Shown: piece after piece, positions 1-64,000 of the stretch | Layout of the letters: every line of letters starts with the position of its first letter | Numbering within the stretch: the stretch's first letter is position 1 | DNA from: an uncultured bacterium | GTDB lineage: Bacteria; Hydrothermota; UBA3073; NMUJ01; CBEVQO01 | Assembly: GCA_965552055.1 (NCBI GenBank) | Contig: CBEVQO010000005.1 | Location: 116,122-180,121, forward strand | DNA length: 64,000 nt | Direction: 5' to 3' | Notes under the pieces: model-generated | The model's input: only the letters and a program-made list of their open reading frames with translations | The model's database searches: none | What the model was told of the DNA's origin: nothing | Program-made: the position numbers and the translations under genes

Positions 1-408
1 AAGTTTGGAAAAAGTGTCGATTATTCTTTTTGCATGTTTAAAACCTTCTTTTATCATTTCAACTCCAACTCCTCCCCTGTAGTATCCAAAAATATGCAGA
101 TTTTCGTAAACAACTCTTAGAGATGCCTGCAATTTACCATTGTGGGGTGCTTTCTTAAGCCATTTCCAGTATTCATCATAAGAAGTGGGTAGTTTGTCTT
201 CCGGACAGCCTTTTGATAGGGCAAATGCGTCAATTGCGAGTAATGCAGAGAGATAACCTATAGCACATGCTTCTTTTACAGGTTTCTCATCCGTATAAAT
301 CCCATATTTTATTTCAACATTTTTCAAAATCTCTTTTGCATTGTTAAAATAGCGATGCGACATTTCAATCGCTTCTTTGGCGCTCGTTGGACGCTTAAAT
401 GCTTTCAT
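1..408 (-). CDS. DUF5618-like (HEPN-related) protein, runs off the window edge
   Basis: Not in the ORF track. My translation from ATG 408 is MKAFKRPTSAKEAIEMSHRYFNNAKEILK...KEACAIGYLSALLAID...YENLHIFGYYRG..., open to position 1. Family call is from recalled pattern. A perfect promoter lies just upstream. Confidence 0.65.
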   Translation of the reverse strand, partial: MKAFKRPTSAKEAIEMSHRYFNNAKEILKNVEIKYGIYTDEKPVKEACAIGYLSALLAIDAFALSKGCPEDKLPTSYDEYWKWLKKAPHNGKLQASLRVVYENLHIFGYYRGGVGVEMIKEGFKHAKRIIDTFSKL

Positions 409-413
409 CACGA

Positions 414-440
414 ATTATAATCAAAAAATGAATCTGTCAA
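414..440 (-). promoter_or_regulatory. Promoter TTGACA-N15-TATAAT, 5 nt upstream of ATG 408
   Basis: tgtcaa at 435-440 and attata at 414-419 on the + strand. Confidence 0.75.
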
Positions 441-451
441 GTTTTCAAAAA

Positions 452-1090
452 TTAAAATTTTATAACAGCAAGATGTCTGCCTGTTTTGCCTTTATCTCTT
501 CTGTAAGAGAAAAATTTATCCGGATGCTCATAGGTGCACAATCCGGGATTGAAAACTTTAACGCCTATCCTTTTAAGCTTTTCCTCAATTCCTCCCCACA
601 AATCAATGTCATAACAGTTAGGACAGATAGAGGGGCTTATCAGAGCAAATTCAGGTGCTGGCACTAATTTCAGCATAGATTCAATGATGCCAGATTCAAA
701 GCCACGCCTACCAATATGTAAAATGCCGATATACTCGGGATGATAAAGAAAAAGAGCAACACAATCTGCAACATACACTCCAAGTGTTAAATCTTTTTTG
801 AAAGTTATTAAACCATCGCCTTCTAAATCTTCTTTCTTATCCACAATTCTCACAATGTTGCTATGAATCTGCTTTAAAGTGATGAGATTTTCTTCACTTA
901 TGCCTATTTCTTTAAAATATCTTTTTCTATTTTCTTTCACATTTTCGGGTAAATCCCCAACATTAAAAGATAAATTTAAACTTTCAAAATTTCCTTCGCT
1001 AACCCCTCCCATCCTTGTCGGAAAATACATTTTTACATTTTTGTAAGAGAAGTAAAAAAGTAATAATTTACCTTTTTGTAGCAATTGCAT
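452..1090 (-). CDS. pgeF: PgeF/YfiH polyphenol-oxidase (laccase-domain) family protein
   Basis: TRMGGVS..SLNL, QIHS, GDGLIT, VADC, H.G.RG, CT..HPDKFFSYRRD.GKTGR motifs. Confidence 0.9.
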   Translation of the reverse strand: MQLLQKGKLLLFYFSYKNVKMYFPTRMGGVSEGNFESLNLSFNVGDLPENVKENRKRYFKEIGISEENLITLKQIHSNIVRIVDKKEDLEGDGLITFKKDLTLGVYVADCVALFLYHPEYIGILHIGRRGFESGIIESMLKLVPAPEFALISPSICPNCYDIDLWGGIEEKLKRIGVKVFNPGLCTYEHPDKFFSYRRDKGKTGRHLAVIKF

Positions 1091-1781
1091 CTTTTATTCT
1101 TTTCTGTGCGAATTCGTAATATTGAGGCGAAATTTCGAATCCTATGAAATTTCTGCCAGTTTCAAGTGCAGCTACTGCTGTTGTGCCAGAACCTATAAAG
1201 GGGTCGAGCACTATATCCCCCGGATTGCTCGAATACAAAATTAACTTTTTTACAAGCTCGAGAGGTAGTTTTGTTGCAGTTTTTATCTTGCCAGTCCAGT
1301 ACTCTCTTTTCATAAAAATAACATCTTCGGGATAATGGTCAATCTTATTGAAAATATATTTTTTCGGATTCTTCACTGCAAAAATTATATGATAATGACT
1401 TGTTACAAATTTTCGCCTTGTATAAACACCAAATTGATATTTCCATATCAGATGATTTATAACCGTTAATCCTGCATCGTCCACTGCTATCAAAATATCT
1501 TTTAAATTAGTCCAGCCAGAAAAAATATAAATGCTACCTGTTTCTTTAAGAACTCTTTTGCATTCAAAAATCCATTTTCTTGAAAATTCGAGATATTTCT
1601 CTTTGGGTATTTCATTGTAGTCTTCGAGCACTTTTTCTGCTTTTCTGTGATAATTTGAGCGCTTTGCTTTGAAATCAATTGCAAAAGGCGGGTCTGTTAT
1701 TACAAGGTCAATAGAATTATCCGGCAATTCTTTAAGAAGAATAAGGGCATCACCGCAATATATTTTATTCAACTCAAACAT
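1068..1781 (-). CDS. Site-specific DNA methyltransferase (N4/N6, beta class)
   Basis: DPPF catalytic motif precedes VLDPFIGSGTT SAM-binding motif. Start is 1781 or 1784. Confidence 0.9.
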   Translation of the reverse strand: MFELNKIYCGDALILLKELPDNSIDLVITDPPFAIDFKAKRSNYHRKAEKVLEDYNEIPKEKYLEFSRKWIFECKRVLKETGSIYIFSGWTNLKDILIAVDDAGLTVINHLIWKYQFGVYTRRKFVTSHYHIIFAVKNPKKYIFNKIDHYPEDVIFMKREYWTGKIKTATKLPLELVKKLILYSSNPGDIVLDPFIGSGTTAVAALETGRNFIGFEISPQYYEFAQKRIKDAIATKR

Positions 1782-1814
1782 CATTTAAAATACTTAAATT
1801 ATAACAATGTCAAC

Positions 1815-1853
1815 AATTTTTAGCCTGCTCAACTCATATGTAATGCGTGCATT
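1815..1853 (-). repeat. Probable internally deleted remnant of the structured repeat element
   Basis: aatttttagcc (=9011-9021), caactcatatgtaatg (15/16 to 9304-9319) and gcatt (=9335-9339) occur in the same order as in the 9-kb copy. Confidence 0.5.
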
Positions 1854-2021
1854 CCGTTTGTAATAGAATTTTAAAATTTCGCTTGACATTTTCCGTTATC
1901 GATTATATAACTACGATGCAAACTTTGAGACATAACTTGCTTAATTGCATTTTAATGAAAAGAAGCACGGATATGAATAGGGAGGCGCAATTGCTTTAAA
2001 TGTAAATAAAGGAGGTGTAAA

Positions 2022-2807
2022 ATGATGGGTGCAGTATTGTTGCAAATAGTGTGGATACTTTTAATTGGAGCGATTACTGGCTTTCTGGCTACCTGGCTTG
2101 GAATTGGTGGATGCTTCTTAAGAATACCTATGATGATGGCGCTATTGGGCTTACCCATCAAAACGGCTTATGCAGTGAATATGGCTGTTATATCTATCGC
2201 CACAATACCAGGTGTAATTACGCATTACAGGATGAAGCATGTGTATAAAAAGGGATTCATTGTTGCTGCTATAGGAGCGGCAATAGGCGTGATAATCGGC
2301 ACACAAATAGCAATGTATGTTCCATCAAGGACTCTCAAAATAATCTTCGGTATCGCATGTATTGGCGTCGGAATTTATATGACATATTCTTCCATAAAGG
2401 GTAAAGGAAAAATGCCTCCAAGAGTGACGGTTGACCAGGTCGAGAAGCTGGAGCATGGGCTGAAACTCGGTGGCTTTATGTTTTTGGCTGGTATAGCAAC
2501 CGGTCTTTGTGGCTTCGGTGGAGGCATTTACTACATGCCTATTTTTAATGCGTTAGGTTATCCAATGCATATCGCTATAGGCACATCTTCAACTCAGATG
2601 ATACCTGTTGCAGCAATTGGTGCAACGAACTTGACGATACATGGTTTCCAGAACTGGTTCTATGTTCTAACAATTGGACTTGTGACAATGTTTTTCTCAT
2701 GGTTAGGAGCACGAGCTACAAAGATAATGAAGGCATGGGTCTTGAGAGGAATATTTGGAGTCCTCATAGGACTTGTTGGACTTTCTGTTGCCATAGGATT
2801 AATTTAA
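2022..2807 (+). CDS. Sulfite exporter TauE/SafE family membrane protein
   Basis: Two GIGGC/GFGGG repeats, AIGTS motif, multiple TM helices, AGGAGG RBS. Confidence 0.9.
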   Translation: MMGAVLLQIVWILLIGAITGFLATWLGIGGCFLRIPMMMALLGLPIKTAYAVNMAVISIATIPGVITHYRMKHVYKKGFIVAAIGAAIGVIIGTQIAMYVPSRTLKIIFGIACIGVGIYMTYSSIKGKGKMPPRVTVDQVEKLEHGLKLGGFMFLAGIATGLCGFGGGIYYMPIFNALGYPMHIAIGTSSTQMIPVAAIGATNLTIHGFQNWFYVLTIGLVTMFFSWLGARATKIMKAWVLRGIFGVLIGLVGLSVAIGLI

Positions 2808-3011
2808 ATTGTCAGATAAATTTAAATTTACCAAATGATAAGGAAAGCAAAAGATGATGGAGCGGATTTTTATTTTTGTCGGCAGTTCGACTCGAAGAAA
2901 AATCAAAAAAAGATATGCGAGAGATATAGGATTAGAAATAAAATTATTCCTCTATGAAAAAGCCAAGATGGAAATTCACTTTATATCTGACCGCCATAGA
3001 ATGAAGAATGC

Positions 3012-3310
3012 TATCTTGAAAAATGTGATATAGAACAGCAATTTGAAATTACCCATCAGGTATCCTGTTTAACGCATGGACATCTACGCTCACAGATGGC
3101 ATGCGGAATCTATGTCCAACTTGGAATTAATCTACTTAAGGGCATGACTCACAGAGAGGCATACGAAAAGGAGAATTCTGAAATATGATATATCAAAATT
3201 AAAAGGAGGAGCTCATAAAATCAGATGGTTATGTAGTCAATACACTGGAAGCAAGTTTATGGTGTTTTTTAAATAATGATTCATATGAAAATACGGTACT
3301 GGTAGCAGTA
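3012..3310 (+). pseudogene. ADP-ribosylglycohydrolase (DraG/ARH family) fragment
   Basis: Reads ...EITHQVSCLTHGHLRSQMACGIYVQLGINLLKG... and, after frameshifts, IKSDGYVVNTLEASLWCFLNNDSYENTVLVAV. No N-terminus, and cut before the GDTDT motif. Confidence 0.8.
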
Positions 3311-5101
3311 TTACTCTGGCTTAACTACTGCTTTTATGATGTTTTCCGGCACTTCGTGTTTGCGCAAAAATTCTTCCCTTTCTTTTTTCATCCTCTGCAC
3401 CCATTCTCTGTATTCATTTAATCTCCCTTTCTTCTCGTAATATAGTCTGGGCTCAAGTATCTCTGCTGGTACTCTTTCGAGTAGCCATGCATTTTCAGGT
3501 GCATTAACATCTGGTATTTCATAGCCAAAATCCGGGTCTTTCTTCCATTTTATTTTATCTAAAATCATTGCTTCAAGCATCGAAGAGGAATGTCTTATTT
3601 TTACTTTTAGTGCTTCGCCTCGTTTCTCATCGAGTTCATCACCACCGATATATCCCGTATTCATCATCCACACTGTTAATTTTGGTAATTTTTTAAGGAG
3701 TTCTGAGAATCTCTCTGCCTGCAAGCGATGTACTCTTGGGAAAAACGGCTGGGTAAATGGTGACCTTTCTTTTCCTCTTTCTTTGCCTGCTGCTGATGTC
3801 TTTGTTGTTTCACCGAGCATAAAGTATCCTGCTGCCTGTTCGGGTGATGTAAAGCGAACAATACCGGGTGTCGCAGCATCTCTTCCCTCATCACGATTCA
3901 AAATCCCGAGAAACCTTAAAGGAGGCACCTTCCTTGGGTCTGCTGCATTTTCGATAACTCTCATAGGAATGATTGACCTGCCGTTTTGTGTCCACACAAC
4001 AAAATCCCAGCCATCTTTCGGAACATTGTATTTGTCAACAATTTCTTCAAGCTTGACTTCTCCTTTTATATAACTTTCCACATTTTCCGGAGGTGCACCG
4101 GTTTTTATAAGTGTATCGCTCCAGACCGCTACTTCTTCTCTTGATAAAATTTGTTTTGAAAAATCAAAAGTTCCATCTGGTTTCATGAATACATTTTCAA
4201 CCCATGCATCAGGATGTGTTGTTCCCTTGTAAATGATTGGCTCAGATTCAGGTGTTAATCCAAAGGTCTTTGCGAAGCATCCATTTTCGGTAATGGTAAT
4301 TTTACCATCCGGCCATATACAAATCATATCGTCCTGAAGAGGCTGTGTTAATTCTCCCTGCTTTGAAAATGTGGTTGTGGTTTTTCCTGTGCCTGACAGT
4401 CCAAGTACTGCGAGCATTACGCTCTCGCCTTTCGCATGAACAACTTTTGCACCAGCATGAAGAACCAATCCACCTTTCTGATAAACATATTCGTTTAACA
4501 TCCTTAATAAACCTTTCTTACTTTCCCCAAAGTAATCTGCATATAAAACATGATGCGACCAGTTTTCAAGGTCAACTATCATCGCCTGATTCCCTGGCAT
4601 ATCTTCGAGATATAAACCAGATGTAAATACCAGTCTAAATAAAGGCTTGAATGGCTTTTTAAGCATGTCAGGGGGTTCTACCATTTCCCTTGGGAAAAGC
4701 AAAACCTGTTGCATACCCGCTACATTGGCGCATTCAAAAGTATAAAAGCACTGACAGGGAACAGCATAGTCATATTCAAGCCCAAGATAACCATGTATTT
4801 CAATTACTACTCCCTGTTTTTCGACAAATTCCTTTTGACGATTTAACAATTCCTGTGCCTTATCGGGATTTATGATTTTATGGGAGTAAAGATGTGCATC
4901 TTCTTCTGGTGCGATTATGTAAGTATATTTTGCCATCCTTGCTTTGTTTTTCGTTATTTTATTAACATTGCCGTATGCCGTGATGAATGTCGCAGGAGTG
5001 TACTTCAATGCTATTTTTCTTATTTCCCTCTGGCTCGGATTCTCAATATATTTGACATTGAAAGGTTTTAAATTTTCGTAAGCTTTTTTCCTTTCCCACA
5101 T
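3311..5101 (-). CDS. pckA: Phosphoenolpyruvate carboxykinase (ATP)
   Basis: YFGESKKG, LHAGAK, GLSGTGKTT, QDD, ENGCFAKT, ENV and NGRS motifs. Confidence 0.9.
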   Translation of the reverse strand: MWERKKAYENLKPFNVKYIENPSQREIRKIALKYTPATFITAYGNVNKITKNKARMAKYTYIIAPEEDAHLYSHKIINPDKAQELLNRQKEFVEKQGVVIEIHGYLGLEYDYAVPCQCFYTFECANVAGMQQVLLFPREMVEPPDMLKKPFKPLFRLVFTSGLYLEDMPGNQAMIVDLENWSHHVLYADYFGESKKGLLRMLNEYVYQKGGLVLHAGAKVVHAKGESVMLAVLGLSGTGKTTTTFSKQGELTQPLQDDMICIWPDGKITITENGCFAKTFGLTPESEPIIYKGTTHPDAWVENVFMKPDGTFDFSKQILSREEVAVWSDTLIKTGAPPENVESYIKGEVKLEEIVDKYNVPKDGWDFVVWTQNGRSIIPMRVIENAADPRKVPPLRFLGILNRDEGRDAATPGIVRFTSPEQAAGYFMLGETTKTSAAGKERGKERSPFTQPFFPRVHRLQAERFSELLKKLPKLTVWMMNTGYIGGDELDEKRGEALKVKIRHSSSMLEAMILDKIKWKKDPDFGYEIPDVNAPENAWLLERVPAEILEPRLYYEKKGRLNEYREWVQRMKKEREEFLRKHEVPENIIKAVVKPE

Positions 5102-5119
5102 CACTCTCTCCTTTTTACT

Positions 5120-5182
5120 AATTTAATCAAAATACAGCATTGTCAACTATTTTTATTGACAAACTGAAATTATCAGTAAAAA
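5120..5182. promoter_or_regulatory. Divergent promoters for pckA (TTGACA-N15-TAAATT, minus) and gdhA (TTGACA-N15-TAAAAA, plus)
   Basis: tgtcaa at 5141-5146 and ttgaca at 5156-5161. Both genes also have SD sequences. Confidence 0.55.
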
Positions 5183-5205
5183 TTAATAGTAAAAAGGAGG
5201 GAGAT

Positions 5206-6450
5206 ATGGCAAGAATATCTCCTGCTGAAATGGCTAAAAAGCAATTAGAAAAAGCAGCAAAGATTATGAAACTTGACCCAAATTTGCTCGAAATATTAAA
5301 ACATCCTAAGCGAGTAGTAGAAGTATCAATCCCTGTGAGAATGGATGATGGCTCAATAAAAGTATTCACAGGTTATAGATGTCAGTATAACGATTTCAGG
5401 GGACCCTTTAAAGGGGGTATTCGCTTTCATCCCGATGTAACAAAAGAAGAAGTTATAGCACTTGCTGCTTGGATGACTTGGAAGTGTGCAGTTATAGATA
5501 TTCCTTTTGGAGGAGGAAAGGGAGGAATAAAATGTGACCCCACGAAACTCTCTTTAAGGGAATTGGAAAGGTTAACGAGGCGCTTCACTTATACTTTGAT
5601 GCCGTTACTCGGACCTTCAATTGATATACCTGCTCCAGATGTATTTACCGATGAAAAGACCATGGCTTGGATAATGGATACTTTTAGTGTATTTCAGGGA
5701 CAAACAGAACCTGGTGTTGTAACAGGTAAATCACGCACAATAGGGGGCTCAGTAGGAAGGAGGGAAGCCACGGGTAGAGGTGTTGCTATCTGCACAAGGG
5801 AGATAATGAAATTATATGGAGATGATATAAAAGGAAAAACCGTAGCAGTGCAGGGATTCGGAAATGTCGGCTCTTATGCATCAAAATATTTATCCGAAAT
5901 GGGAGCAAAAATAATAGCTGTAACGGATATCACAGGTGGAGTTTATGACGAGAATGGATTGAATATTCCAGAATTGATGGAATATGTAAAAGAAAAGAAA
6001 GGTGTTAGAGGATTTACAAAAAAATCAATAACAAATGAAGAACTATTCAAACTTGATGCCGATATAATAGTCCCTGCTGCACTAGAATGTGTTATAACAG
6101 AAGAAAATATGAAAGATATAAAAGCAAAATACATTTCCGAAGGAGCAAATGGTCCCACAACACCTGAAGCAGATGAATACCTTTACAAAAATGGCAAAAT
6201 AATAATTCCAGATATTCTGGCAAATTCAGGGGGTGTGCTTGTCAGTTATTTTGAATGGGTGCAGGATAGAATGAGCTTTTACTGGTCTGAAGAAGAAGTT
6301 TTCGCAAGAATGGAAGATAAAATAAAAAAAGCAGTAAAAGAAGTTTATGAAACAGCAAAAGAATACAATACAGATTTAAGAACAGGTGCATATATACTTG
6401 CAATAAAAAGAGTAGCAGATGCTTATTATGAAAGAGGTCTATTCCCATAA
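5206..6450 (+). CDS. gdhA: Glutamate dehydrogenase (Glu/Leu/Phe/Val dehydrogenase family)
   Basis: KGGIRFHP, GGGKGG, DIPAPDV, QGFGNVG, EGANGP, SYFEWVQ. ATG 5206 follows AGGAGG. Confidence 0.95.
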   Translation: MARISPAEMAKKQLEKAAKIMKLDPNLLEILKHPKRVVEVSIPVRMDDGSIKVFTGYRCQYNDFRGPFKGGIRFHPDVTKEEVIALAAWMTWKCAVIDIPFGGGKGGIKCDPTKLSLRELERLTRRFTYTLMPLLGPSIDIPAPDVFTDEKTMAWIMDTFSVFQGQTEPGVVTGKSRTIGGSVGRREATGRGVAICTREIMKLYGDDIKGKTVAVQGFGNVGSYASKYLSEMGAKIIAVTDITGGVYDENGLNIPELMEYVKEKKGVRGFTKKSITNEELFKLDADIIVPAALECVITEENMKDIKAKYISEGANGPTTPEADEYLYKNGKIIIPDILANSGGVLVSYFEWVQDRMSFYWSEEEVFARMEDKIKKAVKEVYETAKEYNTDLRTGAYILAIKRVADAYYERGLFP

Positions 6451-7816
6451 ACTTTCGGAACTGAGGTTAGTTGCAAGGGAATTAATGAAAAATTTGAAGA
6501 AAAAAGTTTATTACGGGGATTTGCGTCTTGAATACAGGAAAGTATTATCTTTTAAAGTATCGGAAAAGGGAGTTGATTCTCTTACACTCGAAGAAAGGGT
6601 ATCCGGAGGCGTAAGGGTGTGGAAAGGTGCTTTTTCTTTTGCTTCTTTTGATTCACTGGAGAAAATAGCAGAGTCAATAGAATCGGCGATAAGTTTATCA
6701 AAATTATATTGTGAAGATAAAAAATTAACAATTGCTGAAAAAGTCGAAGGAGAATTCTATTATCCGGTGGAGAAAAATCCAGCAGAAGTTTCAGATGGCG
6801 AGAAAAAAGAATTGTTTAAAAAATGGGTAAACATAGCACTCGAAGAGATGAATGTAAAATCTGCCATTATAAATTATATCGAAATACATTCTGTAAGAGT
6901 TTTCGCAAATACCGAAGGCTCTTTGATTTCACAAATATCACCTTACATAATTGCTTACGGTAGTATAACCGCAGAAAAAGAGAATATAAAAGAGACTATT
7001 TATTGCTATTCATGTAAAAGGGATTTCAATAAATTCAAAGATGAAATGGAAAAAGAAATCAGAGATAAATCTGGCTATGTAAATAAACTCGTACTTTATC
7101 CAAGGGTTAGAACAGGCATTTATGATATTGTCATCGACCCTGATATTTCCGGCACATTCGCGCATGAAGCATTCGGACACCTTGCGGAAGCAGATTTCCA
7201 TTATCAAAATAAGGAAATGCAAAAAGTTTTTAAGAAAGGAAGGAAAATTGGTAATGAAATGATAAGCATAGTTGATGATGGCTCCGATATTGCTTATTTC
7301 GGTGGATACTACTTCGATGACGAAGGCGTAAAGCCAGAGAAAACTTATCTTATGAAAAATGGAGAAATAACAGGTAGATTACATACCATCGAGACAGCAA
7401 CCATAATGGGTGAAAAACCAACGGGAAATGGAAGGATAACGGACGCTCGCTTCCCACCTGTAGCCAGAATGTCCATAACCTATATTGAACCTGGCAAAGA
7501 TAAAAAAGAAGATTTGATAGCGAGTATAAAAAATGGATTCTACTGCGAAGGAGCAGCAGGAGGATGGACAGAATTCACAACTTTTACTTTCACTCCATTA
7601 AAAGTTTATAAAGTTGAGGATGGAAAAATAAAATATCCTGTAAGAGGTGTATCTTTGCAGGGTGATATTTTTGAGACATTGAAGAATGTAAGGGGTGTTA
7701 GCAGTGAGCTGCGATTTGTAGATGGCTGGTGCGGTAAAGATGAGCAATATCCCTTACCCATTAGCTGGGGTGGACCTTATCTTTTGATAGAAAAGGTGAG
7801 AATAAGTGGCGATTGA
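6428..7816 (+). CDS. tldD: TldD family metalloprotease
   Basis: HEAFGHLAEAD, FDDEG, PTGNGR, RMSITYI, WCGK. Start is approximate. Confidence 0.9.
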   Translation: MKEVYSHKLSELRLVARELMKNLKKKVYYGDLRLEYRKVLSFKVSEKGVDSLTLEERVSGGVRVWKGAFSFASFDSLEKIAESIESAISLSKLYCEDKKLTIAEKVEGEFYYPVEKNPAEVSDGEKKELFKKWVNIALEEMNVKSAIINYIEIHSVRVFANTEGSLISQISPYIIAYGSITAEKENIKETIYCYSCKRDFNKFKDEMEKEIRDKSGYVNKLVLYPRVRTGIYDIVIDPDISGTFAHEAFGHLAEADFHYQNKEMQKVFKKGRKIGNEMISIVDDGSDIAYFGGYYFDDEGVKPEKTYLMKNGEITGRLHTIETATIMGEKPTGNGRITDARFPPVARMSITYIEPGKDKKEDLIASIKNGFYCEGAAGGWTEFTTFTFTPLKVYKVEDGKIKYPVRGVSLQGDIFETLKNVRGVSSELRFVDGWCGKDEQYPLPISWGGPYLLIEKVRISGD

Positions 7817-9011
7817 TATAGAAATAAAAAGAGAAGAAGTAAAATCAATAAGATTGTCTTTTTCTGATAAAAAATTGATAAATTGCGAGAGAAGAATTGC
7901 GAAAGTGATAACTGTTAGATTAAGTGATGAGAAAAAAAGTGTGATAGTAAGCGGAAGTTTGCCAGAGCAGGAGCTGATATTGAGGGCAAGAAATCTTTTG
8001 AAATACGGAGAAGAAAGAGATTTTGAACTATCACCTGCTCAAACGATTTCAGAAAAAATGCAATTTAAAGAACCAGACATTAAAAGAATTTGCGAAAAAA
8101 TAAGAGAAATTATGCCAGAAAATCTATCATCCGAATTATTCTTTGAAATAGGAGATGTAAGCGTAAATCATGAAAATACAAAAGGTTTTTCAGGTGAATA
8201 CTCAAAAAGATACTATTCTATATCTTTCTCGATTCCAGTGGAACACGAAGGAGAAATAATTTTTCTGAATTACTCGGATATTTCTACTGCCGATAATTCC
8301 AGAGAAATCATAAAAGAATTGTTGAAAGAATATGAAAGTTTTCCAAAGAAAAGAGAAAAAGAACCTGCTAATTTGCCTGTTGTTTTGCATCCGGATGCTG
8401 TTTCAGACTTAATCAAAATGTGCACTTATTTTGCAAGGGGTGAGTATATACACAAATGTGTGAGTCCTTTTTGTGATAAATTAGGAGAAAAGATATTTTC
8501 CGGGGAATTGACAATTGAGCATATACCTGATGATAAAAATTTCGCAGGATGGCGTCCTTTTGACGATGAGTGTACACCAACAAAGAGATTTAAGTTTATA
8601 GAAAAAGGTGTATTGAGGAATTTATTTTTATCGCGAAAGAGTGCAAAAAAGTTATCCCTTGAACCAAATGGGTGCGCTATATTCGGAGAATCACCGTTTT
8701 TCAGAATTGAAGAGACAGCACTTGCTCTGGATGTTTATCCAGGTAAAAATTTATTAACTTCATTAAAAGATTTTATTTTGATAAGAGATGCATCTTTTGA
8801 TATTTATCCAACAGGTGAATTCGTGGCAGATTGCATACTTGCATATCTTTACAGGAAAGGCAAAAAAGAAAAATATTTGAGAAGCTTCCAGATAGCTGGA
8901 AACATTTTCGATATACTTGGTAAAAATTTAATCTTTTTGAGCAAGAAAAGAATAAGAATAGGAAATATAATAGCTCCCTATATTGGTTTTTCAGGTGTAA
9001 AAATTATATAA
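7806..9011 (+). CDS. Divergent TldE/PmbA-like partner protein
   Basis: RPFDDEC.PT and IAGNIFDIL motifs, no HExxxH, directly follows tldD. Confidence 0.75.
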   Translation: MAIDIEIKREEVKSIRLSFSDKKLINCERRIAKVITVRLSDEKKSVIVSGSLPEQELILRARNLLKYGEERDFELSPAQTISEKMQFKEPDIKRICEKIREIMPENLSSELFFEIGDVSVNHENTKGFSGEYSKRYYSISFSIPVEHEGEIIFLNYSDISTADNSREIIKELLKEYESFPKKREKEPANLPVVLHPDAVSDLIKMCTYFARGEYIHKCVSPFCDKLGEKIFSGELTIEHIPDDKNFAGWRPFDDECTPTKRFKFIEKGVLRNLFLSRKSAKKLSLEPNGCAIFGESPFFRIEETALALDVYPGKNLLTSLKDFILIRDASFDIYPTGEFVADCILAYLYRKGKKEKYLRSFQIAGNIFDILGKNLIFLSKKRIRIGNIIAPYIGFSGVKII

Positions 9012-9340
9012 ATTTTTAGCCCCGCCTCCCTATCCCCACCGCCCTCGTGCACACCCCTCGCTACCAAAAGGCATTGTCTTGACCACTCACGCTCTTTAAA
9101 ATGCCCTACCCGTAATAAAGCAAGTTCGCAACCGAAACCTCAATCACATCAAAAACTGCACTACTGCACTCTATAACCTCTCCCCATAATGAGTGTAGTA
9201 TCGCACCTAAATCGGCTCCCGCTTTCATTACCACTACCCTTAAAAATCTCCATTTCTGCTCCCAAAATGCAGTTCAGCTCTCACCGCTCGGGGTGTTGAC
9301 TCACAACCCATATGTAATGTGCTCGCTTACGCTCGCATTA
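9011..9340 (-). mobile_element. GC-rich structured repeat element, long intergenic copy (~330 bp), non-coding
   Basis: Reverse complement shares four collinear blocks with 61981-62175, including terminal blocks of 31/33 and 40/43 identity. Confidence 0.75.
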
Positions 9341-9399
9341 AAAATTTTACAGGTTAACCTGATACTGATGTGGCTTCTTACCTCCTGTGAAATAATTTG

Positions 9400-9426
9400 T
9401 TGACAGAGGAAAATGTTAATTATAAT
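9400..9426 (+). promoter_or_regulatory. Promoter TTGACA-N15-TATAAT followed by SD (AAGGAGG)
   Basis: ttgaca gaggaaaatgttaat tataat. Confidence 0.75.
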
Positions 9427-9443
9427 ATGCAAAAGGAGGGAGT

Positions 9444-11441
9444 GTGAGGCATGTTGCTTTATTATTCATCATTTTTACAGGGACGGCTTTCGCAAAGGTA
9501 TGGGTTGTTGATACCACAGGTGCAGAGGGCAAAAAGCTACAATCTGCAATTGACTCCGCATGGCAAGACCCGGGGATTGATACTGTGCTGGTAAAGGATG
9601 GAACCTATCATCTATTTATAAATGACACTATGGGCTTGATAATGCATGATTCTGTGGTGCTCATGAGTGAAAACGGAGCTGAAAAATGCACATTAACAGC
9701 TGTATCAGAGGATGGCACAGATACCGCATGGCATGTCATCTATTGCAGTGGATGGGATACTGCATCGCACGCAGCACTTATAAAGGGCTTCACCATAAAA
9801 GATGGCAATGCAACGGGTCCTTCTTCTCACACTTGGGGAGGCGGAATCTACATTTATTCTGCGTCACCCACAATAGATTCATGTATAATCACAAACAATT
9901 CTGCTAGTGGCGGTGGAGGAATTTTCATTTATTACTATTCTTCCCCCGCATTATTAGGCAATACAATTACAAACAATTATGCTGATGCTGGTAGCGGAAT
10001 TTTTATCTGGTGCCATTCTTCTCCCACAGTATCAGGCAATACAATTGCAAACAATCATGCTTATTATGGCGGCGGAATTTTCATATCTGATTATTCTTCC
10101 CCTACAGTGTCAGGTAATACAATTACAAATAATTATGTTAATAACTATGGCGGCGGGATTTTCATAACAGACTATTCTTCACCCTTATTATCATGCAACA
10201 CAATTATAAACAATCATGCTGATGATGGCGGTGGAATTTACATTTCCTTTTCTTCTTTTCCCATATTAACAGGAAATACAATCACAAACAATCGTGCTTT
10301 TGTTAACGGTGGAGGTGTTTTAATTGAACTTCGTTCCTCACCCACATTATTATACAATGCTATTACAGATAATCTTGCTTCATATGGTAGCGGAATTTTC
10401 ATTACAAATTATTCTTCCGTAAAGATAACAAAATGCGTAATCGGAATGAACAAAAGCAATTATGGTGGTGCAATATATGACACACTTCATTCAAAAATTA
10501 TAATCGACAGTTCGTTCATTGTGGATAATGTAGGTCTCGCTTATATTGCATCTGATGCAGATTCAGGAGTGACATTCAAACTAACATACAGCCATATATA
10601 TTATAACACTTTACAGCAAGATACCGAAATCAAAAATTTTTCGGGTGTAACTATAAATCTTGAAAATAATTTCTGGTGGGACACAACAGATGCAGAAATA
10701 TCTGCAAAAATATCGGGTGCAAATGACCATACCCCGTGGTTCAGCCACTTTATACCGGGTGTGCCGGGTGAACCCGTTAGCATTGACTCTTTTAAAAATT
10801 ACGATAAAGATTTCTCACAAGTTATTGACTCACTTGGCAAAGAAGATACACTTTACATAAGGATTTACGGACAGGATAGGGATGCACATATACATGAAAT
10901 CGCAGTGGTAATAATAAAATCGAGTGTTTATCCACAGGGAATAGCAGTTGGGCTCGTTGAAACAGATACAAATTCAGGAATATATGAAGGCAAAGCTTAT
11001 GTTCTGGAAAGCACAGGAAATGACGATATAAGGGATGACGATATAAATCAAATTATCCGTGTTAATCCAGATGGAGACGATATTTTCATCATCAGCAATA
11101 TTGAGCCACAGAAAAAATTTTATGTTAAATATAAAAAAGGTGCTGGGATAAAAGAAATTTCAGTAGAAAAATTCAAAGTAAGCAATATGCCAAATCCATT
11201 CAGCAAATTCACAAAGATTAAATATCAATTGCCAGAAGAAGAAAAAGTAAGGATTGAAATAATAGATGTAACAGGAAGATTGATAAAAGTATTGGTTAAT
11301 GAAAAGAAATCACCGGGATTTCATTCTGTAACATGGAAAGGTGAAGACGCCAGAGGCAAAACTGTTCCACCTGGAATCTACTTCTATCTCATAAAAGCAG
11401 GCAAAAACAAAGCAATAAAGAAAATGATAAAATTGAAATAA
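9444..11441 (+). CDS. Exported right-handed parallel beta-helix repeat protein with FlgD-Ig/T9SS-type C-terminal domain
   Basis: Signal peptide ending AFA, 24-aa GGGIFI..YSSP..SGNTITNN repeats, C-terminal PNPF...GRLIK...W.G.D..G...PGIYF. Confidence 0.85.
   Translation: MRHVALLFIIFTGTAFAKVWVVDTTGAEGKKLQSAIDSAWQDPGIDTVLVKDGTYHLFINDTMGLIMHDSVVLMSENGAEKCTLTAVSEDGTDTAWHVIYCSGWDTASHAALIKGFTIKDGNATGPSSHTWGGGIYIYSASPTIDSCIITNNSASGGGGIFIYYYSSPALLGNTITNNYADAGSGIFIWCHSSPTVSGNTIANNHAYYGGGIFISDYSSPTVSGNTITNNYVNNYGGGIFITDYSSPLLSCNTIINNHADDGGGIYISFSSFPILTGNTITNNRAFVNGGGVLIELRSSPTLLYNAITDNLASYGSGIFITNYSSVKITKCVIGMNKSNYGGAIYDTLHSKIIIDSSFIVDNVGLAYIASDADSGVTFKLTYSHIYYNTLQQDTEIKNFSGVTINLENNFWWDTTDAEISAKISGANDHTPWFSHFIPGVPGEPVSIDSFKNYDKDFSQVIDSLGKEDTLYIRIYGQDRDAHIHEIAVVIIKSSVYPQGIAVGLVETDTNSGIYEGKAYVLESTGNDDIRDDDINQIIRVNPDGDDIFIISNIEPQKKFYVKYKKGAGIKEISVEKFKVSNMPNPFSKFTKIKYQLPEEEKVRIEIIDVTGRLIKVLVNEKKSPGFHSVTWKGEDARGKTVPPGIYFYLIKAGKNKAIKKMIKLK
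9835..10410 (+). repeat. Coding tandem repeats of ~72 bp (beta-helix coils, about 8 units)
   Basis: Recurring gg(c/t)ggaattttcat...tattcttc.cc...ggcaatacaattacaaacaat. Confidence 0.8.
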
Positions 11442-11471
11442 AGTTGATTATAATATGAAAAAGGGGGGAGT

Positions 11472-12170
11472 ATGTGCAAATGCTTGATTATTGCTTTAAT
11501 ATTTGGATTGCACGAAGGAGAATTTGGTGGGGGTGTAGGTTTTATTAAAGGTTATTATTTCATGTCTGGAATCACCGGTTTTATGAGAGGACTCTCACCA
11601 ATGTGGGAAAATATATTTGAAGGTGAAAATATAAGTCCGATTCTCTCCATAACTGGCATTAAGGGTTATGTTTATATAAAACATAGGTTCAAGTTGGGAA
11701 TAATGGCTAACAAAGGTCTAACAAGGGCAAGCGTTGCGTTTGATACTCTCTATTACTCGTGCTTATTTTCGATTGATTATTGGACATTCTTAATGGAATA
11801 TTCCCCTGTGAGACAAGTTGGTTTCGAGATGATATTTAATATAGGGCTCGGCACAGGCAATGCTACCTTGAATTTATTAAAAATAAGGCGATTACCATGT
11901 TGGGAGGAAATATGTGAAAATGAAGAAGACGGATGGGGCTCTTCTGAACTCTACGCAGATTTTGGAAATCTTACATTGGGAATCGAATTGTTATTCCCAA
12001 TAATCTCATGCTTTAAAATAGGTTTAGGAGGGGGCTTAATTTACAGTAAAATACCATTCGGCAGTTGGTACTTACATCGAAGAGGATATCGTGTTCCTGA
12101 TTCTAAAGGAGTTAATCTCGAAGGATTCACTTTTACAATTACAATTGCATTTGATAGACGCAATTTTTAA
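11472..12170 (+). CDS. Hypothetical protein, probable outer-membrane beta-barrel
   Basis: Gly/aromatic-rich amphipathic strands, terminal Phe, short hydrophobic N-terminus. Confidence 0.55.
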   Translation: MCKCLIIALIFGLHEGEFGGGVGFIKGYYFMSGITGFMRGLSPMWENIFEGENISPILSITGIKGYVYIKHRFKLGIMANKGLTRASVAFDTLYYSCLFSIDYWTFLMEYSPVRQVGFEMIFNIGLGTGNATLNLLKIRRLPCWEEICENEEDGWGSSELYADFGNLTLGIELLFPIISCFKIGLGGGLIYSKIPFGSWYLHRRGYRVPDSKGVNLEGFTFTITIAFDRRNF

Positions 12171-12172
12171 TT

Positions 12173-13825
12173 ATGAATAAATTGCGTAAAATTTTGAATG
12201 AGATTGATGGAAAAGGTTATGGTGCTTACAAGCGCCTTTATGGAGAATATAATTTTGGCAAATATACTCTTGAAATTACAAAAGTTCAGCCCGACCCCTA
12301 TGCTCCACCATCTCGCGCAATTATAAAAATACCACAAAAAATAGCAAGATTCCCAAAAGAGGCATATTCAAATCTTTCGAGAAAAACAGCGTTGATAGAT
12401 TTTCTGACAAGATTATTTGCTAAAAATATAAAAAATCCAGATATTAAATGTGCGAGGTGCGGACAGGAGATACTTTTGAGGTCATCAGTTGAAATCACGG
12501 ATAATTTTTTAAAATTTAAGTTAAAAATTGAATTGCCAGCAGCAGGAAGGAGAATCCTCGGAGATAAGGCATACAAAATATTTTTTAAAGATTTGCCACA
12601 GATTGTTGAAAAAACTTTAATTTATGATAATATTCCAAAAAATGAGTTGTGGAGACATATTGAGATTTGTGAAGACCAGGATTTTCTGCGTGAAAAATTA
12701 AAAGAAGAAGGTCTAATTGCATTTGTGAGAGAAGGCGCTGTCCTTCCCCGTAAATCAGGCGTTGACCCGCGTCCCCTTCCAAATGCAGTAAAATTCATCT
12801 CCCCCGATAGTTTAAGAAAAAAGTTTATTTTAAAATCTGGAAGGGAAATTGAAGGCATGGCAATAAAAGAAGGAATAACAATAATTTGTGGTGGTGGATT
12901 TCATGGTAAATCAACGCTCTTAGAGGCGCTGCAATTCGGGGTTTACAACCATATAGAAGGTGATGGAAGAGAATTTGTCATAACAAGGGAAGATGCAGTA
13001 AAAATAAGGGCAGAAGATGGAAGATACATAGAAAAAGTTGATATATCACCTTTTATTTCGGAGTTGCCCTATGGTAAAGATACATTGCACTTTTCAACAG
13101 AGGATGCGAGTGGCTCAACTTCTCAGGCAGCAAACATAATGGAAGCGCTTGAGATGGGCTCAAAACTTTTACTTATAGATGAAGATACAACAGCAACAAA
13201 TCTCATGATACGGGATAGAAGGATGCAAAAAGTTGTAATGAAGGAAAAAGAACCAATAACTCCTTTCATAGACAGGATAAGGGAATTGTGGGAAAGATTT
13301 AAAATCTCAGTTATAATGATAACAGGCGGGCTTGGAGATTATTTTGAAGTTGCAGATTATATAATACAGATGGAAAATTATCTTCCACATGATATAACCC
13401 AAAAAGCAAAAGAAGTTGTGAATGACTTTCCATCCGGAAGGAGTGTAGAAGTGAAAAAAGAATTTCATCTACCTCAACCCCGCAGAATAGTTAGAAATTC
13501 GGTTGACCCGAGAAAAGGTAAAAAGATAAAAATTGACGCAAAAGGAATAGATACTCTGGTTTTTGGCAGGTATCAAATAGATTTATCATGTGTGGAACAG
13601 ATTGCAGATGTATCGCAGGTGAAAACCATTGGCGAAATAATTTATTATGCAGTAAAGAAATATGGAAATCTTACAATAAGGGAGATGATAGAAAGGTCTA
13701 TCTCCGATACGATAAGGGAAGATTTTAAGAATTTAAGGTCAAAGGATTCGTGTGACTATGCCTTACCACGCAAATACGAAGTAGCATCAGCCCTTAATCG
13801 CTTAAGAACATTAAAAGTGATATAA
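12173..13825 (+). CDS. ABC-class ATPase domain protein (COG3044-like)
   Basis: IDGKGYGAYK, QPDPYAPPS, GGGFHGKSTLL, IRAEDGR, ASGSTSQAAN, LLIDEDT. Confidence 0.9.
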   Translation: MNKLRKILNEIDGKGYGAYKRLYGEYNFGKYTLEITKVQPDPYAPPSRAIIKIPQKIARFPKEAYSNLSRKTALIDFLTRLFAKNIKNPDIKCARCGQEILLRSSVEITDNFLKFKLKIELPAAGRRILGDKAYKIFFKDLPQIVEKTLIYDNIPKNELWRHIEICEDQDFLREKLKEEGLIAFVREGAVLPRKSGVDPRPLPNAVKFISPDSLRKKFILKSGREIEGMAIKEGITIICGGGFHGKSTLLEALQFGVYNHIEGDGREFVITREDAVKIRAEDGRYIEKVDISPFISELPYGKDTLHFSTEDASGSTSQAANIMEALEMGSKLLLIDEDTTATNLMIRDRRMQKVVMKEKEPITPFIDRIRELWERFKISVIMITGGLGDYFEVADYIIQMENYLPHDITQKAKEVVNDFPSGRSVEVKKEFHLPQPRRIVRNSVDPRKGKKIKIDAKGIDTLVFGRYQIDLSCVEQIADVSQVKTIGEIIYYAVKKYGNLTIREMIERSISDTIREDFKNLRSKDSCDYALPRKYEVASALNRLRTLKVI

Positions 13826-13829
13826 ATTG

Positions 13830-13856
13830 TTGACAAAATCAAATAAGAATTAAAAT
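13830..13856 (+). promoter_or_regulatory. Promoter TTGACA-N15-TAAAAT, 5 nt upstream of ATG 13862
   Basis: ttgaca aaatcaaataagaat taaaat. Confidence 0.7.
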
Positions 13857-13861
13857 TTTTG

Positions 13862-14929
13862 ATGTCGATTTATGAGGCAGAGATAAGAAGGGGGATTTTC
13901 CATGAAGATTTTCTTACTTCGAAAGTTTTCGGTATCTTCAACATTGTAAACAAAAAAATTTTGCTTTATAATTTTTTAAGGTTTCTCGGGATAAATGTTC
14001 CGCAAAAGGATTGTGATAGGTTAAAAATAACTTTCTGGCGATTAGAAGGTAAAAGGGTGCCCGATGTTATTATCTCAAATGATAGGATTTTGCTTTACAT
14101 TGAAGCGAAACTGCATTCTATATCGGAACAGCAATTGATAGAAGAATACAAAGACGGTGTTTTGAAATCGCACAAATTCAAACTAATTGTGATAACTCCG
14201 GATATTGTATTACCCGAAGAAATTAAAAAAGTTTTTATGAATTTAAAAGCTACTCGCAAAATAGTTAACATTCAATGGCTTTCCTGGCGCAAATTAAATA
14301 AATTTTTAAAAAAAGAAGCGAGCAGAGTTGATTACAATGATACCGAGCGAAAATTGTTAAAAGAAACTGTGAGATTGCTTGACGGACTTGGATTTGGCGA
14401 ATTTAAAGGTTTTAATGTAAAAATCGATAAATTAAAGTTTGATGATTTTCTCACATTACTTTCTGATTTTTCGCATCTATGTAAAGATGTTGCAGAAAAT
14501 CTCGATATTGATATTTTGACTCAAATTTCAAAGTCAAGAGAATCGAAGTCAATAAATTTACCAGAAGAATGGTTGCCACATACATTTACGGTTTATCTTT
14601 CAAAAGATAAAAGCAATAAAAATGCACTTTTTCTGGAATTATGTTTAAAAACTCCTATCTGCATAAATTATGGAGTTGAAATAAAGGAAGATGAAATTGA
14701 ATTTGAATGTGTTCGTAAGTTTTTTGATTTGAAAAGATTTAGAGCAAGTTTTTTATCACAGGGAATAGAACTTGATTGCAATTCAGAAGAGGAATTTAGA
14801 AATGCTTTATTTTCCGAAACAAAGGGTGTGCGTTTTTTAAGGACATTTTTTGTAAATGATTTGAATGATAAAGATTATTTCAATTTGATGATTTCAGATT
14901 TATCACAACTGCGTGATTTATTATGGTGA
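13862..14929 (+). CDS. Hypothetical protein with N-terminal PD-(D/E)xK nuclease-like domain
   Basis: EDFLTS.VFG...PDVII...LYIEAK...QL..EY...WLSW pattern. Confidence 0.6.
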   Translation: MSIYEAEIRRGIFHEDFLTSKVFGIFNIVNKKILLYNFLRFLGINVPQKDCDRLKITFWRLEGKRVPDVIISNDRILLYIEAKLHSISEQQLIEEYKDGVLKSHKFKLIVITPDIVLPEEIKKVFMNLKATRKIVNIQWLSWRKLNKFLKKEASRVDYNDTERKLLKETVRLLDGLGFGEFKGFNVKIDKLKFDDFLTLLSDFSHLCKDVAENLDIDILTQISKSRESKSINLPEEWLPHTFTVYLSKDKSNKNALFLELCLKTPICINYGVEIKEDEIEFECVRKFFDLKRFRASFLSQGIELDCNSEEEFRNALFSETKGVRFLRTFFVNDLNDKDYFNLMISDLSQLRDLLW

Positions 14930-16008
14930 AAGTGCTGATGATATGCGACCCTTATCCCAATGATGTGAAACCAATAGTTCAGGTTTATTTGAAGGAGCAT
15001 GTAGAGATGGCAAAAAGGATAGCAGAAGTGAGATTGCTTGCATTAAATAGATTTCATTTTTTATTAGATAATTTTGTGAGATTCAAATACAAGGGTGAAA
15101 AAATTGAAGTTTATTTTACACAATTTGATAAGTTTTTAAGTTACATTTTGTATTATGTTATAAGTATAATGCTTTATCTTTTGTATTTTCGCAAATTTTC
15201 ACCTCATCTTTTGCATGCACACGATGTTTTTCCAGCAGGTTTCCTTGCTTATCTTTTAGCGAAAATTTTTAAGAAAAAATATATAATAACAGTACATTCA
15301 ACCCATCTGATAACCGATAGAATAAATCCACTGAAAAGATTTCTTTTCAGAAGAATATTCGAGAATGCAAAAAAAGTAATTTTTGTGAGTAACTATTGTA
15401 AGAAAGAAATAGGAAAAAGATTGAATTTGAGTTGTTTTAACTGCATCAGTATTCCAAATCCGGTAGGATTGGTGTCTATACCGCATCATGAATCGAATAA
15501 TGTGATTTTTGTTGGTAGTATTACAAGAAGAAAAGGAGTCCATAATTTAGTAGAAGCATTTGCTTCTTTAGATACCGAAGATAATCTTATTTTAATTGGA
15601 GATGGTGATATGAGGGAAGAAATAGAAAAAAAGATACATGATAGAGGTATAAAAAATGTAGTGATGAAAGGTATGCTTCAGCCTTACGAAGTATTTAGAG
15701 AAATGGCGCGATGTAAATTTCTTATCTTACCGAGTGAAATAGAGACATTTGGCAAGGTTTTAATCGAAGCTATGTCTCTTGGGAAACCGGTTATTGCTAC
15801 AAAATGTGGCGGACCAGAAGAGATAGTTAAGCCTTTTTGCGGGATACTCATCCCAAAAGGAGATGTTAAAGCACTCAAAGAAGCGATAGAATATATGTTG
15901 AAAAACTACAGAAAATACGATTCTGAAAAGATAAAAAAATATGTGGAGGAAAATTTCTCAATAGAAGCAGTAGCAAAAAAATTAAAGGAGGTGTATTATG
16001 AAGCGTGA
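14923..16008 (+). CDS. Glycosyltransferase family 4
   Basis: FVGSITRRKG and ETFGKVLIEAMSLGKPVI. Confidence 0.9.
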   Translation: MVKVLMICDPYPNDVKPIVQVYLKEHVEMAKRIAEVRLLALNRFHFLLDNFVRFKYKGEKIEVYFTQFDKFLSYILYYVISIMLYLLYFRKFSPHLLHAHDVFPAGFLAYLLAKIFKKKYIITVHSTHLITDRINPLKRFLFRRIFENAKKVIFVSNYCKKEIGKRLNLSCFNCISIPNPVGLVSIPHHESNNVIFVGSITRRKGVHNLVEAFASLDTEDNLILIGDGDMREEIEKKIHDRGIKNVVMKGMLQPYEVFREMARCKFLILPSEIETFGKVLIEAMSLGKPVIATKCGGPEEIVKPFCGILIPKGDVKALKEAIEYMLKNYRKYDSEKIKKYVEENFSIEAVAKKLKEVYYEA

Positions 16009-18325
16009 TAAAATTTATATTGCGGTATTATTTTTGTTATCTCTTTTATATTTCGGACGATTTTTAACGGGAAAATACATGATACATGGTTCCGATTATC
16101 TTCTGGAGGGTTATGTTTTTCATAACTGGATTGCGGAAGAGATGCGTAAAGGCGTTGTTCCTCACTGGTGTCCTTATATTTTTGGTGGATTACCACTTGG
16201 TTCGCATTTAACATTTATCAGGATTATCTATTTGATATTTCCTGTGCATATTGCTTGGAATTGGCTTTTTATGCTATCCATGTTCTTTGCGGGTTTGGGT
16301 GTTTTTCTTCTTTTAAAGCAGATGAAGGTATCATCGGAAGTTTCCTTTTTATCTGCTCTTATTTATATGAGCTCGGGATGTGTTCTTTCTGTTACTTATC
16401 CCGGGCATGATGGAAAAGCTTATGCTGCTGCTTTTTTGCCTTTTATATTCCTGTTTTTATATAGAGGCATTAAAAAAGTCAATTTGTGGGATTTTTTGAT
16501 TTTCGGCGGACTTTATGGACTTTCCGCTGTTCACTCTCATTTTCAAATAATTTATTTCTTTGCTTATTTTTGCCTTTCTTATTATATTTATGCATTTATT
16601 TTATCGAGACAAAAAAAGAAATTATTACTTTATGGCATTTTGGGAGCTCTTCTTGTTGTTTTCCTAGCTGCTCATAAATTTTTACCGACTTTCAGGCATT
16701 TAAAATGGGGTGCAAGAGGTGCATTTGAAAGAGGATATGAGTTTGCAACATCATGGGCAATACCAGTAAACGAGCTTTTAAATCTCATAACTCCACACTT
16801 CTCAGGGATACTCGATAATTACTGGGGATACAACTATTTCAGATTAAATACTTTTTATCTCGGAATACTGGCAATCCTTTTGTTTTTCCTGTCCTTTAAA
16901 TTTTATAAAAAGACGAAATTTTTCCTGATAGCAGCTATTGTTACACTTTTGCTCTCTTTAGGAGGGAACACTCCTCTTTACAAATTGGTTTATTATGGAC
17001 TACCGGGTGCTAAAAAATTGAGAGCACCTTCTATGTTTTTCTACATCACAAATTTAAATCTTGCTATAATAAGTGGATTGGTAATGCAGGAGATTTTGAA
17101 TATTAAAAATGAAAAGGAAAAAAGAAGAACACTTAATCTGATATTTGTCTTTACGGGTATTATTTTCCTTTTGTTGTTAATTTTTGGTGCTTTTAAACAT
17201 GTGATGCTTCCAGCCCTTAAAGATTATTTTACCACGCGTTTAATAAGTATGTGGGGTGCTACGGGTGATGCGAAAATAGCGCGCTTCATAGCTAACTATC
17301 CAAATTTCGTAAAGGGACTCACTTTTGCATTTATCATTACGGTAATTTATACTTTTATAATGTGGCTTATTTTGCGAAAAAAATTGGATTATAAATTTTT
17401 AATCTATACACTTTGTTTTGTCACTTTAGTAGATGAATGGCTAATTTGCAAGAAATTCTTACAGAAAGCTCCACATCCATCGGAATATTTTAGAAAAGAT
17501 GAAGTTGTGCAATTTTTATCTTATGATAAGAGTATTTTCAGAGTATTTCCTCTTCATTACGAACATGCAAGAGATGAATATTTAATGTATCATGGGATAC
17601 AGTCACTGGGAGGTTACACTGCAAATCCCTATTACCGCTATCAGCTGCTAATAGGTGCAGGAAAAAGTGTTATGTTTAATCCGGTGAATTTAATACAATA
17701 TCCACATTTGCTTAATATTTTAAACACAAAGTACATAATAGCATACAGTATGCCGGAGACCACAAAAGTTGATAAAAGATATAGAAAACAGGTAGCTATG
17801 TGGAAAAATTATCTTAAGAATTTCAAAGAAGCATATAGATTGAGGACAAGACCTTTTGTAATTTACCTTAATGAGAAAAGATTCGAAAGAGCATTCCTGT
17901 GTCCAGATTATGTTGTTGTTTCGGAAGATAGTGCATTGAAACTTATGTTGAATCCAGATTTCAATCTTAAAAGATATGTAATACTTGAGGAAGATGTGGA
18001 TTTTGAACATAATGATAGAGTAGAAGGCGAAGTTCAAATTTTAAGATATTCAGCTAATGAAGTTGAACTGAGAGTGAAGACAGATAAAGAATGTTTCCTT
18101 GTGCTAACCGATAACTATCATCCTATATGGGAATGTGAGGTGGATGGTGTTCCTGCAAAGATTTATCTTGCTGATTTCGCTTTTAGAGCCGTTAGAGTGC
18201 CTGCAGGTGAGCATACGGTAAAATTCAGGTGCAAATCTCCAGATAAACCTTTGCATAGATTAATGTTTATACTTGGGTTAATTGCTTTTGCTTTTGCAGT
18301 TTATAAAAAGAGAAAAGAAAAATGA
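15998..18325 (+). CDS. YfhO-family multi-pass membrane protein (GT-C-like fold)
   Basis: PHWCPYIFGGLP, many TM helices, C-terminal LVLTDNYHPIW...VPAGEHTV. Confidence 0.85.
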   Translation: MKRDKIYIAVLFLLSLLYFGRFLTGKYMIHGSDYLLEGYVFHNWIAEEMRKGVVPHWCPYIFGGLPLGSHLTFIRIIYLIFPVHIAWNWLFMLSMFFAGLGVFLLLKQMKVSSEVSFLSALIYMSSGCVLSVTYPGHDGKAYAAAFLPFIFLFLYRGIKKVNLWDFLIFGGLYGLSAVHSHFQIIYFFAYFCLSYYIYAFILSRQKKKLLLYGILGALLVVFLAAHKFLPTFRHLKWGARGAFERGYEFATSWAIPVNELLNLITPHFSGILDNYWGYNYFRLNTFYLGILAILLFFLSFKFYKKTKFFLIAAIVTLLLSLGGNTPLYKLVYYGLPGAKKLRAPSMFFYITNLNLAIISGLVMQEILNIKNEKEKRRTLNLIFVFTGIIFLLLLIFGAFKHVMLPALKDYFTTRLISMWGATGDAKIARFIANYPNFVKGLTFAFIITVIYTFIMWLILRKKLDYKFLIYTLCFVTLVDEWLICKKFLQKAPHPSEYFRKDEVVQFLSYDKSIFRVFPLHYEHARDEYLMYHGIQSLGGYTANPYYRYQLLIGAGKSVMFNPVNLIQYPHLLNILNTKYIIAYSMPETTKVDKRYRKQVAMWKNYLKNFKEAYRLRTRPFVIYLNEKRFERAFLCPDYVVVSEDSALKLMLNPDFNLKRYVILEEDVDFEHNDRVEGEVQILRYSANEVELRVKTDKECFLVLTDNYHPIWECEVDGVPAKIYLADFAFRAVRVPAGEHTVKFRCKSPDKPLHRLMFILGLIAFAFAVYKKRKEK

Positions 18326-19128
18326 TTTATAAAATATACAAGGATTTTATAAAATTTCTGGAGAAAATAAAAGAGAGAGAAGGCAATAAATTAGAGTTTT
18401 ACAGAAAATATTATCTTGATAAACATTTTGAGTTTTTGATGGCATACTGGAAAAGTATGTTTTCGTATTCGCCGGAGAAATGGCTGTATGAAAGAGTTAA
18501 TCAGATAAAATATCGGGATTATAAATTTTTAATCGTAAATGTAAAAGAAAATCCACCTGAATTTATAGTAGAGGATACATTGAGGCTGTGTCGGAAAGTG
18601 TCGCTTTTTGATAAATTGCCCGATGTCTATTTATTTGTGGGCTTTTTCTCATCCGATGGTGCTACTTTTTTCTTTAAAGATTCACCTGTTATAGCAATTG
18701 GTCTTGAGCGCTTTTTTGATTTTGCGGATATGAAATATGTAGTGGCACATGAATATGGACATTTCTGGTTTTTAAGTTTATGTAAAATGGAAACAAAATA
18801 TCTCTGGCAAAAGATTTTAAAAGAAGGACTTGCATTTTACTTTACAAAATGCGTATTTAAGAATTCTCCTCTTTACAAAATATTATTGATGCACAGAAGG
18901 AAAATTAATGCTTGCATTTCTCAGGAAAGCATTATAATAAATTATGTGAAAGGGAATTTTTATAAAAAATTTGATGGAAGTTACGAGAGGGAGATTAATT
19001 ATTTGAGTTATAAATTGATTTATGATGTTGCGAAGAAATTCTCTTTTGATGTTAGAAGTTTGTTTTACGAGGCATCGGAGAGAGGGGAGCTGCTTTTAAA
19101 GGAGGGTTTGTGCCTTTTGAGCAGGTAG
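18322..19128 (+). CDS. Putative Zn-dependent protease (DUF2268-like)
   Basis: AHEYGH followed by EGLA. Confidence 0.65.
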   Translation: MIYKIYKDFIKFLEKIKEREGNKLEFYRKYYLDKHFEFLMAYWKSMFSYSPEKWLYERVNQIKYRDYKFLIVNVKENPPEFIVEDTLRLCRKVSLFDKLPDVYLFVGFFSSDGATFFFKDSPVIAIGLERFFDFADMKYVVAHEYGHFWFLSLCKMETKYLWQKILKEGLAFYFTKCVFKNSPLYKILLMHRRKINACISQESIIINYVKGNFYKKFDGSYEREINYLSYKLIYDVAKKFSFDVRSLFYEASERGELLLKEGLCLLSR

Positions 19129-19517
19129 CACATACTGCTGACCTTGCTCTGAAAATATGGGCTGATGACCTTAAAAGTTTATTCTGCGAAGCCGGAAAAG
19201 CGTTGTTTGCGACGATTACAGATATTAATAAAATAAAAAAAGAAGAGAAGACAGAAATTGAAATAAAAGCAGAGGGATATGAGAATCTATTGCACGATTT
19301 TCTCGAAGAATTAATCTTTTATTTTGATGCACGATATAAATTATTTTGTGACTTTGAAGTGCTTGAACTTACGCCGAATTATTTAAAGATAAGGTGCTGG
19401 GGTGAGAGCATAAAAGGACATAAAATAGAAAAGTGCGTAAAGGCAGCAACTTATCATGAGTTTGAAATCAAAAAGGAAAATGGTAAATACATTACAACAA
19501 TCATATTTGATGTGTAA
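19110..19517 (+). CDS. Archease
   Basis: HTADL, VKAATYH and C-terminal IFDV. Confidence 0.92.
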   Translation: MPFEQVAHTADLALKIWADDLKSLFCEAGKALFATITDINKIKKEEKTEIEIKAEGYENLLHDFLEELIFYFDARYKLFCDFEVLELTPNYLKIRCWGESIKGHKIEKCVKAATYHEFEIKKENGKYITTIIFDV

Positions 19518-20166
19518 TTGGAATTTGTCACCGCGAGATGCTGTAGAATTTCAAAAGAAATTATCGCGAAAAGTGAAGATAACAAAATATCAAGGTAAAC
19601 TGGAATTAGTTGCAGGTTGTGATGTATCTTTTTTGCGCGATTTGGGCTGCGCAGCTGTCGTTGTGATGAAATTACCGGAATTCGAAATAGTTGAAAAAGA
19701 GATTTTTATCGATTTTGTGGAATATCCCTATATTCCTGGATTGCTTGCTTTTAGAGAAGGTCCCCTTTTGTTGCAGGCAATTAATAAGCTGAAAATAAAG
19801 CCGGATATTTTTATTTTTGACGGACAGGGTATTGCCCATCCAAGAGGTCTGGGAATTGCTTCTCACATGGGTGTGTTATTAGATATTCCTACAATTGGAT
19901 GTGCGAAATCGATTTTGATAGGAAAATACCAAAATTTGGGGAACAAAAAAGGAGATTTTTCGCCTTTGATTTATCGAGGCAAGATCGTGGGATACGCTTT
20001 GAGAACGAGAGAAAATGTGAAGCCTGTTTTCGTTTCACCCGGTAATCTTTGTAATTTTGAAGATGCAAGGGAAATCGTCCTGAAGTGTTGTAAAAAATAC
20101 AGATTGCCCGAGCCTTTAAGACAGGCACATATCGAGAGTAATGCACATATACAGGAGGGGGTATGA
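19510..20166 (+). CDS. nfi: Endonuclease V
   Basis: AGCDVSF, PYIPGLLAFRE, DGQGIAHPR, GCAKS, VSPG, RLPEP. Confidence 0.95.
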   Translation: MCNWNLSPRDAVEFQKKLSRKVKITKYQGKLELVAGCDVSFLRDLGCAAVVVMKLPEFEIVEKEIFIDFVEYPYIPGLLAFREGPLLLQAINKLKIKPDIFIFDGQGIAHPRGLGIASHMGVLLDIPTIGCAKSILIGKYQNLGNKKGDFSPLIYRGKIVGYALRTRENVKPVFVSPGNLCNFEDAREIVLKCCKKYRLPEPLRQAHIESNAHIQEGV

Positions 20167-21044
20167 AAGCATTTGTTTTTCCGGGTCAGGGTGCGCAATT
20201 TGTAGGTATGGGAAAAGACCTTTATGAAAAATATGAAAAGGTAAAAGAAATATTTGACAAAGCAGTGGAAATACTGGGTTACGATATTAGAAAACTATGT
20301 TTTGAAGGTCCGGAAGATGAATTGACTAACACTCGCAATGCTCAACCAGCAATTTTTCTGCATTCATCTGCTATGCTGCAATTGATAAATGAAAAGCCCG
20401 ATATTACAGCGGGTCATAGTTTGGGTGAATATACAGCGCTTTATTGTGCGGGAGTATTTGATTTTGAGACAGCATTAAAAGTGGTGGCAAAAAGAGGTGA
20501 ATTGATGGCTAAAGCAGGAGAAAAGGCAAAAGGAAAAATGTCGGCAGTGATAGGTCTTTCAATAGAAAAAATCGAAAAAATACTGAGTGATTTATCAAAA
20601 AAGGGAGTGATTTTGATAGCGAATTATAACTCGCCGCAACAGGTGGTAATAAGTGGTGAAGAAAAGTTAATTGAAGAAGCAAATGAGATTTTAAAGAAAG
20701 AGGGAGCAAAAAGAGTAATTCCTTTAAAAGTGAGCGCAGCATTTCATAGCCCTTTGATGGATGAAGCAGGTAGGGAATTTGCACAATTTCTTGATAGGGT
20801 AGAATTTAGGGAGCCTGAAATTCCCGTTGTGCCAAATGCTACTGCAAAAGTTACAAAAGATGTAAAAGAAATAAAAGATGCGTTGAAAAAACAAATGACA
20901 TCAAAGGTATTATGGATACAGTCTGTGGAAGAGATGATAAAATGGGGTGTGAAAAAGTTCTGTGAAATAGGTCCTGGTAGAGTTTTAACGGGATTGATAA
21001 AAAAGATAGCGCCAGAGGTAGAAGTAGAAAAGATTGAGCTATGA
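20163..21044 (+). CDS. fabD: Malonyl-CoA:ACP transacylase
   Basis: FPGQGAQ, GHSLGEY, AFHS. Confidence 0.95.
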   Translation: MKAFVFPGQGAQFVGMGKDLYEKYEKVKEIFDKAVEILGYDIRKLCFEGPEDELTNTRNAQPAIFLHSSAMLQLINEKPDITAGHSLGEYTALYCAGVFDFETALKVVAKRGELMAKAGEKAKGKMSAVIGLSIEKIEKILSDLSKKGVILIANYNSPQQVVISGEEKLIEEANEILKKEGAKRVIPLKVSAAFHSPLMDEAGREFAQFLDRVEFREPEIPVVPNATAKVTKDVKEIKDALKKQMTSKVLWIQSVEEMIKWGVKKFCEIGPGRVLTGLIKKIAPEVEVEKIEL

Positions 21045-24000
21045 TTTTGTTTTTATTACTTCAATATAAATTAGTGTGGTGTGATAGTGTAAATTTCAGC
21101 AATTATGATAGAGCCTTTGCAATAAAATTTAGAGGAAGCGAAATACTCGTTGCGGGATACGGTGTTATAAATCTTGCATATCGTGGAGTTATTTTACATT
21201 ACGATAAATCCGGGAATTTGTTAAGAATAGATACAATTTACACGGGTGCAGCTACTTACATTTATGACATGGATGTAAAGCAGGATAAGATAATTCTTGC
21301 AGGACAGAGAGGTATAGGTTCATCCGGTGATTTACTCATTGTAAGAATGGATACTTTAGGTGATACTCTCTGGACAAAATGTGTTGATAAATTTGGAGAT
21401 GCAGAAAGAGGCAACGGAATATTTTATGCGAATAATGACACTTTTGTTGTAACAGGTTATGCAAAACTTAATGCCAATAATTATTTTTACACTTTAATGT
21501 TAATGGATACTGCTATCATATGGCAAAATAGCGATTATTTAGGACAGGGAGAAGATGTGATTTATACTAATGCTGGAGTTTTTGCATGTGGAGTAGGAGA
21601 GTTGTCTTCAAGTGAGGCATTTTTACTTTTAAAATATAATTTCACAGGTAATATTGTAAATATAGATACAATTGATTTCGCAGGAGATGAAGGAGCATAT
21701 TCTTTGATAAAAGAAAATCAAATTTATGTTACAGGATATGTTGTGCCTTCAGCAAATGCAGATTGCTATATTGTGAAATATAATTTTAATTGCGATACTA
21801 TATGGACAGGGAAATTTGCTAAAGGCGGTGGAGATTATGGGTATTCTGTATTTTGTAAAAATGGCTATGTATATGTAGCAGGTATGACACAGACAGCAAC
21901 AAGGGGAAATGATATTCTCATTTTGCAATACGATACTCTTGGTAATTTGATGTATTGTGATTCAATCGATTTAGGGACGGATGAAGAGGCGCACGGTATA
22001 ATAGTTGACGATTCGCTAAATGTTTACATTTGCGGATATAAAGGCGGGGTTAATACAGATATTTTTGTGCTGAAACTGATGCCGGTAGCTGACATTGAAT
22101 TGTCAGATACTTTTCGTGACTTTGGCAATGTAAAAGTTGGTGATACAGTAAGATGGCAATATCTTATCATTAAAAATACAGGTTTTAAGTGTTTAACAAT
22201 AGATAGTATAAAAGTGGATTTTCCGTATTTTGTGGATATTTCTCAAATTGCGATATCACCTTCTGATAGTGTACTACTTACAGTTTCTTTTTCACCAAAG
22301 GATTCGGGAGTTGTTGAGAAATTGTTGAAAATATATTCAAATGACCCAGATGAGCCTATAAGTACAGTAAGATTAAAAGGAGGAGGGTTAAAGCCGGGAA
22401 TCTCTCTTTCCGATACTATTTTGGATTTTGGACAAGTTTTAAAAGGCGATACATCAACGAAAATACTTGTCATAAAAAATGCAGGCAATGATACTCTTTT
22501 TGTAGATAGTATGAAAATAGAAGGAAATTATTTTTCTGCGAAGTTACAATCTTTTTATTTGTTACCTGCTCAAACTTACAATGAAACACTTTATTTTATT
22601 CCCCAAGATACAGGCGAATTTACAGGTACATTTTACATATACTCAAATGACCCCGATAAGCATGTATCTTATGTTGATTTAATGGGAAAAGGAATTAAAC
22701 CGATTTTAATAATATCCCAACGAAATATAGATTTTGGAAATGTTGACCTAAAAGACACAGTGATGTCGCAAATTTGTCTCAAAAATGCAGGGAACGCGAA
22801 TCTCATTATAGATAGTGTTAAAAATGAATTAGAGTGTTTCTGGTTTAGCCAGATTTCTGGATGCACTTTGACACCAAAAGATTCTACCCTTTTAAACATT
22901 TATTTTAGTCCGAAAGATTCCGGTGAATTTTCAGATACTTTAAAAATTTACTCTACCGATATTGATAGTCCTTTGAAATTTGTCTCAATTTTTGGAATGA
23001 GCATTTTGCCTTATATTTTGCTTTCGCAGAATTTTTATGATTTTGGTCAAATCTTTATAGGTGATAGTGCTGAATTTTCGTTTTACATAAAAAACATAGG
23101 TTCTGCAACTCTTATCATTGACAGTATTGCTGGAGAAGAAAATTCGTTTAAAGTATTGCTACAGGATAGTACGATAAGGAGAGAAGATAGTGCTTTATGT
23201 GTTATTAAATTTATTCCTCAACGAATGGGAGAGATTTCAGAATCAATCTGTTTTTATTCGAACGACCAGAAAAGAGTCAAAGTTTATTTTTATGCTACAG
23301 GTACGGGATTGTGGGCGGATATTGAAGTTGGGGATACCACACTGGATTTTGGTGTAATCGCAATAAATGATACCTTTGAGAAAGAGATAATGGTGTATAA
23401 TCAGGGAAATTACAGGATAAAGATAGATAGTGTGATTTTGAGAGATTCGGTATTCTGGCTCACTTCTTTTCCAGAGAGTATTGCGGGGTTTGACACTGTT
23501 TATCTCAAAGTATATTTTGCACCCAAAGATAGCATTGAATATACAGGGAAGTTATACATTTATTCGGATGATGAAGATGAAGGAATTTTAAGCGTAGCGC
23601 TGAAAGGAAAAGGAGGTTTACCTGAAATAAAGGTTTACCCTGATTTCTTAGATTTTGGAGAAGTAAATTTAAAAGATACAGCGGATACCCATATTGTGAT
23701 AAAGAATGAAGGAGATGCATTACTTGAAATAACAAAAATGACCTTTACGGATACCAGCTTCTGGACACTATCTTCTTTTCCTCTATATATTTCTGGCAGT
23801 GATAGTATTCTTTTGGGGATTTATTATAATCCCAAAGATACTTCTTCTGTGCTTTGCACACTTTATATTTACTCAAACGATAAAGAAAATGCAGTTCTCA
23901 CCCCTATATTGAAAGGTAAAGGCACGATATTAAAAATTGAAGAAATATCACCTGTTTATAATTTTGTAGAGATAAAACCGAATCCGGCAAAAAATAAAAT

Positions 24001-24199
24001 AACTATTTATTTTGAAAAAGAAGTTAAAGTTGATATTGGAATCTTTGATATTTGTGGAAGAAGTGTTAAAAATTATAAAGGGGAATTTAAGAGGCTTGAT
24101 ATCGATTTGAAAGAGTTTAAATCGGGTATTTATTTTGTGAGATGTGAGATTGAGGGGAAGAGATTCGGTTTTAAGTTTTTGAAGATGGGGGCAGAATGA
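21041..24199 (+). CDS. Large exported protein: beta-propeller, six ASH/choice-of-anchor-D Ig repeats and T9SS-type C-terminal domain
   Basis: Six DFG.V...I.N.G...L.IDS...F.P....IYSND units, then PNP...IFDICGR...SGIYFV. Confidence 0.85.
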   Translation: MILFLLLQYKLVWCDSVNFSNYDRAFAIKFRGSEILVAGYGVINLAYRGVILHYDKSGNLLRIDTIYTGAATYIYDMDVKQDKIILAGQRGIGSSGDLLIVRMDTLGDTLWTKCVDKFGDAERGNGIFYANNDTFVVTGYAKLNANNYFYTLMLMDTAIIWQNSDYLGQGEDVIYTNAGVFACGVGELSSSEAFLLLKYNFTGNIVNIDTIDFAGDEGAYSLIKENQIYVTGYVVPSANADCYIVKYNFNCDTIWTGKFAKGGGDYGYSVFCKNGYVYVAGMTQTATRGNDILILQYDTLGNLMYCDSIDLGTDEEAHGIIVDDSLNVYICGYKGGVNTDIFVLKLMPVADIELSDTFRDFGNVKVGDTVRWQYLIIKNTGFKCLTIDSIKVDFPYFVDISQIAISPSDSVLLTVSFSPKDSGVVEKLLKIYSNDPDEPISTVRLKGGGLKPGISLSDTILDFGQVLKGDTSTKILVIKNAGNDTLFVDSMKIEGNYFSAKLQSFYLLPAQTYNETLYFIPQDTGEFTGTFYIYSNDPDKHVSYVDLMGKGIKPILIISQRNIDFGNVDLKDTVMSQICLKNAGNANLIIDSVKNELECFWFSQISGCTLTPKDSTLLNIYFSPKDSGEFSDTLKIYSTDIDSPLKFVSIFGMSILPYILLSQNFYDFGQIFIGDSAEFSFYIKNIGSATLIIDSIAGEENSFKVLLQDSTIRREDSALCVIKFIPQRMGEISESICFYSNDQKRVKVYFYATGTGLWADIEVGDTTLDFGVIAINDTFEKEIMVYNQGNYRIKIDSVILRDSVFWLTSFPESIAGFDTVYLKVYFAPKDSIEYTGKLYIYSDDEDEGILSVALKGKGGLPEIKVYPDFLDFGEVNLKDTADTHIVIKNEGDALLEITKMTFTDTSFWTLSSFPLYISGSDSILLGIYYNPKDTSSVLCTLYIYSNDKENAVLTPILKGKGTILKIEEISPVYNFVEIKPNPAKNKITIYFEKEVKVDIGIFDICGRSVKNYKGEFKRLDIDLKEFKSGIYFVRCEIEGKRFGFKFLKMGAE

Positions 24200-25278
24200 A
24201 AGAGATGGTTGTGGCTGTTCCCAATATGGGTCCTCTGGCGATAGTTGCCCGTGGTATTTTTAAGTCACTTGGTATACCGATAGTTACTGTGCCAAGAATT
24301 ACTCGTGAGATGATAGAACGCGGAGTCAAATATTCACCTGAATTTGCGTGTTTTCCTTTAAAGGCAGTGCTTGGCAATTTTATGAAAGCAGCAGAGATGG
24401 GTGCAACTCACCTCTTGATATTCGGTGGAGGAGGACCCTGTAGATTCGGATTATATGGAGTAACTCTTGACTATATACTCAAAGATTTGGGATACGATGC
24501 AAAGGTTCTGATCTTTGATACGATAAGAGAAGAATGGAGCAAAGAGATGTATAAAGAAATAGGATTTCTGGACCATAGATTAAAGATAAAAAATATGGCA
24601 AGAGCTTTATTTGTTGGATATTATAAGCTGAGGCTTGCGGAATATGCTGAGAAACTTGCAGGAGAATATAGGGCATATCAGGTGGAGAAAGGTGCAGTTG
24701 ATAGAGTATTGAAGGAAGCTTATCAGATGATAGATGAAGAATTTTCAATTCACAGACTTATGAAGATGAAGAAAAAAATAAAAGAAATGTTCGATAAAGT
24801 GGAAAAAGATATGAGCAGAGAAGTTGTAAGAGTCGGGATAGTAGGTGAGATTTATATGACAGTGGAGCCCACCATGAATCTTGAACTGGAACGCAGGCTC
24901 GGGGAATTAGGAGCAGTATGCGATAGGAATATAACAGCCTGGAACTATGTGACAGAGACCTTAAAATTAAATAGAAAATATAAATATGTGCAAAAACTTG
25001 CGAAACCTTATTTGAAGTATCATGCAGGCGGTAAGAGCAGTTATTCGGTTGGTTTTACAATAGATTATGCATTAAAGGGCTATGATGGAGTTGTACATAT
25101 AATGCCTTTCGGCTGTATGCCAGAAATTATAGCACAGTCAATAATAAATAAAGTTTCAAAAGATTATAATATACCTGTGCTCGAAGTGGTACTCGATGAG
25201 CATGTAGCGGAAGCAGGTTTGCAAACAAGATTAGAGGCTTTTGTTGATTTACTTTTTAAAAGAAAAATTAAAAGGTGA
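24196..25278 (+). CDS. 2-hydroxyacyl-CoA dehydratase-like / DUF2229 'CoA activase'-associated Fe-S protein
   Basis: PEFACFPLK, GPCRFG, GIVGEIY, PFGCMPE, DEH..EAG.QTRLEAF. Confidence 0.8.
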   Translation: MKEMVVAVPNMGPLAIVARGIFKSLGIPIVTVPRITREMIERGVKYSPEFACFPLKAVLGNFMKAAEMGATHLLIFGGGGPCRFGLYGVTLDYILKDLGYDAKVLIFDTIREEWSKEMYKEIGFLDHRLKIKNMARALFVGYYKLRLAEYAEKLAGEYRAYQVEKGAVDRVLKEAYQMIDEEFSIHRLMKMKKKIKEMFDKVEKDMSREVVRVGIVGEIYMTVEPTMNLELERRLGELGAVCDRNITAWNYVTETLKLNRKYKYVQKLAKPYLKYHAGGKSSYSVGFTIDYALKGYDGVVHIMPFGCMPEIIAQSIINKVSKDYNIPVLEVVLDEHVAEAGLQTRLEAFVDLLFKRKIKR

Positions 25279-27815
25279 TTCTGAGCGCCATAATACTGTG
25301 GCATCAGTTAAATACACAAAATTATGTAGTTTTATATCCCGGGGATTATGAAAAAATAGCAATTCAGGTAGCAAAATATCTGGAGACATACAGAATGAAA
25401 GTGAAAGAAATAACAGGCGTTAAAAATGAGAAGTTAATCTGTGTGATTGAAGATATGGGGCTTTTTTCTAATGGTTTTGCTTTACCTCCTTTAAATACAA
25501 TTCATATTTTTACCGGTATTCCTTCTTCTGATCCTCATTTTGATGTAAGGTCGTGGTTTCGCATTGTTACCCTTCATGAGCAAACTCACTGTGCACATAT
25601 GAGAAATTATACGGGTCTTTCTTTGATTTTTAGATTGCTTTTCGGTGAAATTATGTCGGGGAATATGTGGGTGCCTAACTGGATTGTAGAAGGTGTGACA
25701 GTTTATACTGAATCGCAGATAGATAAATATGATGGTAGATTGAACACAGGATACTATAACGCATATTTACTCTGTTGTGCGGCACATAGAAAAATTCCGG
25801 GCTTAGCATCTATCGCAAATAATATAGCAAGATATCCGTATTATACTCAACATTATTTATTTGGCGGAGAATTTACACAATATCTCGCAATAAAAGGACA
25901 TTTGTCTTCGCTTTATAATGATTTGTCATTGTTTTTCTTTCCATGGATAAATATTGAGCTTTCCTTTTTTGTAAATTATTTAAATTTTCCGTTTCTGCTT
26001 GCCGAAAGATGGAGAAAAACATTATATCGAAAAGCAAAATGGGTAAAAAATGGTAAAACCTTACTAAAAACAAATAGCGAGATAAAATTTTTGACTATAT
26101 ATGGTGATTATCTTTACTATGTGAAAAAAAGAGTAAATGCAAGTGCACCTCTGGAAATCGTAGAGGAAAGCGGTATTTACAGGTTAAATCTGGAAAATAA
26201 TATAGAAGAAAAGTTGATAAATGCGTTTGTAGAGATTCCTTTTAAAATAAAAGATGATAAAATTTATTATTGCGTTGATAAAATGAAAAGAGGTTATAAA
26301 AATATAACTGCATGGGGATATGGAGTTTACAGAAAATTAATTTCATACGATTTACAATCGGGTGAAAAGAAAAAAATATATGAAGGAAATATAAGAAGTT
26401 ATGAAGTTTTAAAATACGATAAAATTTTAATTTTTGAAGAAGATAGGTTATTACATACTTCGATTAAGTTGTTGGATAATGGAAAGATTGAAACGATAGG
26501 AGAACTTGATGGAAAAATAATTCTTGAGAGTGTGCTTTTTGATAGTTTGATTTTTTGTGTTGTGCATGATGAAAAATGGGGTAAAGATTTGTATGCTTTA
26601 GATTTAAAAGATATGGAAATAAAAAGGATAACGAAGACGCCTTTTTCGGAAATGTGCATTTCCAGATATGGTGATCTATTAATCTTTGTAGCAAATAAGG
26701 ATAATTTTTATAAAATTTATGGATATGATGTTAAAAGGAAAAGATTTTACGAGTTGCTATCCGAAACATTTTCGGCTTATCCTGTTGTATATAAAGATAA
26801 AATTTTTTATGTTACATTACATCCCGAAGGTGAAGAAATTTGTGTATCTTTATACACGAAAAAAGATATAGATTATCCTGAATTTTCTGAAGAATATGGT
26901 ATTCATCCAGAAGAATTTGCGGTTAAAAAGAGTTCCTGTTATGCAAATGAATTGAGATTTCTTTTGCCCGTATTCTATGTCTTGTTTCCGCCTTATGTGT
27001 TTTGTATTATAAGTGCTGATGCTTTCATGCAAAAAGCGTTGGGAGTATTTTACACCAGATACGAAGAAAATACTTATATAAACAGCATTGGATATTGCAT
27101 AATTAAGCCATTTATTGTGTTTGGAAATATAGAAAGGTATAATTTTGATTCGCAAAAGGAATTTGAGAGCTACGGGGCAGGTGTAAATTTAATCGCCAGA
27201 TACAATATGGGATACGGAGAAAATTTGAGAATATATGGAATTAGAGTGCAATATGAGAAAGATACCCTTGATAAGGTAAAAATTGAAAAAGATGTTTTTG
27301 TGTTTTCAAATTTAAAAGGTTTTAACAATTACAAAAATTTAATGTTCGGAGTGTATCAGGTTGATGGTGATATTAAGGTGTATTTTGATTATTTACATGA
27401 GGAATATATAAGGTTTTTAAAGGCAGAGTATGGGGTGGGTATGGGATACTGGGGAAGTGGGTGGAGCTGTGAATATCTTTTGCATTTGATAATGCCCGTT
27501 TTAAAGCCAAGGTTGAATCTATATCCTCTTTTCTTTGATACTTTTTACATGGGAATATTTTTGGAAGGCAAGTTTAATCATAAGATGAGAAATACCTGGA
27601 ATACCGGTTTGAAATTTATCGCAGAAACTGGCACGAGTTATGGGTTTATAAAATTAACACCCTATTTAAAAATTTTTTGGGATGAAAATTTAAAATTTGA
27701 TTATGAGATAGGAGTTGAAAATGTTACGATGTCTTTGTTAAAAGGTAAAATAAATTTATCCAGATTAAAATATTACAGGTTGTTTTATCTTGACAAAATA
27801 GGAAAAGGATTATAA
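25275..27815 (+). CDS. Exported protein with gluzincin-like HExxH domain, TolB-like propeller and probable beta-barrel C-terminus
   Basis: HEQTH...PNWIVEG...ES....GR followed by propeller-like repeats. Confidence 0.6.
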   Translation: MILSAIILWHQLNTQNYVVLYPGDYEKIAIQVAKYLETYRMKVKEITGVKNEKLICVIEDMGLFSNGFALPPLNTIHIFTGIPSSDPHFDVRSWFRIVTLHEQTHCAHMRNYTGLSLIFRLLFGEIMSGNMWVPNWIVEGVTVYTESQIDKYDGRLNTGYYNAYLLCCAAHRKIPGLASIANNIARYPYYTQHYLFGGEFTQYLAIKGHLSSLYNDLSLFFFPWINIELSFFVNYLNFPFLLAERWRKTLYRKAKWVKNGKTLLKTNSEIKFLTIYGDYLYYVKKRVNASAPLEIVEESGIYRLNLENNIEEKLINAFVEIPFKIKDDKIYYCVDKMKRGYKNITAWGYGVYRKLISYDLQSGEKKKIYEGNIRSYEVLKYDKILIFEEDRLLHTSIKLLDNGKIETIGELDGKIILESVLFDSLIFCVVHDEKWGKDLYALDLKDMEIKRITKTPFSEMCISRYGDLLIFVANKDNFYKIYGYDVKRKRFYELLSETFSAYPVVYKDKIFYVTLHPEGEEICVSLYTKKDIDYPEFSEEYGIHPEEFAVKKSSCYANELRFLLPVFYVLFPPYVFCIISADAFMQKALGVFYTRYEENTYINSIGYCIIKPFIVFGNIERYNFDSQKEFESYGAGVNLIARYNMGYGENLRIYGIRVQYEKDTLDKVKIEKDVFVFSNLKGFNNYKNLMFGVYQVDGDIKVYFDYLHEEYIRFLKAEYGVGMGYWGSGWSCEYLLHLIMPVLKPRLNLYPLFFDTFYMGIFLEGKFNHKMRNTWNTGLKFIAETGTSYGFIKLTPYLKIFWDENLKFDYEIGVENVTMSLLKGKINLSRLKYYRLFYLDKIGKGL

Positions 27816-27816
27816 T
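27790..27816 (+). promoter_or_regulatory. Promoter TTGACA-N15-TATAAT, 7 nt upstream of the hdrA ATG, overlapping the upstream stop codon
   Basis: ttgaca aaataggaaaaggat tataat, no SD before ATG 27824. Confidence 0.8.
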
Positions 27817-27823
27817 TTGTGCT

Positions 27824-30800
27824 ATGGGTAAAGGTAGTGTGCTTGTGGTGGGTGGAGGCATAGCGGGTGTGCAATCGGCTCTTGACCTTGCGGAATCGGG
27901 CTATAAAGTTTACCTGCTTGATAAAAAGCCATCAATCGGTGGTACGATGGCGCAACTTGATAAGACATTTCCAACAAATGATTGTGCAATGTGCATCCTT
28001 GCACCGAAGCTCGTATCAGCAGGAAGACATAAAAATATAGAATTGTTAACTTATTGTGAAATCGAAGAAATAAAAGGAAAACAGGGTGATTTTAATGTGA
28101 AAATCAGGAAAAAGAGTAGATTTATTGATTTATCGAAATGTACAGGGTGTGCTGAATGTGAAAGGGTATGTCCTATAGAGCGTGTATCTGAATTTGATGA
28201 AGGTTTATCCTGCAGGAAGGCGATTTATAGATTGTTTCCGCAAGCAGTTCCAAATGCTTTTACCATTGAGAAAGAAGGGATATCAGCGTGTAAAAGTGCC
28301 TGTCCTGCGGGTGTAAATGTTCATGGCTATGTTGCGCTTATATCGCAGGGCAAATTTAAAGAAGCGATACAGCTGATAAGGGAAAGATTGCCTTTTCCCG
28401 GGGTGTGCGGTAGAGTGTGTCCACATCCCTGTGAATCGGAGTGCAAAAGAAAAGATGTAGATGAGCCTATAGCGATTGCCGGTTTAAAACGCTTTGTAGC
28501 AGATTGGGAAAGAAAGAATCCGGTAGAAGAAGAATTTGAGAAAAAGAAAAGGGATAAAAGGATAGCAGTAATTGGTGCAGGACCGGCAGGTTTAACCTGT
28601 GCTTATTTCCTTGCAAAAGAAGGATTTGATGTTACTGTTTTTGAAAAAGAAGAAAAACCAGGTGGATTGATGAGATATGGAATTCCTGATTTTAGATTAC
28701 CGAAAGATGTCCTTGATTATGAAATCGAGAGAATTAAGAAAGCAGGTGTTGAAATAAAATGTGGAGTAGAGGTAGGTAAGGATATAGAATTTTCTCAAAT
28801 TTTGAAAGAGTATGATGCTGTATTTGTTGCGATAGGTGCCACAAAAGAGCAGAAACTCGGTATAAAGGGTGAAGATTTAGAAGGAGTAATATACTGTTTG
28901 TCTTTTCTTAAAGATGTTAATTCTGGGAAAGAAGTAAAAATTGGTAAGAAAGTAGCAGTAATAGGTGGTGGTAATTCTGCGATAGATGCTGCGCGTACTG
29001 CTTGGCGACTTGGTGCTGATGTAACGCTCTTTTATCGTCGTAGCAGAGCAGAAATGCCAGCTAATCCATGGGAAGTTGAGGAAGCAGAGGAAGAAGGCAT
29101 AAAGTTTGAGTTTTTAACCGCACCTGTTGAGATATTGGGAGAACAGGGTAAAGTAAAGAAGTTAAAATTAATAAGGATGAAACTCGGAGAGCCCGATGAA
29201 TCCGGTAGAAGAAGACCTGTACCCATTCCGGGGAGCGAATTTGAGATAGAAGTGGATACTGTAATTCCTGCGATAGGTCAGAAGGTATCCCTTGATTTTC
29301 TGAGAGAAGAAGATTTAAAAAATCCAAAAGTTTTTACAGGCGGTGATTTTGTTACGGGACCTGCCACGGTGATAGAGGCTGTAGCTGCAGGTGTAGAAGC
29401 TGCAGAAGCTATAAAAAATTTCCTTGAAGGTAAAATTTTGGAAAGGAAAAAAGAAAAAGAAGAGAAAATAGCAGAACCCAAGATTCCCGAAGATATTCAA
29501 AGGATGAAGAGAAAAGAAATGAGAAAATTACCTGTGGAACAGAGAAGGAATTTCAAAGAAGTTGAACTTGGTTTTACAGAGGAAGAAGCAATAGAAGAGG
29601 CTAAAAGATGTTTATCTTGTGCTATATGTTCAGAGTGTAAGGAATGCGTAAAAGTATGCGAAGCAGAGGCAATCGATCACTTTATGGAAGATGAAATTAT
29701 AGAATTAAAAGTAGGAGCCATAATTTTCACGCATGGAGCAGATAGATTTGATGCAAAATTAAGGTCTGAATATGGATTTGGCAGGTATAAGAATGTAATT
29801 ACAAGCATACAATTTGAAAGATTATTAGCACCAACGGGACCCACACAGGGACAAATTTTAAGACCTTCTGATAATTGTCATCCACGAAAAATTGCATTCA
29901 TACAATGTGTTGGCTCAAGGGATAAGCAAAAAGGAGCTCCTTATTGTTCCGCTGTATGCTGTATGTATGCGATAAAGGAGGCGATAATAGCACTCGAACA
30001 TCAGAAAGACCTTGATATTACGATTTTTTACATGGATATAAGAGCATACGGTAAAGGATTTGAAAGATACTACTTAGAAGCAAAAGAAAAAGGAATAAAA
30101 TTTGTAAAATGTAGGGTGGCAAGAATAGAAGAAGTCGAAAATAATGACCTGGTTATAATTTATGAGGATGAAGAAGGCAATTTAAAATCAGAAAAATTTA
30201 ACATGGTGATATTATCTGTGGGTTTAAGACCTTCAGAGGAACTAAAAGAATTTGCTGAAAAATTTGATATAAAATTAAATGAATATGGATTTTTTGCTGT
30301 GGAAGAATTTGACCCCGTTAAGGTAGCAGAAGGCATTTATACTGCGGGTATCGCGCAGTCACCCAAAGACATACCTGAGACCGTTGCAGAAGCATCTTCG
30401 GCTGCATCGGAAGTTCATGAAATTTTAAAACATGAAAGATGGAAAGAAACAGAAAAAATCGAATATCCACCAGAAAGAGATGTAAGTAAAGAACCTGTGA
30501 GAATAGGAGTATTTGTATGTCATTGTGGCATAAATATTGCAGGATATCTCGATGTTAAGGAAGTAGTAGAATATGCAAAGACTTTAAAGGATGTGGTTTA
30601 TGTAGAGGACAATTTATATACTTGTTCACAGGATACTCAGCAAAAGATAATCCAAAAGATAAAAGAATACAATTTGAACAGGATTGTTGTGGCGGCGTGT
30701 ACTCCTCGCACCCATGAGCCACTTTTCCGTGAGACATTGCGACAGGCAGGCTTAAATCCTTATCTATTTGAAATGGCAAATATTAGAGACCAATGCTCAT

Positions 30801-32176
30801 GGATACACATGGAAGACCGAAAAAGTGCAACAGAAAAGGCAAAAGACTTGGTAAAAATGGCGGTGGAAAAAGTTCGCTTAGCAGAACCTCTGAAAGAAAT
30901 AGAAGTAGAAGTTAATCCTTCTGCACTTGTGATAGGAGGAGGGCTTGCAGGCATGACATCGGCGTTATCTATTGCTGAGGCAGGATTTCAAGTTTATCTT
31001 GTAGAAAAAGAAAAAGAGTTGGGAGGAAATTTGCGACATATTTACTATTCACTTGAAGGAAAAGATGTGCAGAAATTTTTAAAAGAATTAATCCAAAAAG
31101 TGGAAAATCATCCAAAAATAAAAGTTTATAAAAATGCGAGATTGAAAGATTTTACAGGGTTTATTGGAAATTATGAATCAGAGATTGAATATGATGGCAA
31201 AGTTGAAAGGTTAAAGCATGGAGTGGTGATAGTAGCGATTGGTGCAAAAGATTATAAGCCAAAGGAATATTTATATGGAGAAGACGAAAGGATATTGACT
31301 CAAAAAGAATTTGAAGAAATGTTGGCGAAATCTCCCGAGAAAATTAAAACTGCGAAAGTTATTTGCGTTATACAATGTGTGGGCTCAAGGGATGAGAATC
31401 ATAAATATTGTTCGAGGATTTGTTGTAGTGTTGCTATGAAAAATCTTAGAAAAGCATTCGAAATAAATCCAGAATTGCAGGCGTTTGTATTGTATAAAGA
31501 TATAAGAACATATAGTTTTTATGAAAAATTGTATGATGAGGTGCGGGAAAAAGGGGCAATATTCATAAAATATGAAGATGAAAGAAAACCCGAAGTTTTT
31601 AAAGAGGAAGGTGTTTTAAAAGTGAAATGCTTCGATTATATACTGGGAGATTATTTATTGATAGAGCCGGACTATCTTGTTTTATCTACAGGGATTGAGT
31701 GCAATGAAGATGTGTATTCTTTATCGAAGATGTTAAAAGTGCCTGTGGATGGTGATGGCTTTTTACTTGAGGCACATGTGAAACTTCGACCAGTTGACTT
31801 TGCTACAGATGGTATTTTCCTTTGTGGATTATGTCATTCACCCAAGAATATTAAAGAGACGATTTGTCAGGCGAAAGCAGCAGCTGGCAGAGCATTGACT
31901 ATTTTGACGAAAACAAAATATACTACAGAGCCACAGATAGCCAGGGTAAATGAAGAAATTTGTTCAGGTTGTGGAATATGTGTATCGATTTGTCCTTTTG
32001 ATGCGATAAAACTTATAGAGAAGGAAGAAGATGGCAAAACGATAAGGGTTGCTAAAGTCGAGGATGTATTATGTAAAGGCTGTGGCACATGTGCGGGTGC
32101 CTGTCCTTCGGGTGCATTAGAACAGTCTGGTTTCACAACAGAGCAATTGCTCTGTCAGGTAAATGGGGCGCTCTGA
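27824..32176 (+). CDS. hdrA: Large HdrA-like flavoprotein (HdrL-type) with GltD/NfnB-like insert and duplicated HdrA modules
   Basis: GGGIAG, DKTFPTNDC, CPAG..GRVCPHPCE, GAGPAG, GGGNSAID..YRRS, two QCVGSRD..YCS..CC, VAACTP, C-terminal ferredoxin motifs. Confidence 0.9.
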   Translation: MGKGSVLVVGGGIAGVQSALDLAESGYKVYLLDKKPSIGGTMAQLDKTFPTNDCAMCILAPKLVSAGRHKNIELLTYCEIEEIKGKQGDFNVKIRKKSRFIDLSKCTGCAECERVCPIERVSEFDEGLSCRKAIYRLFPQAVPNAFTIEKEGISACKSACPAGVNVHGYVALISQGKFKEAIQLIRERLPFPGVCGRVCPHPCESECKRKDVDEPIAIAGLKRFVADWERKNPVEEEFEKKKRDKRIAVIGAGPAGLTCAYFLAKEGFDVTVFEKEEKPGGLMRYGIPDFRLPKDVLDYEIERIKKAGVEIKCGVEVGKDIEFSQILKEYDAVFVAIGATKEQKLGIKGEDLEGVIYCLSFLKDVNSGKEVKIGKKVAVIGGGNSAIDAARTAWRLGADVTLFYRRSRAEMPANPWEVEEAEEEGIKFEFLTAPVEILGEQGKVKKLKLIRMKLGEPDESGRRRPVPIPGSEFEIEVDTVIPAIGQKVSLDFLREEDLKNPKVFTGGDFVTGPATVIEAVAAGVEAAEAIKNFLEGKILERKKEKEEKIAEPKIPEDIQRMKRKEMRKLPVEQRRNFKEVELGFTEEEAIEEAKRCLSCAICSECKECVKVCEAEAIDHFMEDEIIELKVGAIIFTHGADRFDAKLRSEYGFGRYKNVITSIQFERLLAPTGPTQGQILRPSDNCHPRKIAFIQCVGSRDKQKGAPYCSAVCCMYAIKEAIIALEHQKDLDITIFYMDIRAYGKGFERYYLEAKEKGIKFVKCRVARIEEVENNDLVIIYEDEEGNLKSEKFNMVILSVGLRPSEELKEFAEKFDIKLNEYGFFAVEEFDPVKVAEGIYTAGIAQSPKDIPETVAEASSAASEVHEILKHERWKETEKIEYPPERDVSKEPVRIGVFVCHCGINIAGYLDVKEVVEYAKTLKDVVYVEDNLYTCSQDTQQKIIQKIKEYNLNRIVVAACTPRTHEPLFRETLRQAGLNPYLFEMANIRDQCSWIHMEDRKSATEKAKDLVKMAVEKVRLAEPLKEIEVEVNPSALVIGGGLAGMTSALSIAEAGFQVYLVEKEKELGGNLRHIYYSLEGKDVQKFLKELIQKVENHPKIKVYKNARLKDFTGFIGNYESEIEYDGKVERLKHGVVIVAIGAKDYKPKEYLYGEDERILTQKEFEEMLAKSPEKIKTAKVICVIQCVGSRDENHKYCSRICCSVAMKNLRKAFEINPELQAFVLYKDIRTYSFYEKLYDEVREKGAIFIKYEDERKPEVFKEEGVLKVKCFDYILGDYLLIEPDYLVLSTGIECNEDVYSLSKMLKVPVDGDGFLLEAHVKLRPVDFATDGIFLCGLCHSPKNIKETICQAKAAAGRALTILTKTKYTTEPQIARVNEEICSGCGICVSICPFDAIKLIEKEEDGKTIRVAKVEDVLCKGCGTCAGACPSGALEQSGFTTEQLLCQVNGAL

Positions 32177-32555
32177 TAGGTTAAAAATAATTGTGTTTTG
32201 TTGTAACTGGTGCTCTTATGCGGGTGCGGACTTAGCGGGTGTATCCCGTCTTCAAATGCCATCGGACTTTAGAATAATAAGAACTATGTGCTCCGGAAGA
32301 GTTGACCCCGAAGTAATACTCTGGGCGTTTAAACAGGGTGCAGATGGCGTTATGATAACAGGATGCCACCCGGGTGATTGCCATTATCTTACAGGTAATT
32401 ACAAAACATTAAAAAGAGTAAAGCTATTGAAGAAAGTACTCGAACAATTTGGTATAAATCCAGAGAGATTGGAATTGCAATGGATTTCTGCTTCCGAAGG
32501 ACAAAAATTTAAGGAAGTTATAGAGAAATTTGTAGAAAAGATAAAGAAGTTATGA
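32163..32555 (+). CDS. mvhD: MvhD [2Fe-2S] subunit
   Basis: FCCNWCSYAGAD, MCSGRVDP, GCHPGDCHY, WISASEG. Confidence 0.95.
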   Translation: MGRSDRLKIIVFCCNWCSYAGADLAGVSRLQMPSDFRIIRTMCSGRVDPEVILWAFKQGADGVMITGCHPGDCHYLTGNYKTLKRVKLLKKVLEQFGINPERLELQWISASEGQKFKEVIEKFVEKIKKL

Positions 32556-33004
32556 AGCTGTTTGTAGGAATAGGTAATGAAATAATGGGAGATGACCAGA
32601 TTGGCATTGCTGTTACCAGAAAATTGTATGAAAGATTTAAAGATAAAAAGGGAGTTTGCTTTATCACAGGTAGCTTTAACGGTATGAAGTTGTTTGATGT
32701 CATAAAGGATGCAGATGAGGTTGTGATAATCGACAGTATCGTTGGAGAAGAAGAAGGCAAATTACATAAGCTCGATATAGACGAAGTTGATAGAATAAAG
32801 ACGATTCATCCACATTCGCTCGGTATAGCGTTGCCTGTGAAATTATCACAAAAATATTTTGGAAAACCTGTATCCGTAAAAATATATGCTATTGAAGTGA
32901 AGGAGGAGAACCTAAAGTTTTCTGAAAATATTTCGTTTTATCTTAAGGCAAAAATAGAAAAAATTGCAGATATTATTGCAAAGAACGAATTATCAAATGA
33001 TTGA
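32552..33004 (+). CDS. Hydrogenase maturation protease (HyaD/HycI family)
   Basis: GIGNEIMGDDQIG, VVIIDS, HPHS. Confidence 0.9.
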   Translation: MKLFVGIGNEIMGDDQIGIAVTRKLYERFKDKKGVCFITGSFNGMKLFDVIKDADEVVIIDSIVGEEEGKLHKLDIDEVDRIKTIHPHSLGIALPVKLSQKYFGKPVSVKIYAIEVKEENLKFSENISFYLKAKIEKIADIIAKNELSND

Positions 33005-33461
33005 GGTCAGGAAGAAAGATTTGAATTTTAAATTTGAAGTTTTAAGGGAAAAAGGAGGTGATGCTCTCTTACGCTGTTTTGCCTGTGGTACATGCACCGT
33101 TAGCTGTCCTGTTCGCGCCGTTGACGAACGCTATAATCCACGAAAAATAATAAGGATGACAATTCTTGGAATGAAAGAAGAAGTTTTGAAAAATGAATTC
33201 ATATGGCTTTGTGCGGGTTGTTATTCATGTTATGAAAGATGTCCGCAAGATGTAAGATTAACCGATATAATGACAGCACTTAGAAATATCGCAGTAAGAG
33301 AAGGATATATTCCTGAAGGAGTAAAATTGCAAATTGAAAATTTAAAGAAATTTGGAAGACTTTATGAAATTGACGATTTTATAGCGAGAAAAAGGGAAAA
33401 AGCGAATTTGCCACAAGTTGAAAGAGAAATTGTGGATATTAAGAAAATATTAGAAAGATGA
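32997..33461 (+). CDS. hdrC: Heterodisulfide reductase subunit C
   Basis: CFACGTCTVSCP and WLCAGCYSCYERCPQ. Confidence 0.92.
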   Translation: MIEVRKKDLNFKFEVLREKGGDALLRCFACGTCTVSCPVRAVDERYNPRKIIRMTILGMKEEVLKNEFIWLCAGCYSCYERCPQDVRLTDIMTALRNIAVREGYIPEGVKLQIENLKKFGRLYEIDDFIARKREKANLPQVEREIVDIKKILER

Positions 33462-34333
33462 AAGGAGCTTTATTTCTTGGTTGTACGATACCTGTAAGAG
33501 CTCAGCATTATGAAGTATCTGCGAGAGAAGTAGCAAAGCATTTAGGGATAGAGCTCATTGATATACCTCACTTTGGTTGTTGCGGCTTTCCTGTGAAGTC
33601 GGTTGATCATAAAAAATATTTGATTATGGCTGCAAGAAATCTTGCACTTGCCGAAAAAGAAGGTCTTGATATATGGGCACTTTGTTCCGCATGCTATGGT
33701 TCATTATCAGAAGCAAACCATTTGCTCAAAGAAAATGAAGAAATGAAAAAAGAAGTGAATCAAGTTTTAAAAGAGTTTGGCTTAAAATACGAAGGAAAAG
33801 TTGAAGTTAAACATTTTATAAGAGTACTTTACGAGGATTACGGGCTTTCGAATTTGCGTTTGAAAGTGAGAAAAAGTTTAGAAGGATTAAATTTTGCACC
33901 ACATTATGGCTGTCATTACCTGAGACCTTCAAAAATTCATAAAACAGGGGAAGATGTTGAATTTCCGAAATCTCTTGATGAACTTATCGAGATAACAGGT
34001 GCTAAATCTCTTTCTTATTATAACAAGTTAAACTGTTGCGGGGGAGCGGTGCTTGCAATTGATGAGGAACTTGCTTTGAGAATAGCAAATGAAAAGCTAA
34101 AAGAAGTTGCAAAATCAGGAGCAGATGCGATTATTCTGATATGTCCTTTTTGTGATATCATGTATGAACAAAATCAGAGAAGGATAAATTCAAAATTGGG
34201 TGAGAATTACAAAATACCTGTTTTGTTTTACACACAGATACTTGGGTTAGCACTTGGGATACCTGTAGAAAAACTTGGTTTTGAATTTAACAGAATAAAG
34301 CCAAAAGATATTTTATCTTTTTTGGGAAAATAA
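33458..34333 (+). CDS. hdrB: Heterodisulfide reductase subunit B
   Basis: Two CCG domains (GCCG..CSAC; HYGCH..CCGG..CPFC). Confidence 0.92.
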   Translation: MKGALFLGCTIPVRAQHYEVSAREVAKHLGIELIDIPHFGCCGFPVKSVDHKKYLIMAARNLALAEKEGLDIWALCSACYGSLSEANHLLKENEEMKKEVNQVLKEFGLKYEGKVEVKHFIRVLYEDYGLSNLRLKVRKSLEGLNFAPHYGCHYLRPSKIHKTGEDVEFPKSLDELIEITGAKSLSYYNKLNCCGGAVLAIDEELALRIANEKLKEVAKSGADAIILICPFCDIMYEQNQRRINSKLGENYKIPVLFYTQILGLALGIPVEKLGFEFNRIKPKDILSFLGK

Positions 34334-34337
34334 TCTT

Positions 34338-34799
34338 TCATAGTCCAAGGATTATTTCGATTAATTTGCGTGAGATTTCTTTTCCAAGAAGCTGTATTCC
34401 TCGCTCCTCTGTTTCAGTAGAAGGATACTTAATCCAGATGATAAAATCTTTATTCAGTATTTCTCTCTGTTTGCTATCCACTAAGATTATTTTTATTTTG
34501 CATGTTAATTTGTATTCTTTTATATTTCCCTGCTCATCGTATGTGAAAGGTATTCTTTCGTAATTTAGGATTTCTCCTTCAATTATTATCTGTGCATTTT
34601 TGCGTGAAGTAAGAGTGAAGCGTGGGTCAGATGAAAAAGCAGAAGAAATGGTGTTGTAAAAAACATCTTCAAGACCCGATTTTACCGTCATATTTTTGAA
34701 AACAGTCAAAGTAACTTTGCTGTATTTTACTTTCTCAAAACCTGTAAAAGAATAAACACATCCGCCAAAAATTAAAAATGTAAAATAAATTAAACGCAT
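34338..34799 (-). CDS. lptE: LptE-like lipoprotein
   Basis: Lipobox GGC followed by YSF, F.N.T...GLE pattern. Confidence 0.7.
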   Translation of the reverse strand: MRLIYFTFLIFGGCVYSFTGFEKVKYSKVTLTVFKNMTVKSGLEDVFYNTISSAFSSDPRFTLTSRKNAQIIIEGEILNYERIPFTYDEQGNIKEYKLTCKIKIILVDSKQREILNKDFIIWIKYPSTETEERGIQLLGKEISRKLIEIILGL

Positions 34800-35482
34800 T
34801 TCTTCATTTTAACGGCTAAATGAGTGCCATAGAAAGAATTGCCAAAAATAGCGGATAAATAAAAAAGAGGAAAAAATAAACGCAAAAGGAAATTTCCAAG
34901 TAATTTATATCTAAAAAATTGAAAATCATAACCAAGTGCACAAATTCTGTTTATAAAATATTTTACTTTTATGATTTTGAAATCCTTAAAAATAGAATAA
35001 ATTTCAGAGATGCAAAAACCTTTTTTCTTATGACCGAAATTTTTCAGGATTTTTTCTTCTTTTAAGCAAAAGTTTTTTAAAAAATTATAAAAAGGTAATC
35101 GCCAGTATTTTGAAGGGCAAATTATCAAAAGAAAGCCATCTTTTTTGAGTACTCTCTTTATCTCGGATGCAACTTTTTGGATATCATCAACATGTTCAAG
35201 AATAGCCGAAGCAATTACCTGCTGAAATACATTATCTTTGAAAGGCAGATTTTTAACATCACCCCTTACATAATGAAAATTTTGTGGCTTAAAATGAATT
35301 TTTGGAACTAAATCTATTCCTATTTTCTTACAACTGATAAATTTCGAAGCAGTTGCCCATTCACCACAACCAAGGTCAAGAGTGAATAAGTTTTTCTCAA
35401 TTAATTTTTTCAATATAAATTTATGTTCCCAATAGGAAGTCCATGGTAGGTTGTGCCACAAATATTTTAAAAAGCGCTTCAT
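34790..35482 (-). CDS. Class I SAM-dependent methyltransferase
   Basis: LDLGCG, GD..NLPF.D..F, LEHV, RVLK.DG. Confidence 0.88.
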   Translation of the reverse strand: MKRFLKYLWHNLPWTSYWEHKFILKKLIEKNLFTLDLGCGEWATASKFISCKKIGIDLVPKIHFKPQNFHYVRGDVKNLPFKDNVFQQVIASAILEHVDDIQKVASEIKRVLKKDGFLLIICPSKYWRLPFYNFLKNFCLKEEKILKNFGHKKKGFCISEIYSIFKDFKIIKVKYFINRICALGYDFQFFRYKLLGNFLLRLFFPLFYLSAIFGNSFYGTHLAVKMKKCV

Positions 35483-35487
35483 CATAA

Positions 35488-35543
35488 ATTAAAATTGAAA
35501 TACTAAAATGTCAAGCTTGACATTTACAAAATTTATTTATAAT
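35488..35543. promoter_or_regulatory. Back-to-back divergent N15 promoters sharing the palindrome TGTCAAGCTTGACA
   Basis: Minus strand TTGACA-N15-TTTAAT and plus strand TTGACA-N15-TATAAT, 5 and 7 nt from their ATGs. Confidence 0.75.
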
Positions 35544-35550
35544 TTTTGAA

Positions 35551-36756
35551 ATGAATGAAATACTTACATTATTAAAAGAGGTTTCGCAAAAGACGGATAC
35601 GAAGATATTGCTACTTGTGATAGATGGAGTAGGTGGCTTACCTGTTTCTGGCAAAACCGAGTTAGAAGCAGCCAATACGCCGAATCTCGATGAACTCGCA
35701 AAGAAAAGCGCACTCGGACTGACAGACCCTGTATTTCCCGGTATAACCCCTGGTAGTGGACCCGGGCATCTATCACTTTTTGGCTATGACCCGATAAAAT
35801 GGAATATCGGAAGAGGGGTGCTCGAAGCACTTGGAGTTGGGCTTACTCTTTCTAAAAAGGATATAGCCATAAGGGGAAACTTTGCTACAATCGAAAATGG
35901 AGTCATTACAGATAGAAGAGCAGGAAGAATTCCCACAGAAGAAAATAAAAAAATTTGTCAGAGGTTAGCGGAAAATATAAAAAAGATTGAAGATGTTGAA
36001 ATACTGATAACTCCCGGAAAAGAGCACAGATTTGTGCTGGTATTACGGGGAGAGAATTTAGGTGATAAAGTTTGCGATACCGACCCGCAACAGACAGGAA
36101 AACCACCAATAGAGCCAAAAGCAATAGAAGAAGATGAAGGTTCTAAAAAAACCGCTAAAATTTTGAAAAAATTCGTAGAAGAAGCAACGAAATATCTGGA
36201 AAAGCCGGCAAATTATATTTTATTAAGAGGAATTTCAAAACCGCCAGATATTCCACCGATGCAGGAAGTTTATAAAATAAAACCATGTGCGATAGCAACC
36301 TATCCGATGTATAAAGGAATAGCAAAACTTGTGGGAATGGATGTAGTGGAATGCGGGACCACACTTGAAGAACAGGTAAAAGCTTTAAAAGAAAATTGGG
36401 ATAAATATGACTTTTTCTATTTTCATGTAAAGAAAACAGATTCAATGGGTGAAGATGGTAATTTTGAGGGTAAAGTTAAACTTATTGAAGAGGTTGATAA
36501 AATAATCCCTGATTTACTTTCTTTGAATCCCGATGTTTTTGTGATAACGGGTGACCATTCTACTCCTTGCGTTCTTAAGTCTCATTCATGGCATCCGAAT
36601 CCTTTTTTGCTTTATTCAAAATATGTGATACCTGATGATGGTAAAAGATTTACAGAGAGAGAATGTGCGAAAGGTATTCTTGGTAGATTTCCTGCACTTT
36701 ATGCAATGTCCTTAATGCTTGCCAATGCTTTAAAGTTGAAAAAATACGGTGCTTAG
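35551..36756 (+). CDS. apgM: 2,3-bisphosphoglycerate-independent phosphoglycerate mutase (ApgM type)
   Basis: DGVGG, TELEAA.TPNLD, PGSGPGHLSLFGYDP, DRRAGRI, TGDHSTP. Confidence 0.93.
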   Translation: MNEILTLLKEVSQKTDTKILLLVIDGVGGLPVSGKTELEAANTPNLDELAKKSALGLTDPVFPGITPGSGPGHLSLFGYDPIKWNIGRGVLEALGVGLTLSKKDIAIRGNFATIENGVITDRRAGRIPTEENKKICQRLAENIKKIEDVEILITPGKEHRFVLVLRGENLGDKVCDTDPQQTGKPPIEPKAIEEDEGSKKTAKILKKFVEEATKYLEKPANYILLRGISKPPDIPPMQEVYKIKPCAIATYPMYKGIAKLVGMDVVECGTTLEEQVKALKENWDKYDFFYFHVKKTDSMGEDGNFEGKVKLIEEVDKIIPDLLSLNPDVFVITGDHSTPCVLKSHSWHPNPFLLYSKYVIPDDGKRFTERECAKGILGRFPALYAMSLMLANALKLKKYGA

Positions 36757-37536
36757 TTATTCTCGTTCAGGATAAAGCACGATAATTAAATCTTTTCCAC
36801 CCGGACCTTTTTCTTTTAAAGGTTCGCCTTTTTCATCGAATCCCAAGATACCGTAAGATATGGCGTAATTCTTGCCTCTTGGTGCATAGTATCCATAAGC
36901 GAGATAACCTGGTTTTCCGCGCATTTGACCATTTATGCCTTTGGGGTCCCTATCTTCGCAATCTGCTTCACGGAAATAGGTGAAAAGTTTAATTCCGCAT
37001 TTCACATAAGTTTCGCCTTTTTTCAATACATATCCTTTTGTTCGAATGATTTTTCTTGGATAAACTTCGCCTTTTTTCAATACATATCCCGCAGTAAAAG
37101 TATCGGCTTTGATTACGAGTGAGTCCCCAACCTTTTCCTGTCTGAATTTTATGTAAACATCGCCTTCTTTTAAAGTATCGCCTTCCTTTAAGAATTCTAT
37201 CTGGACGAGGGTATCGCCTTCTCCTAGAGTATCCCCTTCTTTCAGCACAGTATATTTTGGTAGCGGTTTTCCCGTGTATGGATTTACCGGGTATTCGAAG
37301 AATTCTTCGATTTGCTGAATGGATGTTGGATATTTCCCATCGTGGAATGCTGCATACTGTTCGACAGCGGCTTTTAGTTTATACATGTTCAGTTTCACCT
37401 CGTATCTTTTATTTTGCAGTTCATACTGTTTGTACTGTGGGATTGCGAGTATGAGTATTACGCAGACCGCGGCTACACCAATTCCAATATCCAGAGCAAT
37501 TAAAGCCTTTCTACTAATTTTGCCCCCCTTCTTCAA
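36757..37536 (-). CDS. Pilin/pseudopilin-like protein with internal KEGDT(L)/GYVLKKGE repeats
   Basis: Basic leader, hydrophobic helix ending AIPQY, VK.NM..L..AVE.Y....DG.YP and NPYTG as in GspG-like proteins. Confidence 0.65.
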
Positions 37537-37975
37537 ATTTTACAACTTCAATTCCTGCTTCTTTTAGAATCTCTTTTGCAAATTCATCGGGATAACCTTC
37601 CTTATAAACTATTTTTTTAATTCCTGCGTTTATCAACATTTTTGCGCATGTAAAACATGGATGATGCGTTATGTAAATTGTTGCGCCATTTAAATTTGCG
37701 CCCAATTTTGCTGCCTGAATTATTACATTTTGTTCTGCATGTACTCCCCTGCAGAGTTCCTGTCTTTCACCTGCAGGTATTTTTAATTTTTCGCGTAAAC
37801 AGCCGATTTCTTCGCAATGTTTTAAATTTTCGGGTGCCCCATTATAACCTGTTGCAATTATTCTTTTATCTTTCACGGCTACTGCTCCCACTTTTCTTCG
37901 TAAACAGGTCGAACGAGTAGCAACGAGTTGCGCGATTTCCATAAAATAAGCATCCCATGACAAACGCTTACTCAT
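37514..37975 (-). CDS. dCMP/cytidine deaminase family protein
   Basis: [26 protein letters not shown]. Confidence 0.92.
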
Positions 37976-39228
37976 TCATATTCCTCCAAGACATCGTCAT
38001 ATAAAGGAAATTGTGAACATAATTCCTTTACTTCTTCTCTTACTTTTTCAATCGTCTTTTCGTCATCGATATTCGATAAAACTTTATCTATTAATTCTGC
38101 TATTTTTTTCATTTCTTCCTCTTTCATACCTCTTGTTGTAACAGCAGGGGTTCCCAGTCGTATTCCGCTTGGGTCAAAAGGTTTTCTTGGGTCAAATGGG
38201 ATTGTATTTTTGTTAACCGTAATACCCGCACGCTCAAGCGCTTCTTCTGCTTGTTTCCCAGTAATTCCTTTGTTTCTTAAATCAACGAGCATCAGATGGT
38301 TATCGGTTCCTCCCGATACTAACCTATATCCTCTTTTCATAAGTTCTTCTGCGAGTGTTTTTGCATTTTTAACGATTTGTTTTTGATATTCTTTAAATTC
38401 TTCGGTCATTGCTTCTTTAAAGCAAACAGCTTTTGCTGCAATTATATGCATATGGGGTCCGCCTTGAAGCCCTGGAAACACCCATTTATCCACAGCTTTT
38501 GCGTGTTCTTCTTTGCACATTATTATCGCGCTTCGAGGTCCTCTTAGGGTTTTGTGAGTAGTAGTAGTTACAACATCTGCATAAGGTACAGGTGAAGGAT
38601 GCAAACCTGCTACAACGAGTCCTGCTATATGCGCAATGTCTGCAACATGATAAGCACCTACATCATCGCAAATTTCTTTAAATTTATCAAAATGGATGAT
38701 GCGGGGATATGCACTTGCACCCGATACTATTATCTTTGGTTTATGTTCTTTTGCTAATCTCCAGATTTCGTCATAATTGAGCATTTCGGTTTCTGGGTCA
38801 ACTGTATAGTGGACTGCATTGAACCATATTCCGGAGAAACTTACTTTATGTCCGTGTGACAAATGTCCGCCGTGAGCCAGTGCCATACCCATTATTGTAT
38901 CGCCTGGTTTTGCGAGTGCAGCATAAGCAGCCATATTCGCAGGCACTCCAGATAAAGGTTGTACATTAACATGGTCACAGCCAAATAATTTTTTCGCTCG
39001 CTCAATAGCAAGGCGCTCAACTTCATCAACCCATTTACATCCACCATAATATCTTTTTCCGGGATAACCTTCAGCATATTTATTTGTCATAACACAGCCC
39101 ATTGCTTCAAGAACTGCTTTTGAAGTAAAATTTTCGGATGGAATTAATTCAAGAGTGTTTCTCTGTCTCCCTATTTCTCCTTTTATTGCCTCATACACCT
39201 CTGGGTCGACTTCTTTTAACTTAAGCAT
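37972..39228 (-). CDS. glyA: Serine hydroxymethyltransferase
   Basis: [32 protein letters not shown]. Confidence 0.97.
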
Positions 39229-39676
39229 AATTCCCTCCGGATGATTTTTCTATTTCTTTTATTTTGTTAAATCTTCTCTCATGTCTTCCGCCTTCAAATT
39301 CTGTTTTTAAAAATATTTCTACCATTTTTTTAGCTTTCTCAGCATCAATAAAATCTGCTGGTAATGCGATTATATTTGCGTTGTTATGCTGGCGTGCTCT
39401 TTTGGCAAGTTCTTCATCCCAGCATAGTGCGCAATATGCACCTTTTACTTTATTTGCCGTTATCGACATACCGATACCAGAGCCACATATTAAAATGCCT
39501 TTATGCGCTTCACCCTTTGCCACGATTTCCGCTACTTTTTTGCCAAAATCAGGATAATCACAGGAAGCAGTAGAATTAGTTCCACAATCTATTATTTCAT
39601 GCTCTTTCTCTAAATATTTCTTTAGTTCCTCTTTTAATTTATAACCTCTGTGGTCTGCACCCATTACTATTTTCAT
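39221..39676 (-). CDS. rpiB: Ribose-5-phosphate isomerase B
   Basis: GADHRG, DYPD, CGSGIG, HNNAN, FEGGRH. Confidence 0.95.
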
Positions 39677-39681
39677 CTTAA

Positions 39682-39743
39682 ATTTTAAACAAAATACAAA
39701 AGTGTCAAGAAAAATATTGACAATCTTAAGAAATTTGTATCAT
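39682..39743. promoter_or_regulatory. Divergent N15 promoters for rpiB (TTGACA-N15-TAAAAT) and wzm (TTGACA-N15-TATCAT)
   Basis: tgtcaa at 39703-39708 and ttgaca at 39717-39722, with starts 5 and 6 nt after the -10 boxes. Confidence 0.7.
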
Positions 39744-39749
39744 ATTGTA

Positions 39750-40571
39750 GTGAAGAGAGAAATCATAATAAAACCCAGTCGTGGTATAAACTGGCGTGCT
39801 CTGAAAGAGATAAAGCACTATAAAGATTTGCTTTTCTTTTTCATCTGGAAAGAGTTTAAAGTTCGTTATAAGCAAACTTTACTTGGTGTTGCATGGGCTA
39901 TTTTGCGTCCTGTTATTCAAATGTTAATATTCACTTTAATTTTCCACAAATTTGCGAAAATACCTTCTGAAGGGATACCTTATCCTGTTTATGCTTATTG
40001 CGGGTTATTACCATGGCAGCTTTTTTCTCTGGGACTTGGTAGGGCAAGCGAAAGTGTGGTGGGCAATGCTTCTATAATAACAAAAGTTTACTTCCCAAGA
40101 ATTATTCTGCCTCTATCTTATACTCTGGGCGGGCTTATTGATTTTGGGCTTCAGTTTTTTGTTTTGATAATTTTAATGTTGATATTTGGAATAAAAATAG
40201 GTTTGAGTATTCTTTTCATTCCTTTTTTCATAATTCTTGCTTTATTGTCTTCTCTGAGTGTTGGGATTTTATTTTCTGCTCTAAATGTTAAATTCAGGGA
40301 TATTCGTCATCTGATGCCGTTTTTGACTCAAGTATGGTTTTTTGCCACACCTATAGTTTATTCACATGAAATAATTCCAGAAAAATTCAGGTTAATTATG
40401 AGGATAAATCCAATGACAGGGGTAGTTGAAGGTTTCAGATGGTCGCTATTAAACAAAGGCAGTGTAGATTTTCAAGCGATTTTATTTTCGGTTATAATAG
40501 TTTCTTTTCTGATATTCGTAGGTTTACTTTATTTTTCGAAGGTAGAGCGAGAATTTGCAGATATAGTATAA
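39750..40571 (+). CDS. wzm: Polysaccharide ABC exporter permease
   Basis: KVRYKQT.LG..W, KVYFPR, TPIVY, NPM. GTG 39750 chosen as start from promoter position. Confidence 0.92.
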   Translation: MKREIIIKPSRGINWRALKEIKHYKDLLFFFIWKEFKVRYKQTLLGVAWAILRPVIQMLIFTLIFHKFAKIPSEGIPYPVYAYCGLLPWQLFSLGLGRASESVVGNASIITKVYFPRIILPLSYTLGGLIDFGLQFFVLIILMLIFGIKIGLSILFIPFFIILALLSSLSVGILFSALNVKFRDIRHLMPFLTQVWFFATPIVYSHEIIPEKFRLIMRINPMTGVVEGFRWSLLNKGSVDFQAILFSVIIVSFLIFVGLLYFSKVEREFADIV

Positions 40572-40572
40572 C

Positions 40573-40599
40573 TTGACAATTTTAAAATATGAATAAAAT
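40573..40599 (+). promoter_or_regulatory. Promoter TTGACA-N15-TAAAAT, 5 nt upstream of the wzt ATG
   Basis: ttgaca attttaaaatatgaa taaaat. Confidence 0.7.
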
Positions 40600-40604
40600 A
40601 AGAG

Positions 40605-41804
40605 ATGAAGACAATAATTGTTGAAAATTTGAGTAAATGTTATAGAAAAGGAGGCTATAATCCTTATCAAAGTTTAAGAGATGCATTTTCTGGCATTTTG
40701 AGGAAGAGAAGAGAAGACGGAATTATATGGGCTCTTAAGGATGTGAGTTTTGAGGTTGAAGAGGGGGAAGTTTTAGGAATTATAGGTCCAAACGGAGCTG
40801 GTAAAACAACTCTTTTAAAGATATTGTCGAGAATTACGGAGCCAACGAGTGGCAGAGCGATAGTTAGGGGTAGGGTGGGTTCTTTGCTTGAAGTGGGTGT
40901 AGGTTTTCATCCAGAGTTAACCGGAAGAGAGAACATTTACCTGAATGGAGCAATACTTGGTATGAAGAAATCGGAGATAGACAGGAAGTTTGATGAAATT
41001 GTTGAATTTGCAGAATTATCCGAATTTATAGATACACCGATAAAATATTACTCAAGTGGAATGAGGTTGAGATTGGCTTTTTCGGTTGCTGCTTTCCTTG
41101 ACACGGATATAGTTTTGGTGGATGAAGTACTTGCAGTGGGTGATGTTGCTTTTCAAAGGAAATGCTTGGGTCAAATGGATGATGTAACGAAAAAAGGAAA
41201 AACTGTTCTTTTTGTTAGTCATCAAATGAATCAGGTGAGAAAACTTTGTAAAAGGGCTTTGTGGTTAGAAGGAGGGGAAATAAAAAAGGTAGGATACACT
41301 GAAGAAGTTGTAAGCGCGTATGAGAAGGCTTCCATTGGGATAGAAAGGGTAACTACCGTTAGGAATTTTACAGGAGGAAAGTTTTTCAAATGGGAAATAA
41401 TCTCACCACGGGGTCCGAAACCTAATATTTTAATAGACGACGAGAATGTGAGAATAAAGTTTTGGGTGAAAATAGATAAAGAAATTCAAAGAGGAGTACA
41501 TGGCATTGCGTTATTCGATAAAGAAGGGAAATTGCTATGGGCATATGGATTCTATAATTTGAAACTAACCCGAGGCGTCCATTCACTCACTTACCATTTT
41601 AAAATTTTACCTTTAACTCCTGGTCATTATTTTTGGAAAGTAAGTTTATATGATGAGGATAAAATAATAGATGCATGGGACTGTTTACCTGAAATGATAG
41701 TAGCGACAAAAATTATTTCACATAGGTGTGATAAATGGGTTGGTATATTAAATTTAAAATTTGATTTTGAATGTGCTTTAGAAAATGAAAAAAATCTTTA
41801 TTAA
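40605..41804 (+). CDS. wzt: Polysaccharide ABC exporter ATPase with C-terminal Wzt_C-like domain
   Basis: WALKDVSF, GPNGAGKTT, YSSGM, DEVLAVGD. Confidence 0.93.
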   Translation: MKTIIVENLSKCYRKGGYNPYQSLRDAFSGILRKRREDGIIWALKDVSFEVEEGEVLGIIGPNGAGKTTLLKILSRITEPTSGRAIVRGRVGSLLEVGVGFHPELTGRENIYLNGAILGMKKSEIDRKFDEIVEFAELSEFIDTPIKYYSSGMRLRLAFSVAAFLDTDIVLVDEVLAVGDVAFQRKCLGQMDDVTKKGKTVLFVSHQMNQVRKLCKRALWLEGGEIKKVGYTEEVVSAYEKASIGIERVTTVRNFTGGKFFKWEIISPRGPKPNILIDDENVRIKFWVKIDKEIQRGVHGIALFDKEGKLLWAYGFYNLKLTRGVHSLTYHFKILPLTPGHYFWKVSLYDEDKIIDAWDCLPEMIVATKIISHRCDKWVGILNLKFDFECALENEKNLY

Positions 41805-43437
41805 GAAAATAATTAATTTTTTTCCTTTGAATTTTTTAAAAATTTGTCTTTATTTCTTACTTTTAAAAAAGAGAATTATTTGTCTGCAAGAATGGAAAAC
41901 TGGATTTATAGAAAAAAGAGGTAATATTCTTGTGAAATTACGCAGAATTATTTTTGAGAGATTAAGGGAGAATTTGAATTTCTTAACTCTCCCTTGGTAT
42001 TATGGAACAAGATTATTTTTACCGTCAAAAAGTGAAATTACTCGAAATTTAGCTGTCGAAAATATATATGAGCCCTGTGAACTTAAATTTGTTTATCAAT
42101 TTTTAAAAAGGAAAATGACTTTTATCGATATAGGAGCTCATAATGGGGTTTATACCATATTTGGAGCTAAAAAAGTAGGCGAAGAAGGGAAAGTATTAGC
42201 AATTGAGCCTAGTAAAAGAGAATTCAATATATTAAGGATGAATGTAAGACGCAATAAATTAAAAAACATTAAATTAATTAACGACGCAGTTGGAGAAAAA
42301 GACGAAGAGAGATTTTTAAAAATAGCTCAAATTCAAAAAAGCGGGCATAATACCTTTTACAATTTTGTATACGAACAAACAAAATTAGCATATTATCAAA
42401 AGGTAAAAATAAGAACGCTGGATGAAATTATAGAAAAAGAAAAAATAAAACCCGATTTGATCAAAATAGATACAGAGGGAAGTGAATATGATATTTTAAA
42501 GGGAGCGCAAAATACCATTAAGAAATATAGACCTGCATTTTTGATTGAAATTCATAAGAACAAAGAGGAAATATTTAAATTGCTTAAAAAATATAATTAC
42601 AGAATACTACCAGCTGGTCAATGCTTTAAAATACTGCCTTCTTTTAAAACTAGCAGGAGAAAAGGAAAGTTTATTTTAATTACAGGAATAGGACATTGTG
42701 GTACCAAGTGGTTAGCGACTGTTTTGAATTCCTTCGATAAAGAGGTGAAATTCTATCATGAATATAAACTGACTGTAACAGGATTAAAATGGGATGAAGC
42801 CTTAGAATATGAATTACAAAAAGGATTGGGTGCCATTTTCATACCTTATTTTGATTTTATGGAAGAATTACTTACTTTCTGCAAAATAGTAGGCGATTCA
42901 AATTCATGGACTATGCTTATGATTCCTGAAATTCATAAAAGAATAAAGGTTGATTTAGTAATTTATCTTGTGCGAAATGGTATACAGAATGTTCATTCTT
43001 GTTATTATCATAATATAAATCTTCCGGAAGATCATTTTTTTTATAAAACTTTTTTAAAAAAATATGCGGAGATAACGGGAGAAAGTGAATTTGATAAATA
43101 CGATAAATGGGAGAGATGGTGTTTTTGGTGGAAAGTTAATAGATATATGCCTGAATGGTTAAAAGAAAAAATAGGTTCAGATAAGGTGTATGTTTTCCGC
43201 CTTGAAGACTTAATTATGAATGTAGATTATTTATTCAATATTTTTAAGCTAATAATTAATGAGTGTAAAGTGAAAAAATCTTATTTGAAAAAAATGCAGA
43301 AAAAAGATATTAATAGAAAAATAGGGGGAGATAGAACGCCGCGTAAATTATGGCAAAAATGGTCAGACGAACAAAAAGAAAAGTTCTTGAAAATATGCGG
43401 AGATACAATGAGATATTATAGTTACGGAATACCCTAG
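41785..43437 (+). CDS. FkbM methyltransferase fused to a sulfotransferase-like P-loop domain
   Basis: DIGAHNG, IEP, KIDTEGSE, then ITGIGHCGTKWL, YLVRNG, RLEDL, MRYYSY. Confidence 0.75.
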   Translation: MKKIFIKKIINFFPLNFLKICLYFLLLKKRIICLQEWKTGFIEKRGNILVKLRRIIFERLRENLNFLTLPWYYGTRLFLPSKSEITRNLAVENIYEPCELKFVYQFLKRKMTFIDIGAHNGVYTIFGAKKVGEEGKVLAIEPSKREFNILRMNVRRNKLKNIKLINDAVGEKDEERFLKIAQIQKSGHNTFYNFVYEQTKLAYYQKVKIRTLDEIIEKEKIKPDLIKIDTEGSEYDILKGAQNTIKKYRPAFLIEIHKNKEEIFKLLKKYNYRILPAGQCFKILPSFKTSRRKGKFILITGIGHCGTKWLATVLNSFDKEVKFYHEYKLTVTGLKWDEALEYELQKGLGAIFIPYFDFMEELLTFCKIVGDSNSWTMLMIPEIHKRIKVDLVIYLVRNGIQNVHSCYYHNINLPEDHFFYKTFLKKYAEITGESEFDKYDKWERWCFWWKVNRYMPEWLKEKIGSDKVYVFRLEDLIMNVDYLFNIFKLIINECKVKKSYLKKMQKKDINRKIGGDRTPRKLWQKWSDEQKEKFLKICGDTMRYYSYGIP

Positions 43438-44177
43438 GATATTACGCGTGGATTTAGAAAAATTGCATCGCCCCATTTGATTCTGAGAGAAGGGGTATAC
43501 CTTAAATTATAGAAATTGAATAAGAAATAATTTTTCTCGTATAAAAACTTGCAAATGTCATGAAAAAGAGATTGATTTTTATATAAAGGTATAAACATGA
43601 TTTCTGTGAAAATGAGCCATATTCTCTTTTCAGTAAGCATTCTCTCGGCTCCCTTCAAGGCTTTTAACTCAGCTCCTTGAATATCCATTTTTAGGATATG
43701 AATTTCTTCGATGTTTTTATCCTCACAAAATTCATCGAGCGTTGAAGAAAATACTTTGATGATGTTTTTAGTTTCTAAGTCCTTTATATTATTAACAAAT
43801 TTTTTACTGGACTCCATAACAGGTAATAAAGAATTTGTCGCTTCATTTTTGTTTATAAAAAATTGAGTTTCCCCTGTTTTATCAGAAATTGCAATTCTGA
43901 AAACTTTAACAGAAGTATCATTTTTAAATCTTTTCTGCAATATTTTAAAAGTAGAAGGCGAAGGTTCAAAACAGTAAATCGTCGAATCCGGAAAAACTTT
44001 TTTGTATATAGCAGTTATATTTCCAATATGGGCTCCTATGTCAAAAATTATGTTTACTTTTACTTGCTTTAATAATTCACGCTGAGCAAGGAAAGGGTCA
44101 TTAAAAGAAATTCTATGGATTTCAAACCCAAATTTATTAAGAAGTCTTCTAATTGTATCTTTTAAAAATCTTTTCAT
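43434..44177 (-). CDS. FkbM family methyltransferase
   Basis: DIGAHIG, FEP, KMDIQGAE, WGDAIF. Confidence 0.9.
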   Translation of the reverse strand: MKRFLKDTIRRLLNKFGFEIHRISFNDPFLAQRELLKQVKVNIIFDIGAHIGNITAIYKKVFPDSTIYCFEPSPSTFKILQKRFKNDTSVKVFRIAISDKTGETQFFINKNEATNSLLPVMESSKKFVNNIKDLETKNIIKVFSSTLDEFCEDKNIEEIHILKMDIQGAELKALKGAERMLTEKRIWLIFTEIMFIPLYKNQSLFHDICKFLYEKNYFLFNFYNLRYTPSLRIKWGDAIFLNPRVIS

Positions 44178-44253
44178 CCTTTAAATATAATTTTGTTACA
44201 CTTTTGTAAAGAAATAATTGACAGATTTGAAAAATTTTTAAATAATAAGTAAA

Positions 44254-45687
44254 ATGAAAGTTTCTGTAATAATACCTTCTCTTAACCGTGCTAAATATAT
44301 TAGGGATACAATTGATAGTGTATTAAATCAAGATTATCCTTATCTTGAATGTATCGTGGTTGACGGTGGCTCAACCGACGGCACTATTGACATTTTAAAG
44401 AGCTATGGAGATAAGATAAAGTGGATTTCAGAGCCCGACAGAGGCCATGCAGACGCCATAAATAAAGGCTGGAAGATGGCGCAAGGCGAGATACTATCTT
44501 GGCTCAATGCCGACGATGTTTTGAAAATCCCCGACGCAATAAGCACCGTGGTAAATTTATTCAGAGAAAATCCCGATGTTGATGTAATATATGGTGATTG
44601 CGGTAAAATAGATTCTTCCGGTCAAAAAATAGGTGTTACTTATTGCTGGAAATGGAATTTAAATTATGCTATTGAGAATTGTGACCATTGTATCCCTCAG
44701 CCATCTGCTTTTATTCGCAGAAGAATTTTAGAAAAAGTAGGTTATCTTGACATAAATTTCTATCAGAAAAAAGACCATGAACTATGGCTCAGAATAGGAC
44801 TTTACGGGAAAATAAAGTACTTTCCTTTTTTACTTTCATATGAGAGAGCAATAAGAGGGATGAGTTTTGATGGGAGAACATCCGCTCCTGCCTGTGTACA
44901 AGTTACGAGGAAATTTTTTTCATTAAAGGGTGCGGAGAAGTATTGGAAGTTGAAAAAGAGGGCTTACAGCAATGCTTATTTAAGGGGTATTGATTATGCT
45001 TATGTTGGCGGTAAACATTGGGATATAATTTTAAAGTATTTTATAATGGCATTTGTATGTGATCCATGGAATCATAAAAATTTAATCGATAGAATTTACA
45101 GGTATTTGCCTTGTTTAAAGATTTATCGTCCGTTCTATCGCTTTTTTATGAAAAATATTTTGAAGAAAAAATTAAGAATTCCAGAGAGGGTAAGAGTTAT
45201 GGAATTGAAAGTCAATATTGACGATTTAAAAGGGGAAAAAATATTAATCTTGGGTAAAGATGTATTTAGTAGGAAATTGGGTAAAAAATCCACAGTTTTT
45301 AATTTTACTGGGGGTAATTTTTTTGAATCTAAATTTGATAAATACGATACGATAGTGTGCTATGAATTTCTGGAAAATCTCGGTATCAATGAAAAATATG
45401 GTTTTGCCGCCGAACCCTCTTACTCTGATTTGGAAGCGATGAAAATTCTTCGCAAGATGTTGAGAAAAGGCGGGAAAATGATTCTTGTTTTACCTGTGGG
45501 AGAAGATGCCAGTTTCGTTCCATTAATGAGAATATTCGGTAAATATAGACTTAGTATGTTATTTAAAGACTTTAAAATTTTAAAGGAAAAGTATTTTAAA
45601 GATGGTAAAGAAGTCTCAAAAGAGTTTGCTTTGACCTATGAAGCGTCCCCCACCGATTATATTGAAGGAGTTTTTTATTTAGCTTGA
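44254..45687 (+). CDS. Glycosyltransferase family 2 with C-terminal DUF268/methyltransferase-like domain
   Basis: DGGSTDGT, SEPDRG, WLNADD; C-terminal LENLG..KYG...DLEAM...PVGEDA....RIFG. Confidence 0.8.
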   Translation: MKVSVIIPSLNRAKYIRDTIDSVLNQDYPYLECIVVDGGSTDGTIDILKSYGDKIKWISEPDRGHADAINKGWKMAQGEILSWLNADDVLKIPDAISTVVNLFRENPDVDVIYGDCGKIDSSGQKIGVTYCWKWNLNYAIENCDHCIPQPSAFIRRRILEKVGYLDINFYQKKDHELWLRIGLYGKIKYFPFLLSYERAIRGMSFDGRTSAPACVQVTRKFFSLKGAEKYWKLKKRAYSNAYLRGIDYAYVGGKHWDIILKYFIMAFVCDPWNHKNLIDRIYRYLPCLKIYRPFYRFFMKNILKKKLRIPERVRVMELKVNIDDLKGEKILILGKDVFSRKLGKKSTVFNFTGGNFFESKFDKYDTIVCYEFLENLGINEKYGFAAEPSYSDLEAMKILRKMLRKGGKMILVLPVGEDASFVPLMRIFGKYRLSMLFKDFKILKEKYFKDGKEVSKEFALTYEASPTDYIEGVFYLA

Positions 45688-45710
45688 CTTTGTAATATTT
45701 CAGTTAAAAT
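45684..45710 (+). promoter_or_regulatory. Promoter TTGACT-N15-TAAAAT, 7 nt upstream of ATG 45718
   Basis: ttgact ttgtaatatttcagt taaaat. Confidence 0.65.
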
Positions 45711-45717
45711 TGCAGAA

Positions 45718-46602
45718 ATGATAAGTTTTTTCACAACCACAAAGCCTTTCAAAGGCAAATTTAGAATAATTCAGAGGAATGCAATTAAGAGCTGGAAAAT
45801 ACTTCATCCGAATGTGGAGGTGATTTTGTTTGATGACACAAAAGAAGGAGAGAAAATTGCAGAAGAAATAGGTCTTATTTTGATAAAAGAGATGAAGAAA
45901 AATAAATATGGAACACCTTTGTTAAATTATTTATTCGAAAAAGCTCAGGAAATTGCAAAAAATAGAATAATGTGTTACATAAATGCTGATATTATTTTGC
46001 TGAAAGATTTTTTAGATGCTGTGAATATGGTTAAAAACAATGAAAAATTTTTATTGGTGGGTAAAAGATATGATTTGGATTTTGACAGAGAGATTGATTT
46101 TTCCAGGCAATGGGAAAAAGAAATGATACAATTTATAAGAAAATATGGTGTTTTGCATAGAGGGGCCGCAAGTGACTATTTTGTCTTCCCCAAAGGTTTA
46201 TTTACAAAAATACCGCCATTTGCGATAGGAAGAGGAGCATTTGACAACTGGCTTATTTATGATGCACTGAGGAGAAAAATTCCTGTTATCGATGCCACTC
46301 ATTTCATAACCGCTATTCATCAAAACCATGATTATTCGCATTGTAAATGGGGTGAGAGATGGGGAAAAAGCCCCGAATATGAGGAAAATGTTAAATTGGC
46401 TGGAAAGGGAACTATATTTGAGCCGAGAGACGCCACTCATATCCTTACTAAGAAGGGAATAAGAATGAATCTTAATTTTACGCAATTGCACCGAAAGATA
46501 GATGTGATCGAAAGACTTTACCCTCATTTGTTTGTTTTTAAAATAGTTTTGAAAGGTTTCATAAATATTTTGAAAAAAATGGGAATAAGGCGAAGAAAAT
46601 GA
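45718..46602 (+). CDS. Putative GT-A fold glycosyltransferase
   Basis: YINADII, DYFVFP, FAIGR..FDNW, HQNH, inside the glycan locus. Confidence 0.65.
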   Translation: MISFFTTTKPFKGKFRIIQRNAIKSWKILHPNVEVILFDDTKEGEKIAEEIGLILIKEMKKNKYGTPLLNYLFEKAQEIAKNRIMCYINADIILLKDFLDAVNMVKNNEKFLLVGKRYDLDFDREIDFSRQWEKEMIQFIRKYGVLHRGAASDYFVFPKGLFTKIPPFAIGRGAFDNWLIYDALRRKIPVIDATHFITAIHQNHDYSHCKWGERWGKSPEYEENVKLAGKGTIFEPRDATHILTKKGIRMNLNFTQLHRKIDVIERLYPHLFVFKIVLKGFINILKKMGIRRRK

Positions 46603-47885
46603 GGCTGGCAGTTGTAGGTCTGGGCAAACTTGGTGCTCCCATTTCTGCCTGCCTTGCATATAAAGGGTTTGAGGTGATAGGTCTGGATATCGACAAAGAG
46701 AAAGTGGAAAAAATTAACAAAAAAGAGCCACCTGTAAATGAGCCGGGTTTAAAAGAATTACTGCAAAAATGTAAGAAACTTAGAGCAACGGTTGATTATG
46801 AAGAGGCAGTAAAAAATTCAGAAATAGCTTTAATAATCGTACCTACTCCGACAGATGAAACAGGAGGATTCTCTTTAAAATTTGTAAAAGAAAGTTTAAA
46901 AGAAATTGCAAAATATATGAAAGAAGGTTATATTGTAGACATCGTAAGTACCATATTACCCGGTTCCATGGATGGTGAAATTAAACCGCTTTTAGAAGAT
47001 TTGACGGGAAAAAGATGTGGGAAAGATTTTGGTTTATGTTATAATCCAGAATTTGTAGCGCTCGGTAATGTAATAAAAGGTTTTTTGAATCCAGATTTTG
47101 TATTGATAGGAGAATCCGATAGAAATAGTGGTGAAAAAGTGGCGTCAATTTATAAGAAAGCATGTGAAAATAATCCACCGATAAAAAGGATGAATTTTAT
47201 AAATGCTGAGATAACAAAATTGGCACTGAATACTTATGTTACTACGAAAATAAGTTATGCGAATATGCTTGCGAGAATTTGTGAGAAAATAAAAGATGCA
47301 GATGTAGATGTGATAACAGATGCTCTTTCCTGTGATTCGAGAATTGGCGGAAAATATTTGAAAGGAGCAATAGGTTATGGTGGACCATGTTTTCCGCGAG
47401 ATAATGTGGCACTGATGACATTTGCAAAGAAAATAGGAGCAGATGCAGATATTGCGGAAGCAACACATAAGTTTAATAAAAAAGAGCCACAAAGATTGCT
47501 TAATTTGATAAAAACGATATTGGAAAATAAGAAAAAGAAGATAGGAATTTTGGGACTTTCTTACAAACCCGATACGGATGTCATTGAGGAATCTATTTCG
47601 ATTCATTTAATAGATTTGTTATTGAAAGAAGAAATGGAAGTGATAGTTTATGACCCTATGGCAATGGAAGTTACAAAGAAAATTTTTGGTGAAAAAATTG
47701 AATATGGGAAATCGAAAGAAGAAGTTATTGAAAAAGCAGATGTTATACTTATAATGACGCCTTGGGAAGAGTTTAAAAATTTAAATATAAATAAGAAATT
47801 AATTTTAATTGATTGCTGGAGGATTTACAAAGGGGAGAAGAATAAAATAGAATATATTGCACTTGGTAGAGGTAAATTAATTTAA
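46599..47885 (+). CDS. UDP-glucose/GDP-mannose dehydrogenase family protein
   Basis: GLGKLG, VPTP, NPEF, GYGGPCFPRD. Confidence 0.92.
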   Translation: MRLAVVGLGKLGAPISACLAYKGFEVIGLDIDKEKVEKINKKEPPVNEPGLKELLQKCKKLRATVDYEEAVKNSEIALIIVPTPTDETGGFSLKFVKESLKEIAKYMKEGYIVDIVSTILPGSMDGEIKPLLEDLTGKRCGKDFGLCYNPEFVALGNVIKGFLNPDFVLIGESDRNSGEKVASIYKKACENNPPIKRMNFINAEITKLALNTYVTTKISYANMLARICEKIKDADVDVITDALSCDSRIGGKYLKGAIGYGGPCFPRDNVALMTFAKKIGADADIAEATHKFNKKEPQRLLNLIKTILENKKKKIGILGLSYKPDTDVIEESISIHLIDLLLKEEMEVIVYDPMAMEVTKKIFGEKIEYGKSKEEVIEKADVILIMTPWEEFKNLNINKKLILIDCWRIYKGEKNKIEYIALGRGKLI

Positions 47886-47897
47886 TTGGGGGGTGAA

Positions 47898-48923
47898 ATG
47901 GGCTTCTGGGAAGGTAAAAAAGTTCTTGTTACAGGAGGTGCTTCTTTTATAGGTTCGCATCTTGTAGATGCGCTTGTAGAGAGAGGAGCGAAAGTTCGCG
48001 TTGTTGATAATCTCAGTAGCGGTAAACTGGAAAATATAAAGCATCATATAGACAAAGGTAACATTGAGTTTATAAAAGGCGATTTGCTATATCCTGAAGT
48101 TGCAAAGAAATCGGTAAAAGGAATGGAATATGTTTTCCATCTTGCAGCTGCTCATGGTGGAAGAGGTTATGTTGACCTGCATCAGGTTGAGTGTTCTACA
48201 AATATGATTCTTGACGGGAATGTTTTTAAAGCGTGTTATGAAGAAGGAGTTGAAAAAGTAATTTTTGCGTCTTCTGGTTGTGTTTATCCAAATTATTTAC
48301 AAAAAGATGTTAATAAAGAAATTTATTTAAAAGAAGATATGGTAGGTCCTCCTTATGATGCTGACAATATGTATGGCTGGGCGAAGTTGATGGCAGAATT
48401 AACATTGAAATATTATTATGAAGAGAAAGGAATGAAATCAGTATCATTGCGTTATTTTACTGTTTATGGTCCTCGAGGTGTTGAGAATCATGCAGTAATT
48501 GCGATGATAGCCAAAGCCTTTATAAAGCAGGACCCATTCGAGATATGGGGGACTGGGGAGCAAATTCGTAACTGGACTTACATATCAGATATAGTTGAAG
48601 GTACGATTTTGGCGGCTGAAAAAATAGACAATGCAATAGCGATAAATCTTGGCACTATGGAGAGAATAAGGGTGATAGATGCAGCCCGTGAGATACTGCG
48701 TTATACAGGACACAAGGCGCGCATAGTAACACATCCTGATAAACCAACAGGTCCTTTAAATCGTGTTGCGGATAATTCACTTGCAAAGAAATTATTGGGT
48801 TGGGAGCCCAAAGTAAAATTTATAGAAGGATTACACAAAACAATTGATTGGTACTTCTCGACTAAAAATCCCGACGAAGTAAAAAGAAAATTAGATAGAA
48901 TGCTAACAGAAAGAGGTGAATAA
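47898..48923 (+). CDS. NAD-dependent nucleotide-sugar epimerase/dehydratase
   Basis: TGGASFIGSH, ASSGCVY, YGWAK, WGTGEQ.R. Confidence 0.92.
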   Translation: MGFWEGKKVLVTGGASFIGSHLVDALVERGAKVRVVDNLSSGKLENIKHHIDKGNIEFIKGDLLYPEVAKKSVKGMEYVFHLAAAHGGRGYVDLHQVECSTNMILDGNVFKACYEEGVEKVIFASSGCVYPNYLQKDVNKEIYLKEDMVGPPYDADNMYGWAKLMAELTLKYYYEEKGMKSVSLRYFTVYGPRGVENHAVIAMIAKAFIKQDPFEIWGTGEQIRNWTYISDIVEGTILAAEKIDNAIAINLGTMERIRVIDAAREILRYTGHKARIVTHPDKPTGPLNRVADNSLAKKLLGWEPKVKFIEGLHKTIDWYFSTKNPDEVKRKLDRMLTERGE

Positions 48924-49608
48924 AACAATAGTAGTACTTGGGATGCATCGCAGCGGTACTTCATTGGTAGCCGGGGTTTTACATCATCTTGGGGTGAATA
49001 TGGGGAAAGAAATGTTAGGTGGTGATAGATTTAATCCGTTTGGTCACTTTGAGAATAAGAAAATTATAAAATTGAATGAAGAAATATTAAAAGAAGCAGG
49101 TGGAAGCTGGTATGCGCCTCCTTCGAGTGAAAAGATTTTAAAAGTAAGAGAAAAATTTAAAAATAAAATAAAGGAAATAATTGAAAGCGAAAAATCGAAG
49201 CTATGGGGTTTCAAAGACCCTCGAACTTCGTTAACAATAGAGTTATTTTTACCGTTTTTAGAGAATCCGTATTTTATTGTATGCTACCGTAATAAAAGGG
49301 AGATAATCAAGTCTTTGATTAGAAGGGATAAAATGAATTTTGAATATGCCAGCAGATTAATTGATTTATATTATGAGCGTATAACAAAATTTTTCGAGGC
49401 ACATAGGGATTTACGAAGGATTAATGTAAAATACGAAGAGATGTTGAGAAAGCCAAGGGTAGTGCTTGAAAAGATTATTTGTTTCCTTGACATACAGGTT
49501 ACTGAAGATGCAGTTAAGAAAGCACTTTCTTTTGTGCATTCACGCTTTGAGGTTAAAATTGCGAAAATATTATGCAGGATTAAAGGATGGTGTAGATATT
49601 TAAAATGA
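48916..49608 (+). CDS. Sulfotransferase family protein
   Basis: LGMHRSGTS, NP.GHFE, WGFKDPR, YEE. Confidence 0.85.
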   Translation: MNKTIVVLGMHRSGTSLVAGVLHHLGVNMGKEMLGGDRFNPFGHFENKKIIKLNEEILKEAGGSWYAPPSSEKILKVREKFKNKIKEIIESEKSKLWGFKDPRTSLTIELFLPFLENPYFIVCYRNKREIIKSLIRRDKMNFEYASRLIDLYYERITKFFEAHRDLRRINVKYEEMLRKPRVVLEKIICFLDIQVTEDAVKKALSFVHSRFEVKIAKILCRIKGWCRYLK

Positions 49609-50372
49609 AAAAGTATGATCCACAAAAATATTGGGAAATGAGGGCTTCTATAAGTAAAGGTGATGTCTATAAAGCAGTTTGCGTTTTTACTCTTCCGTAT
49701 GAAGAAAATTTAGCTTTGGAGAAAGTTGAGAGATATGCTATGCGGTTGATTTTAAAAGGGATAAATTTAAGAGGAGCAAAAGTTGTGGATTTAGGTTGCG
49801 GAGTAGGTCGGTGGACGGACTTTTTTAAAAGAAAAGGTGTATTTTACATTGGTGTTGATGTGTCAAAAACCATGTTAAAAATAGCTAAAGAAAGATTTCC
49901 TTCTTCTCATTTTTTAAAAGTAGATAGTATCAGGCTACCTTTCAAAGATAGCGTGATAGACTTGATCTTTTCTATCAATGTGTTGCAACATAATTTTTAT
50001 GAGCACCAAAATAAATTAATTTCAGAAATGATAAGAGTAACAAAAAAAGGAGGTTTTATTCTATTATTTGAAGGAATTTCTGCCAAAAATTCACAAACTT
50101 CTTATAATATGTTCCCAAGGACGGTAAAAAACTGGATAAAAGAAGTAGAGCGTAATGGTGCAAAAATTATTCGTATAAAATTTGTACGCGGGTGGATAAT
50201 AAAAGATATCATATTAAAAGTGGTGAAGAAAATTAAAATGAAGAAAGAAAAAGAAATGAAATTACGAAGGATTCTTACAAAAGTTGGAGTGATAATTGAT
50301 AGGTTTTTGTTATGGCTTCTACCGAGGCGATTTGCCACAAATGCTGCAATGTTATTTATAAAGGAAAAATGA
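49605..50372 (+). CDS. Class I SAM-dependent methyltransferase
   Basis: YWE.RA, DLGCGVGRW, LPF.D, VLQH. Confidence 0.88.
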   Translation: MKKYDPQKYWEMRASISKGDVYKAVCVFTLPYEENLALEKVERYAMRLILKGINLRGAKVVDLGCGVGRWTDFFKRKGVFYIGVDVSKTMLKIAKERFPSSHFLKVDSIRLPFKDSVIDLIFSINVLQHNFYEHQNKLISEMIRVTKKGGFILLFEGISAKNSQTSYNMFPRTVKNWIKEVERNGAKIIRIKFVRGWIIKDIILKVVKKIKMKKEKEMKLRRILTKVGVIIDRFLLWLLPRRFATNAAMLFIKEK

Positions 50373-51367
50373 AAATAGGTGTATTTTATCCTTCCTATTT
50401 ACCTTTCAGTATTTACAATTACATTCAAAATGTAAGTAAAATAATGGGGAAATTAGGAGCAGATATAATTTTTTTCTCAGAGAATGAAACTATTCCTGAA
50501 GATGTGGATATTTATTGGGATCCTCGAGCAATGGCTGGCTCTTACCCCTATGTTAAAATTTTATCCACAAGGAAACCGATTGTGCTAACACTGCATGGTG
50601 TTTCTCCTTTTTCTGTGCCCGCAAAAGAACATTACGATGATTTTAAGAAAATGCTAAAAGGTAAAATAGATAATTTAACGAAGTTTGCAGTATGGCAATT
50701 TATTAAAAAGAAAATTTCAACTATAATAACTCCTTCGTATTATGCGAAGTCTGAAATAAAGTATTATTTAAAATTAAGGGATGAAAAAATAACCGTGATA
50801 TACCATGGAGTTGATTTAAAAATTTTCAAGCCGAAACCAAGAGTAAAGAAAGATTATTTTCTTCACATTTCACAATATCAGCCCAAAAAAAATATTAGAA
50901 GGATAATAAGAGCTTATAAAAAATTGCCGTTTCTGAAAAAACCTAAATTAATTATACTCTCGCCAGGCTATCCATATTCTGTTTCGCATAAAGATATATT
51001 ATTTATTACGAAGTCCTTAAAACCTAATGAGTTAGTTTCGTTATATCAAGGAGCGTTGGCTTTTGTTTTCCCCTCACTTCATGAGAGTTTTGGTATGCCT
51101 TTATTAGAAGCAATGGCATGTGGATGTCCTGTTATTACCGCAAATGTTACAGCGTGCCCAGAAATTGCAGGAGACGCTGCAATATATGTAAATCCACGAT
51201 CAGAAAATTCAATAATGCAAGCCATGCTAAAAATAATGGAAGATAAGGATCTTCGAAATGTGCTTTGTGAGAAAGGTTTAAAACATGTTAAAAAGTTTAG
51301 ATGGGACAAAAGTGCTGAAAAACATTTCTCAGTTTTTAAAAAAATTGTTTATAATAAAAATGACTAA
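50369..51367 (+). CDS. Glycosyltransferase family 4
   Basis: PKKN and ESFGMPLLEAMACGCPVI. Confidence 0.9.
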   Translation: MKIGVFYPSYLPFSIYNYIQNVSKIMGKLGADIIFFSENETIPEDVDIYWDPRAMAGSYPYVKILSTRKPIVLTLHGVSPFSVPAKEHYDDFKKMLKGKIDNLTKFAVWQFIKKKISTIITPSYYAKSEIKYYLKLRDEKITVIYHGVDLKIFKPKPRVKKDYFLHISQYQPKKNIRRIIRAYKKLPFLKKPKLIILSPGYPYSVSHKDILFITKSLKPNELVSLYQGALAFVFPSLHESFGMPLLEAMACGCPVITANVTACPEIAGDAAIYVNPRSENSIMQAMLKIMEDKDLRNVLCEKGLKHVKKFRWDKSAEKHFSVFKKIVYNKND

Positions 51368-52196
51368 AATTGCGGTTTTGATTTTAACCTATAATAACAA
51401 AGAGAAAGTCAGAGAATTGATAAAAAATGTTTTGAGACAAACTTTTAAATTTAAAGATGTGATTGTGATAGATAATGGGAGTGAAGATAATACTTATCAA
51501 ATGATAAAAGAAGAATTTCCTGAAATTAAATGTTTAAGGTTAAGGAGAAATATAGGGAGTGAAGGTGGTTTTTATTGTGCTTTGAAACACGGGAAAGAAA
51601 AGGGCTATGATTTTTTGTGGTTACTTGATGATGATATAATTCTTGAGGATGAAAGTTTTTTTGAAAGAATCTGGAAAAAGTATGGTATCCTTTTTAAAGA
51701 TGATAAAGTTGCGGTGCTGGGGATGTGCAGGTTTAAGCCATCTTTTGAGAAACCCTTAGAGCATGACAATTTTTGCTGGGGTGGCGCAATAATAAGGGTT
51801 AAAGCGATAGAACGGGCAGGTTTGCCTGTAAAAGAATTTTTCCTTTATGGCGGAGAGCTGGAATATGCTTATCGTCTAAAATATAAATTTGGCTATAAAA
51901 TTTTCATTTTACCGGAATTTCTAAGTAGAAGAAGTTATGCACATAAGAGATTTAAATTTTTAGGAAGGGAATTTAACCTTTTTATAGAACCTCATCGCAT
52001 TTATTACGAAGCGAGAAACATGATTTATGTTGAGAAAATGTACAGGAATTACAAGAAATTAATTAAAATAATTTGGGGAAGGATAAAAGCTTTCATTTAT
52101 ATGCTTCTATTTTTTGAATTTAATACCATTCGCCTTTTTTCAATTTTACAGGGCATAATTGATGGTCTTCGTGGTAAGTTGGGAATTAAATTTTAA
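51360..52196 (+). CDS. Glycosyltransferase family 2
   Basis: IDNGSEDNT, N.GSEGGF, WLLDDD, YY..RN. Confidence 0.9.
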   Translation: MTKIAVLILTYNNKEKVRELIKNVLRQTFKFKDVIVIDNGSEDNTYQMIKEEFPEIKCLRLRRNIGSEGGFYCALKHGKEKGYDFLWLLDDDIILEDESFFERIWKKYGILFKDDKVAVLGMCRFKPSFEKPLEHDNFCWGGAIIRVKAIERAGLPVKEFFLYGGELEYAYRLKYKFGYKIFILPEFLSRRSYAHKRFKFLGREFNLFIEPHRIYYEARNMIYVEKMYRNYKKLIKIIWGRIKAFIYMLLFFEFNTIRLFSILQGIIDGLRGKLGIKF

Positions 52197-52198
52197 AA

Positions 52199-52318
52199 TT
52201 AACTTAAAATTTTTCTAAATAGATTTTCATAATTTTTTTTGAATTTAGTGAGGGAAAAATTTTCGGCGATTTTTCTTAGATTTTCGAATTTGTTATTTAA
52301 AACATAATCGATAGCCTT
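52199..52318 (-). pseudogene. C-terminal remnant of a GT4 glycosyltransferase
   Basis: Reads KAIDYVLNNKFENLRKIAENFSLTKFKKNYENLFRKILS*, has no start codon, and overlaps the end of the GT2 gene in another frame. Confidence 0.55.
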
Positions 52319-53196
52319 TTAGGTAAATTGTGAATTAATTTACGCAATTGATTTTTTAATTTTTTTAAAAATCGTGGTAAAAGTAAATTTATTAAAAATG
52401 ACCATCCTTTAATTTTAAATAAGTTCTGGAATATAGATTTGCTACAGAAATATAAAGATACATTCAAATGATATTTATACCTTTCTGCAATCAACAATAA
52501 TTTGTCCATTTCTTCGTATTTTTTAAAGTTGCCTTTTCCAATTAACTGAGGATAATTTTCAACAGTAAAGCTGTTTATATGTAAGCGAATTAAAGTTAGA
52601 TACTGAGGGATGTTTGTTATTTTATAAATTTCCCCTATTCTAATGAAGATGTCTATGTCTTCTGTAGTTTTTAAGTCCTCACGATACCCACCTATTTTTT
52701 CAAAAATTTCTTTTCTTATCATAACAGCTGGCTGAAAAAGGCCAGCATAGCCTTTTTTCAAATTTTCTACAATAGTGGCAGAAGAAGTAGGTAAACTCAC
52801 TTTTCCTATAAACTTATCTTTTTCATCTATTAATTTAACCCAAGTTCCACAAAGTGCGATATTTAAATTTTTTTCTAAGAAATCAAATTGTAATTCCAGC
52901 TTTTTCGGCTTCCATAAATCATCATGATTTAGAATGGCTATATATTTTCCGGATGCTTCCCTAATAGCTTTATTTAAGGTTTTCGGAATACCTAAATTTT
53001 TCTTATTTAAAATGACTTTTATTCTTCTATCTTTTTTGGCAAAAAAATTAATTATGTTTCTTGTTCTATCAGTTGAAGCGTCATCTATAATAATAAATTC
53101 GAATTCCTCAAAAGTTTGATTTAATACACTTTTTATTGTTTTAGCTACAAAGTTTTCGCAGTTATAAGTTGGTAAAATTACACTTATTTTTGGCAT
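52297..53196 (-). CDS. Glycosyltransferase family 2
   Basis: SVILPTYN, DDASTD, NHDDLW, EDID. Confidence 0.9.
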   Translation of the reverse strand: MPKISVILPTYNCENFVAKTIKSVLNQTFEEFEFIIIDDASTDRTRNIINFFAKKDRRIKVILNKKNLGIPKTLNKAIREASGKYIAILNHDDLWKPKKLELQFDFLEKNLNIALCGTWVKLIDEKDKFIGKVSLPTSSATIVENLKKGYAGLFQPAVMIRKEIFEKIGGYREDLKTTEDIDIFIRIGEIYKITNIPQYLTLIRLHINSFTVENYPQLIGKGNFKKYEEMDKLLLIAERYKYHLNVSLYFCSKSIFQNLFKIKGWSFLINLLLPRFLKKLKNQLRKLIHNLPKRLSIMF

Positions 53197-53672
53197 CTTT
53201 CATAAAAATATTTGATAAATATTTGGGCTATTTCTTTTGATTTTATCAAAACATTTGCTTCTGAATTTTTCATGAGTGCATAATAGCCCCAGTTTGATGA
53301 GCCCACAAGCGTATAAATGCTATCAACAACTACAAATTTGCAATGCAAACATTTTTTTGGATTGTCATAATAAACTTTGATGCCATTCCTTTTTAAAAAT
53401 TCTCCAATTGAAAAATTTTTTTCGTTAACTCTTTCGTTCCAGTTTGAAAATTCAAGTAAAACTTTTACCGATACTCCTCTTTTTCTGGCTTTAATTAAAT
53501 TTTCATAAACTTTGTAAACTGCATCCCATTTGCCTTTAAATGTGCCTGCCTCAAACATTGCCACAATGATTTCTTTTTTTGCATGTGCTAAAAGAGATAA
53601 AAGTGTATCATAATATTCTCTGTCAAAAACAGGATAAACTTCTGCATTTATGTAAAAAATCAGGAATAACAT
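53184..53672 (-). CDS. Phospholipase D/nuclease family protein (single HKD)
   Basis: LHCKFVVVD...GSSNW...NSE. Confidence 0.85.
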   Translation of the reverse strand: MLFLIFYINAEVYPVFDREYYDTLLSLLAHAKKEIIVAMFEAGTFKGKWDAVYKVYENLIKARKRGVSVKVLLEFSNWNERVNEKNFSIGEFLKRNGIKVYYDNPKKCLHCKFVVVDSIYTLVGSSNWGYYALMKNSEANVLIKSKEIAQIFIKYFYERCQK

Positions 53673-54439
53673 CAGAATACTTTAAAATACTTTTTCGGAT
53701 GTCTCTTTATATCCTCGATCAATTCCCTTGTATCTTTTATCAGTTTGAGAGTATTTTGATAGAGCGAATCTTCTTTTAAACTATTTGCAAGTTTATTTAT
53801 ATTATCCACTGCATTGAAAACTTTTGTCATCAATGTATCATTGTTTAAAACTTCTGCAAACTTGCTTTTCTCGACTTTTTCAAATGCTTCTTTTGTTTTC
53901 TTCATAAATTCTCTAATTTCTCTTATCATTGTATCTGCCGATGCTTTTGCTATTTTTAAATCACTTGATAAAATTGTATCTATTTTCACCAGGATAGTAT
54001 TTAATCTGTCTATGCTTTCTTCAACTGCTTTTAGTGATTTACCTTTAATTGTATCGCTTTTTAAATGCCTTTCTGATATCCCGCAATGCAAAACCAGTTT
54101 GCTTGGTGTAAGAAATTTTGATATGTTCAGCAAAAATGCATCTTCCCTTAATAAATTTTTAATCCTTTTGTCAATCACAAATTCTATCAGAACTTTTGGA
54201 TTATTACCAAATATCAATTTTTTATCCACAATTCTTCCAATTTCTACTCCTTTGAAGAATACAGGCGAACCTTTTTCTATTCCTTCACCTGTTTCAAAAA
54301 CAGCCCACATTTTGCATTCATAAGGCGAAAATAATGTGGTTTTTGATAATTTAAACAACATAAATATGGAAAATGATATAAAAGCAAGGATAGCTATAAA
54401 TATCCTGAAAGCAGATTTATAAACTTCTTTCTGTGACAT
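53672..54439 (-). CDS. mlaD: MCE/MlaD family protein
   Basis: N-terminal TM, G...GSPV...GVEIG, coiled-coil tail ending DIKRHPKKY. Confidence 0.85.
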   Translation of the reverse strand: MSQKEVYKSAFRIFIAILAFISFSIFMLFKLSKTTLFSPYECKMWAVFETGEGIEKGSPVFFKGVEIGRIVDKKLIFGNNPKVLIEFVIDKRIKNLLREDAFLLNISKFLTPSKLVLHCGISERHLKSDTIKGKSLKAVEESIDRLNTILVKIDTILSSDLKIAKASADTMIREIREFMKKTKEAFEKVEKSKFAEVLNNDTLMTKVFNAVDNINKLANSLKEDSLYQNTLKLIKDTRELIEDIKRHPKKYFKVF

Positions 54440-55127
54440 GTTTTAAGCTTTTTAACTGATTTAGAAATGGTGCGAAGAATTCTTTGTTTTCTTCTATTAG
54501 TTTTTCTTTATCTCCGAAGAACTTTTGTTTGCCCTCGCTTATTAATATGAATTTCTCTCCGATAAGCAATGCATCTTCCACTTCTTGAGTTGACATTATT
54601 ATTGTTTTCCCTTCTTCTTTTATTCTGCTTATGAGCCGAAGGATATCTGCCCTTATCATTGGGTCGAGAGCAGTTGTTGGTTCATCCAGCAGTATCATTT
54701 CGGCTTCAGGTGTAAGAACAGCCCTTGCAATTGCCAGCCTTTTTTGCATCCCGCCTGACAGCTCCGAAGGATAATAACAAGAGAATTTCAATAAGCCACA
54801 CATATTTAGCACTTCTTCTATTTTTTCTTTAATTTTATCGGAAAATCCGTATTTCTCAAGTAGATAAAATCCAGCATTTTCAAATACATTCAGGTTCTCA
54901 AAAAGTGCATTGTCTTGGAAAGCAAATCCTATATTTTTTCCTTTAAAAATTATTTCTCCTTCAAATGGTATCAGACCTGCGATTGCTTTTAAAAGGGTTG
55001 TTTTACCTGTACCACTACGCCCTAATATCACAAGAAACTCACCTTGATTTATTTCGAAATTCACATCTCTTATTATTTCTCTATCACCGATTTTCACATT
55101 TAGATTTTTTACTTTTAGAATTTTCAT
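54417..55127 (-). CDS. mlaF: MlaF-like ABC ATPase
   Basis: GRSGTGKT, FQDNALF, LSGGMQKR, DEPTTALDP, between mlaE and mlaD. Confidence 0.85.
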   Translation of the reverse strand: MKILKVKNLNVKIGDREIIRDVNFEINQGEFLVILGRSGTGKTTLLKAIAGLIPFEGEIIFKGKNIGFAFQDNALFENLNVFENAGFYLLEKYGFSDKIKEKIEEVLNMCGLLKFSCYYPSELSGGMQKRLAIARAVLTPEAEMILLDEPTTALDPMIRADILRLISRIKEEGKTIIMSTQEVEDALLIGEKFILISEGKQKFFGDKEKLIEENKEFFAPFLNQLKSLKHVTERSL

Positions 55128-55780
55128 AACATTGCCCAATCTATCAATATGTCTAATATTAATATAAATACGATGTTGAAAGTAACAGCTATTGCTACAC
55201 TTTTACCAGAATAGGTACCGCCGAGCGAATGAATACCATACCAGCATGGGATTAGAGGTAAAGCCAATCCCATCAATAGTGATTTTGCAAGTGCTATATA
55301 CAAATTTGGGCTAATTGATAGGAAAATATCTCTCCAGAATTCCGCTGAAACGACACCGAAGAAAATTTTTGTAATGAAAAAACCGGTTATCACAATTGAG
55401 CAGAAAGATATGAAAGTGAGAAATGGAATTATGATGAGTGTTGCTATTATTTTTGGTATAATTAACTTTTTAACGGGTGAGATTTTTGAGACCATTAATG
55501 CATCGAGTTTGCTTCCTGTTTTCCATCCAGCGAGTTCTGCTGTTATCTGTGCTGTAAGCCTTGCTCCGCATATAAGCAGGGAGCATAAAGGTGCGAGTTC
55601 CCTGACAGCTGCAACTCCAATAGCCTTCGGCAATAATGCAATTGCATTCAATTTGCGAAATTCTATTCCCATGTTATAAGTGTAGCCAAAACCAGCAAAT
55701 ATCCCGATAATGAAAGATAAAAGCAAAGTAAAAGAGCCAAGAGAATCCAGATCACGAATTATATCACGCCACATTTTCAT
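55124..55780 (-). CDS. mlaE: MlaE-like ABC permease
   Basis: RELAP, AEL, DAL.V..ISP. Confidence 0.85.
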   Translation of the reverse strand: MKMWRDIIRDLDSLGSFTLLLSFIIGIFAGFGYTYNMGIEFRKLNAIALLPKAIGVAAVRELAPLCSLLICGARLTAQITAELAGWKTGSKLDALMVSKISPVKKLIIPKIIATLIIIPFLTFISFCSIVITGFFITKIFFGVVSAEFWRDIFLSISPNLYIALAKSLLMGLALPLIPCWYGIHSLGGTYSGKSVAIAVTFNIVFILILDILIDWAML

Positions 55781-55786
55781 TATTAT

Positions 55787-55813
55787 AGTATATATCAAAA
55801 TTCATAAAGTCAA
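55787..55813 (-). promoter_or_regulatory. Promoter TTGACT-N15-TATACT, 6 nt upstream of ATG 55780
   Basis: agtcaa at 55808-55813 and agtata at 55787-55792 on the + strand. Confidence 0.65.
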
Positions 55814-55872
55814 GAAAAAATAATTTATTTAATTTTTGTCGAACTTATTGATTAACTTTTTCGTTTTCTTTT

Positions 55873-57309
55873 CTATGTTTTGCTTGGTTTTTGCAGGTAC
55901 TCTTTTTCCCAAATATCTTTTGTTAATTTTTCTACTTTTTCTCCATAGGCTATAAGTTTCTCGCGATATTCATTATCGTTCAGAATGTTCATAGCAGCCT
56001 CATCTATGGGTTTGGGTTTGTAACACTTTAGGAGTTTATAATATATTCCATAATGGTCTCGGATGATGCAGGGTCTTAAGAGATTTCCTTTCCTGTCCTT
56101 AGGCTGTTTATAAGCATATTCATCCTGCCATTTTCTTATTGCTTTAAAGAATTCAGAGTTTAGTATTGTATTCAGATTACCGCCTTTTTTATAAACTTCA
56201 TTGATATTGTGGACAGCATAAGGCTGGAAAACACAAGGTGCACAGTCTCCGTTCCAGTTTATATAAAAATAACCTCCTGTTCTGCCTGCTGATATGCATC
56301 CATCTGATACAACCCCGTCATTCCAGAAATCTGCAATAAATATTTTTCTTTCTCGCACTATTTTTCTAATTTTTTTCCACATAAAAAGCCTTTGTTCGGG
56401 TGTGGGCATAAGTTCAATTGTGTAGCCTCTACCTATGGGCATATAATGGAATATCCATGCATAAAAAGCCTTGGGCTCCTTTTCAAAATAGAAATCATAA
56501 AACTCATCGCTTGTTATTATATCTACATTCTGAGAAGTCGCTGTTATAGATATACCAAAAGGAACCCCGTTATCTCTAAGATTTTGCATCGCTTTTCTTA
56601 TACGCTTATACACACCCTTTCCTCTTCGTGCATCGGTTTCTTTTTCAAATCCCTCAACAGAAATAGCAGGTGTGATATTCCCCAGTTCTGCAAGTTTCTT
56701 CGCTACCTTTTCATCAATAAGAGTGCCATTTGTATACATCAGGAAGAATGTATCACTGTGTTTTTCTGCTATGTCAAAGATACCTTTGTAAAGCAGTGGC
56801 TCACCTCCAGATATAACTACAAAGTGTGAACCCCAGAGTTCTTTCATTTCCTGTATAATTCTGTCAAATACATCAAAATCGAGACTTTTAGCATTGCTTC
56901 CTTCTGAACCAGCGTAACACCCGTCGCATCGCAGATTGCATGCTGCAATAGGGCTGATAGTAACAAAGGTAGGCGGATAGAATCCAAACTCGTTGTAGAA
57001 TTTTTCCTTTGCCTCACTATCTCCCCCACGGAGTATATTGCCGACTAGAATATCCAGAAGCACATCTCTACATTTTGGTGAAATTCCGTGCGATATAGCC
57101 CTTTCAATAGAATAAAATAGAGCCCTTGCCATATAAAATTTATCTTCCTGTTGTTTCGGTGGATACTTATCCGATTCTTTTAAAATAAACTCCCTATATA
57201 GCCGATTGACAGCATTCTTAAGGAGAAATTTTCTAAGTACGCAAATTTGCACCACAAGATGCGTAACCCCTTTAATAAACCTTCCCACTAAGGCTTCTAT
57301 TTTAGCCAT
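55873..57309 (-). CDS. Radical SAM protein with SPASM/Twitch-type C-terminal domain
   Basis: CNLRCDGC, SGGEP, TNGT, GCISAG...NGDCAPC, RPC. Confidence 0.9.
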   Translation of the reverse strand: MAKIEALVGRFIKGVTHLVVQICVLRKFLLKNAVNRLYREFILKESDKYPPKQQEDKFYMARALFYSIERAISHGISPKCRDVLLDILVGNILRGGDSEAKEKFYNEFGFYPPTFVTISPIAACNLRCDGCYAGSEGSNAKSLDFDVFDRIIQEMKELWGSHFVVISGGEPLLYKGIFDIAEKHSDTFFLMYTNGTLIDEKVAKKLAELGNITPAISVEGFEKETDARRGKGVYKRIRKAMQNLRDNGVPFGISITATSQNVDIITSDEFYDFYFEKEPKAFYAWIFHYMPIGRGYTIELMPTPEQRLFMWKKIRKIVRERKIFIADFWNDGVVSDGCISAGRTGGYFYINWNGDCAPCVFQPYAVHNINEVYKKGGNLNTILNSEFFKAIRKWQDEYAYKQPKDRKGNLLRPCIIRDHYGIYYKLLKCYKPKPIDEAAMNILNDNEYREKLIAYGEKVEKLTKDIWEKEYLQKPSKT

Positions 57310-57363
57310 AACCCACCTCCTTTGGTCCTCTCAGATTTTTTGCATTACACAACAATTTTAATA

Positions 57364-57654
57364 TTAACCTTTTTTCGTTTTCTTTTCTATATCTTCGAGT
57401 CTTTTCATAATCTTTTCTACATCTGTGCGTGTGGCAAAACCTATTTTACTCATTGCATTTGCTATTTTTTCGAGTAACTTTTCTCTTGCGAATCTTCTTA
57501 TACCGCTTATCGATGACATCAAATCTTTGACCTCTTTTGGTGCTTTGGAAATTAGTTCCTCGCCTTTCCTGTAAAGATTTTCCCTCCTTTCTTTTATCGT
57601 AGCGACTACACCGAGAGCCCTCTTTAAACTTTTATCAAGAACATTACCAACCAT
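57364..57654 (-). CDS. Small phasin/PhaF-like coiled-coil protein
   Basis: ALG....KE...L..KGE and ATRTDVEKI.KRLE.IE, with SD upstream. Confidence 0.55.
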   Translation of the reverse strand: MVGNVLDKSLKRALGVVATIKERRENLYRKGEELISKAPKEVKDLMSSISGIRRFAREKLLEKIANAMSKIGFATRTDVEKIMKRLEDIEKKTKKG

Positions 57655-57725
57655 AACACCCCCCTTTAGCTATCTATAATCAAAAATGAAAGAAGTCAAG
57701 CTAAAATTTATGAAAAATTTATTTG

Positions 57726-57752
57726 TTGACAATAGAAGATGTTATTTATAAT
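57726..57752 (+). promoter_or_regulatory. Promoter TTGACA-N15-TATAAT, 5 nt upstream of ATG 57758
   Basis: ttgaca atagaagatgttatt tataat. Confidence 0.75.
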
Positions 57753-57757
57753 GAATG

Positions 57758-58747
57758 ATGAAATTTTCTGTCGTTATAATCACAAAAAATAGGAGAGAGT
57801 TGTTGAAAAAATGTATTAACAGTGTAAAAAATGCAAAAAATAATTCTGATGTTGAGATAATTGTTGTTGAGGAGACTGATAAAGAGCTGGATATAAATGG
57901 AGTTAAGCATGTCAAATTGTCGGGTAAAAATCTGGGGTATGGGGTGCCTCGCAATGTTGGTGCGAAAGTAGCAAAAGGTGATTATGTGATATACATTGAT
58001 GATGACTGCATAATGGATAAAAATTATTTTGTAAGATTAAAGGAAGATTTAAGAAATTTAAATGCCGATGTTATAACAGGCGGAGTAATTGTAGAGGGTT
58101 ATAATTTTCTTTCGATTTGTCAAAATGCATTAGGTATTCCAAATGGTGCGCTTAAAAGAATTTTGAAAGCAAAAGGCAAAATTATAAAAACAAATTTGTT
58201 TTCAACCTGTAATTGTTGTATAAAAAAAGAAATATTGCTAAAAGAAAAATTCTGGGAAATAAAAAGAAGAGGAGGCGAAGATTATGATTTAGCTCTTCGT
58301 CTTGTTGATAAGGGCAAAGAAGTTTATTTCGACCCAGATCTTATTTGCTACCATAAATCTACAGAAAGTTTAAAAGGTTTTATGAAAAAATTTTATGAGA
58401 GGGGTAAAAACGAAATAAATTATTTTAAAGTAAGATTGAATTTCCGGTCATCTTTTTTTAAATTTTTGAGGACATCTCTTTTTATTCGTTTTTTGATTTT
58501 TGTTTTAATTTTCAATCTTTCTCATTTTTGGGGATTTTGTTTTCTTATCCTGTGGTTTTTAACTTTTTACTTTACCAATGTTTTGAGGGCTTTTCCTGTT
58601 TTTTCTTATTATCAAAGGATTTATTTAGTGTTTTTTTATCCATTTTTGAAATGTTTACTTGATTTTTCGTCAGAATCAGGCAGAATTAAAGGGCTTTTTG
58701 AGAGGGTTGAATATGTTGAAGGTATCGATTATAGTGCCTACTTATAA
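57758..58747 (+). CDS. Glycosyltransferase family 2 with C-terminal membrane segment
   Basis: SVVIIT.NR, RNVG, YIDDDC, GEDYDL. Confidence 0.88.
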   Translation: MKFSVVIITKNRRELLKKCINSVKNAKNNSDVEIIVVEETDKELDINGVKHVKLSGKNLGYGVPRNVGAKVAKGDYVIYIDDDCIMDKNYFVRLKEDLRNLNADVITGGVIVEGYNFLSICQNALGIPNGALKRILKAKGKIIKTNLFSTCNCCIKKEILLKEKFWEIKRRGGEDYDLALRLVDKGKEVYFDPDLICYHKSTESLKGFMKKFYERGKNEINYFKVRLNFRSSFFKFLRTSLFIRFLIFVLIFNLSHFWGFCFLILWFLTFYFTNVLRAFPVFSYYQRIYLVFFYPFLKCLLDFSSESGRIKGLFERVEYVEGIDYSAYL

Positions 58748-59609
58748 CAGGGAAGAACGGTTGTGTGATACATTAATGTCTTTGCAAAAAATTGATTATC
58801 AGGATTTTGAAGTTATTGTGGTAGATCAAACAAAGCATCATAAAAGAGAAACCGAAGACTTTTTAAAAAAGTTGAAGAACAAGATAAAATATTTTAAATT
58901 AGAAAAACCGCATTATACTAAAGCTTTGAATGCAGGAGCTGAGATGGCTACAGGAGATATTTTGTTATTTATCGATGACGATGTGGAAATTTTAACAAAA
59001 GATTTTATAAAATATCATGTGAGGAATTATGCCGATAAGTCCATTGGAGGAGTTTGTGGTTGTATTTTGCACCAAAATGAAGAAAAACCTTTGCCTTATA
59101 GAGGGGAGAAATTTACCTGGATTAAACCTTTCTTTAATCGAGATAAAAAGATGGAAATAGAAGTTGCTCCGTGTGCTAATTTTTCGGTTCGTAAAGAAGT
59201 TTTTGAATCAGCAGGCAAATTTGATGAAAAATTTGAGGCAGGAGGTTTTTTACACGAAATAGATTTTTGTTTCAGGTTAAAAAAATTAGGTTTTAAAATA
59301 ATTTATGAGCCAAAAGCTATATTAAGACATTTTTATGGTACAGAGGGAGGAGCACAAAATAAATTGAGGTTATCTGCAGGCATTGAGAGTTTTAAATATT
59401 TTGTTTATTTTTTTCAGAATGTTATCTATTTTTTATTGAAACATTTTAAAGGTTTTTCTTTTTTAAAGTATTTATGGCATTATTTGAGGGAATACTGGTT
59501 GAATCGTCCTTTGTTTATGCGAGGTGGTTTTTTCTTTTTATTTCACAGGGGATATTCTTTTATTCTTGGATTTTTACGAGCTGTTAAAAAATATCGGTTG
59601 ACATATTGA
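58713..59609 (+). CDS. Glycosyltransferase family 2
   Basis: SIIVPTYNR, FIDDDV, FDEKF, E.DFCFR. Confidence 0.9.
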   Translation: MLKVSIIVPTYNREERLCDTLMSLQKIDYQDFEVIVVDQTKHHKRETEDFLKKLKNKIKYFKLEKPHYTKALNAGAEMATGDILLFIDDDVEILTKDFIKYHVRNYADKSIGGVCGCILHQNEEKPLPYRGEKFTWIKPFFNRDKKMEIEVAPCANFSVRKEVFESAGKFDEKFEAGGFLHEIDFCFRLKKLGFKIIYEPKAILRHFYGTEGGAQNKLRLSAGIESFKYFVYFFQNVIYFLLKHFKGFSFLKYLWHYLREYWLNRPLFMRGGFFFLFHRGYSFILGFLRAVKKYRLTY

Positions 59610-59630
59610 ATATGTGTTTAAATTTAAAAG

Positions 59631-60576
59631 ATGAAGTGGATTATTTTGATAGTTTCTTTACTGATGGGTGGCTGTGGTTTTATTTTGATATTTTTAAATA
59701 AACCGCCCGAGCCCGTTATTGAAGGGATAACAAAGTCCCTGACGGGTTGTGTAAAGGTTTCTGTGTTTGCTGATGACCCCGAAGAAAGCAAAGTTGCAAT
59801 AAGAGTTGATTTTGGAGATGGGTATGTATTGTGATACAGGTGTTTATGTGATTCGTGCTCAGGCAAAGGATTATTATAAGACATCACGCTGGTCTGAAGG
59901 TGAGACAGTGAAAGTGGAAAGTGTAGGCTGTATTGACACAGCAGGTCTTGTGCTTTATCTTACATTTGATGAAGGCACGGGTGATACTGCTTATGATTAT
60001 TCTGGTCATTGCAATCATGGAGTAATATACGGTGCAAAATGGGTAAGCGGTGTTTCTGGTTATGCACTTGAGTTTGATGGAGTTGATGATTATGTGAGGA
60101 TTCAGGGTACTTCCTCTCTTGATTTTTATGGCAGGGATGAGCTCACGGTATCTGCATGGGTTTACCGAAAGGGTGAAGGCGGTGGAACATGCTGTCCCCC
60201 TATTGTTGCCCAAAGAGAAATAAAAAGATGGACATTCAGATATGATAGGAGAGACAGTTATGAGGGAGAAGGTTTGGAACTTGTTATTACTACGACTGAT
60301 GGGACATGGATAGGTGATAACGATGGTACCACTTTTCCACTAAACGAATGGCTTTTTGTATCTGCGGTATACGATGGCTCATGCATTCGCATTTATAAAA
60401 ATGGTAAACTGGCAGTAGAGTATCCTGCATCTGGTGCATTTATCCGTACCGGGACACAGACCGAAATAGGTGGCACAATAGATGGATATTTCGATGGCAT
60501 CATTGATGAAGTTTTAATTTATAGCAAAGCTTTAAGTGAGGAAGAGATAAAAGCTCTTTATAATCGCTATAAATGA
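59631..60576 (+). pseudogene. Frameshifted exported protein: PKD-like domain plus LamG domain (ORFs 59631-59834 and 59806-60576)
   Basis: First frame gives signal peptide, N.PP.P, DDPE and IRVDFGDG. The second frame continues the same domain (Y.DTGVY.IRAQAKD...SRWSE) and then LamG (FDEGTG, ALEFDGVDDYV, G.IDEV.IY..ALS). Confidence 0.7.
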
Positions 60577-61871
60577 GGATAGCACTGATATATCCGAATC
60601 GTTATGCGAAATATAATGTGAAAGAGAGGGAGTTTTATAGAGTGCCCCCTTATAATCTTCTGGTTCTTGCTGGATTGACTCCCCGGGATTTTGAAATTGA
60701 GATAATAGATGAGCGTTATGAAAAAATAAATTTTGATAAGAAATATGACCTTGTGGGCATTACCGCACTTACCTGCAATGCACCCCGTGCTTATGAGATA
60801 GCTTCAGAATTTCGTCACAGGGGCGTGAAAGTAATTCTTGGTGGCATTCATCCCACTTTTTTACCTTATGAAGCCATAAAATATGCAGATAGTGTTGTGC
60901 TGGGTGAAGCGGAATCTATCTGGCGTGAAGTTTTGCAGGATGCACAGAGAGGTAAATTACGCAAGTTTTATAAGGGAAAACTCTGTGATTTGAAGGATAC
61001 TCCTTTCCCAAGATGGGACCTTCTCAAGAAATTAAAAAGGTATGTCTTTTTTGTTCAGGCAACAAGAGGTTGTCCCAATAACTGCAAATTCTGTTCTGTG
61101 CCGAAATTTTCGGGAAGAAGATTAAGGGTTAAACCTATTGAAAAGATAGTTGAAGAGATTAAAAAATTTGGTAAAAAATTTGTTATCTTTGTAGATGACA
61201 ATATTTTTGCCAGAAAAGAATATGCTTTTAAACTTTTCAAAGCTTTAAAATCATTGAGAATAAAGTGGGGAGGCGAAGCATCTATCAATACGCTGTGTAA
61301 TTTTGATTTAATAAAGGAGGCAGCAAAAAGTGGCTGTAAGGCGCTTTTTGTTGGTCTTGAAACGATAAAGCAAAAATCCCTTGAATTTTTAAATAAAACT
61401 TTCAATGCTTTGATAGATTTTAAAAAGTTAGTTGAAGTTTTGCATAGAAATGGGATAGCGGTTATTGCATCGATGATGTTTGGTCTTGACCATGATGATG
61501 CTGGGATTTTTCGTCGCACTGTTAATTTTCTTGATGAAGCAAAAGTTGATGCTGCGATATTTTCAATATTAACGCCACTGCCTGGCACCGATTTATTTGA
61601 GCAGTTTCAGAAGGAAGGTAGAATTTTGCACTATGACTGGTCGAAATATGATGCACTTCACTGTGTTTTTAAACCGAAAAGAATGACAAAAGAGCAGCTT
61701 GAAAATGGCTTAAAGTTTGTGTATAGGGAATTTTATTCGCCGTTGCGTGTGCTGAAAAGGATACCCCGTATGTTGAAAGTTTGTCCCTTTATGATACCTG
61801 TTAATATAGGTTATATGATAGGTGCGAGGCGGGGCATCTGTCCTGACTGGCGTAAAAAAATCCCCAGGTGA
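60573..61871 (+). CDS. B12-binding domain radical SAM protein
   Basis: GGIHPT, GEAE, TRGCPNNCKFC, FVDDN, GLET, TPLPGT. Confidence 0.9.
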   Translation: MRIALIYPNRYAKYNVKEREFYRVPPYNLLVLAGLTPRDFEIEIIDERYEKINFDKKYDLVGITALTCNAPRAYEIASEFRHRGVKVILGGIHPTFLPYEAIKYADSVVLGEAESIWREVLQDAQRGKLRKFYKGKLCDLKDTPFPRWDLLKKLKRYVFFVQATRGCPNNCKFCSVPKFSGRRLRVKPIEKIVEEIKKFGKKFVIFVDDNIFARKEYAFKLFKALKSLRIKWGGEASINTLCNFDLIKEAAKSGCKALFVGLETIKQKSLEFLNKTFNALIDFKKLVEVLHRNGIAVIASMMFGLDHDDAGIFRRTVNFLDEAKVDAAIFSILTPLPGTDLFEQFQKEGRILHYDWSKYDALHCVFKPKRMTKEQLENGLKFVYREFYSPLRVLKRIPRMLKVCPFMIPVNIGYMIGARRGICPDWRKKIPR

Positions 61872-63118
61872 AAGTATTAGTTGCTACAGGGATAGAGCCA
61901 GATTTATCAGGAGGTACTCAAAGGCGTTTGTATTATCTTATTGAGAAGATGAGGGAAAGGTTTGATGTTGATATTTTTTTATTGCGAGGGCGTAGCCCGA
62001 GCCAATTACAAATGGGTTGTGAGTCAACGCCCCGAGCAAGGCACTCTATTTTTGTAGCGGATGCAGGCTGGTTTATTCGACTTATTACGGGCAGGAGGTT
62101 AAAAAGCCACAGCGAAGTCAAGGCTGTGCCTTGCGAGGGGCGTGCACGAGGGCGGTGGGGACAGGGAGGTGGGGCAAATATTTTTTATAAGATATGCTTT
62201 CCTTTTAGAATAAACTGGAATTTATTGGAAAATTTTTGTAAAAGATTGCAAAAAAGGGATTTTGATGTTTTATTTTGTGTTAAGATTTTGCCTTATTTTT
62301 ACTGGTTGATGTGTGAGAAATATCCTTTGAATAGGGATTATAAAGTTGTTATCGATGAAGGTGCTCTCTTTTTTCTTTATTATTACAGATTGTATTTGTA
62401 TCATCCTGATTTTTATCAGAGGATTTTGAATTATTTAAGATTTTTGAGATTATATTTTTTTACCCGTAAATTTTTGAAGTATTGTGATTTTGTGACTTAT
62501 GTGAGTGAGGTTGAGCGTGAATGGTTGTGCCGGCTGGGCTATTCGGGTAAAGGTGTGTATTTACCGAATTATATTGATGTTGATGCTATTCCTTTTTTGC
62601 CAGTTTCTAATTGTAATATTCTGCTACTAGGACCTTTTGATTATTATCCCAATTATCATTCTTTGTGGTGGTTTTTTAATAGAGTTTTTCCTTTGTTGCG
62701 TGAGATGGGATATAGGGGTGAGATTTTTGTTGTTGGCAGGTGTGTGCCACGCTGGTGTTATTCTTTTTCTGATAGATTTAAGGGGATAAAGGTTTTGGGC
62801 TGGGTATCTGATTTATCTTCTGTTTATTCTCGCTGTGGTATTTTTGTTTTGCCTGTGTGGTGTGGAGGGGGACAAAGGACGAAGCTTCTGGAAGCGATGG
62901 CTTATGGCAAGGCGTGTATTGTGAGTGTTAAAGGCAAAGAAGGGGTATTTGCAAGGGATGGAGTTGAGTTTTTTGTTGCACACAATGAGAGGGAATTTGC
63001 AGAAAGAGTAATGTATTTGTGTAAGAGGAAGGAATTGATTAAGATAGTGGGTGAAAATGCCCGCAAGTTTGTTGATAAACATTTTTCTTTGAGAAATCTT
63101 GATTTGAAATTTTTATAA
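61868..63118 (+). CDS. Glycosyltransferase family 4 carrying an in-frame repeat-element insert
   Basis: VSEVE, PN, YYPN, GGGQRTKLLEAMAYG. Residues ~38-105 are encoded by the element. Confidence 0.85.
   Translation: MKVLVATGIEPDLSGGTQRRLYYLIEKMRERFDVDIFLLRGRSPSQLQMGCESTPRARHSIFVADAGWFIRLITGRRLKSHSEVKAVPCEGRARGRWGQGGGANIFYKICFPFRINWNLLENFCKRLQKRDFDVLFCVKILPYFYWLMCEKYPLNRDYKVVIDEGALFFLYYYRLYLYHPDFYQRILNYLRFLRLYFFTRKFLKYCDFVTYVSEVEREWLCRLGYSGKGVYLPNYIDVDAIPFLPVSNCNILLLGPFDYYPNYHSLWWFFNRVFPLLREMGYRGEIFVVGRCVPRWCYSFSDRFKGIKVLGWVSDLSSVYSRCGIFVLPVWCGGGQRTKLLEAMAYGKACIVSVKGKEGVFARDGVEFFVAHNEREFAERVMYLCKRKELIKIVGENARKFVDKHFSLRNLDLKFL
61980..62177 (+). mobile_element. GC-rich structured repeat element, short copy inserted in frame
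   Basis: Homologous to the reverse complement of 9011-9340. Flanked by ATATTTTTT at 61971 and 62178, 207 bp (69 codons) apart. Confidence 0.8.
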
Positions 63119-63119
63119 C

Positions 63120-63146
63120 TTGACAAATTTTATTTTCATTTATAAT
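63120..63146 (+). promoter_or_regulatory. Promoter TTGACA-N15-TATAAT, 5 nt upstream of ATG 63152
   Basis: ttgaca aattttattttcatt tataat. Confidence 0.75.
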
Positions 63147-63151
63147 CAGTG

Positions 63152-63859
63152 ATGGGTGGAAGTGCGGAGGAAAAGTTTTGGGAGGCGTTGAGGAGATTGA
63201 TAGAGAGGCAGGAGCAGAATGAGAAAGCGATAGAGAAACTGCGAGAAAGGCAGGAGAAGACAGACGAACAGTTAAGGGATACAGACAGAAAGATTGAAAA
63301 ATTACGCGAAAGGCAGGAGAAAACGGATGAACAGTTAAGGAAGACGGATGAACAATTGAGGAAAACAGACGAAGGGATGAAAGAATTACAAAGGCTCATT
63401 AAGGATTTATCGAACAATGTAGGTGGTCTTAATCGCTCGTTTGGCAAGATACCCGAAGCATTGAGCGAGCCACAGGTTGAAGAAAAGTTTGAAGAAGCAG
63501 GATTTAGGGTGCTTGGTGCATATCCCAATATATGGGGCAAATACAACGATAAGAAAAAAGAGATTGACCTCCTGATAAAGGCAAAGCGTAAGGGTAAATC
63601 TTATATAATCGTGGTTGAAACCCAGGTGCAGTTCAGAGCCAAAAAGGAAATAGATGATTTTATCGGATTTTTGAAAAAAGATTTCAGGAAATATTTTGAC
63701 GAATATGCAGGGATGAAAGTAATAGGTTGCGTCTGTGCACTTAAATTTAGCAGAGGAGTTGATGAATATGCGATGGAAAAAGGTTTATACTGCATGAAAC
63801 CGGTAAAGGGCATAATGGGATTAGTAAATCCAAAAAACTTCAAACCTGAAGAATTTTGA
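63152..63859 (+). CDS. Heptad-repeat coiled-coil protein with C-terminal PD-(D/E)xK-like domain (DUF3782-like)
   Basis: KTDEQLR repeats, G...E, EIDLL...IVVETQ. Confidence 0.75.
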   Translation: MGGSAEEKFWEALRRLIERQEQNEKAIEKLRERQEKTDEQLRDTDRKIEKLRERQEKTDEQLRKTDEQLRKTDEGMKELQRLIKDLSNNVGGLNRSFGKIPEALSEPQVEEKFEEAGFRVLGAYPNIWGKYNDKKKEIDLLIKAKRKGKSYIIVVETQVQFRAKKEIDDFIGFLKKDFRKYFDEYAGMKVIGCVCALKFSRGVDEYAMEKGLYCMKPVKGIMGLVNPKNFKPEEF

Positions 63860-63861
63860 AA

Positions 63862-64000
63862 ATGAACGCAGAAGAAAAATTCTGGGAAGCATTGAGGAGA
63901 TTATCGGAAGAAATCGATAGATTAAAAGAATCGCAAAAGAAAACTGATGAACAATTGAGGAAAACGGATGAAGGGATGAAAGAATTACAAAGGCTCATTA
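63862..64000 (+). CDS. Tandem paralog of the preceding coiled-coil protein, runs off the window edge
   Basis: MNAEEKFWEALRRLSEEIDRLKESQKKTDEQLRKTDEGMKELQRLI; the last ~50 nt are nearly identical to 63347-63401. Confidence 0.8.
   Translation, partial: MNAEEKFWEALRRLSEEIDRLKESQKKTDEQLRKTDEGMKELQRLI

Follow-up and report, generated by a model that had tools for sequence, protein, structure and literature searches.

A spacing of 15 bp between TTGACA and TATAAT was confirmed as the dominant promoter spacing of this genome. In the 2.23-Mb sequence, TTGACA-Nx-TATAAT was found 7, 121, 27, 7 and 4 times with spacers of 14, 15, 16, 17 and 18 bp, respectively, and a reversed-pattern control gave 1 match against the 121 perfect N15 sites; the genome-wide histogram, a check set beforehand, peaks at 15 and not at 17. 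With TAnAAT as the second box the counts were 261 (N15), 49 (N16) and 21 (N17), and when the 1818 TTGACA sites were aligned on that box alone, T, A, -, A, A, T were enriched at +21 to +26, corresponding to the N15 register. The promoters consist of an A/T-rich upstream tract, c-TTGACA, a T-rich 15-bp spacer often ending in ...TGAT, and TAwAAT, with ATG following 5-7 bases on; within the spacer a G is conserved 3 nt before the hexamer (TGAT-TATAAT), vs 2 nt (TGn) in a family with N17 promoters. In the accessible parts of two surveys, each covering 49 species with mapped TSSs, 17 bp is dominant in every species (10.64898/2026.09.23.753901; PMC12641261), and a literature search found no report of such a 15-bp spacing. 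Fifteen rather than the near-universal 17 bases between standard boxes points to a transcription machinery of changed geometry. Judged from the sequences, it is probable that these are genuine housekeeping promoters used by a holoenzyme with changed geometry, of which a short sigma factor would be the likely reader.

The window (the whole 64-kb stretch of DNA that was analysed) contains exactly six perfect TTGACA-N15-TATAAT sites, all at the coordinates given in the original prediction; dinucleotide shuffles of the window yielded a mean of 0.01 such matches, and 0 of 100 shuffles reached six. Eleven further sites had been described as near-perfect and two as ambiguous; all thirteen have -35-like and -10-like hexamers 15 bp apart, with 1-2 mismatches in total each (e.g., TTGACA/TAAAAT, TTGACT/TATACT). 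Window sites with at most one mismatch in total were distributed over the spacers as N13 1, N14 3, N15 13, N16 3, N17 2, N19 1 and N20 1. Of the 13 N15 sites, those at 23490 (plus strand) and 36238 (minus strand) are inside ORFs and had not been on the first list. The 19 listed sites are:

414-440, minus strand: perfect TTGACA-N15-TATAAT; GTG-ATG doublet, ATG (408) 5 nt past the -10; DUF5618 gene
1787-1813, minus strand: TTGACA-N15-TATTTT; ATG-ATG doublet at 2 and 5 nt; DNA methylase gene (1071-1784)
1883-1909, plus strand: TTGACA-N15-TATATA or N17-TATAAC; ambiguous
5120-5146, minus strand: TTGACA-N15-TAAATT, then a short GGAG leader; PEP carboxykinase gene
9400-9426, plus strand: perfect; 17-nt leader with GGAGG, GTG at 9444; gene of a secreted beta-helix protein with T9SS tail
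13830-13856, plus strand: TTGACA-N15-TAAAAT; ATG at 5 nt (13862)
27790-27816, plus strand: perfect; ATG at 7 nt (27824); operon of a 1450-aa HdrA-like flavoprotein
35488-35514, minus strand: TTGACA-N15-TTTAAT; ATG-ATG at 2 and 5 nt; methyltransferase and LptE genes
35517-35543, plus strand: perfect; ATG at 7 nt (35551); phosphoglycerate mutase gene
39682-39708, minus strand: TTGACA-N15-TAAAAT; ATG at 5 nt (39676); RpiB-SHMT-deaminase operon
39717-39743, plus strand: TTGACA-N15-TATCAT; GTG at 6 nt (39750); ABC-2 permease gene
40573-40599, plus strand: TTGACA-N15-TAAAAT; ATG at 5 nt (40605); ABC ATPase (Wzt-like) gene
44184-44210, minus strand: TTTACA-N15-TATATT; ATG at 6 nt (44177); FkbM methyltransferase gene
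44218-44244, plus strand: TTGACA-N15-TAAATA or N17-AATAAT; ATG at 44254; GT2 glycosyltransferase gene; spacing ambiguous
45684-45710, plus strand: TTGACT-N15-TAAAAT; ATG at 7 nt (45718)
55787-55813, minus strand: TTGACT-N15-TATACT; ATG at 6 nt (55780); MlaE-MlaF-MlaD operon
57726-57752, plus strand: perfect; ATG-ATG at 2 and 5 nt (57758); GT2 glycosyltransferase gene
59598-59624, plus strand: TTGACA-N15-TAAATT; ATG at 6 nt (59631)
63120-63146, plus strand: perfect; GTG-ATG doublet, ATG at 5 nt (63152); gene without Pfam match

The sites at 35488-35514 and 35517-35543 are divergent and stand back to back, with 2 bp between their -35 boxes. In the operon at 27790 the HdrA-like gene is followed by FlpD/MvhD, HycI, Fer4 and CCG genes.

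By their start-codon distances the listed sites do lie just upstream of gene starts, as proposed originally. At 14 of the 19 the start codon is found 5-7 nt past the -10 hexamer (the second ATG being counted in RTG-ATG doublets); at two others, 9400 and 5120-5146, a short Shine-Dalgarno leader intervenes and the distance is 17-18 nt, and the ORFs downstream of 1883 and 59598 are shorter than 100 aa. Of the two ambiguous cases, 1883 is better read as N15 (ATG 6 nt past the hexamer vs 4 nt for N17); 44218 stays ambiguous between N15 with ATG at 9 nt and N17 (AATAAT) with ATG at 7 nt. Among the 261 TTGACA-N15-TAnAAT sites of the genome, 100 have an ATG opening a long ORF 5-8 nt past the hexamer (ORFs of at least 80 codons: 49 at 5 nt, 28 at 6 nt, 14 at 7 nt and 9 at 8 nt), another 14 have ATG at 2 nt (RTG-ATG doublets), and 37 have no long ATG-initiated ORF (at least 80 codons) within 200 nt. 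When TAnnnT-N5/6/7/8-ATG was used as the anchor, -35 matches peaked only at spacer 15 (112, 57, 27 and 25, respectively, vs 0-18 elsewhere). Domain boundaries support the proposed start codons: where a leaderless message is proposed, the Pfam match of the protein starts between residues 3 and 8 (RpiB 3, GT2 4 and 4, one of them at 57726, HdrA-like 6, with a Rossmann motif from that residue, and MlaE 8). An ATG 5-8 nt past the -10 box implies leaderless mRNAs; going by start-codon geometry, most transcripts would be leaderless with their 5' end at or beside the A of the start codon, and the -35 box would lie about 3 bp nearer the start site than in a canonical promoter (2 bp from the spacer and about 1 bp from the discriminator).

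A long-ORF start lies no more than 60 nt downstream of 99 of the 121 perfect sites, as compared with 1441 of 5000 random positions, and the remaining 22 have none within that distance. Upstream of the 16S rRNA gene are two TTGACA-N15 promoters in tandem. A promoter was detectable within 150 nt of 12 of the 46 tRNA genes, 8 of the 12 being N15 and 5 of these perfect; at four tRNA genes with N15 promoters, 9-11 nt separate the end of the -10 box from the mature 5' end. Metabolic and transport genes served by N15 promoters include those for PEPCK and phosphoglycerate mutase, the RpiB-SHMT operon and the Mla operon. The occurrence of this architecture at 16S rRNA, tRNA and central-metabolism genes identifies it as that of a housekeeping promoter.

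An origin of the sites by spread of a repeat or a mobile promoter cassette, or by chance in AT-rich DNA, is extremely improbable. An identity of 80% or more is reached by 48 of 7260 spacer pairs but by only 2 of 7260 upstream pairs, the flanks are unrelated (mean pairwise identity 0.315 upstream and 0.297 downstream, with 0.39 in the spacer), and the genes downstream, rRNA and tRNA genes included, are unrelated too; chance is contradicted by the reversed-pattern control and by the shuffles of the window. It is also very unlikely that the register is an artefact, with the true -10 box two bases downstream (TAATnn) and hence a usual 17-bp spacer, a case which the original prediction had set against itself. 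At the spacing equivalent to N17 the count of TTGAC-Nx-TAnnnT does go up slightly (168 vs a background of about 100), which results from TATAATnT, but the two positions after TATAAT hold little information, the would-be key -7 T is not conserved, and information is distributed over the hexamer (T, A, t, A, A, T) as in the relatives with N17. The commonest start-codon distance from TATAAT is 5 nt, whereas a shifted hexamer would leave 3 nt and transcripts would begin inside ORFs. Because of this, the in-silico start-codon positions place the -10 at TATAAT itself, which, as far as they can tell, is the real -10 box.

The spacing was shown to be lineage-specific and graded within the class: 17 bp in one family (f4), 16 bp in two families, and 15 bp in this genome and its sister family. 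Perfect sites in family f4 (same class, 8 genomes, canonical TGn element) numbered 0-2 for N15, 1-6 for N16 and 128-237 for N17; the corresponding ranges were 2-3, 25-73 and 19-25 in family f6 and 2-4, 9-24 and 4-7 in family f5. For the sister family the spacing was determined in 400 kb of one genome (G001) with the relaxed motif TTGACn-Nx-TAnnnT (N15 61, N16 40, other spacers 10-27), perfect sites, at 1-2 per spacing, giving too small a basis for judgement. Family f3 is ambiguous, with 11, 5 and 5 perfect N15 sites vs 0, 0 and 3 for N17 and a weak peak of relaxed motifs at 16-17 in two 400-kb samples. In 200 other genomes of the phylum, perfect N15 sites numbered 11 at most. A lineage-specific trait in a class otherwise at 17 or 16 bp is what an evolved change of the transcription machinery predicts. 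Going by the DNA, sigma domains 2 and 4 would be held about two base pairs nearer to each other in the holoenzyme of this order than in the canonical one. The altered -35/-10 geometry of sigma or RNA polymerase proposed originally is supported in part: spacing, register and lineage specificity agree with it, and the primary sigma concerned may or may not be the canonical RpoD.

The reader is most probably a 272-aa sigma factor with regions 1.2-4.2 and without region 1.1, encoded in a conserved htrA-sigma-M23 peptidase gene order common to this genome and the sister family. This is suggested because the sister family, which has the same spacing, has only that sigma: each of its three genomes (99, 87 and 66% complete) contains a sigma of approximately 275 aa and one ECF-type match of approximately 175 aa, and a long RpoD was found in none of the three. 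An orthologue of the short sigma is present in 40 of 40 relatives checked, and nearly all other genomes of the phylum have one yet use N17 or N16, so the short sigma alone does not dictate 15 bp; the length of its linker shows no monotonic relation to spacing (9 aa shorter in family f4, yet N17). Both this sigma and the long RpoD keep the R-E-R-x-R-Q helix of region 4.2. If the short sigma is the reader, the canonical long RpoD may be undergoing co-adaptation or may be on the way to losing its housekeeping function.

With 575 aa and, directly upstream, an unannotated 501-aa open frame (a putative dnaG), the long RpoD is intact and may thus still be the reader. We consider it rather unlikely, though a serious alternative, that its own changes set the 15-bp optimum, with the short sigma as an ordinary secondary factor. 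The changes invoked are three indels of 1 aa each (one deletion in region 3.0, two insertions in the region 3.2 linker) together with altered residues contacting -12 and the extended -10 (regions 2.4 and 3.0); among 30 aligned RpoDs of the phylum, this one alone has the three indels and a divergent region 2.4-3.0 motif, and it is a strong outlier, departing at 11 of 59 positions from a residue that all 29 others share (next highest, 3 of 51). The spacer G at 3 nt instead of 2 nt would fit a changed region 3.0 contact, and elsewhere in the phylum genomes with N17 promoters also have an orthologue of the short sigma. On the other hand, the N15 peak of the sister family exists without any long RpoD, the RpoDs of the N16 families show no indels against those of the N17 family, which means that spacing can shift without RpoD indels, and no single-residue linker indel is known to set spacer length. 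An inspection of RpoD and the beta flap for indels had been proposed; RpoD has the small unique ones in regions 3.0/3.2, and the flap, with its tip helix conserved, has none specific to the two N15 families. It is improbable that polymerase geometry is unchanged and that the short spacer compensates DNA topology in hyperthermophiles with reverse gyrase, overwound DNA needing fewer base pairs for equal angular phasing between the boxes. A full-length reverse gyrase was found above the family cut-off in this genome and in G001 and was not found above it in G013 (N17), G014 (N16) and G004, but these five genomes represent one evolutionary event. By our own estimate, a difference of 2 bp amounts to a rotation of about 69 degrees and a shift of 7 Angstrom, far above a plausible twist change over 15-17 bp, and the shortened discriminator would be left unexplained. 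Thermotoga maritima carries reverse gyrase. It is nevertheless among the 49 species with predominantly 17-bp spacers in the accessible part of one survey (PMC12641261).

With canonical sigma70/SigA promoters (TTGACA-N17+/-1-TATAAT, optional TGn extended -10) the promoters described here have in common the hexamers and their information profile, the C before the -35 box, the A/T-rich upstream tract and the use at rRNA, tRNA and metabolic genes; the f4 relatives of the same class show the fully canonical form with TRTGn. They differ in the modal spacer of 15 bp (perfect N17 sites are about 17 times rarer than N15), in the spacer G 3 nt and not 2 nt before the hexamer, and in a distance from the -10 to the inferred start that is about 1 nt shorter. 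Promoters of the alternative sigma28/FliA have a short spacer (TAAA-N15-GCCGATAA). The nominal 15 bp between boxes is thus shared, whereas the boxes here are TTGACA and TATAAT and not FliA motifs, and in place of a specialised regulon there are hundreds of sites driving rRNA, tRNA and central metabolism. In the Bacteroidota, of the same superphylum, the primary sigma-AB is short, lacks region 1.1 and reads TTTG/TAnnTTTG promoters. Compared by description, the likeness lies in a sigma of approximately 270-290 aa without region 1.1 that may serve as housekeeping sigma, and in a sister family without long RpoD; unlike the -33/-7 motifs of sigma-AB, the boxes here are the classical TTGACA/TATAAT. 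As described in the accessible part of PMC12340547, promoters of leaderless genes in Deinococcus-Thermus and Actinobacteria likewise have TAnnnT a few bases before ATG, no Shine-Dalgarno sequence and a large share of genes affected; in D. radiodurans about 6-7 bp separate the -10 motif from the ORF downstream, vs a peak at 5 bp here, and, unlike those promoters, the present ones have a strong consensus -35 box at a fixed distance of 15 bp.

All six perfect TTGACA-N15-TATAAT sites claimed for the window by the original prediction (Nx denoting a spacer of x bp between the -35 and -10 hexamers) are present; dinucleotide shuffles of the window yielded a mean of 0.01 such sites and none of 100 reached six. 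The eleven near-perfect sites (11/11), and likewise both sites considered ambiguous, have the claimed hexamers 15 bp apart with 1-2 mismatches. If no more than one mismatch is allowed over both hexamers together, the window holds 13 sites with N15, three each with N14 and N16, two with N17 and one each with N13, N19 and N20. Across the assembly (2.23 Mb, 15 contigs, 35.6% GC) the spacing histogram peaks at N15 and not at N17 (121 vs 7 perfect sites), with 7 perfect sites at N14, 27 at N16, 4 at N18 and 0-6 at each other spacing between 8 and 25; a reversed-pattern control gave one match. Relaxing the -10 element to TAnAAT raised the counts to 261 (N15), 49 (N16) and 21 (N17). When TTGACA was the only anchor (1818 sites, -10 unconstrained), T, A, no preferred base, A, A and T were enriched at +21 to +26, which is the N15 register. 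The 15-bp observation is confirmed and is far stronger genome-wide than the window alone would suggest. The idea that this genome has an additional class of N17 promoters was rejected, the seven perfect sites barely exceeding the 0-6 found at irrelevant spacings. Two N15 sites with one mismatch lie within long ORFs (23490-23516, plus strand, in 21041-24196; 36212-36238, minus strand, in 35551-36753); they may represent antisense or internal promoters, or have arisen by chance.

Misreading of the register, with the true -10 element two bases downstream and hence an N17 spacer, was weighed against the position of the start codons. Measured from the hexamer of the 261 TTGACA-N15-TAnAAT sites, the first ATG to open an ORF of 80 codons or more comes after 5 nt in 49 cases, 6 nt in 28, 7 nt in 14 and 8 nt in 9, so that 100/261 have the layout of leaderless promoters (-10 about 5-8 nt ahead of the start codon, no Shine-Dalgarno sequence). 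A further 14 sites carry an in-frame RTG-ATG doublet starting 2 nt after the hexamer, a second small peak with ATG at 17 nt (16 sites) represents short Shine-Dalgarno leaders, and 37 have no ORF of at least 80 codons within 200 nt. The reverse test, anchored on TAnnnT-Nd-ATG with ORFs of at least 100 codons and up to one mismatch allowed in the -35 element, produced a sole -35 peak at a spacer of 15 (112 sites for d=5, 57 for d=6, 27 for d=7 and 25 for d=8; 0-18 at other spacings). Because the promoter is so tightly coupled to the start codon, these sites bear the signature of leaderless transcription, which probably applies to most mRNAs. The proposed leaderless start codons are supported by Pfam domain boundaries, with domains beginning at residue 3 in RpiB, 4 in two GT2 proteins, 6 in an HdrA-like protein (first Rossmann motif) and 8 in MlaE. 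A hexamer two bases downstream would leave 3 nt to the ATG and have transcripts start inside the ORFs, and the T of the would-be -7 position is unconserved; the register artefact was therefore rejected. On the doubt whether the true -10 lies further downstream, the start-codon geometry points to TATAAT itself.

The RTG-ATG doublets in the window are found at 408-413, 1779-1784, 35480-35485, 57755-57760 and 63149-63154; in this layout, which occurs at 13 of the 121 perfect sites genome-wide, ATG or GTG 2 nt after the -10 is directly followed by ATG at 5 nt. G is enriched (0.40) just before the ATG. Divergent N15 promoters stand back-to-back at 35488-35543, 39682-39743 and 44184-44244, with -35 boxes 2-8 bp apart; the closest pair (TGTCAA-gc-TTGACA, 35509-35522) thereby places two putatively leaderless genes 65 bp apart, with no spare DNA.

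A repeat family as the source of the 121 perfect sites was rejected, as the flanks are dissimilar: mean pairwise identity was 0.315 in the upstream 40 nt, 0.297 in the downstream 40 nt and 0.39 in the spacer, and 2 of 7260 upstream pairs reached 0.8 identity. An ORF start (at least 80 codons) lies no more than 60 nt downstream of 99/121 perfect sites vs 1441/5000 random positions. The N15 promoters drive stable RNA as well as housekeeping genes (16S rRNA, tRNA, central metabolism). The 16S rRNA gene (locus L005) is preceded by two tandem promoters:

L005 1376-1402, 16S rRNA promoter 1: TTGACA-N15-TATTAT
L005 1443-1469, 16S rRNA promoter 2: TTGACA-N15-TAATAT, with N18-TATAAT as an alternative reading

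A promoter was detectable within 150 nt of 12 of the 46 tRNA genes; eight of these have N15 (five perfect), and in four of the eight a stretch of 9-11 nt separates the hexamer from the mature 5' end. N15 sites in the window serve PEP carboxykinase, phosphoglycerate mutase, an RpiB-SHMT-deaminase operon, an Mla lipid-transport operon, an HdrA/MvhD-type redox operon, ABC transporters, glycosyltransferases and methyltransferases. Two secreted proteins encoded in the window (9444-11438 and 21041-24196) carry T9SS C-terminal sorting domains (Por_Secre_tail).

The fine structure was profiled from 524 TTGAC-N16-TAnnnT sites of this genome (TTGAC-N16 being TTGACn-N15). Upstream of the -35 element an A-tract is followed by a T-tract, with C directly before the hexamer at 0.49; the 3' half of the spacer is T-rich and ends in G (0.45), A (0.53) and T (0.63). 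The -10 consensus is TAwAAT, in which the A of position 2 and the T of position 6 are invariant, and is followed by A, T and G at +32 to +34. Family f4, the N17 relatives (88 sites), differs in having c-TTGACA-N17 with an extended -10 of the canonical form T-R-T-G-n; its conserved spacer G stands 2 nt before the hexamer, vs 3 nt in this genome.

Counts among relatives are listed below.

Perfect TTGACA-Nx-TATAAT sites (N15/N16/N17) in this genome and related families; entries separated by semicolons.
This genome (sole sampled member of its family, f1): 121/27/7
Sister family f2 (same order, small genomes): 1/2/2; 2/2/0; 0/0/0
Family f3: 11/3/0; 5/5/0; 5/5/3
Family f4 (8 genomes, ranges): 0-2 / 1-6 / 128-237
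Family f5: 3/9/6; 2/16/4; 4/24/6; 4/21/7
Family f6: 2/25/19; 3/73/25
Family f7: 1/2/6

Together with the relaxed-motif counts given next, they make the modal spacer family-dependent within one class: 17 bp in f4, 16 bp in f5 and f6, 15 bp in this genome and, less firmly, 15 bp in the sister family. Sampled DNA searched with the relaxed motif TTGACn-Nx-TAnnnT gave for f4 (404 kb) 88 sites at N17, 50 at N12, 38 at N19, 35 at N22 and 8-26 at the remaining spacings, the secondary counts being read as by-products of N17 sites. The f6 genome G014 (400 kb) gave 68 at N16 and 50 at N17 vs 16-30 elsewhere, and the sister-family genome G001 (400 kb, 45% GC) 61 at N15 and 40 at N16 vs 10-27 elsewhere, with a -10 of TAwwTT. 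In f3 the relaxed motif peaks weakly at 16-17, whereas perfect sites favour N15. Among other genomes of the phylum (200 sampled, 40 families), the highest perfect N15 count was 11. The f4 members (G005, G007, G009, G011, G013, G015, G017 and G019) have their perfect N17 sites in 1.3-3.0 Mb each, which makes consensus promoters unusually dense; C precedes the -35, and the TRTGn extended -10 is strong. Of the sampled f4 sites, 50/88 lack a long ORF beginning with ATG in the next 150 nt.

The original prediction ascribed the spacing to an altered primary sigma factor or RNA polymerase. This is supported in part: that the promoter geometry is altered, and in a lineage-specific way, stands; the 'primary sigma' involved may not be RpoD. 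This genome encodes five sigma70-family genes (a 575-aa RpoD, a 272-aa sigma, a 256-aa frame and two of ECF size), two of which are candidate readers of its sigma70-type promoters and keep the -35-reading helix. Loci relevant to the machinery are:

L001 499-2226, plus strand (contig C7 of this genome): long RpoD, 575 aa; the 501-aa open frame directly upstream is taken, without annotation, as dnaG
L110 1378-2205, plus strand: short sigma of the sister family, in an htrA-sigma-M23 cluster
L142 1456-5061, minus strand: RpoB of this genome
Contig C4 of this genome, 82901-86113: full-length reverse gyrase
Contig C59 of sister genome G001, 3527-6988: full-length reverse gyrase

The long RpoD scores 288 and 284.8 bits in two scans, below the curated RpoD cut-off of 354. 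Among 30 aligned RpoDs of the phylum, it alone has a 1-aa deletion in region 3.0 and two 1-aa insertions in region 3.2, regions 3-4 being one place where the original prediction proposed to look for indels, and it alone is divergent in the region 2.4-3.0 motif. Of the positions invariant in the 29 others, 11/59 are substituted (next highest 3/51), including what we take, from alignment to solved sigma factors, to be the equivalents of T440, R441 and E458 (E. coli numbering); its R-E-R-x-R-Q helix is intact. A scan of genome contigs yielded distant matches alone (36-42% identity), a metagenome scan one identical copy and two distant matches, and no protein more than 35% identical was found among 5.8 billion sequences. 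The 272-aa sigma lies in an htrA-sigma-M23 peptidase cluster, spans regions 1.2 to 4.2, most closely resembles Firmicute SigA and has orthologues in 40/40 relatives; with 2/35 near-invariant positions changed it is no outlier. No clear promoter was found upstream of the rpoD-preceding frame or of htrA-sigma.

The long RpoD was not found in any of the three sister-family genomes (99, 87 and 66% complete), in each of which the sigma genes come down to a syntenic one of roughly 275 aa and a single ECF-type match; these may be bacteria without a canonical group 1 sigma. If so, the short sigma would be their housekeeping sigma, alongside N15/N16 promoters, which makes the 272-aa sigma the more likely reader of N15 promoters in this genome too. 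As the determinant of the spacing itself the short sigma fits less well, since other members of the phylum combine it with N17 promoters, and the length of its linker does not vary monotonically with spacing. Were the short sigma the reader, this genome's long RpoD would be either co-adapting or being released from its housekeeping role.

The original prediction also proposed inspecting the beta flap for indels, and here the outcome was negative: its tip helix is conserved, and no flap-region indel is specific to both N15 families. An insertion of about 45 aa after the flap, present in f4 and other classes, is missing in f1, f2, f3, f5, f6 and f7 alike; it does not track N15 and was rejected as its cause. 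In f1 and f2 the C-terminal tail of beta exceeds that of f3 and f4 by 8-10 aa, and one report describes this tail as anchoring sigma domain 4 and affecting the ECF-sigma spacer optimum in M. tuberculosis (10.1101/534826). Outgroups using N17 have an equally long tail, so it is undiagnostic and was rejected as a marker. DNA topology is a minor rival explanation of the short spacer: both this genome and the sister genome encode reverse gyrase, which was not found above cut-off in the three others checked (G013, G014 and G004). Two base pairs are nevertheless a large change for topology to account for, and Thermotoga maritima carries reverse gyrase as well. This species is among those with predominantly 17-bp spacers in one survey (PMC12641261).

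As a joint reading, advanced tentatively and with less than even confidence, a WOR-3-like order (uncultured, hyperthermophilic) may have rebuilt its initiation geometry, with a spacer that passed step by step through 17, 16 and 15 bp within the class, a shortened discriminator, mostly leaderless mRNAs, and a short sigma without region 1.1 in place of an RpoD that would be evolving fast here and would have disappeared from the sister family. Should this hold, the class would be a natural series for mapping the determinants of spacer length in bacterial RNA polymerase. A lineage using 15 bp almost exclusively, with 16- and 17-bp relatives, amounts to a natural experiment on sigma-domain distance, and should the sister family really have lost its canonical RpoD, as it seems to have, this would inform the question of which sigma a bacterium cannot do without. 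Interest is high because a textbook near-invariant is broken, a 17/16/15 series exists in nature, and direct biochemical predictions follow. Promoter predictors restricted to 16-18 bp would overlook nearly all promoters of this genome, and gene callers expecting a ribosome-binding site would misplace many of its start codons.

A spacer of 17 +/- 1 bp is treated as near-invariant, since the core enzyme holds sigma domains 2 and 4 a fixed distance apart. Short nominal spacers occur with alternative sigmas, FliA among them, together with other boxes and small regulons. The sigma28/FliA boxes are TAAA and GCCGATAA; those found here are TTGACA and TATAAT, which sets these promoters apart from that type. 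Spacer-related literature includes the ProFinder preprint, PMC12641261 and an ECF-sigma structure paper. As reported by two surveys of 49 TSS-mapped species each (10.64898/2026.09.23.753901; PMC12641261), the median or dominant spacer is 17 bp in every species, and one of the two places 99.2% of promoters at 16-18 bp. In a full-text search of literature open without subscription, neither a modal spacer of 15 bp nor any description of promoters from WOR-3 came up. In Deinococcus the -10 to ORF distance is given as about 6-7 bp (PMC12340547), and the distance suggested here is about one base shorter. With a -35 near TTGACA and a -10 near TATAAT, the N15 promoter, which appears to feed leaderless mRNAs, resembles the sigma70-type housekeeping promoter and departs from it in one defining feature, the spacer of 17 +/- 1 bp; the novelty is the 15-bp spacing on an otherwise known sigma70-type promoter.

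What the first reader, a model, noticed from the sequence alone, without database searches (positions are those of the whole stretch)
9011..9340. Unrecognised structured, GC-rich dispersed repeat element with conserved ends and variable interior
Seen: the reverse complement of this intergenic stretch is collinear with 61981-62175 in four blocks: ATTACAwATGGGTTGTGAGTCAACrCCCCGAGC (31/33; 9286-9318 vs 62005-62037), TTATTACGGGyAGG, GTCAAGrC..TGCCTT, and a G-rich block (40/43; 9019-9061 vs 62133-62175). The interiors differ, and this copy is ~130 bp longer with its own hairpin (9162-9200). It has no ORF, no clear terminal inverted repeats, and no transposase lies in the window. Inference: a non-autonomous mobile element or mobile structured RNA/ssDNA moved in trans. 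I cannot assign it to a family I know.
Basis: partly seen in the sequence, partly recalled or inferred. Interest (0 to 1): 0.85.

Follow-up and report, generated by a model that had tools for sequence, protein, structure and literature searches.

The report
Modular GC-rich intergenic repeat family
This stretch is one copy of a family of about 70 non-coding, hairpin-forming repeats that fill the tiny gaps between genes of an uncultured hot-vent bacterium.

Summary
Copy A (window 9009-9349, minus strand) and copy B (61974-62186, plus strand) belong to a family with 69 complete copies, plus 14 orphan 5' blocks and 1 orphan 3' block, in this 2.23-Mb genome. Each copy has a conserved 5' block, 0 to about 4 interior units and a conserved G-run 3' block. 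Sizes cluster near 88, 120, 180, 212 and 341 nt, with copies of 435 and 486 nt.

No Rfam family matches. I found the family in no other genome searched, only in metagenome contigs and sequencing runs of the same species. The genome has no RAYT/Y1, TnpB, reverse transcriptase, DDE_Tnp_1, rve or Mutator gene. I found no target-site duplication, no long autonomous copy and no strand bias.

The family's closeness to -35 boxes and stop codons follows from an extremely compact genome with leaderless promoters. Stems are kept by compensatory changes. Between strains, copies differ and recombine.

New here: copy B is not intergenic. It is a stop-free insertion of 71 codons in a GT4 glycosyltransferase gene.

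Verdict: a new member of the BOX/BIME/REP-like class of modular repeats, with its mobilising enzyme unidentified. This scan had already found the family on other DNA of the same genome (e1-361233). Interest is modest.

The parts
9009..9349 (-). Copy A: complete 341-nt element of the long type with two interior units. The G-rich sense strand is the minus strand.
   Evidence: It is 87-92% identical over its whole length to four other long copies.
9286..9349 (-). Copy A 5' block. It has an A/T tail (9337-9349) and hairpin 1 (9321-9336: a 6-bp stem with two tandem G-A mismatches and a GTAA loop). A conserved linker follows, then the 5' arm of stem P2 (9290-9296).
9062..9285 (-). Copy A variable interior: two units, each with a TTATTACGGG-type signature, and the local hairpin at about 9158-9204.
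9009..9061 (-). Copy A 3' block: the 3' arm of stem P2 (9051-9057), the G-run block and an A/T tail. The tail overlaps the stop codon of the converging gene 7806-9011.
9350..9383 (-). Relic of an interior unit of another element, abutting copy A's 5' end. The same relic and gene are shared with two paralogous loci.
   Evidence: (flank sequences), (cluster C1_385291_5, C3_199671_5, C5_125130_5).
7806..9011 (+). PmbA/TldD-family gene whose stop codon lies in copy A's A/T tail.
9400..11441 (+). Promoter-like site (9400-9428) and a gene for a beta-helix protein with a T9SS sorting tail (9444-11441), downstream of copy A's 5' end.
61974..62186 (+). Copy B: 213-nt element with one interior unit. Hairpin 1 is at 61984-62002 (8-bp version). 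The P2 arms are at 62027-62033 and 62137-62143, with an A-T to G-C compensatory change. The G-run block runs 62137-62175.
61868..63118 (+). GT4 glycosyltransferase ORF (416 aa) that contains copy B in frame as residues about 36-107.
1882..1924 (+). One of six copies of a conserved promoter-plus-leader module. At four of the other five loci it abuts the 5' block of a family member.

Best explanation
Copy A is one member of a lineage-specific family of about 70 non-coding, modular, hairpin-forming repeats. The family has the same architecture as pneumococcal BOX elements (boxA, repeated boxB, boxC) and enterobacterial BIME/REP mosaics.

Each copy has a 5' block (A/T tail, a hairpin with tandem G-A mismatches and a GNRA-type loop, then a linker), 0 to about 4 interior units, and a 3' block (G-runs, then an A/T tail). 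The inner end of the 5' block pairs with the start of the 3' block, so the variable units sit at the apex of a stem.

I read the family as selfish or near-neutral DNA. It multiplies and reshuffles through its hairpin-bearing ends, by a trans-acting enzyme I could not identify, by ectopic recombination and gene conversion between copies, or by both. It survives only in the few free nucleotides between stop codons and -35 boxes of a very compact genome.

The side effects are what matter to the cell. The A/T tails supply stop codons and resemble the A/T tract that native promoters carry upstream of the -35 box. Copies serve as recombination substrates for inversions and for junctions of segmental duplications. 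One copy (B) has become an in-frame protein insertion.

Shown: family, architecture, distribution, conserved stems, strain differences, the in-frame copy. Inferred: selfish spread and its mechanism.
For: Census. nhmmer finds 83 5' blocks and 70 3' blocks. These give 69 paired elements of 84-486 nt in discrete size classes, 14 orphan 5' blocks and 1 orphan 3' block. The modular make-up is shown.

Restricted range. BLAST found it in 0 of 30 relatives. A scan of one genome per species gave only 3 chance hits, all in high-GC genomes. Two viral scans gave 0. A covariance model gave only 6 hits of at most 24.7 bits in 5 of 150 phylum genomes. The metagenome contigs that carry it are 97-100% identical to this genome.

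No preference among gap types. It occupies 34 of 247 co-directional, 25 of 141 divergent and 5 of 38 convergent gaps of 60 nt or more.

Compactness explains the promoter contacts. The median co-directional gap is -4 nt and the median divergent gap 82 nt. Leaderless promoter-plus-ORF matches number 66, against 0 in the reversed genome.

Stems are real and maintained. The C-rich strand folds with z = -3.18 and -2.21. In the 120-nt class, P1 and P2 are 100% paired. The outer P1 pair is G-C in 8 copies and A-U in 7, never mixed. Hairpin 1 also occurs in 7-bp and 8-bp versions with matched insertions. Copy B carries a compensatory change in P2.

Turnover and recombination. At one locus another strain has only a 3' block where this genome has a full 88-nt copy. 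Contigs of runs X4 and X1 join two oppositely oriented copies 13 kb apart, as an inversion would. The homology among three paralogous genes ends inside the shared 5' block.

No orientation bias. 32 of 69 copies agree with the local GC skew and 30 of 69 with the majority gene strand.
Against: No act of transposition is documented. I recovered no clean filled-versus-empty allele pair. 9 of the 11 same-species metagenome loci carry the same copy as this genome.

No candidate mobilising enzyme was found among the families searched.

The conservation of the ends across all size classes, the compensatory changes and the conserved tandem G-A motifs could instead reflect a cellular function. Conservation at the 5' end fades gradually into the A/T tail rather than stopping sharply, which is unusual for a transposon end.

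36 of 69 3' ends lie within -3 to +12 nt of a TTGACA-like hexamer. Six loci share a whole promoter-leader module next to a 5' block. A promoter-related role is therefore not excluded.
Confidence: 0.6

Rival explanations
1. It is a functional DNA-level element of gene boundaries: a docking site for a DNA-binding protein, an upstream promoter module (A/T tail as UP-like tract, G-runs as a G-quadruplex) or an insulator between back-to-back promoters.
For: 36 of 69 3' ends abut a TTGACA-like hexamer. Native promoters without the element also carry an A/T-rich tract just upstream of the -35 box, like the element's tail. 46 of the genome's 67 canonical G-quadruplex motifs lie in the family. The 5' A/T motif is near-palindromic and occurs as 2 to 5 tandem units of 21 nt at some copies. 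Six loci share a promoter-leader module.
Against: The 24 of 30 copies whose 3' end faces a converging gene end at its stop codon, not at a promoter. The share of occupied gaps is similar in divergent, co-directional and convergent gaps. 23 of the 24 copies of the 180-nt class lack the G-quadruplex motif. The downstream genes read off look like unrelated housekeeping genes; I judged this by eye from their first residues and did not annotate them. Only about one in seven non-trivial gaps carries a copy.
Confidence: 0.15
2. It is a REPIN or IS200/IS605-type single-strand element (PATE) whose Y1 HUH transposase was lost or not assembled.
For: It has no target-site duplication and no real terminal inverted repeats. 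It has a conserved subterminal hairpin and strong strand asymmetry of composition (G 34%, C 14% on the sense strand). It is extragenic.
Against: No Y1_Tnp and no TnpB match in a 97%-complete genome, while the same searches ring in 6 and 8 of 14 control genomes. The architecture is 5' block, units, 3' block, not an inverted REP doublet. There is no orientation bias relative to local skew.
Confidence: 0.1
3. It is a family of structured RNAs, either small RNA genes or UTR elements that stabilise or process mRNA ends. The G-rich strand would be the functional one.
For: GNRA-type loops (GTAA, GTGA, GGAA, GAAA) and tandem G-A mismatches are conserved in hairpin 1 and at the base of P2. There are compensatory changes. 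Mean folding energy is much lower for the G-rich strand.
Against: The G-rich strand folds no better than its dinucleotide shuffles (z +0.22 and -0.12), so its low energy is compositional. The same hairpin motifs are, from recall, also stable in DNA. Copies lie in either orientation relative to neighbours: 18 could be read through in sense and 30 in antisense, and 26 sit between divergent promoters. No terminator-like site was found. There is no Rfam match.
Confidence: 0.08
4. It is a recombination site, moved or used as a target by the tyrosine recombinase at contig 9 (an IntI/XerD-like protein with an N-terminal HARP-like stretch). The 5' block would be the crossover region and the orphan 5' blocks would be scars. 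This would be a dispersed analogue of folded attC sites.
For: The recombinase gene starts directly at the 5' end of a composite copy that carries five 21-nt-spaced A/T palindromes. Its best family match is 'integron integrase' (223.6 bits). The 7.6-kb stretch holds the recombinase, an AccI-type restriction-modification pair and nuclease genes. It is bounded by that copy and by an orphan 5' block in the same orientation. Orphan 5' blocks outnumber orphan 3' blocks 14 to 1. 22 of 24 clustered flanks are 5' flanks.
Against: The score is below the family cut-off of 265. The protein matches in two stretches and lacks about 28 profile positions of the catalytic domain. 0 of 69 copies carry attC R-box signatures. 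The shared promoter-leader next to the 5' block also precedes five unrelated downstream sequences. The evidence is a single adjacency, and I could not test whether the stretch is absent from other strains.
Confidence: 0.07

Closest known systems
BOX elements of Streptococcus pneumoniae (boxA, tandem boxB, boxC). Croucher et al. 2011, PMC3049150; passages read.
   Same: Composite repeat with conserved 5' and 3' modules separated by a variable number of internal modules. The end modules pair with each other and the internal modules fold on their own. Copies are mostly intergenic, vary between strains, are sometimes nested and can extend or enter ORFs. No cognate transposase is firmly established.
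   Different: No sequence relation is expected, and none could be tested for lack of reference sequences. The phylum differs. This family is GC-rich in an AT-rich genome, with strong G over C asymmetry, G-run blocks and larger internal units (about 95-130 nt).
REP/BIME and REPIN elements with RAYT transposases (Bertels and Rainey 2011, PMC3116915; abstract read).
   Same: Extragenic, hairpin-forming, high-copy and lineage-specific, with a mosaic arrangement. They act as recombination substrates.
   Different: The genome has no RAYT (Y1 HUH) gene. The unit is not an inverted doublet of a 20-40-nt palindrome.
Prokaryotic MITEs (review PMC10969869; passages read).
   Same: Small, non-coding, structured, dispersed and mostly intergenic.
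   Different: No target-site duplication. The only terminal inverted match is a weak A/T-rich one. No IS with matching ends and no long copy. The elements are GC-rich rather than AT-rich.
Rickettsia palindromic elements (as described in the review PMC10969869; passages read).
   Same: Copy B is an in-frame, stop-free repeat insertion inside a conserved enzyme gene, modelled as a surface loop.
   Different: Only 1 of 69 copies lies wholly inside a large ORF. In-frame insertion is the rule for Rickettsia palindromic elements.
Integron attC sites
   Same: Conserved ends, a variable middle and hairpin potential. An IntI/XerD-like recombinase gene lies next to one copy.
   Different: No R-box signatures in 0 of 69 copies. 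Copies are dispersed, not in cassette arrays. The recombinase scores below the integron-integrase cut-off.

Membership tests
Rfam RNA families (release 15) | Match to a covariance model at or near its gathering score | tested here: not met
   0 matches at gathering score in the whole window. Copy A gave 0 matches at E up to 10. Copy B gave only 6 matches of 11-15 bits, against gathering scores of 45-114.
REP/REPIN-RAYT | A RAYT (Y1 HUH transposase) gene in the genome | tested here: not met
   PF01797 gave 0 matches in the 97%-complete genome. The control rang in 6 of 14 genomes.
REP/REPIN-RAYT | Unit is a short imperfect palindrome, usually as an inverted doublet forming one hairpin | tested here: not met
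   The architecture is 5' block, 0 to about 4 units, then 3' block. The two ends differ from each other.
REP/REPIN-RAYT | Extragenic and high-copy | tested here: met
   69 complete copies, of which 68 lie outside large ORFs.
MITE (DDE transposon derivative) | Target-site duplication | tested here: not met
   The longest direct repeat between a copy's own flanks averages 6.42 nt, against 6.54 nt for mismatched flank pairs. Copy-specific deviations in one tail are not mirrored in the other.
MITE (DDE transposon derivative) | Terminal inverted repeats shared with a resident IS | tested here: not met
   No 5' block and 3' block pair lies 520-6000 nt apart. DDE_Tnp_1, rve and Mutator gave 0 matches. 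The single IS110-type element has unrelated ends.
BOX-type composite repeats | Conserved end modules with a variable number of internal modules | tested here: met
   Size classes run from 88 to 486 nt with 0 to about 4 interior units.
BOX-type composite repeats | End modules pair with each other | tested here: met
   Stem P2 is 100% paired in 15 of 15 copies of the 120-nt class and is kept in copies A and B.
BOX-type composite repeats | Sequence homology to pneumococcal boxA, boxB and boxC | not testable with these tools
   No reference sequences are held. I claim likeness of architecture only.
Integron attC | R'' (RYYYAAC) and R' (GTTRRRY) boxes at the ends | tested here: not met
   0 of 69 copies in either orientation. 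The IntegronFinder model was not available.
Integron attC | Cassette array next to an integron integrase | tested here: not met
   Copies are dispersed over 10 contigs. The nearby recombinase scores 223.6 bits, below the cut-off of 265.
IS200/IS605 derivatives (PATE) | TnpA (Y1) or TnpB in the genome | tested here: not met
   both with 0 matches.
Retroelement-derived repeats | A reverse transcriptase gene | tested here: not met
   PF00078 gave 0 matches.
IS91/rolling-circle elements | A Y2 HUH transposase | tested here: inconclusive
   PF04986 gave 0 matches, but the control rang in none of the 14 genomes.
In-frame repeat insertion (as in Rickettsia palindromic elements); copy B only | Whole element inside a conserved gene, length a multiple of 3, no stop codon, host fold kept | tested here: met
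   213 nt is 71 codons with no stop. GT4 domains lie on both sides. The N-terminus aligns with homologues, including a nearly invariant Arg. The model has pTM 0.81, with residues 43-111 below pLDDT 50.

The most novel reading that the evidence does not exclude
The elements are dispersed, folded recombination sites of a tyrosine recombinase. The candidate is the IntI/XerD-like protein with an N-terminal HARP-like stretch on contig 9. Its gene starts at the 5' end of a composite copy, next to a restriction-modification island bounded by 5' blocks. On this reading the 5' block is the crossover site, the 14 orphan 5' blocks are scars of integration or excision, and the family would be a genome-wide, non-cassette analogue of integron attC sites.
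Probability: 0.07. Interest if true: 0.75.

Novelty: new member of a known kind. Interest (0 to 1): 0.3.

Why it matters
The family is a clean example of how selfish or near-neutral repeats persist in a genome with almost no spare DNA. They sit exactly between stop codons and -35 boxes. They carry A/T tails that can stand in for stop codons and for upstream promoter tracts. They serve as breakpoints for inversions and duplications. One copy has been absorbed into a protein.

For annotators of genomes of this uncultured vent lineage, the family explains GC-rich 'islands' in intergenic DNA, assembly breaks, spurious small ORFs and most of the genome's G-quadruplex motifs.

It does not open a new class of system unless a dedicated enzyme or a function is found.

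Tried and rejected
RNA evidence. No RNA holder was listed for the locus, so expression could not be examined.

Empty sites. Contigs of four DNA runs laid on 20 kb with three copies mostly break at the repeats. None of the pieces listed in the output bridges a copy with or without it. The one metagenome scan returned only contigs that carry the pattern, so I could not search for empty alleles.

Copy B host gene. The PDB sequence search found nothing. The large protein search found no close orthologue. The best hit was a 269-aa gene call of the same species; the rest were at most 35% identical. An element-free allele could therefore not be shown.

Intrinsic terminator. 0 terminator-like sites in 8700-9600. 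In both orientations the T-run precedes and the A-run follows the GC-rich core.

G-quadruplex as the conserved function. Rejected, because 23 of 24 copies of the 180-nt class lack the motif.

Replication or transcription strand bias. None.

Target-site duplication. None.

IS110-type element as mobiliser. There is one copy plus relics. Their ends are unrelated to the blocks, and one relic merely abuts a copy.

Integrase-derived flank. The promoter and first codons of the recombinase gene recur at five other loci. There they precede unrelated downstream sequence, so the module is a shared promoter-leader, not a set of integrase relics.

Viral origin. 0 hits in two scans.

The Y2 transposase search was uninformative. 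ISfinder, IntegronFinder and R-scape were not available.

Link to the small retropepsin-like 'guest' genes. 3 of 11 paralogue hits lie within 91 nt of a copy, and one more does in a strain-specific segment. This is only weakly above my rough estimate that about 7% of genes adjoin a copy (2 x 69 of roughly 2000 genes).
Full report
**Observation.** The repeat finder lists two inverted matches: 9004-9061 against 62133-62190 (58 nt, 88%) and 9286-9325 against 61998-62037 (40 nt, 90%). A 22-nt degenerate pattern of the G-rich block occurs exactly twice in the window and in none of 100 shuffles. Alignment shows the middle blocks as well. Profile searches and terminal conservation place the full copies at 9009-9349 (341 nt, G-rich strand on the minus strand) and 61974-62186 (213 nt, plus strand). 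Rfam gives no match at gathering score in the window. Copy A gives none at E up to 10, and copy B gives only noise of 11-15 bits.

**Family census.** The window is contig 5, positions 116122-180121, of a 2.23-Mb assembly with 15 contigs, 35.6% G+C and 97% completeness. Profiles of the two ends find 83 5' blocks and 70 3' blocks. These pair into 69 complete elements and leave 14 orphan 5' blocks and 1 orphan 3' block. Lengths fall into classes of about 88, 120, 180, 212 and 341 nt, plus copies of 435 and 486 nt.

All classes share the first 46 nt or so: an A/T tail, hairpin 1 and a linker. They also share the last 20-30 nt: G-runs and an A/T tail. The 120-nt class adds a stem, P2, between the inner end of the 5' block and the start of the 3' block. 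Longer classes carry one to about four interior units at the apex of that stem, each with a TTATTACGGG-type signature. The 180-nt class has a different 9-bp stem and interior. Together the elements make up 13.4 kb. Their sense strand is 34% G and 14% C.

**Distribution outside this genome.** BLAST found the family in 0 of 30 relatives; the nearest held genomes are only of the same order. An exact-pattern scan of one genome per species gave 3 hits, all in high-GC organisms, which I take as chance. Two viral scans gave 0. A covariance model of the 120-nt class gave only 6 hits of at most 24.7 bits in 5 of 150 genomes of the phylum. The metagenome scan returned 16 loci. Eleven of them, all from one metagenome, are 97-100% identical to this genome, so they are the same species. 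DNA runs holding the locus come from hydrothermal-vent and sediment metagenomes, and no RNA run is listed. An earlier report of this scan (e1-361233) described the same family on other DNA of this genome.

**Why it touches promoters and stop codons.** 36 of 69 3' ends have a TTGACA-like hexamer within -3 to +12 nt. A -10 box follows, and often a start codon only 5-8 nt after it. About 23 of 67 5' ends have the reverse-oriented hexamer next to them; I counted these by eye. Of the 30 copies whose 3' end faces a converging gene, 24 have that gene's stop codon within -10 to +12 nt of the element end. Twelve of them use the TAG formed by the first bases of the A/T tail.

This looks specific, but the genome is extremely compact. 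The median co-directional gap is -4 nt and the median divergent gap is 82 nt, about two back-to-back leaderless promoters. Leaderless-type promoter-plus-ORF matches number 66, against 0 in the reversed genome. The family occupies similar shares of all three gap types of 60 nt or more: 34 of 247, 25 of 141 and 5 of 38. Native promoters without the element also have an A/T-rich tract just upstream of the -35 box. I therefore agree with the earlier report: position is largely dictated by where DNA is free.

**Structure.** The C-rich strand, which can use only Watson-Crick pairs, folds better than its shuffles (z = -3.18 for copy A, -2.21 for copy B). The G-rich strand does not (z = +0.22 and -0.12). 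Its much lower raw energy is therefore compositional.

In the 15 copies of the 120-nt class, 92.1% of cells are paired, against 28-63% when partners are slid. P1 and P2 are 100% paired. Four pairs show changes on both sides; the outer P1 pair is G-C in 8 copies and A-U in 7, never mixed. Hairpin 1 occurs in several forms. One is a 6-bp stem with a GNRA-type loop. Others are 7-bp and 8-bp stems with matched insertions. Two copies have perfect Watson-Crick pairs in place of the two tandem G-A mismatches. Copy B carries an A-T to G-C exchange in P2 and the 8-bp hairpin 1.

These changes show that pairing matters, but they do not tell RNA from single-stranded or cruciform DNA. From recall, mini-hairpins of this GCGAAGC type and tandem sheared G-A pairs are stable in DNA too.

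**Mobility tests.** No 5' block and 3' block pair lies 520-6000 nt apart, so there is no long, gene-bearing copy. Y1_Tnp, the TnpB zinc-ribbon domain, RVT_1, DDE_Tnp_1, rve and Transposase_mut give no match in the genome, while their controls ring. The Y2_Tnp search was uninformative.

One IS110-type gene exists, with a few relics. Its ends are unrelated to the blocks. Three tyrosine recombinase genes exist.

Flanking direct repeats are no longer for a copy's own two flanks than for mismatched flank pairs (6.42 against 6.54 nt). No attC R-box signature occurs in any of the 69 copies. Orientation is unrelated to local GC skew (32 of 69) or to the majority gene strand (30 of 69).

**Dynamics.** At contig 7 another strain has only a 3' block of a different subtype where this genome has a full 88-nt copy plus an extra A/T motif. 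The flanks are 96-97% identical. Another strain carries an extra short copy beside a retropepsin-like gene, in a segment next to tRNA-like sequence that this genome lacks. Nine of the 11 same-species loci are unchanged.

Contigs of runs X4 (240 nt on the shorter side) and X1 join two oppositely oriented copies 13 kb apart on contig 5, as an inversion would. Both junctions are seen, the reciprocal one with only 38 nt of support.

Copy A's 5' flank, promoter and downstream beta-helix/T9SS gene are paralogous to two or three other loci. Their homology stops 46 nt into the shared 5' block, beyond which the elements are of different classes. This points to ectopic recombination at the blocks.

The two ends behave differently. 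22 of the 24 flanks that cluster with other flanks are 5' flanks, and orphan blocks are 14 to 1 in favour of the 5' block. Nine of those orphans lie just upstream of a full copy.

**Copy B is inside a gene.** ORF 61868-63118 (416 aa) starts with a GTG that overlaps the stop of the preceding radical-SAM gene. It carries GT4 glycosyltransferase domains. Its first 38 residues or so align with the N-termini of homologues, including a nearly invariant Arg. Residues from about 112 onwards align with the rest. The 213 nt of copy B are exactly 71 codons (residues about 36-107) without a stop.

AlphaFold2 with 14 sequences gives pTM 0.81. Both flanks are confident and residues 43-111 fall below pLDDT 50. 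Homologues have 20-70 residues in this position, so the element may have replaced a native segment. Whether the enzyme still works is open.

Among the 69 copies, 44 have no open frame on either strand. Copy B is the only copy longer than 190 nt with an open sense frame. It is also the most diverged (78% to its nearest relative). No close orthologue was found that could show an element-free allele. This is the situation described for Rickettsia palindromic elements and for some BOX elements (passages of PMC10969869 and PMC3049150).

**The recombinase lead.** On contig 9 a 347-aa tyrosine recombinase gene starts directly at the 5' end of a composite copy that holds five A/T palindromes spaced 21 nt apart. 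Its best family is 'integron integrase', at 223.6 bits against a cut-off of 265. It matches in two stretches and lacks about 28 profile positions. Its N-terminus gives a weak HARP hit.

An AccI-type restriction enzyme, an Eco57I-type methylase, a PD-(D/E)XK protein and a NucS-like protein follow it. The 7.6-kb stretch ends at an orphan 5' block in the same orientation.

This fits integration at the 5' block, but the support is thin. It is a single case. The promoter-leader shared with five other loci precedes unrelated downstream sequence. I could not test whether the stretch is absent from other strains. I give this reading 7%.

**Verdict.** The finding is a real copy of a new, lineage-specific family of modular intergenic repeats. 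In architecture it is closest to BOX elements, and in ecology to REP/BIME. It is not a member of the RAYT-REPIN, DDE-MITE, attC or IS200/IS605-derived families by the features I could test. Its way of spreading is not established. I favour selfish multiplication plus ectopic recombination (0.6) over a cellular function. It is a new member of a known kind and of modest interest.

Noticed in passing
genome-wide; in the window, for example the promoter at 9400-9428: Leaderless mRNAs appear to be common. A TTGACA box, a -10 box and a start codon 4-9 nt later precede ORFs of 80 codons or more at 66 places, against 0 in the reversed genome. Divergent gaps have a median of only 82 nt.
   Followed up: partly
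window 1882-1924, and five other loci on contigs 9, 10, 7, 2 and 3: A conserved promoter plus about 50 nt of transcribed leader recurs at six loci. Three of them share a small hairpin just before the ribosome-binding site. At four of the other five loci it abuts the 5' block of the repeat family. It could be a portable promoter-leader or a small regulatory leader.
   Followed up: partly
L063:2376-8724 (contig 9, about 28375-34723): A tyrosine recombinase (best match integron integrase, below the cut-off, with an N-terminal HARP-like stretch). An AccI-type restriction enzyme, an Eco57I-type methylase, a PD-(D/E)XK protein and a NucS-like protein follow. To its left lies a truncated ABC-transporter gene. 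This is a likely integrated defence island.
   Followed up: partly
L064:1492-2520 (contig 6, about 126424-127452): A single IS110/IS1111-type transposase gene with about 170 nt of non-coding DNA after it, where the guide RNA of such elements would lie. Short relics are on contigs 1 and 5, including a 210-nt internally deleted derivative.
   Followed up: partly
L060:740-1123 (metagenome contig of the same species): A 127-aa retropepsin-like aspartyl protease gene plus a short repeat copy lie in a strain-specific segment next to tRNA-like sequence. In this genome, 3 of 11 paralogue hits lie within 91 nt of a repeat copy.
   Followed up: partly
L062 (contig 5, 2000-21999): copies at 734-945 and 13784-13904: Contigs of two other runs join these two oppositely oriented copies. 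This implies a 13-kb inversion in other strains of the species.
   Followed up: partly
contig 6 at 126340-126374, contig 1 at 340557-340591 and 358400-358436, and about four more sites: A motif of about 35 nt directly upstream of -35 boxes recurs at several promoters. It may be a binding site for a regulator.
   Followed up: no
genome-wide: 46 of the 67 canonical G-quadruplex motifs of this 35.6%-GC genome lie in the repeat family.
   Followed up: yes
window 9833-10402: Seven tandem 78-81-nt units (60-78% alike) lie inside the beta-helix/T9SS gene 9444-11441. These are the coils of the beta-helix.
   Followed up: no
window 63229-64000, contig 2 at 372982-375134, and the ends of contigs 10 and 13: A coiled-coil-like gene family with repeats of about 600-640 nt recurs at several contig ends and probably breaks the assembly.
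   Followed up: no

What the first reader, a model, noticed from the sequence alone, without database searches (positions are those of the whole stretch)
61971..62186. The repeat element sits in frame inside a glycosyltransferase gene and is read as ~69 extra codons
Seen: the GC-rich element interrupts a very T-rich GT4 gene with no stop or frameshift (LLRGRSPSQLQMGCESTPRARH...RGRWGQGGGAN). ATATTTTTT occurs at 61971 and 62178, exactly 207 bp apart, so removal restores ...RFDVDIF-YKICFPF.... Established: Rickettsia palindromic elements are a precedent for non-coding repeats translated inside proteins. Inference: an analogous protein-invading repeat, or an element removed by splicing or precise excision. 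Caveats: the candidate target duplication is low-complexity, and the insert-free N-terminal domain looks short, so the element may have replaced native sequence.
Basis: partly seen in the sequence, partly recalled or inferred. Interest (0 to 1): 0.85.

Follow-up and report, generated by a model that had tools for sequence, protein, structure and literature searches.

The report
Repeat copy read through inside glycosyltransferase gene
One copy of a GC-rich repeat that otherwise lies between genes sits in frame inside a sugar-transferase gene of an uncultured hydrothermal-vent bacterium and is probably translated as a floppy 69-residue loop, a rare but already known way for selfish DNA to alter proteins.

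Summary
ORF 61868..63118 is a GT4 glycosyltransferase (Pfam, AF2/Foldseek). About 207 bp (61980-62186, 54% GC against 34.5%) belong to a dispersed repeat with at least 48 copies in this genome. The ORF runs through it for 69 codons without a stop.

Only this copy lies in a gene (1 of 41 mapped copies). None of 57 sense frames of the 19 other copies of 150 nt or more is stop-free. Composition-matched random sequence is stop-free in 3-5% of trials.

Contigs from other studies bridge the left (X2) and right (X3) junctions. No contig lacks the insert. All 20 homologues lack the peptide. AF2 folds the rest confidently and leaves residues 42-112 disordered. Variants downstream are 9 synonymous to 6 non-synonymous.

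The 9-bp ATATTTTTT pair is not a supported target duplication. The insert stands where homologues have about 36 further native residues, including strand beta3, so removing it would not restore the family architecture.

Best reading: an RPE-like in-frame insertion-plus-replacement that is translated (about 0.58). Splicing, excision, bypass and intein readings lack support. There are no RNA or protein data.

It is a new member of a known kind. Three earlier notes of this scan describe the repeat family elsewhere in this genome. None shown describes this intragenic copy.

The parts
60573..61871 (+). Upstream gene: B12-binding radical SAM enzyme. Its TGA stop overlaps the GTG start of the GT4 gene (GTGA).
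   Evidence: ORF. Pfam PF04055 at 70.2 bits and PF02310 at 43.1 bits. Overlap read. Strain variants are 11 synonymous of 13.
61868..63118 (+). GT4 (GT-B fold) glycosyltransferase ORF, 416 codons including the insert.
   Evidence: AF2 pTM 0.81. Foldseek top hits are GT4 enzymes with E of 1e-15 to 1e-11. Family-invariant G335, K339, L341, E342 and A345 are present.
61868..61979 (+). Native N-terminal segment (residues 1-37: beta1, loop, alpha1, beta2).
   Evidence: It aligns with the N-termini of 20 homologues. The nearly invariant P11 and R20 are kept. AF2 gives E2-7, H16-29 and E33-38 with pLDDT 80-88.
61980..62186 (+). Repeat-derived insert, 207 nt or 69 codons. Boundaries are uncertain by about 10 nt; family homology spans about 61976 to 62185-62195.
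   Evidence: BLAST to other copies, 78% identity to the nearest copy. GC 54.1%. No stop in frame. AF2 pLDDT is below 50 for residues 42-112.
61971..61979 (+). Left copy of the 9-bp direct repeat ATATTTTTT. It overlaps the element's own T-rich left end.
   Evidence: Not supported as a target duplication.
62178..62186 (+). Right copy of ATATTTTTT. It lies within the element's own A/T-rich right tail.
61984..62002 (+). Hairpin 1 of the element: stem with tandem G.A/A.G pairs and a GUA loop.
   Evidence: Located. In 14 short copies the closing pair covaries, A-U in 6 and G-C in 8, and the G.A pairs are invariant.
62027..62044 (+). Left arm of the long central helix. It pairs with 62126-62143.
   Evidence: MFE and centroid folds. 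Compensatory AAGGCAC/GTGCCTT against GGGACAC/GTGTCCC among copies, and this copy's own ACGCCCC/GGGGCGT against ACACCCC/GGGGTGT.
62126..62143 (+). Right arm of the long central helix.
62150..62174 (+). G-tract motif (GGG-N4-GGGG-N3-GGG-N4-GGGG). It fits the canonical G-quadruplex pattern and is translated here as ...RGRWGQGGG.
   Evidence: Located. Conserved in 43 copies, with variation confined to the positions between G-runs. G4 formation is inferred, not tested.
62187..63118 (+). Native remainder of the GT4 gene: rest of the N-domain and the whole C-domain.
   Evidence: Pfam. AF2 block means of pLDDT are 74-98 over residues 121-410. Strain variants are 9 synonymous and 6 non-synonymous.

Best explanation
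A copy of a lineage-specific, GC-rich, hairpin-forming dispersed repeat became fixed inside the N-terminal Rossmann domain of a GT4 glycosyltransferase gene. It lies just after strand beta2. It stands in place of about 36 native residues (beta3 and the short helices after it). Its length is 3n and its used frame has no stop, so ribosomes starting at the native GTG read straight through. That start is coupled to the upstream radical-SAM gene. The product is a 416-residue enzyme with a 69-residue Arg/Gly-rich loop that is probably disordered, at the outer edge of the N-domain sheet. The enzyme probably still works. Shown: repeat membership, the open frame and its improbability, the junctions in other assemblies, absence of the peptide from homologues, and the intact fold and catalytic motifs. 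Inferred: translation of the insert, retained activity, and the replacement history.
For: (1) The ORF is continuous for 416 codons, and the GT4 domains score above Pfam cut-offs on both sides of the insert. (2) Among 19 other copies of 150 nt or more, 0 of 57 sense frames are stop-free. Only 2.8-5.2% of composition-matched random sequences are stop-free. With the 3n length this gives roughly 1-2% by chance. (3) This is the only copy inside a gene: 1 of 41. That fits selection removing frame-breaking intragenic insertions. (4) The N-terminal 37 residues keep the family's nearly invariant P11 and R20. The C-domain keeps the invariant K339 and E342. (5) AF2 folds the rest as GT-B (pTM 0.81), with only residues 42-112 below pLDDT 50. 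Foldseek top hits are GT4 enzymes. (6) Contigs of other studies bridge the junctions: X2 covers 61311-62042 and X3 covers 62146-62667. X1 covers 61000-62078 with no differences. No joint skips the insert. (7) Variants after the insert are 9 synonymous of 15, against 21% expected (p=0.0012) or 36% for transitions only (p=0.05). (8) No in-frame start codon after the insert has an SD-like motif. (9) In-frame translated small repeats are a documented kind: RPEs and intragenic ERIC/RU (passages of PMC10969869; abstract of PMC2759123).
Against: There is no RNA or protein evidence. A gene caller on a 99%-identical contig started the gene at Met148, giving P0001 of 269 aa. About 36 native residues including beta3 are missing compared with the in-genome paralogue and the homologues, so the enzyme could be impaired. 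Most variants in the synonymous count lie on contigs not physically linked to the insert; only X3's 62146-62667 contig is linked. No variation was seen inside the insert, so selection on the insert peptide itself is untested. AF2 gives the insert no structure. SD motifs are weak genome-wide (36% of long ORFs against 14% background), so their absence at internal starts says little. X1 may be the sample the genome came from.
Confidence: 0.58

Rival explanations
1. The gene was inactivated by the insertion-plus-deletion and is a young pseudogene. The open frame is a coincidence, or simply has not yet decayed.
For: About 36 native residues including beta3 are gone. Gene callers do not call the long ORF. 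A paralogue at 29% identity exists at C3:66105-67292, and the protein search gave 17 matches in the own genome, several of them other GT-like ORFs and several mere element copies. Chance of a stop-free 3n insert is small but not negligible, about 1-2%.
Against: The synonymous excess downstream (9 of 15). Intact invariant residues on both sides of the insert. The insert is present in assemblies from studies dated 2018, 2022 and 2025 that differ by 0.3-1% in flanking DNA, with no frameshift or stop in the covered parts. This copy is the most diverged of its size class (78% to the nearest copy), which does not suggest a very recent event, although it may descend from a lost subfamily.
Confidence: 0.2
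2. The gene is effectively split. Only the part downstream of the insert is made, from an internal start such as Met148 as gene callers chose, and the upstream 106 codons are unused.
For: P0001 (269 aa) is called from Met148 on a 99%-identical contig. In other copies of the family a TTGACA box follows the element within about 30 nt, so one could imagine promoter activity next to it.
Against: No TTGACA follows this copy. None of the 8 in-frame start codons after the insert listed up to position 62396 has an SD-like motif. A product from Met148 would lack beta1, alpha1, beta2 and more of the N-domain present in all 20 homologues. This reading does not explain why 106 upstream codons, including 69 foreign ones, stay open in frame.
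Confidence: 0.1
3. The insert is removed or skipped. Candidate routes are RNA splicing, precise DNA excision between the ATATTTTTT repeats, or ribosomal bypass from ATT-TTT (61974-61979) to the identical ATT-TTT (62181-62186). The product would read ...DVDIF-YKICFPF...
For: An exact 9-bp direct repeat in the same codon phase flanks the insert. The insert RNA can form strong helices. Bypass of inserts carried by mobile elements is known from phage T4 gene 60 (bioRxiv 10.1101/2022.08.31.505936; search listing and start of abstract only).
Against: No contig joins across the insert in 4 runs; contigs do drop rare variants. No Rfam family matches, at gathering scores in the window and at E up to 1 in six copies. 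The smallest family members are 63-67 nt, too small for self-splicing introns. The codon after the would-be take-off is TTA, not a stop, and the gap is 207 nt against 50 nt in gene 60. Removal mechanisms do not need a stop-free 3n insert. The insert-free product would still lack beta3. The repeat pair is not beyond what the A/T-rich element ends give: 9 or more in 2.8% of mismatched flank pairs.
Confidence: 0.05

Closest known systems
Rickettsia palindromic elements (RPEs; Ogata et al. 2000, as described in passages of the review PMC10969869)
   Same: A dispersed, hairpin-forming, non-autonomous repeat lies in frame inside an unrelated metabolic gene without stops. It adds a peptide at a position compatible with the host protein's fold.
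   Different: No sequence relation was shown. RPE families are often intragenic: nearly half of the copies, from three of ten families, sit in ORFs according to the review passages. Here it is 1 of 41 mapped copies (at least 48 in all). This element is GC-rich in a 36% GC genome, has tandem G.A hairpins and a G-tract, and here replaces about 36 native residues rather than being a pure addition.
Intragenic ERIC / RU-1, RU-2, RU-3 small mobile sequences of enterobacteria (Delihas 2007, PMC2759123; abstract read)
   Same: Mainly intergenic repeats of 100-170 bp, with occasional copies that lie in annotated genes with their reading frame maintained.
   Different: A different lineage and sequence. 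Those have recognisable terminal inverted repeats. Here only a short A/T-rich end similarity (AATTTTTA) is seen and no target duplication.
Modular intergenic repeats such as pneumococcal BOX and E. coli BIME/REP
   Same: Modular build: a constant 5' module and 3' module with a variable number of middle modules, giving sizes of 63 to 463 nt. Mostly intergenic.
   Different: No RAYT/Y1 transposase was found in this 97%-complete genome. The G-tract module and the tandem G.A hairpins are not features of those families, as far as I recall.
Translational bypass elements (T4 gene 60 and homologues; bioRxiv 10.1101/2022.08.31.505936, listing and start of abstract only)
   Same: Foreign insert in a coding region, with matching codons at both borders.
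   Different: There is no stop after the take-off codon. The gap is four times longer. The insert is itself an open frame.

Membership tests
GT4 glycosyltransferase (GT-B fold) | C-terminal Glycos_transf_1-type domain above Pfam cut-off | tested here: met
   PF13692 at 58.9 bits (cut-off 27) and PF00534 at 39.2 bits (cut-off 26.4).
GT4 glycosyltransferase (GT-B fold) | N-terminal Glyco_transf_4-type domain | tested here: met
   PF13439 at 34.9 bits (cut-off 28.5). It matches residues 113-239 to profile positions 54-169, that is only after the insert. The weak PF13579 hit spans residues 15-234.
GT4 glycosyltransferase (GT-B fold) | Two Rossmann-like domains resembling solved GT4 enzymes | tested here: met
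   AF2 pTM 0.81. Foldseek top hits are 6kih, 6eji, 6n1x, 3mbo, 8dqd, 3c48 and 2gej, with probability 1.00.
GT4 glycosyltransferase (GT-B fold) | Conserved C-domain motif residues of the subfamily (GGGxRxKxLEAMA) | tested here: met
   G335, K339, L341, E342 and A345 are invariant across the 21 aligned sequences and present here.
RPE-like in-frame intragenic repeat | Insert belongs to a dispersed multi-copy repeat family | tested here: met
   43 motif copies plus 5 variant copies. 78% identity to the nearest copy.
RPE-like in-frame intragenic repeat | In frame, without stops, inside a gene with homologues that lack it | tested here: met
RPE-like in-frame intragenic repeat | The family is frequently intragenic and in frame | tested here: not met
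   1 of 41 mapped copies. No protein of 228-728 aa in the large collection carries a similar peptide.
RPE-like in-frame intragenic repeat | Insert transcribed and translated | not testable with these tools
   No RNA run was available for this stretch and there are no proteomic data.
MITE | Target-site duplication | tested here: not met
   The longest shared word between own flanks averages 5.85, against 5.86 for mismatched flank pairs.
MITE | Terminal inverted repeats matching a transposase-bearing parent | tested here: inconclusive
   Only an A/T-rich AATTTTTA-like similarity of the two ends is seen by eye. No long parent element appeared among the BLAST hits. Transposase families other than PF01797 were not searched.
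REP/BIME mobilised by RAYT | A Y1 (RAYT / IS200-like) transposase in the genome | tested here: not met
   PF01797 gives 0 matches in the own genome (97% complete). The control rings in 6 of 14 known genomes.
Self-splicing intron or ribozyme | Match to a known intron or ribozyme covariance model | tested here: not met
   No Rfam match at gathering scores in the window. At E up to 1 in six copies, the only hit is an unrelated sRNA at E 0.98.
Intein | Nucleophile (C/S/T) as first insert residue and as first residue after the insert; Hint domain | tested here: not met
   The insert begins with L and ends ...GGGAN, followed by I. No Hint-type Pfam family at E up to 0.01.
Programmed translational bypass | Matched take-off and landing codons, with a stop directly after take-off | tested here: not met
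   Matched ATT-TTT codons are present, but the next codon is TTA and the gap is 207 nt.

The most novel reading that the evidence does not exclude
The structured, G-tract-bearing insert is not simply translated. It may act inside the ORF as an RNA or DNA device. One version: ribosomes hop from ATT-TTT at 61974-61979 to the identical ATT-TTT at 62181-62186, a 207-nt bypass. Another version: its hairpins and possible G-quadruplex throttle translation of the glycosyltransferase with temperature. Either would make a selfish repeat into a built-in regulator of a surface-sugar enzyme in a thermophile.
Probability: 0.04. Interest if true: 0.85.

Novelty: new member of a known kind. Interest (0 to 1): 0.36.

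Why it matters
It adds a case, from an uncultured vent lineage far from Rickettsia and the enterobacteria, of a non-coding repeat becoming protein sequence. The repeat peptide here stands in for a lost structural segment at the edge of a Rossmann domain. It also has a practical side. Gene callers truncate this gene to 269 residues, so such read-through inserts are invisible in protein catalogues. The case gives a concrete object for testing how much foreign, structured, GC-rich sequence a GT-B enzyme and a thermophile's ribosome tolerate. It does not open a new kind of mechanism.

Tried and rejected
- Expression data: no RNA holder was listed for this stretch, so expression could not be addressed.
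- Orthologue or empty allele: a protein scan of metagenome contigs found no relative. In the 40 related genomes searched the best hits are 25-30% identical paralogue-level matches. No empty site is available.
It was not pursued.
- Element in other species: a motif scan of genome contigs gave 16 single hits in unrelated genomes, mostly taxa I know as GC-rich, taken as chance. 0 of 21 other genomes of the class match. The 10 metagenome loci with the motif are 94-99.7% identical to this genome, that is the same species.
- Filled/empty comparison with those loci gave no clean element insertion. L069 carries a 1.18-kb gene cassette next to a tRNA gene. L064 has a 527-nt difference beside a copy. 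L066 has a truncated copy.
- Target-site duplication: rejected.
- RAYT/IS200 transposase: none found.
- Rfam: nothing.
- Peptide search with residues 38-107: no protein of 228-728 aa. Shorter and longer proteins were not searched.
- Eight antisense open frames of 105-193 codons span other copies. They look like low-complexity non-genes by eye and were not tested against family libraries.
- SD analysis was uninformative, because SD use is weak genome-wide.
- Single-sequence MFE of the sense strand is no better than shuffles (z 0.09). The antisense strand gives z -2.26. The case for structure rests on covariation among copies, not on energy.
- Intein, intron and bypass readings were rejected on their defining features (see Membership tests).

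Full report
**What is there.** The window is G000:C5:116122-180121. One open frame runs from GTG 61868 to the stop at 63116-63118, 416 codons. Its start overlaps the TGA stop of the upstream B12-binding radical-SAM gene (60573-61871) in the sequence GTGA.

Pfam places the product in GT4. PF13692 scores 58.9 bits, PF00534 scores 39.2 and PF13439 scores 34.9, all above their cut-offs. The N-domain model matches only from residue 113 on, at profile positions 54-169.

Between residues 38 and 106 the ORF reads through about 207 nt (61980-62186). This stretch is 54.1% GC, against 34.5% for the rest of the gene. The peptide is LLRGRSPSQ...GRWGQGGGAN, with 10 Arg and 10 Gly in the 69 codons counted.

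**The insert is a copy of a dispersed repeat.** The stretch gives 66 BLAST matches in the own 2.23-Mb, 15-contig genome. The conserved 3' motif GGNGGGGAYWGGGAGGNGGGGC occurs 43 times. For 41 of these a 5' module could be paired.

A further subfamily of 5 copies shares the 5' hairpin module but has a slightly different G-motif and another centre. There are also 15 fragment matches, which include the 5' ends of those five copies.

Copies come in size classes of 63-67, 96-98, 180-192, 243-266, 314-323, 412 and 463 nt. They have constant 5' and 3' modules and a variable middle.

The G-rich strand carries three structural features:
- A hairpin with tandem G.A pairs, whose closing pair covaries: A-U in 6 and G-C in 8 of 14 short copies.
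- A central helix with compensatory changes between copies: AAGGCAC/GTGCCTT against GGGACAC/GTGTCCC.
- A G-tract that fits the canonical quadruplex pattern, with variation only between the G-runs.

The intragenic copy keeps these helices. It has its own compensatory pair, ACGCCCC/GGGGCGT, where the aligned copies have ACACCCC/GGGGTGT (one short copy differs).

No Rfam family matches. No Y1/RAYT transposase was found. The element was not found in 21 other genomes of the class. Ten metagenome loci with the motif are the same species, at 94-99.7% identity.

Three earlier notes of this scan describe the same family elsewhere in this genome as intergenic and promoter-adjacent. My crude gene map agrees that copies are intergenic. 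Their orientation to neighbouring genes is mixed: 15 opp/opp, 12 opp/same, 8 same/same, 4 same/opp and 1 with no upstream gene.

**Is the intragenic position special?** Yes. Of 41 mapped copies, only this one lies in a long open frame, 420 codons from stop to stop. Only this one lies inside a gene of a crude ORF map of 1871 ORFs covering 93% of the genome.

Eight antisense frames of 105-193 codons run through other copies. By eye they are low-complexity strings rather than genes, and I did not test them against family libraries.

**Is the open frame chance?**
- The insert has 0 stops in the used frame and 2 in each of the other sense frames.
- Among the 19 other copies of 150 nt or more, none of 57 sense frames is stop-free. 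Among the 7 copies of 150-270 nt, none of 21 is.
- Composition-matched simulations are stop-free in 5.2% (Markov) and 2.8% (shuffle) of 20,000 trials each.
- With the 3n length this comes to roughly 1-2%.

That is the signature expected if the insert must be translated. Splicing, excision or ribosomal bypass would not require it.

**Assembly and population.** No RNA run was available. Contigs of four DNA runs from four studies were laid.
- X1 has a contig covering 61000-62078 without a difference. This bridges the left junction, but X1 may be the source sample.
- X2 has 61311-62042, also bridging the left junction.
- X3 has 62146-62667, bridging the right junction with 41 nt in the element.
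- X3 also has 61311-61980, which ends at the left junction.
- X5 has no piece across either junction.
- No listed joint skips 61980-62186. The only joint inside the element (62037 to 62133, one X3 contig, 27 nt on the shorter side) looks like another, shorter copy.

So the insert is not a misassembly, and it is shared by strains sampled in 2018, 2022 and 2025.

Variant sites reported in the GT after the insert are 9 synonymous and 6 non-synonymous. Random change would give 21% synonymous (p=0.0012), or 36% for transitions only (p=0.05). The upstream gene shows 11 of 13 synonymous. One caveat: only the X3 contig is physically linked to the insert. No variation was seen inside the insert or in codons 1-37.

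**Comparison with homologues.** There is no orthologue. The best hits in the 40 related genomes are 25-30% identical. The large protein collection holds only a 99%-identical 269-residue call that starts at Met148 (P0001), and then proteins of 35% identity or less.

In an alignment with 20 homologues the insert columns are occupied by this protein alone. The nearly invariant P11 and R20 before the insert, and the invariant G335, K339, L341, E342 and A345 after it, are all present.

AF2 with this alignment gives pTM 0.81. It places beta1 (2-7), alpha1 (16-29) and beta2 (33-38), then residues 42-112 below pLDDT 50, then a confident remainder. Foldseek finds solved GT4 enzymes first.

The closest paralogue in the same genome (C3:66105-67292) folds with pTM 0.89. 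It has 46 residues between beta2 (35-42) and the helix 89-102, including strand beta3 (56-61) and three short helices. In the window's protein only about 10 native residues (107-116) lie between the insert and the equivalent helix 117-129.

The insert therefore stands in place of about 36 native residues. Removing the 207 nt would not restore the family architecture.

**The 9-bp repeat.** Across 41 copies, the longest word shared by a copy's own two flanks averages 5.85. For mismatched flank pairs it averages 5.86. A word of 9 or more occurs in 2.8% of mismatched pairs, and in 3 of 41 own pairs.

Family homology begins at about 61976 and runs to 62185-62195. The right ATATTTTTT therefore lies in the element's own A/T tail, and the left one overlaps its T-run. 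It is not a supported target duplication. The exact borders are uncertain by about 10 nt.

**Mechanism.** The best reading is that a repeat copy was fixed in the beta2-beta3 region, with loss of the native segment either at the same time or later. This region is a variable, peripheral part of the N-domain. The copy persists because it keeps the frame. It is translated from the native, translationally coupled start into a disordered Arg/Gly-rich loop. I put this at about 0.58.

The rivals are a young pseudogene (0.2), expression of the downstream part alone from an internal start (0.1), and removal or bypass (0.05). How the element itself moves is unknown. Its strand-specific G.A hairpins and G.U pairs suggest that the G-rich single strand, DNA or RNA, is the selected form. 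That is inference.

**Known or new.** In-frame fusion of small repeats with host ORFs is described for RPEs, intragenic ERIC/RU elements and others. I read passages of the review PMC10969869 and the abstract and outline of PMC2759123.

This family differs from RPEs in being almost wholly intergenic, and the peptide was found in no other called protein of 228-728 aa. My literature searches listed no description of this element or of repeats in this lineage. That is four keyword searches, not proof of absence.

Verdict: real, well supported as an in-frame repeat insertion-replacement, and a new member of a known kind. Interest is moderate to low.

Noticed in passing
window 9004-9336 (- strand; = G000:C5:125140-125457): A second, long (318-nt) copy of the same repeat family lies in this window. 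It is intergenic and in the opposite orientation.
   Followed up: partly
genome-wide; e.g. G000:C2:86292-86480, C2:382694-382959, C3:125100-125417: In 9 of the 19 copies whose downstream neighbour is a convergent ORF, that ORF ends exactly at the element's 3' terminus. Its stop codon TAG is formed by the element's last C plus the following TAA, read on the other strand (distance -1). Elements thus abut or supply gene ends in this compact genome.
   Followed up: no
G000:C1:385426, C2:2772, C2:30590, C2:137323, C3:76478 (each about 165 nt): A subfamily with the same 5' hairpin module but another centre (CAGCCCATTACGGG...GTGGGCTGAC) and a 3' motif GGGGACAGCGGAGG.GGGGC. It escapes the 43-copy motif count.
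   Followed up: partly
flanks of most short copies: A TTGACA box lies within about 30 nt downstream of the 3' end in most short copies, and TGTCAA lies upstream of several. The intragenic copy has neither, so the box belongs to the flanking DNA rather than to the element.
   Followed up: partly
window 61868-63118 vs P0001: Gene calling on a 99%-identical contig starts this gene at Met148 (269 aa). Protein catalogues therefore hold only a truncated form and miss the insert.
   Followed up: partly
window 9833-10402: Seven tandem 78/81-nt repeats at 60-78% identity, with a recurring GGCGGNGGAATTTTCAT unit. They look like coding repeats of a beta-helix-type protein.
   Followed up: no
window 63149-63859 and 63856-64000 (also near 58242): Adjacent paralogous genes begin with ...AEEKFWEALRRL... 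and carry repeated KTDEQLR coiled-coil units. Only weak coiled-coil Pfam hits below cut-offs were found.
   Followed up: no
L069:448-1624 vs G000:C1:340794-340803: A metagenome strain carries a 1.18-kb insertion, with an element copy inside it, directly next to what looks by eye like the 3' end of a tRNA gene. G000 has only 8 nt there.
   Followed up: partly
L066:1055-1096 vs G000:C7:90808-90912: Strain difference: the mini copy at C7:90848-90912 is reduced in the metagenome strain to its G-tract part, with about 71 nt missing.
   Followed up: partly
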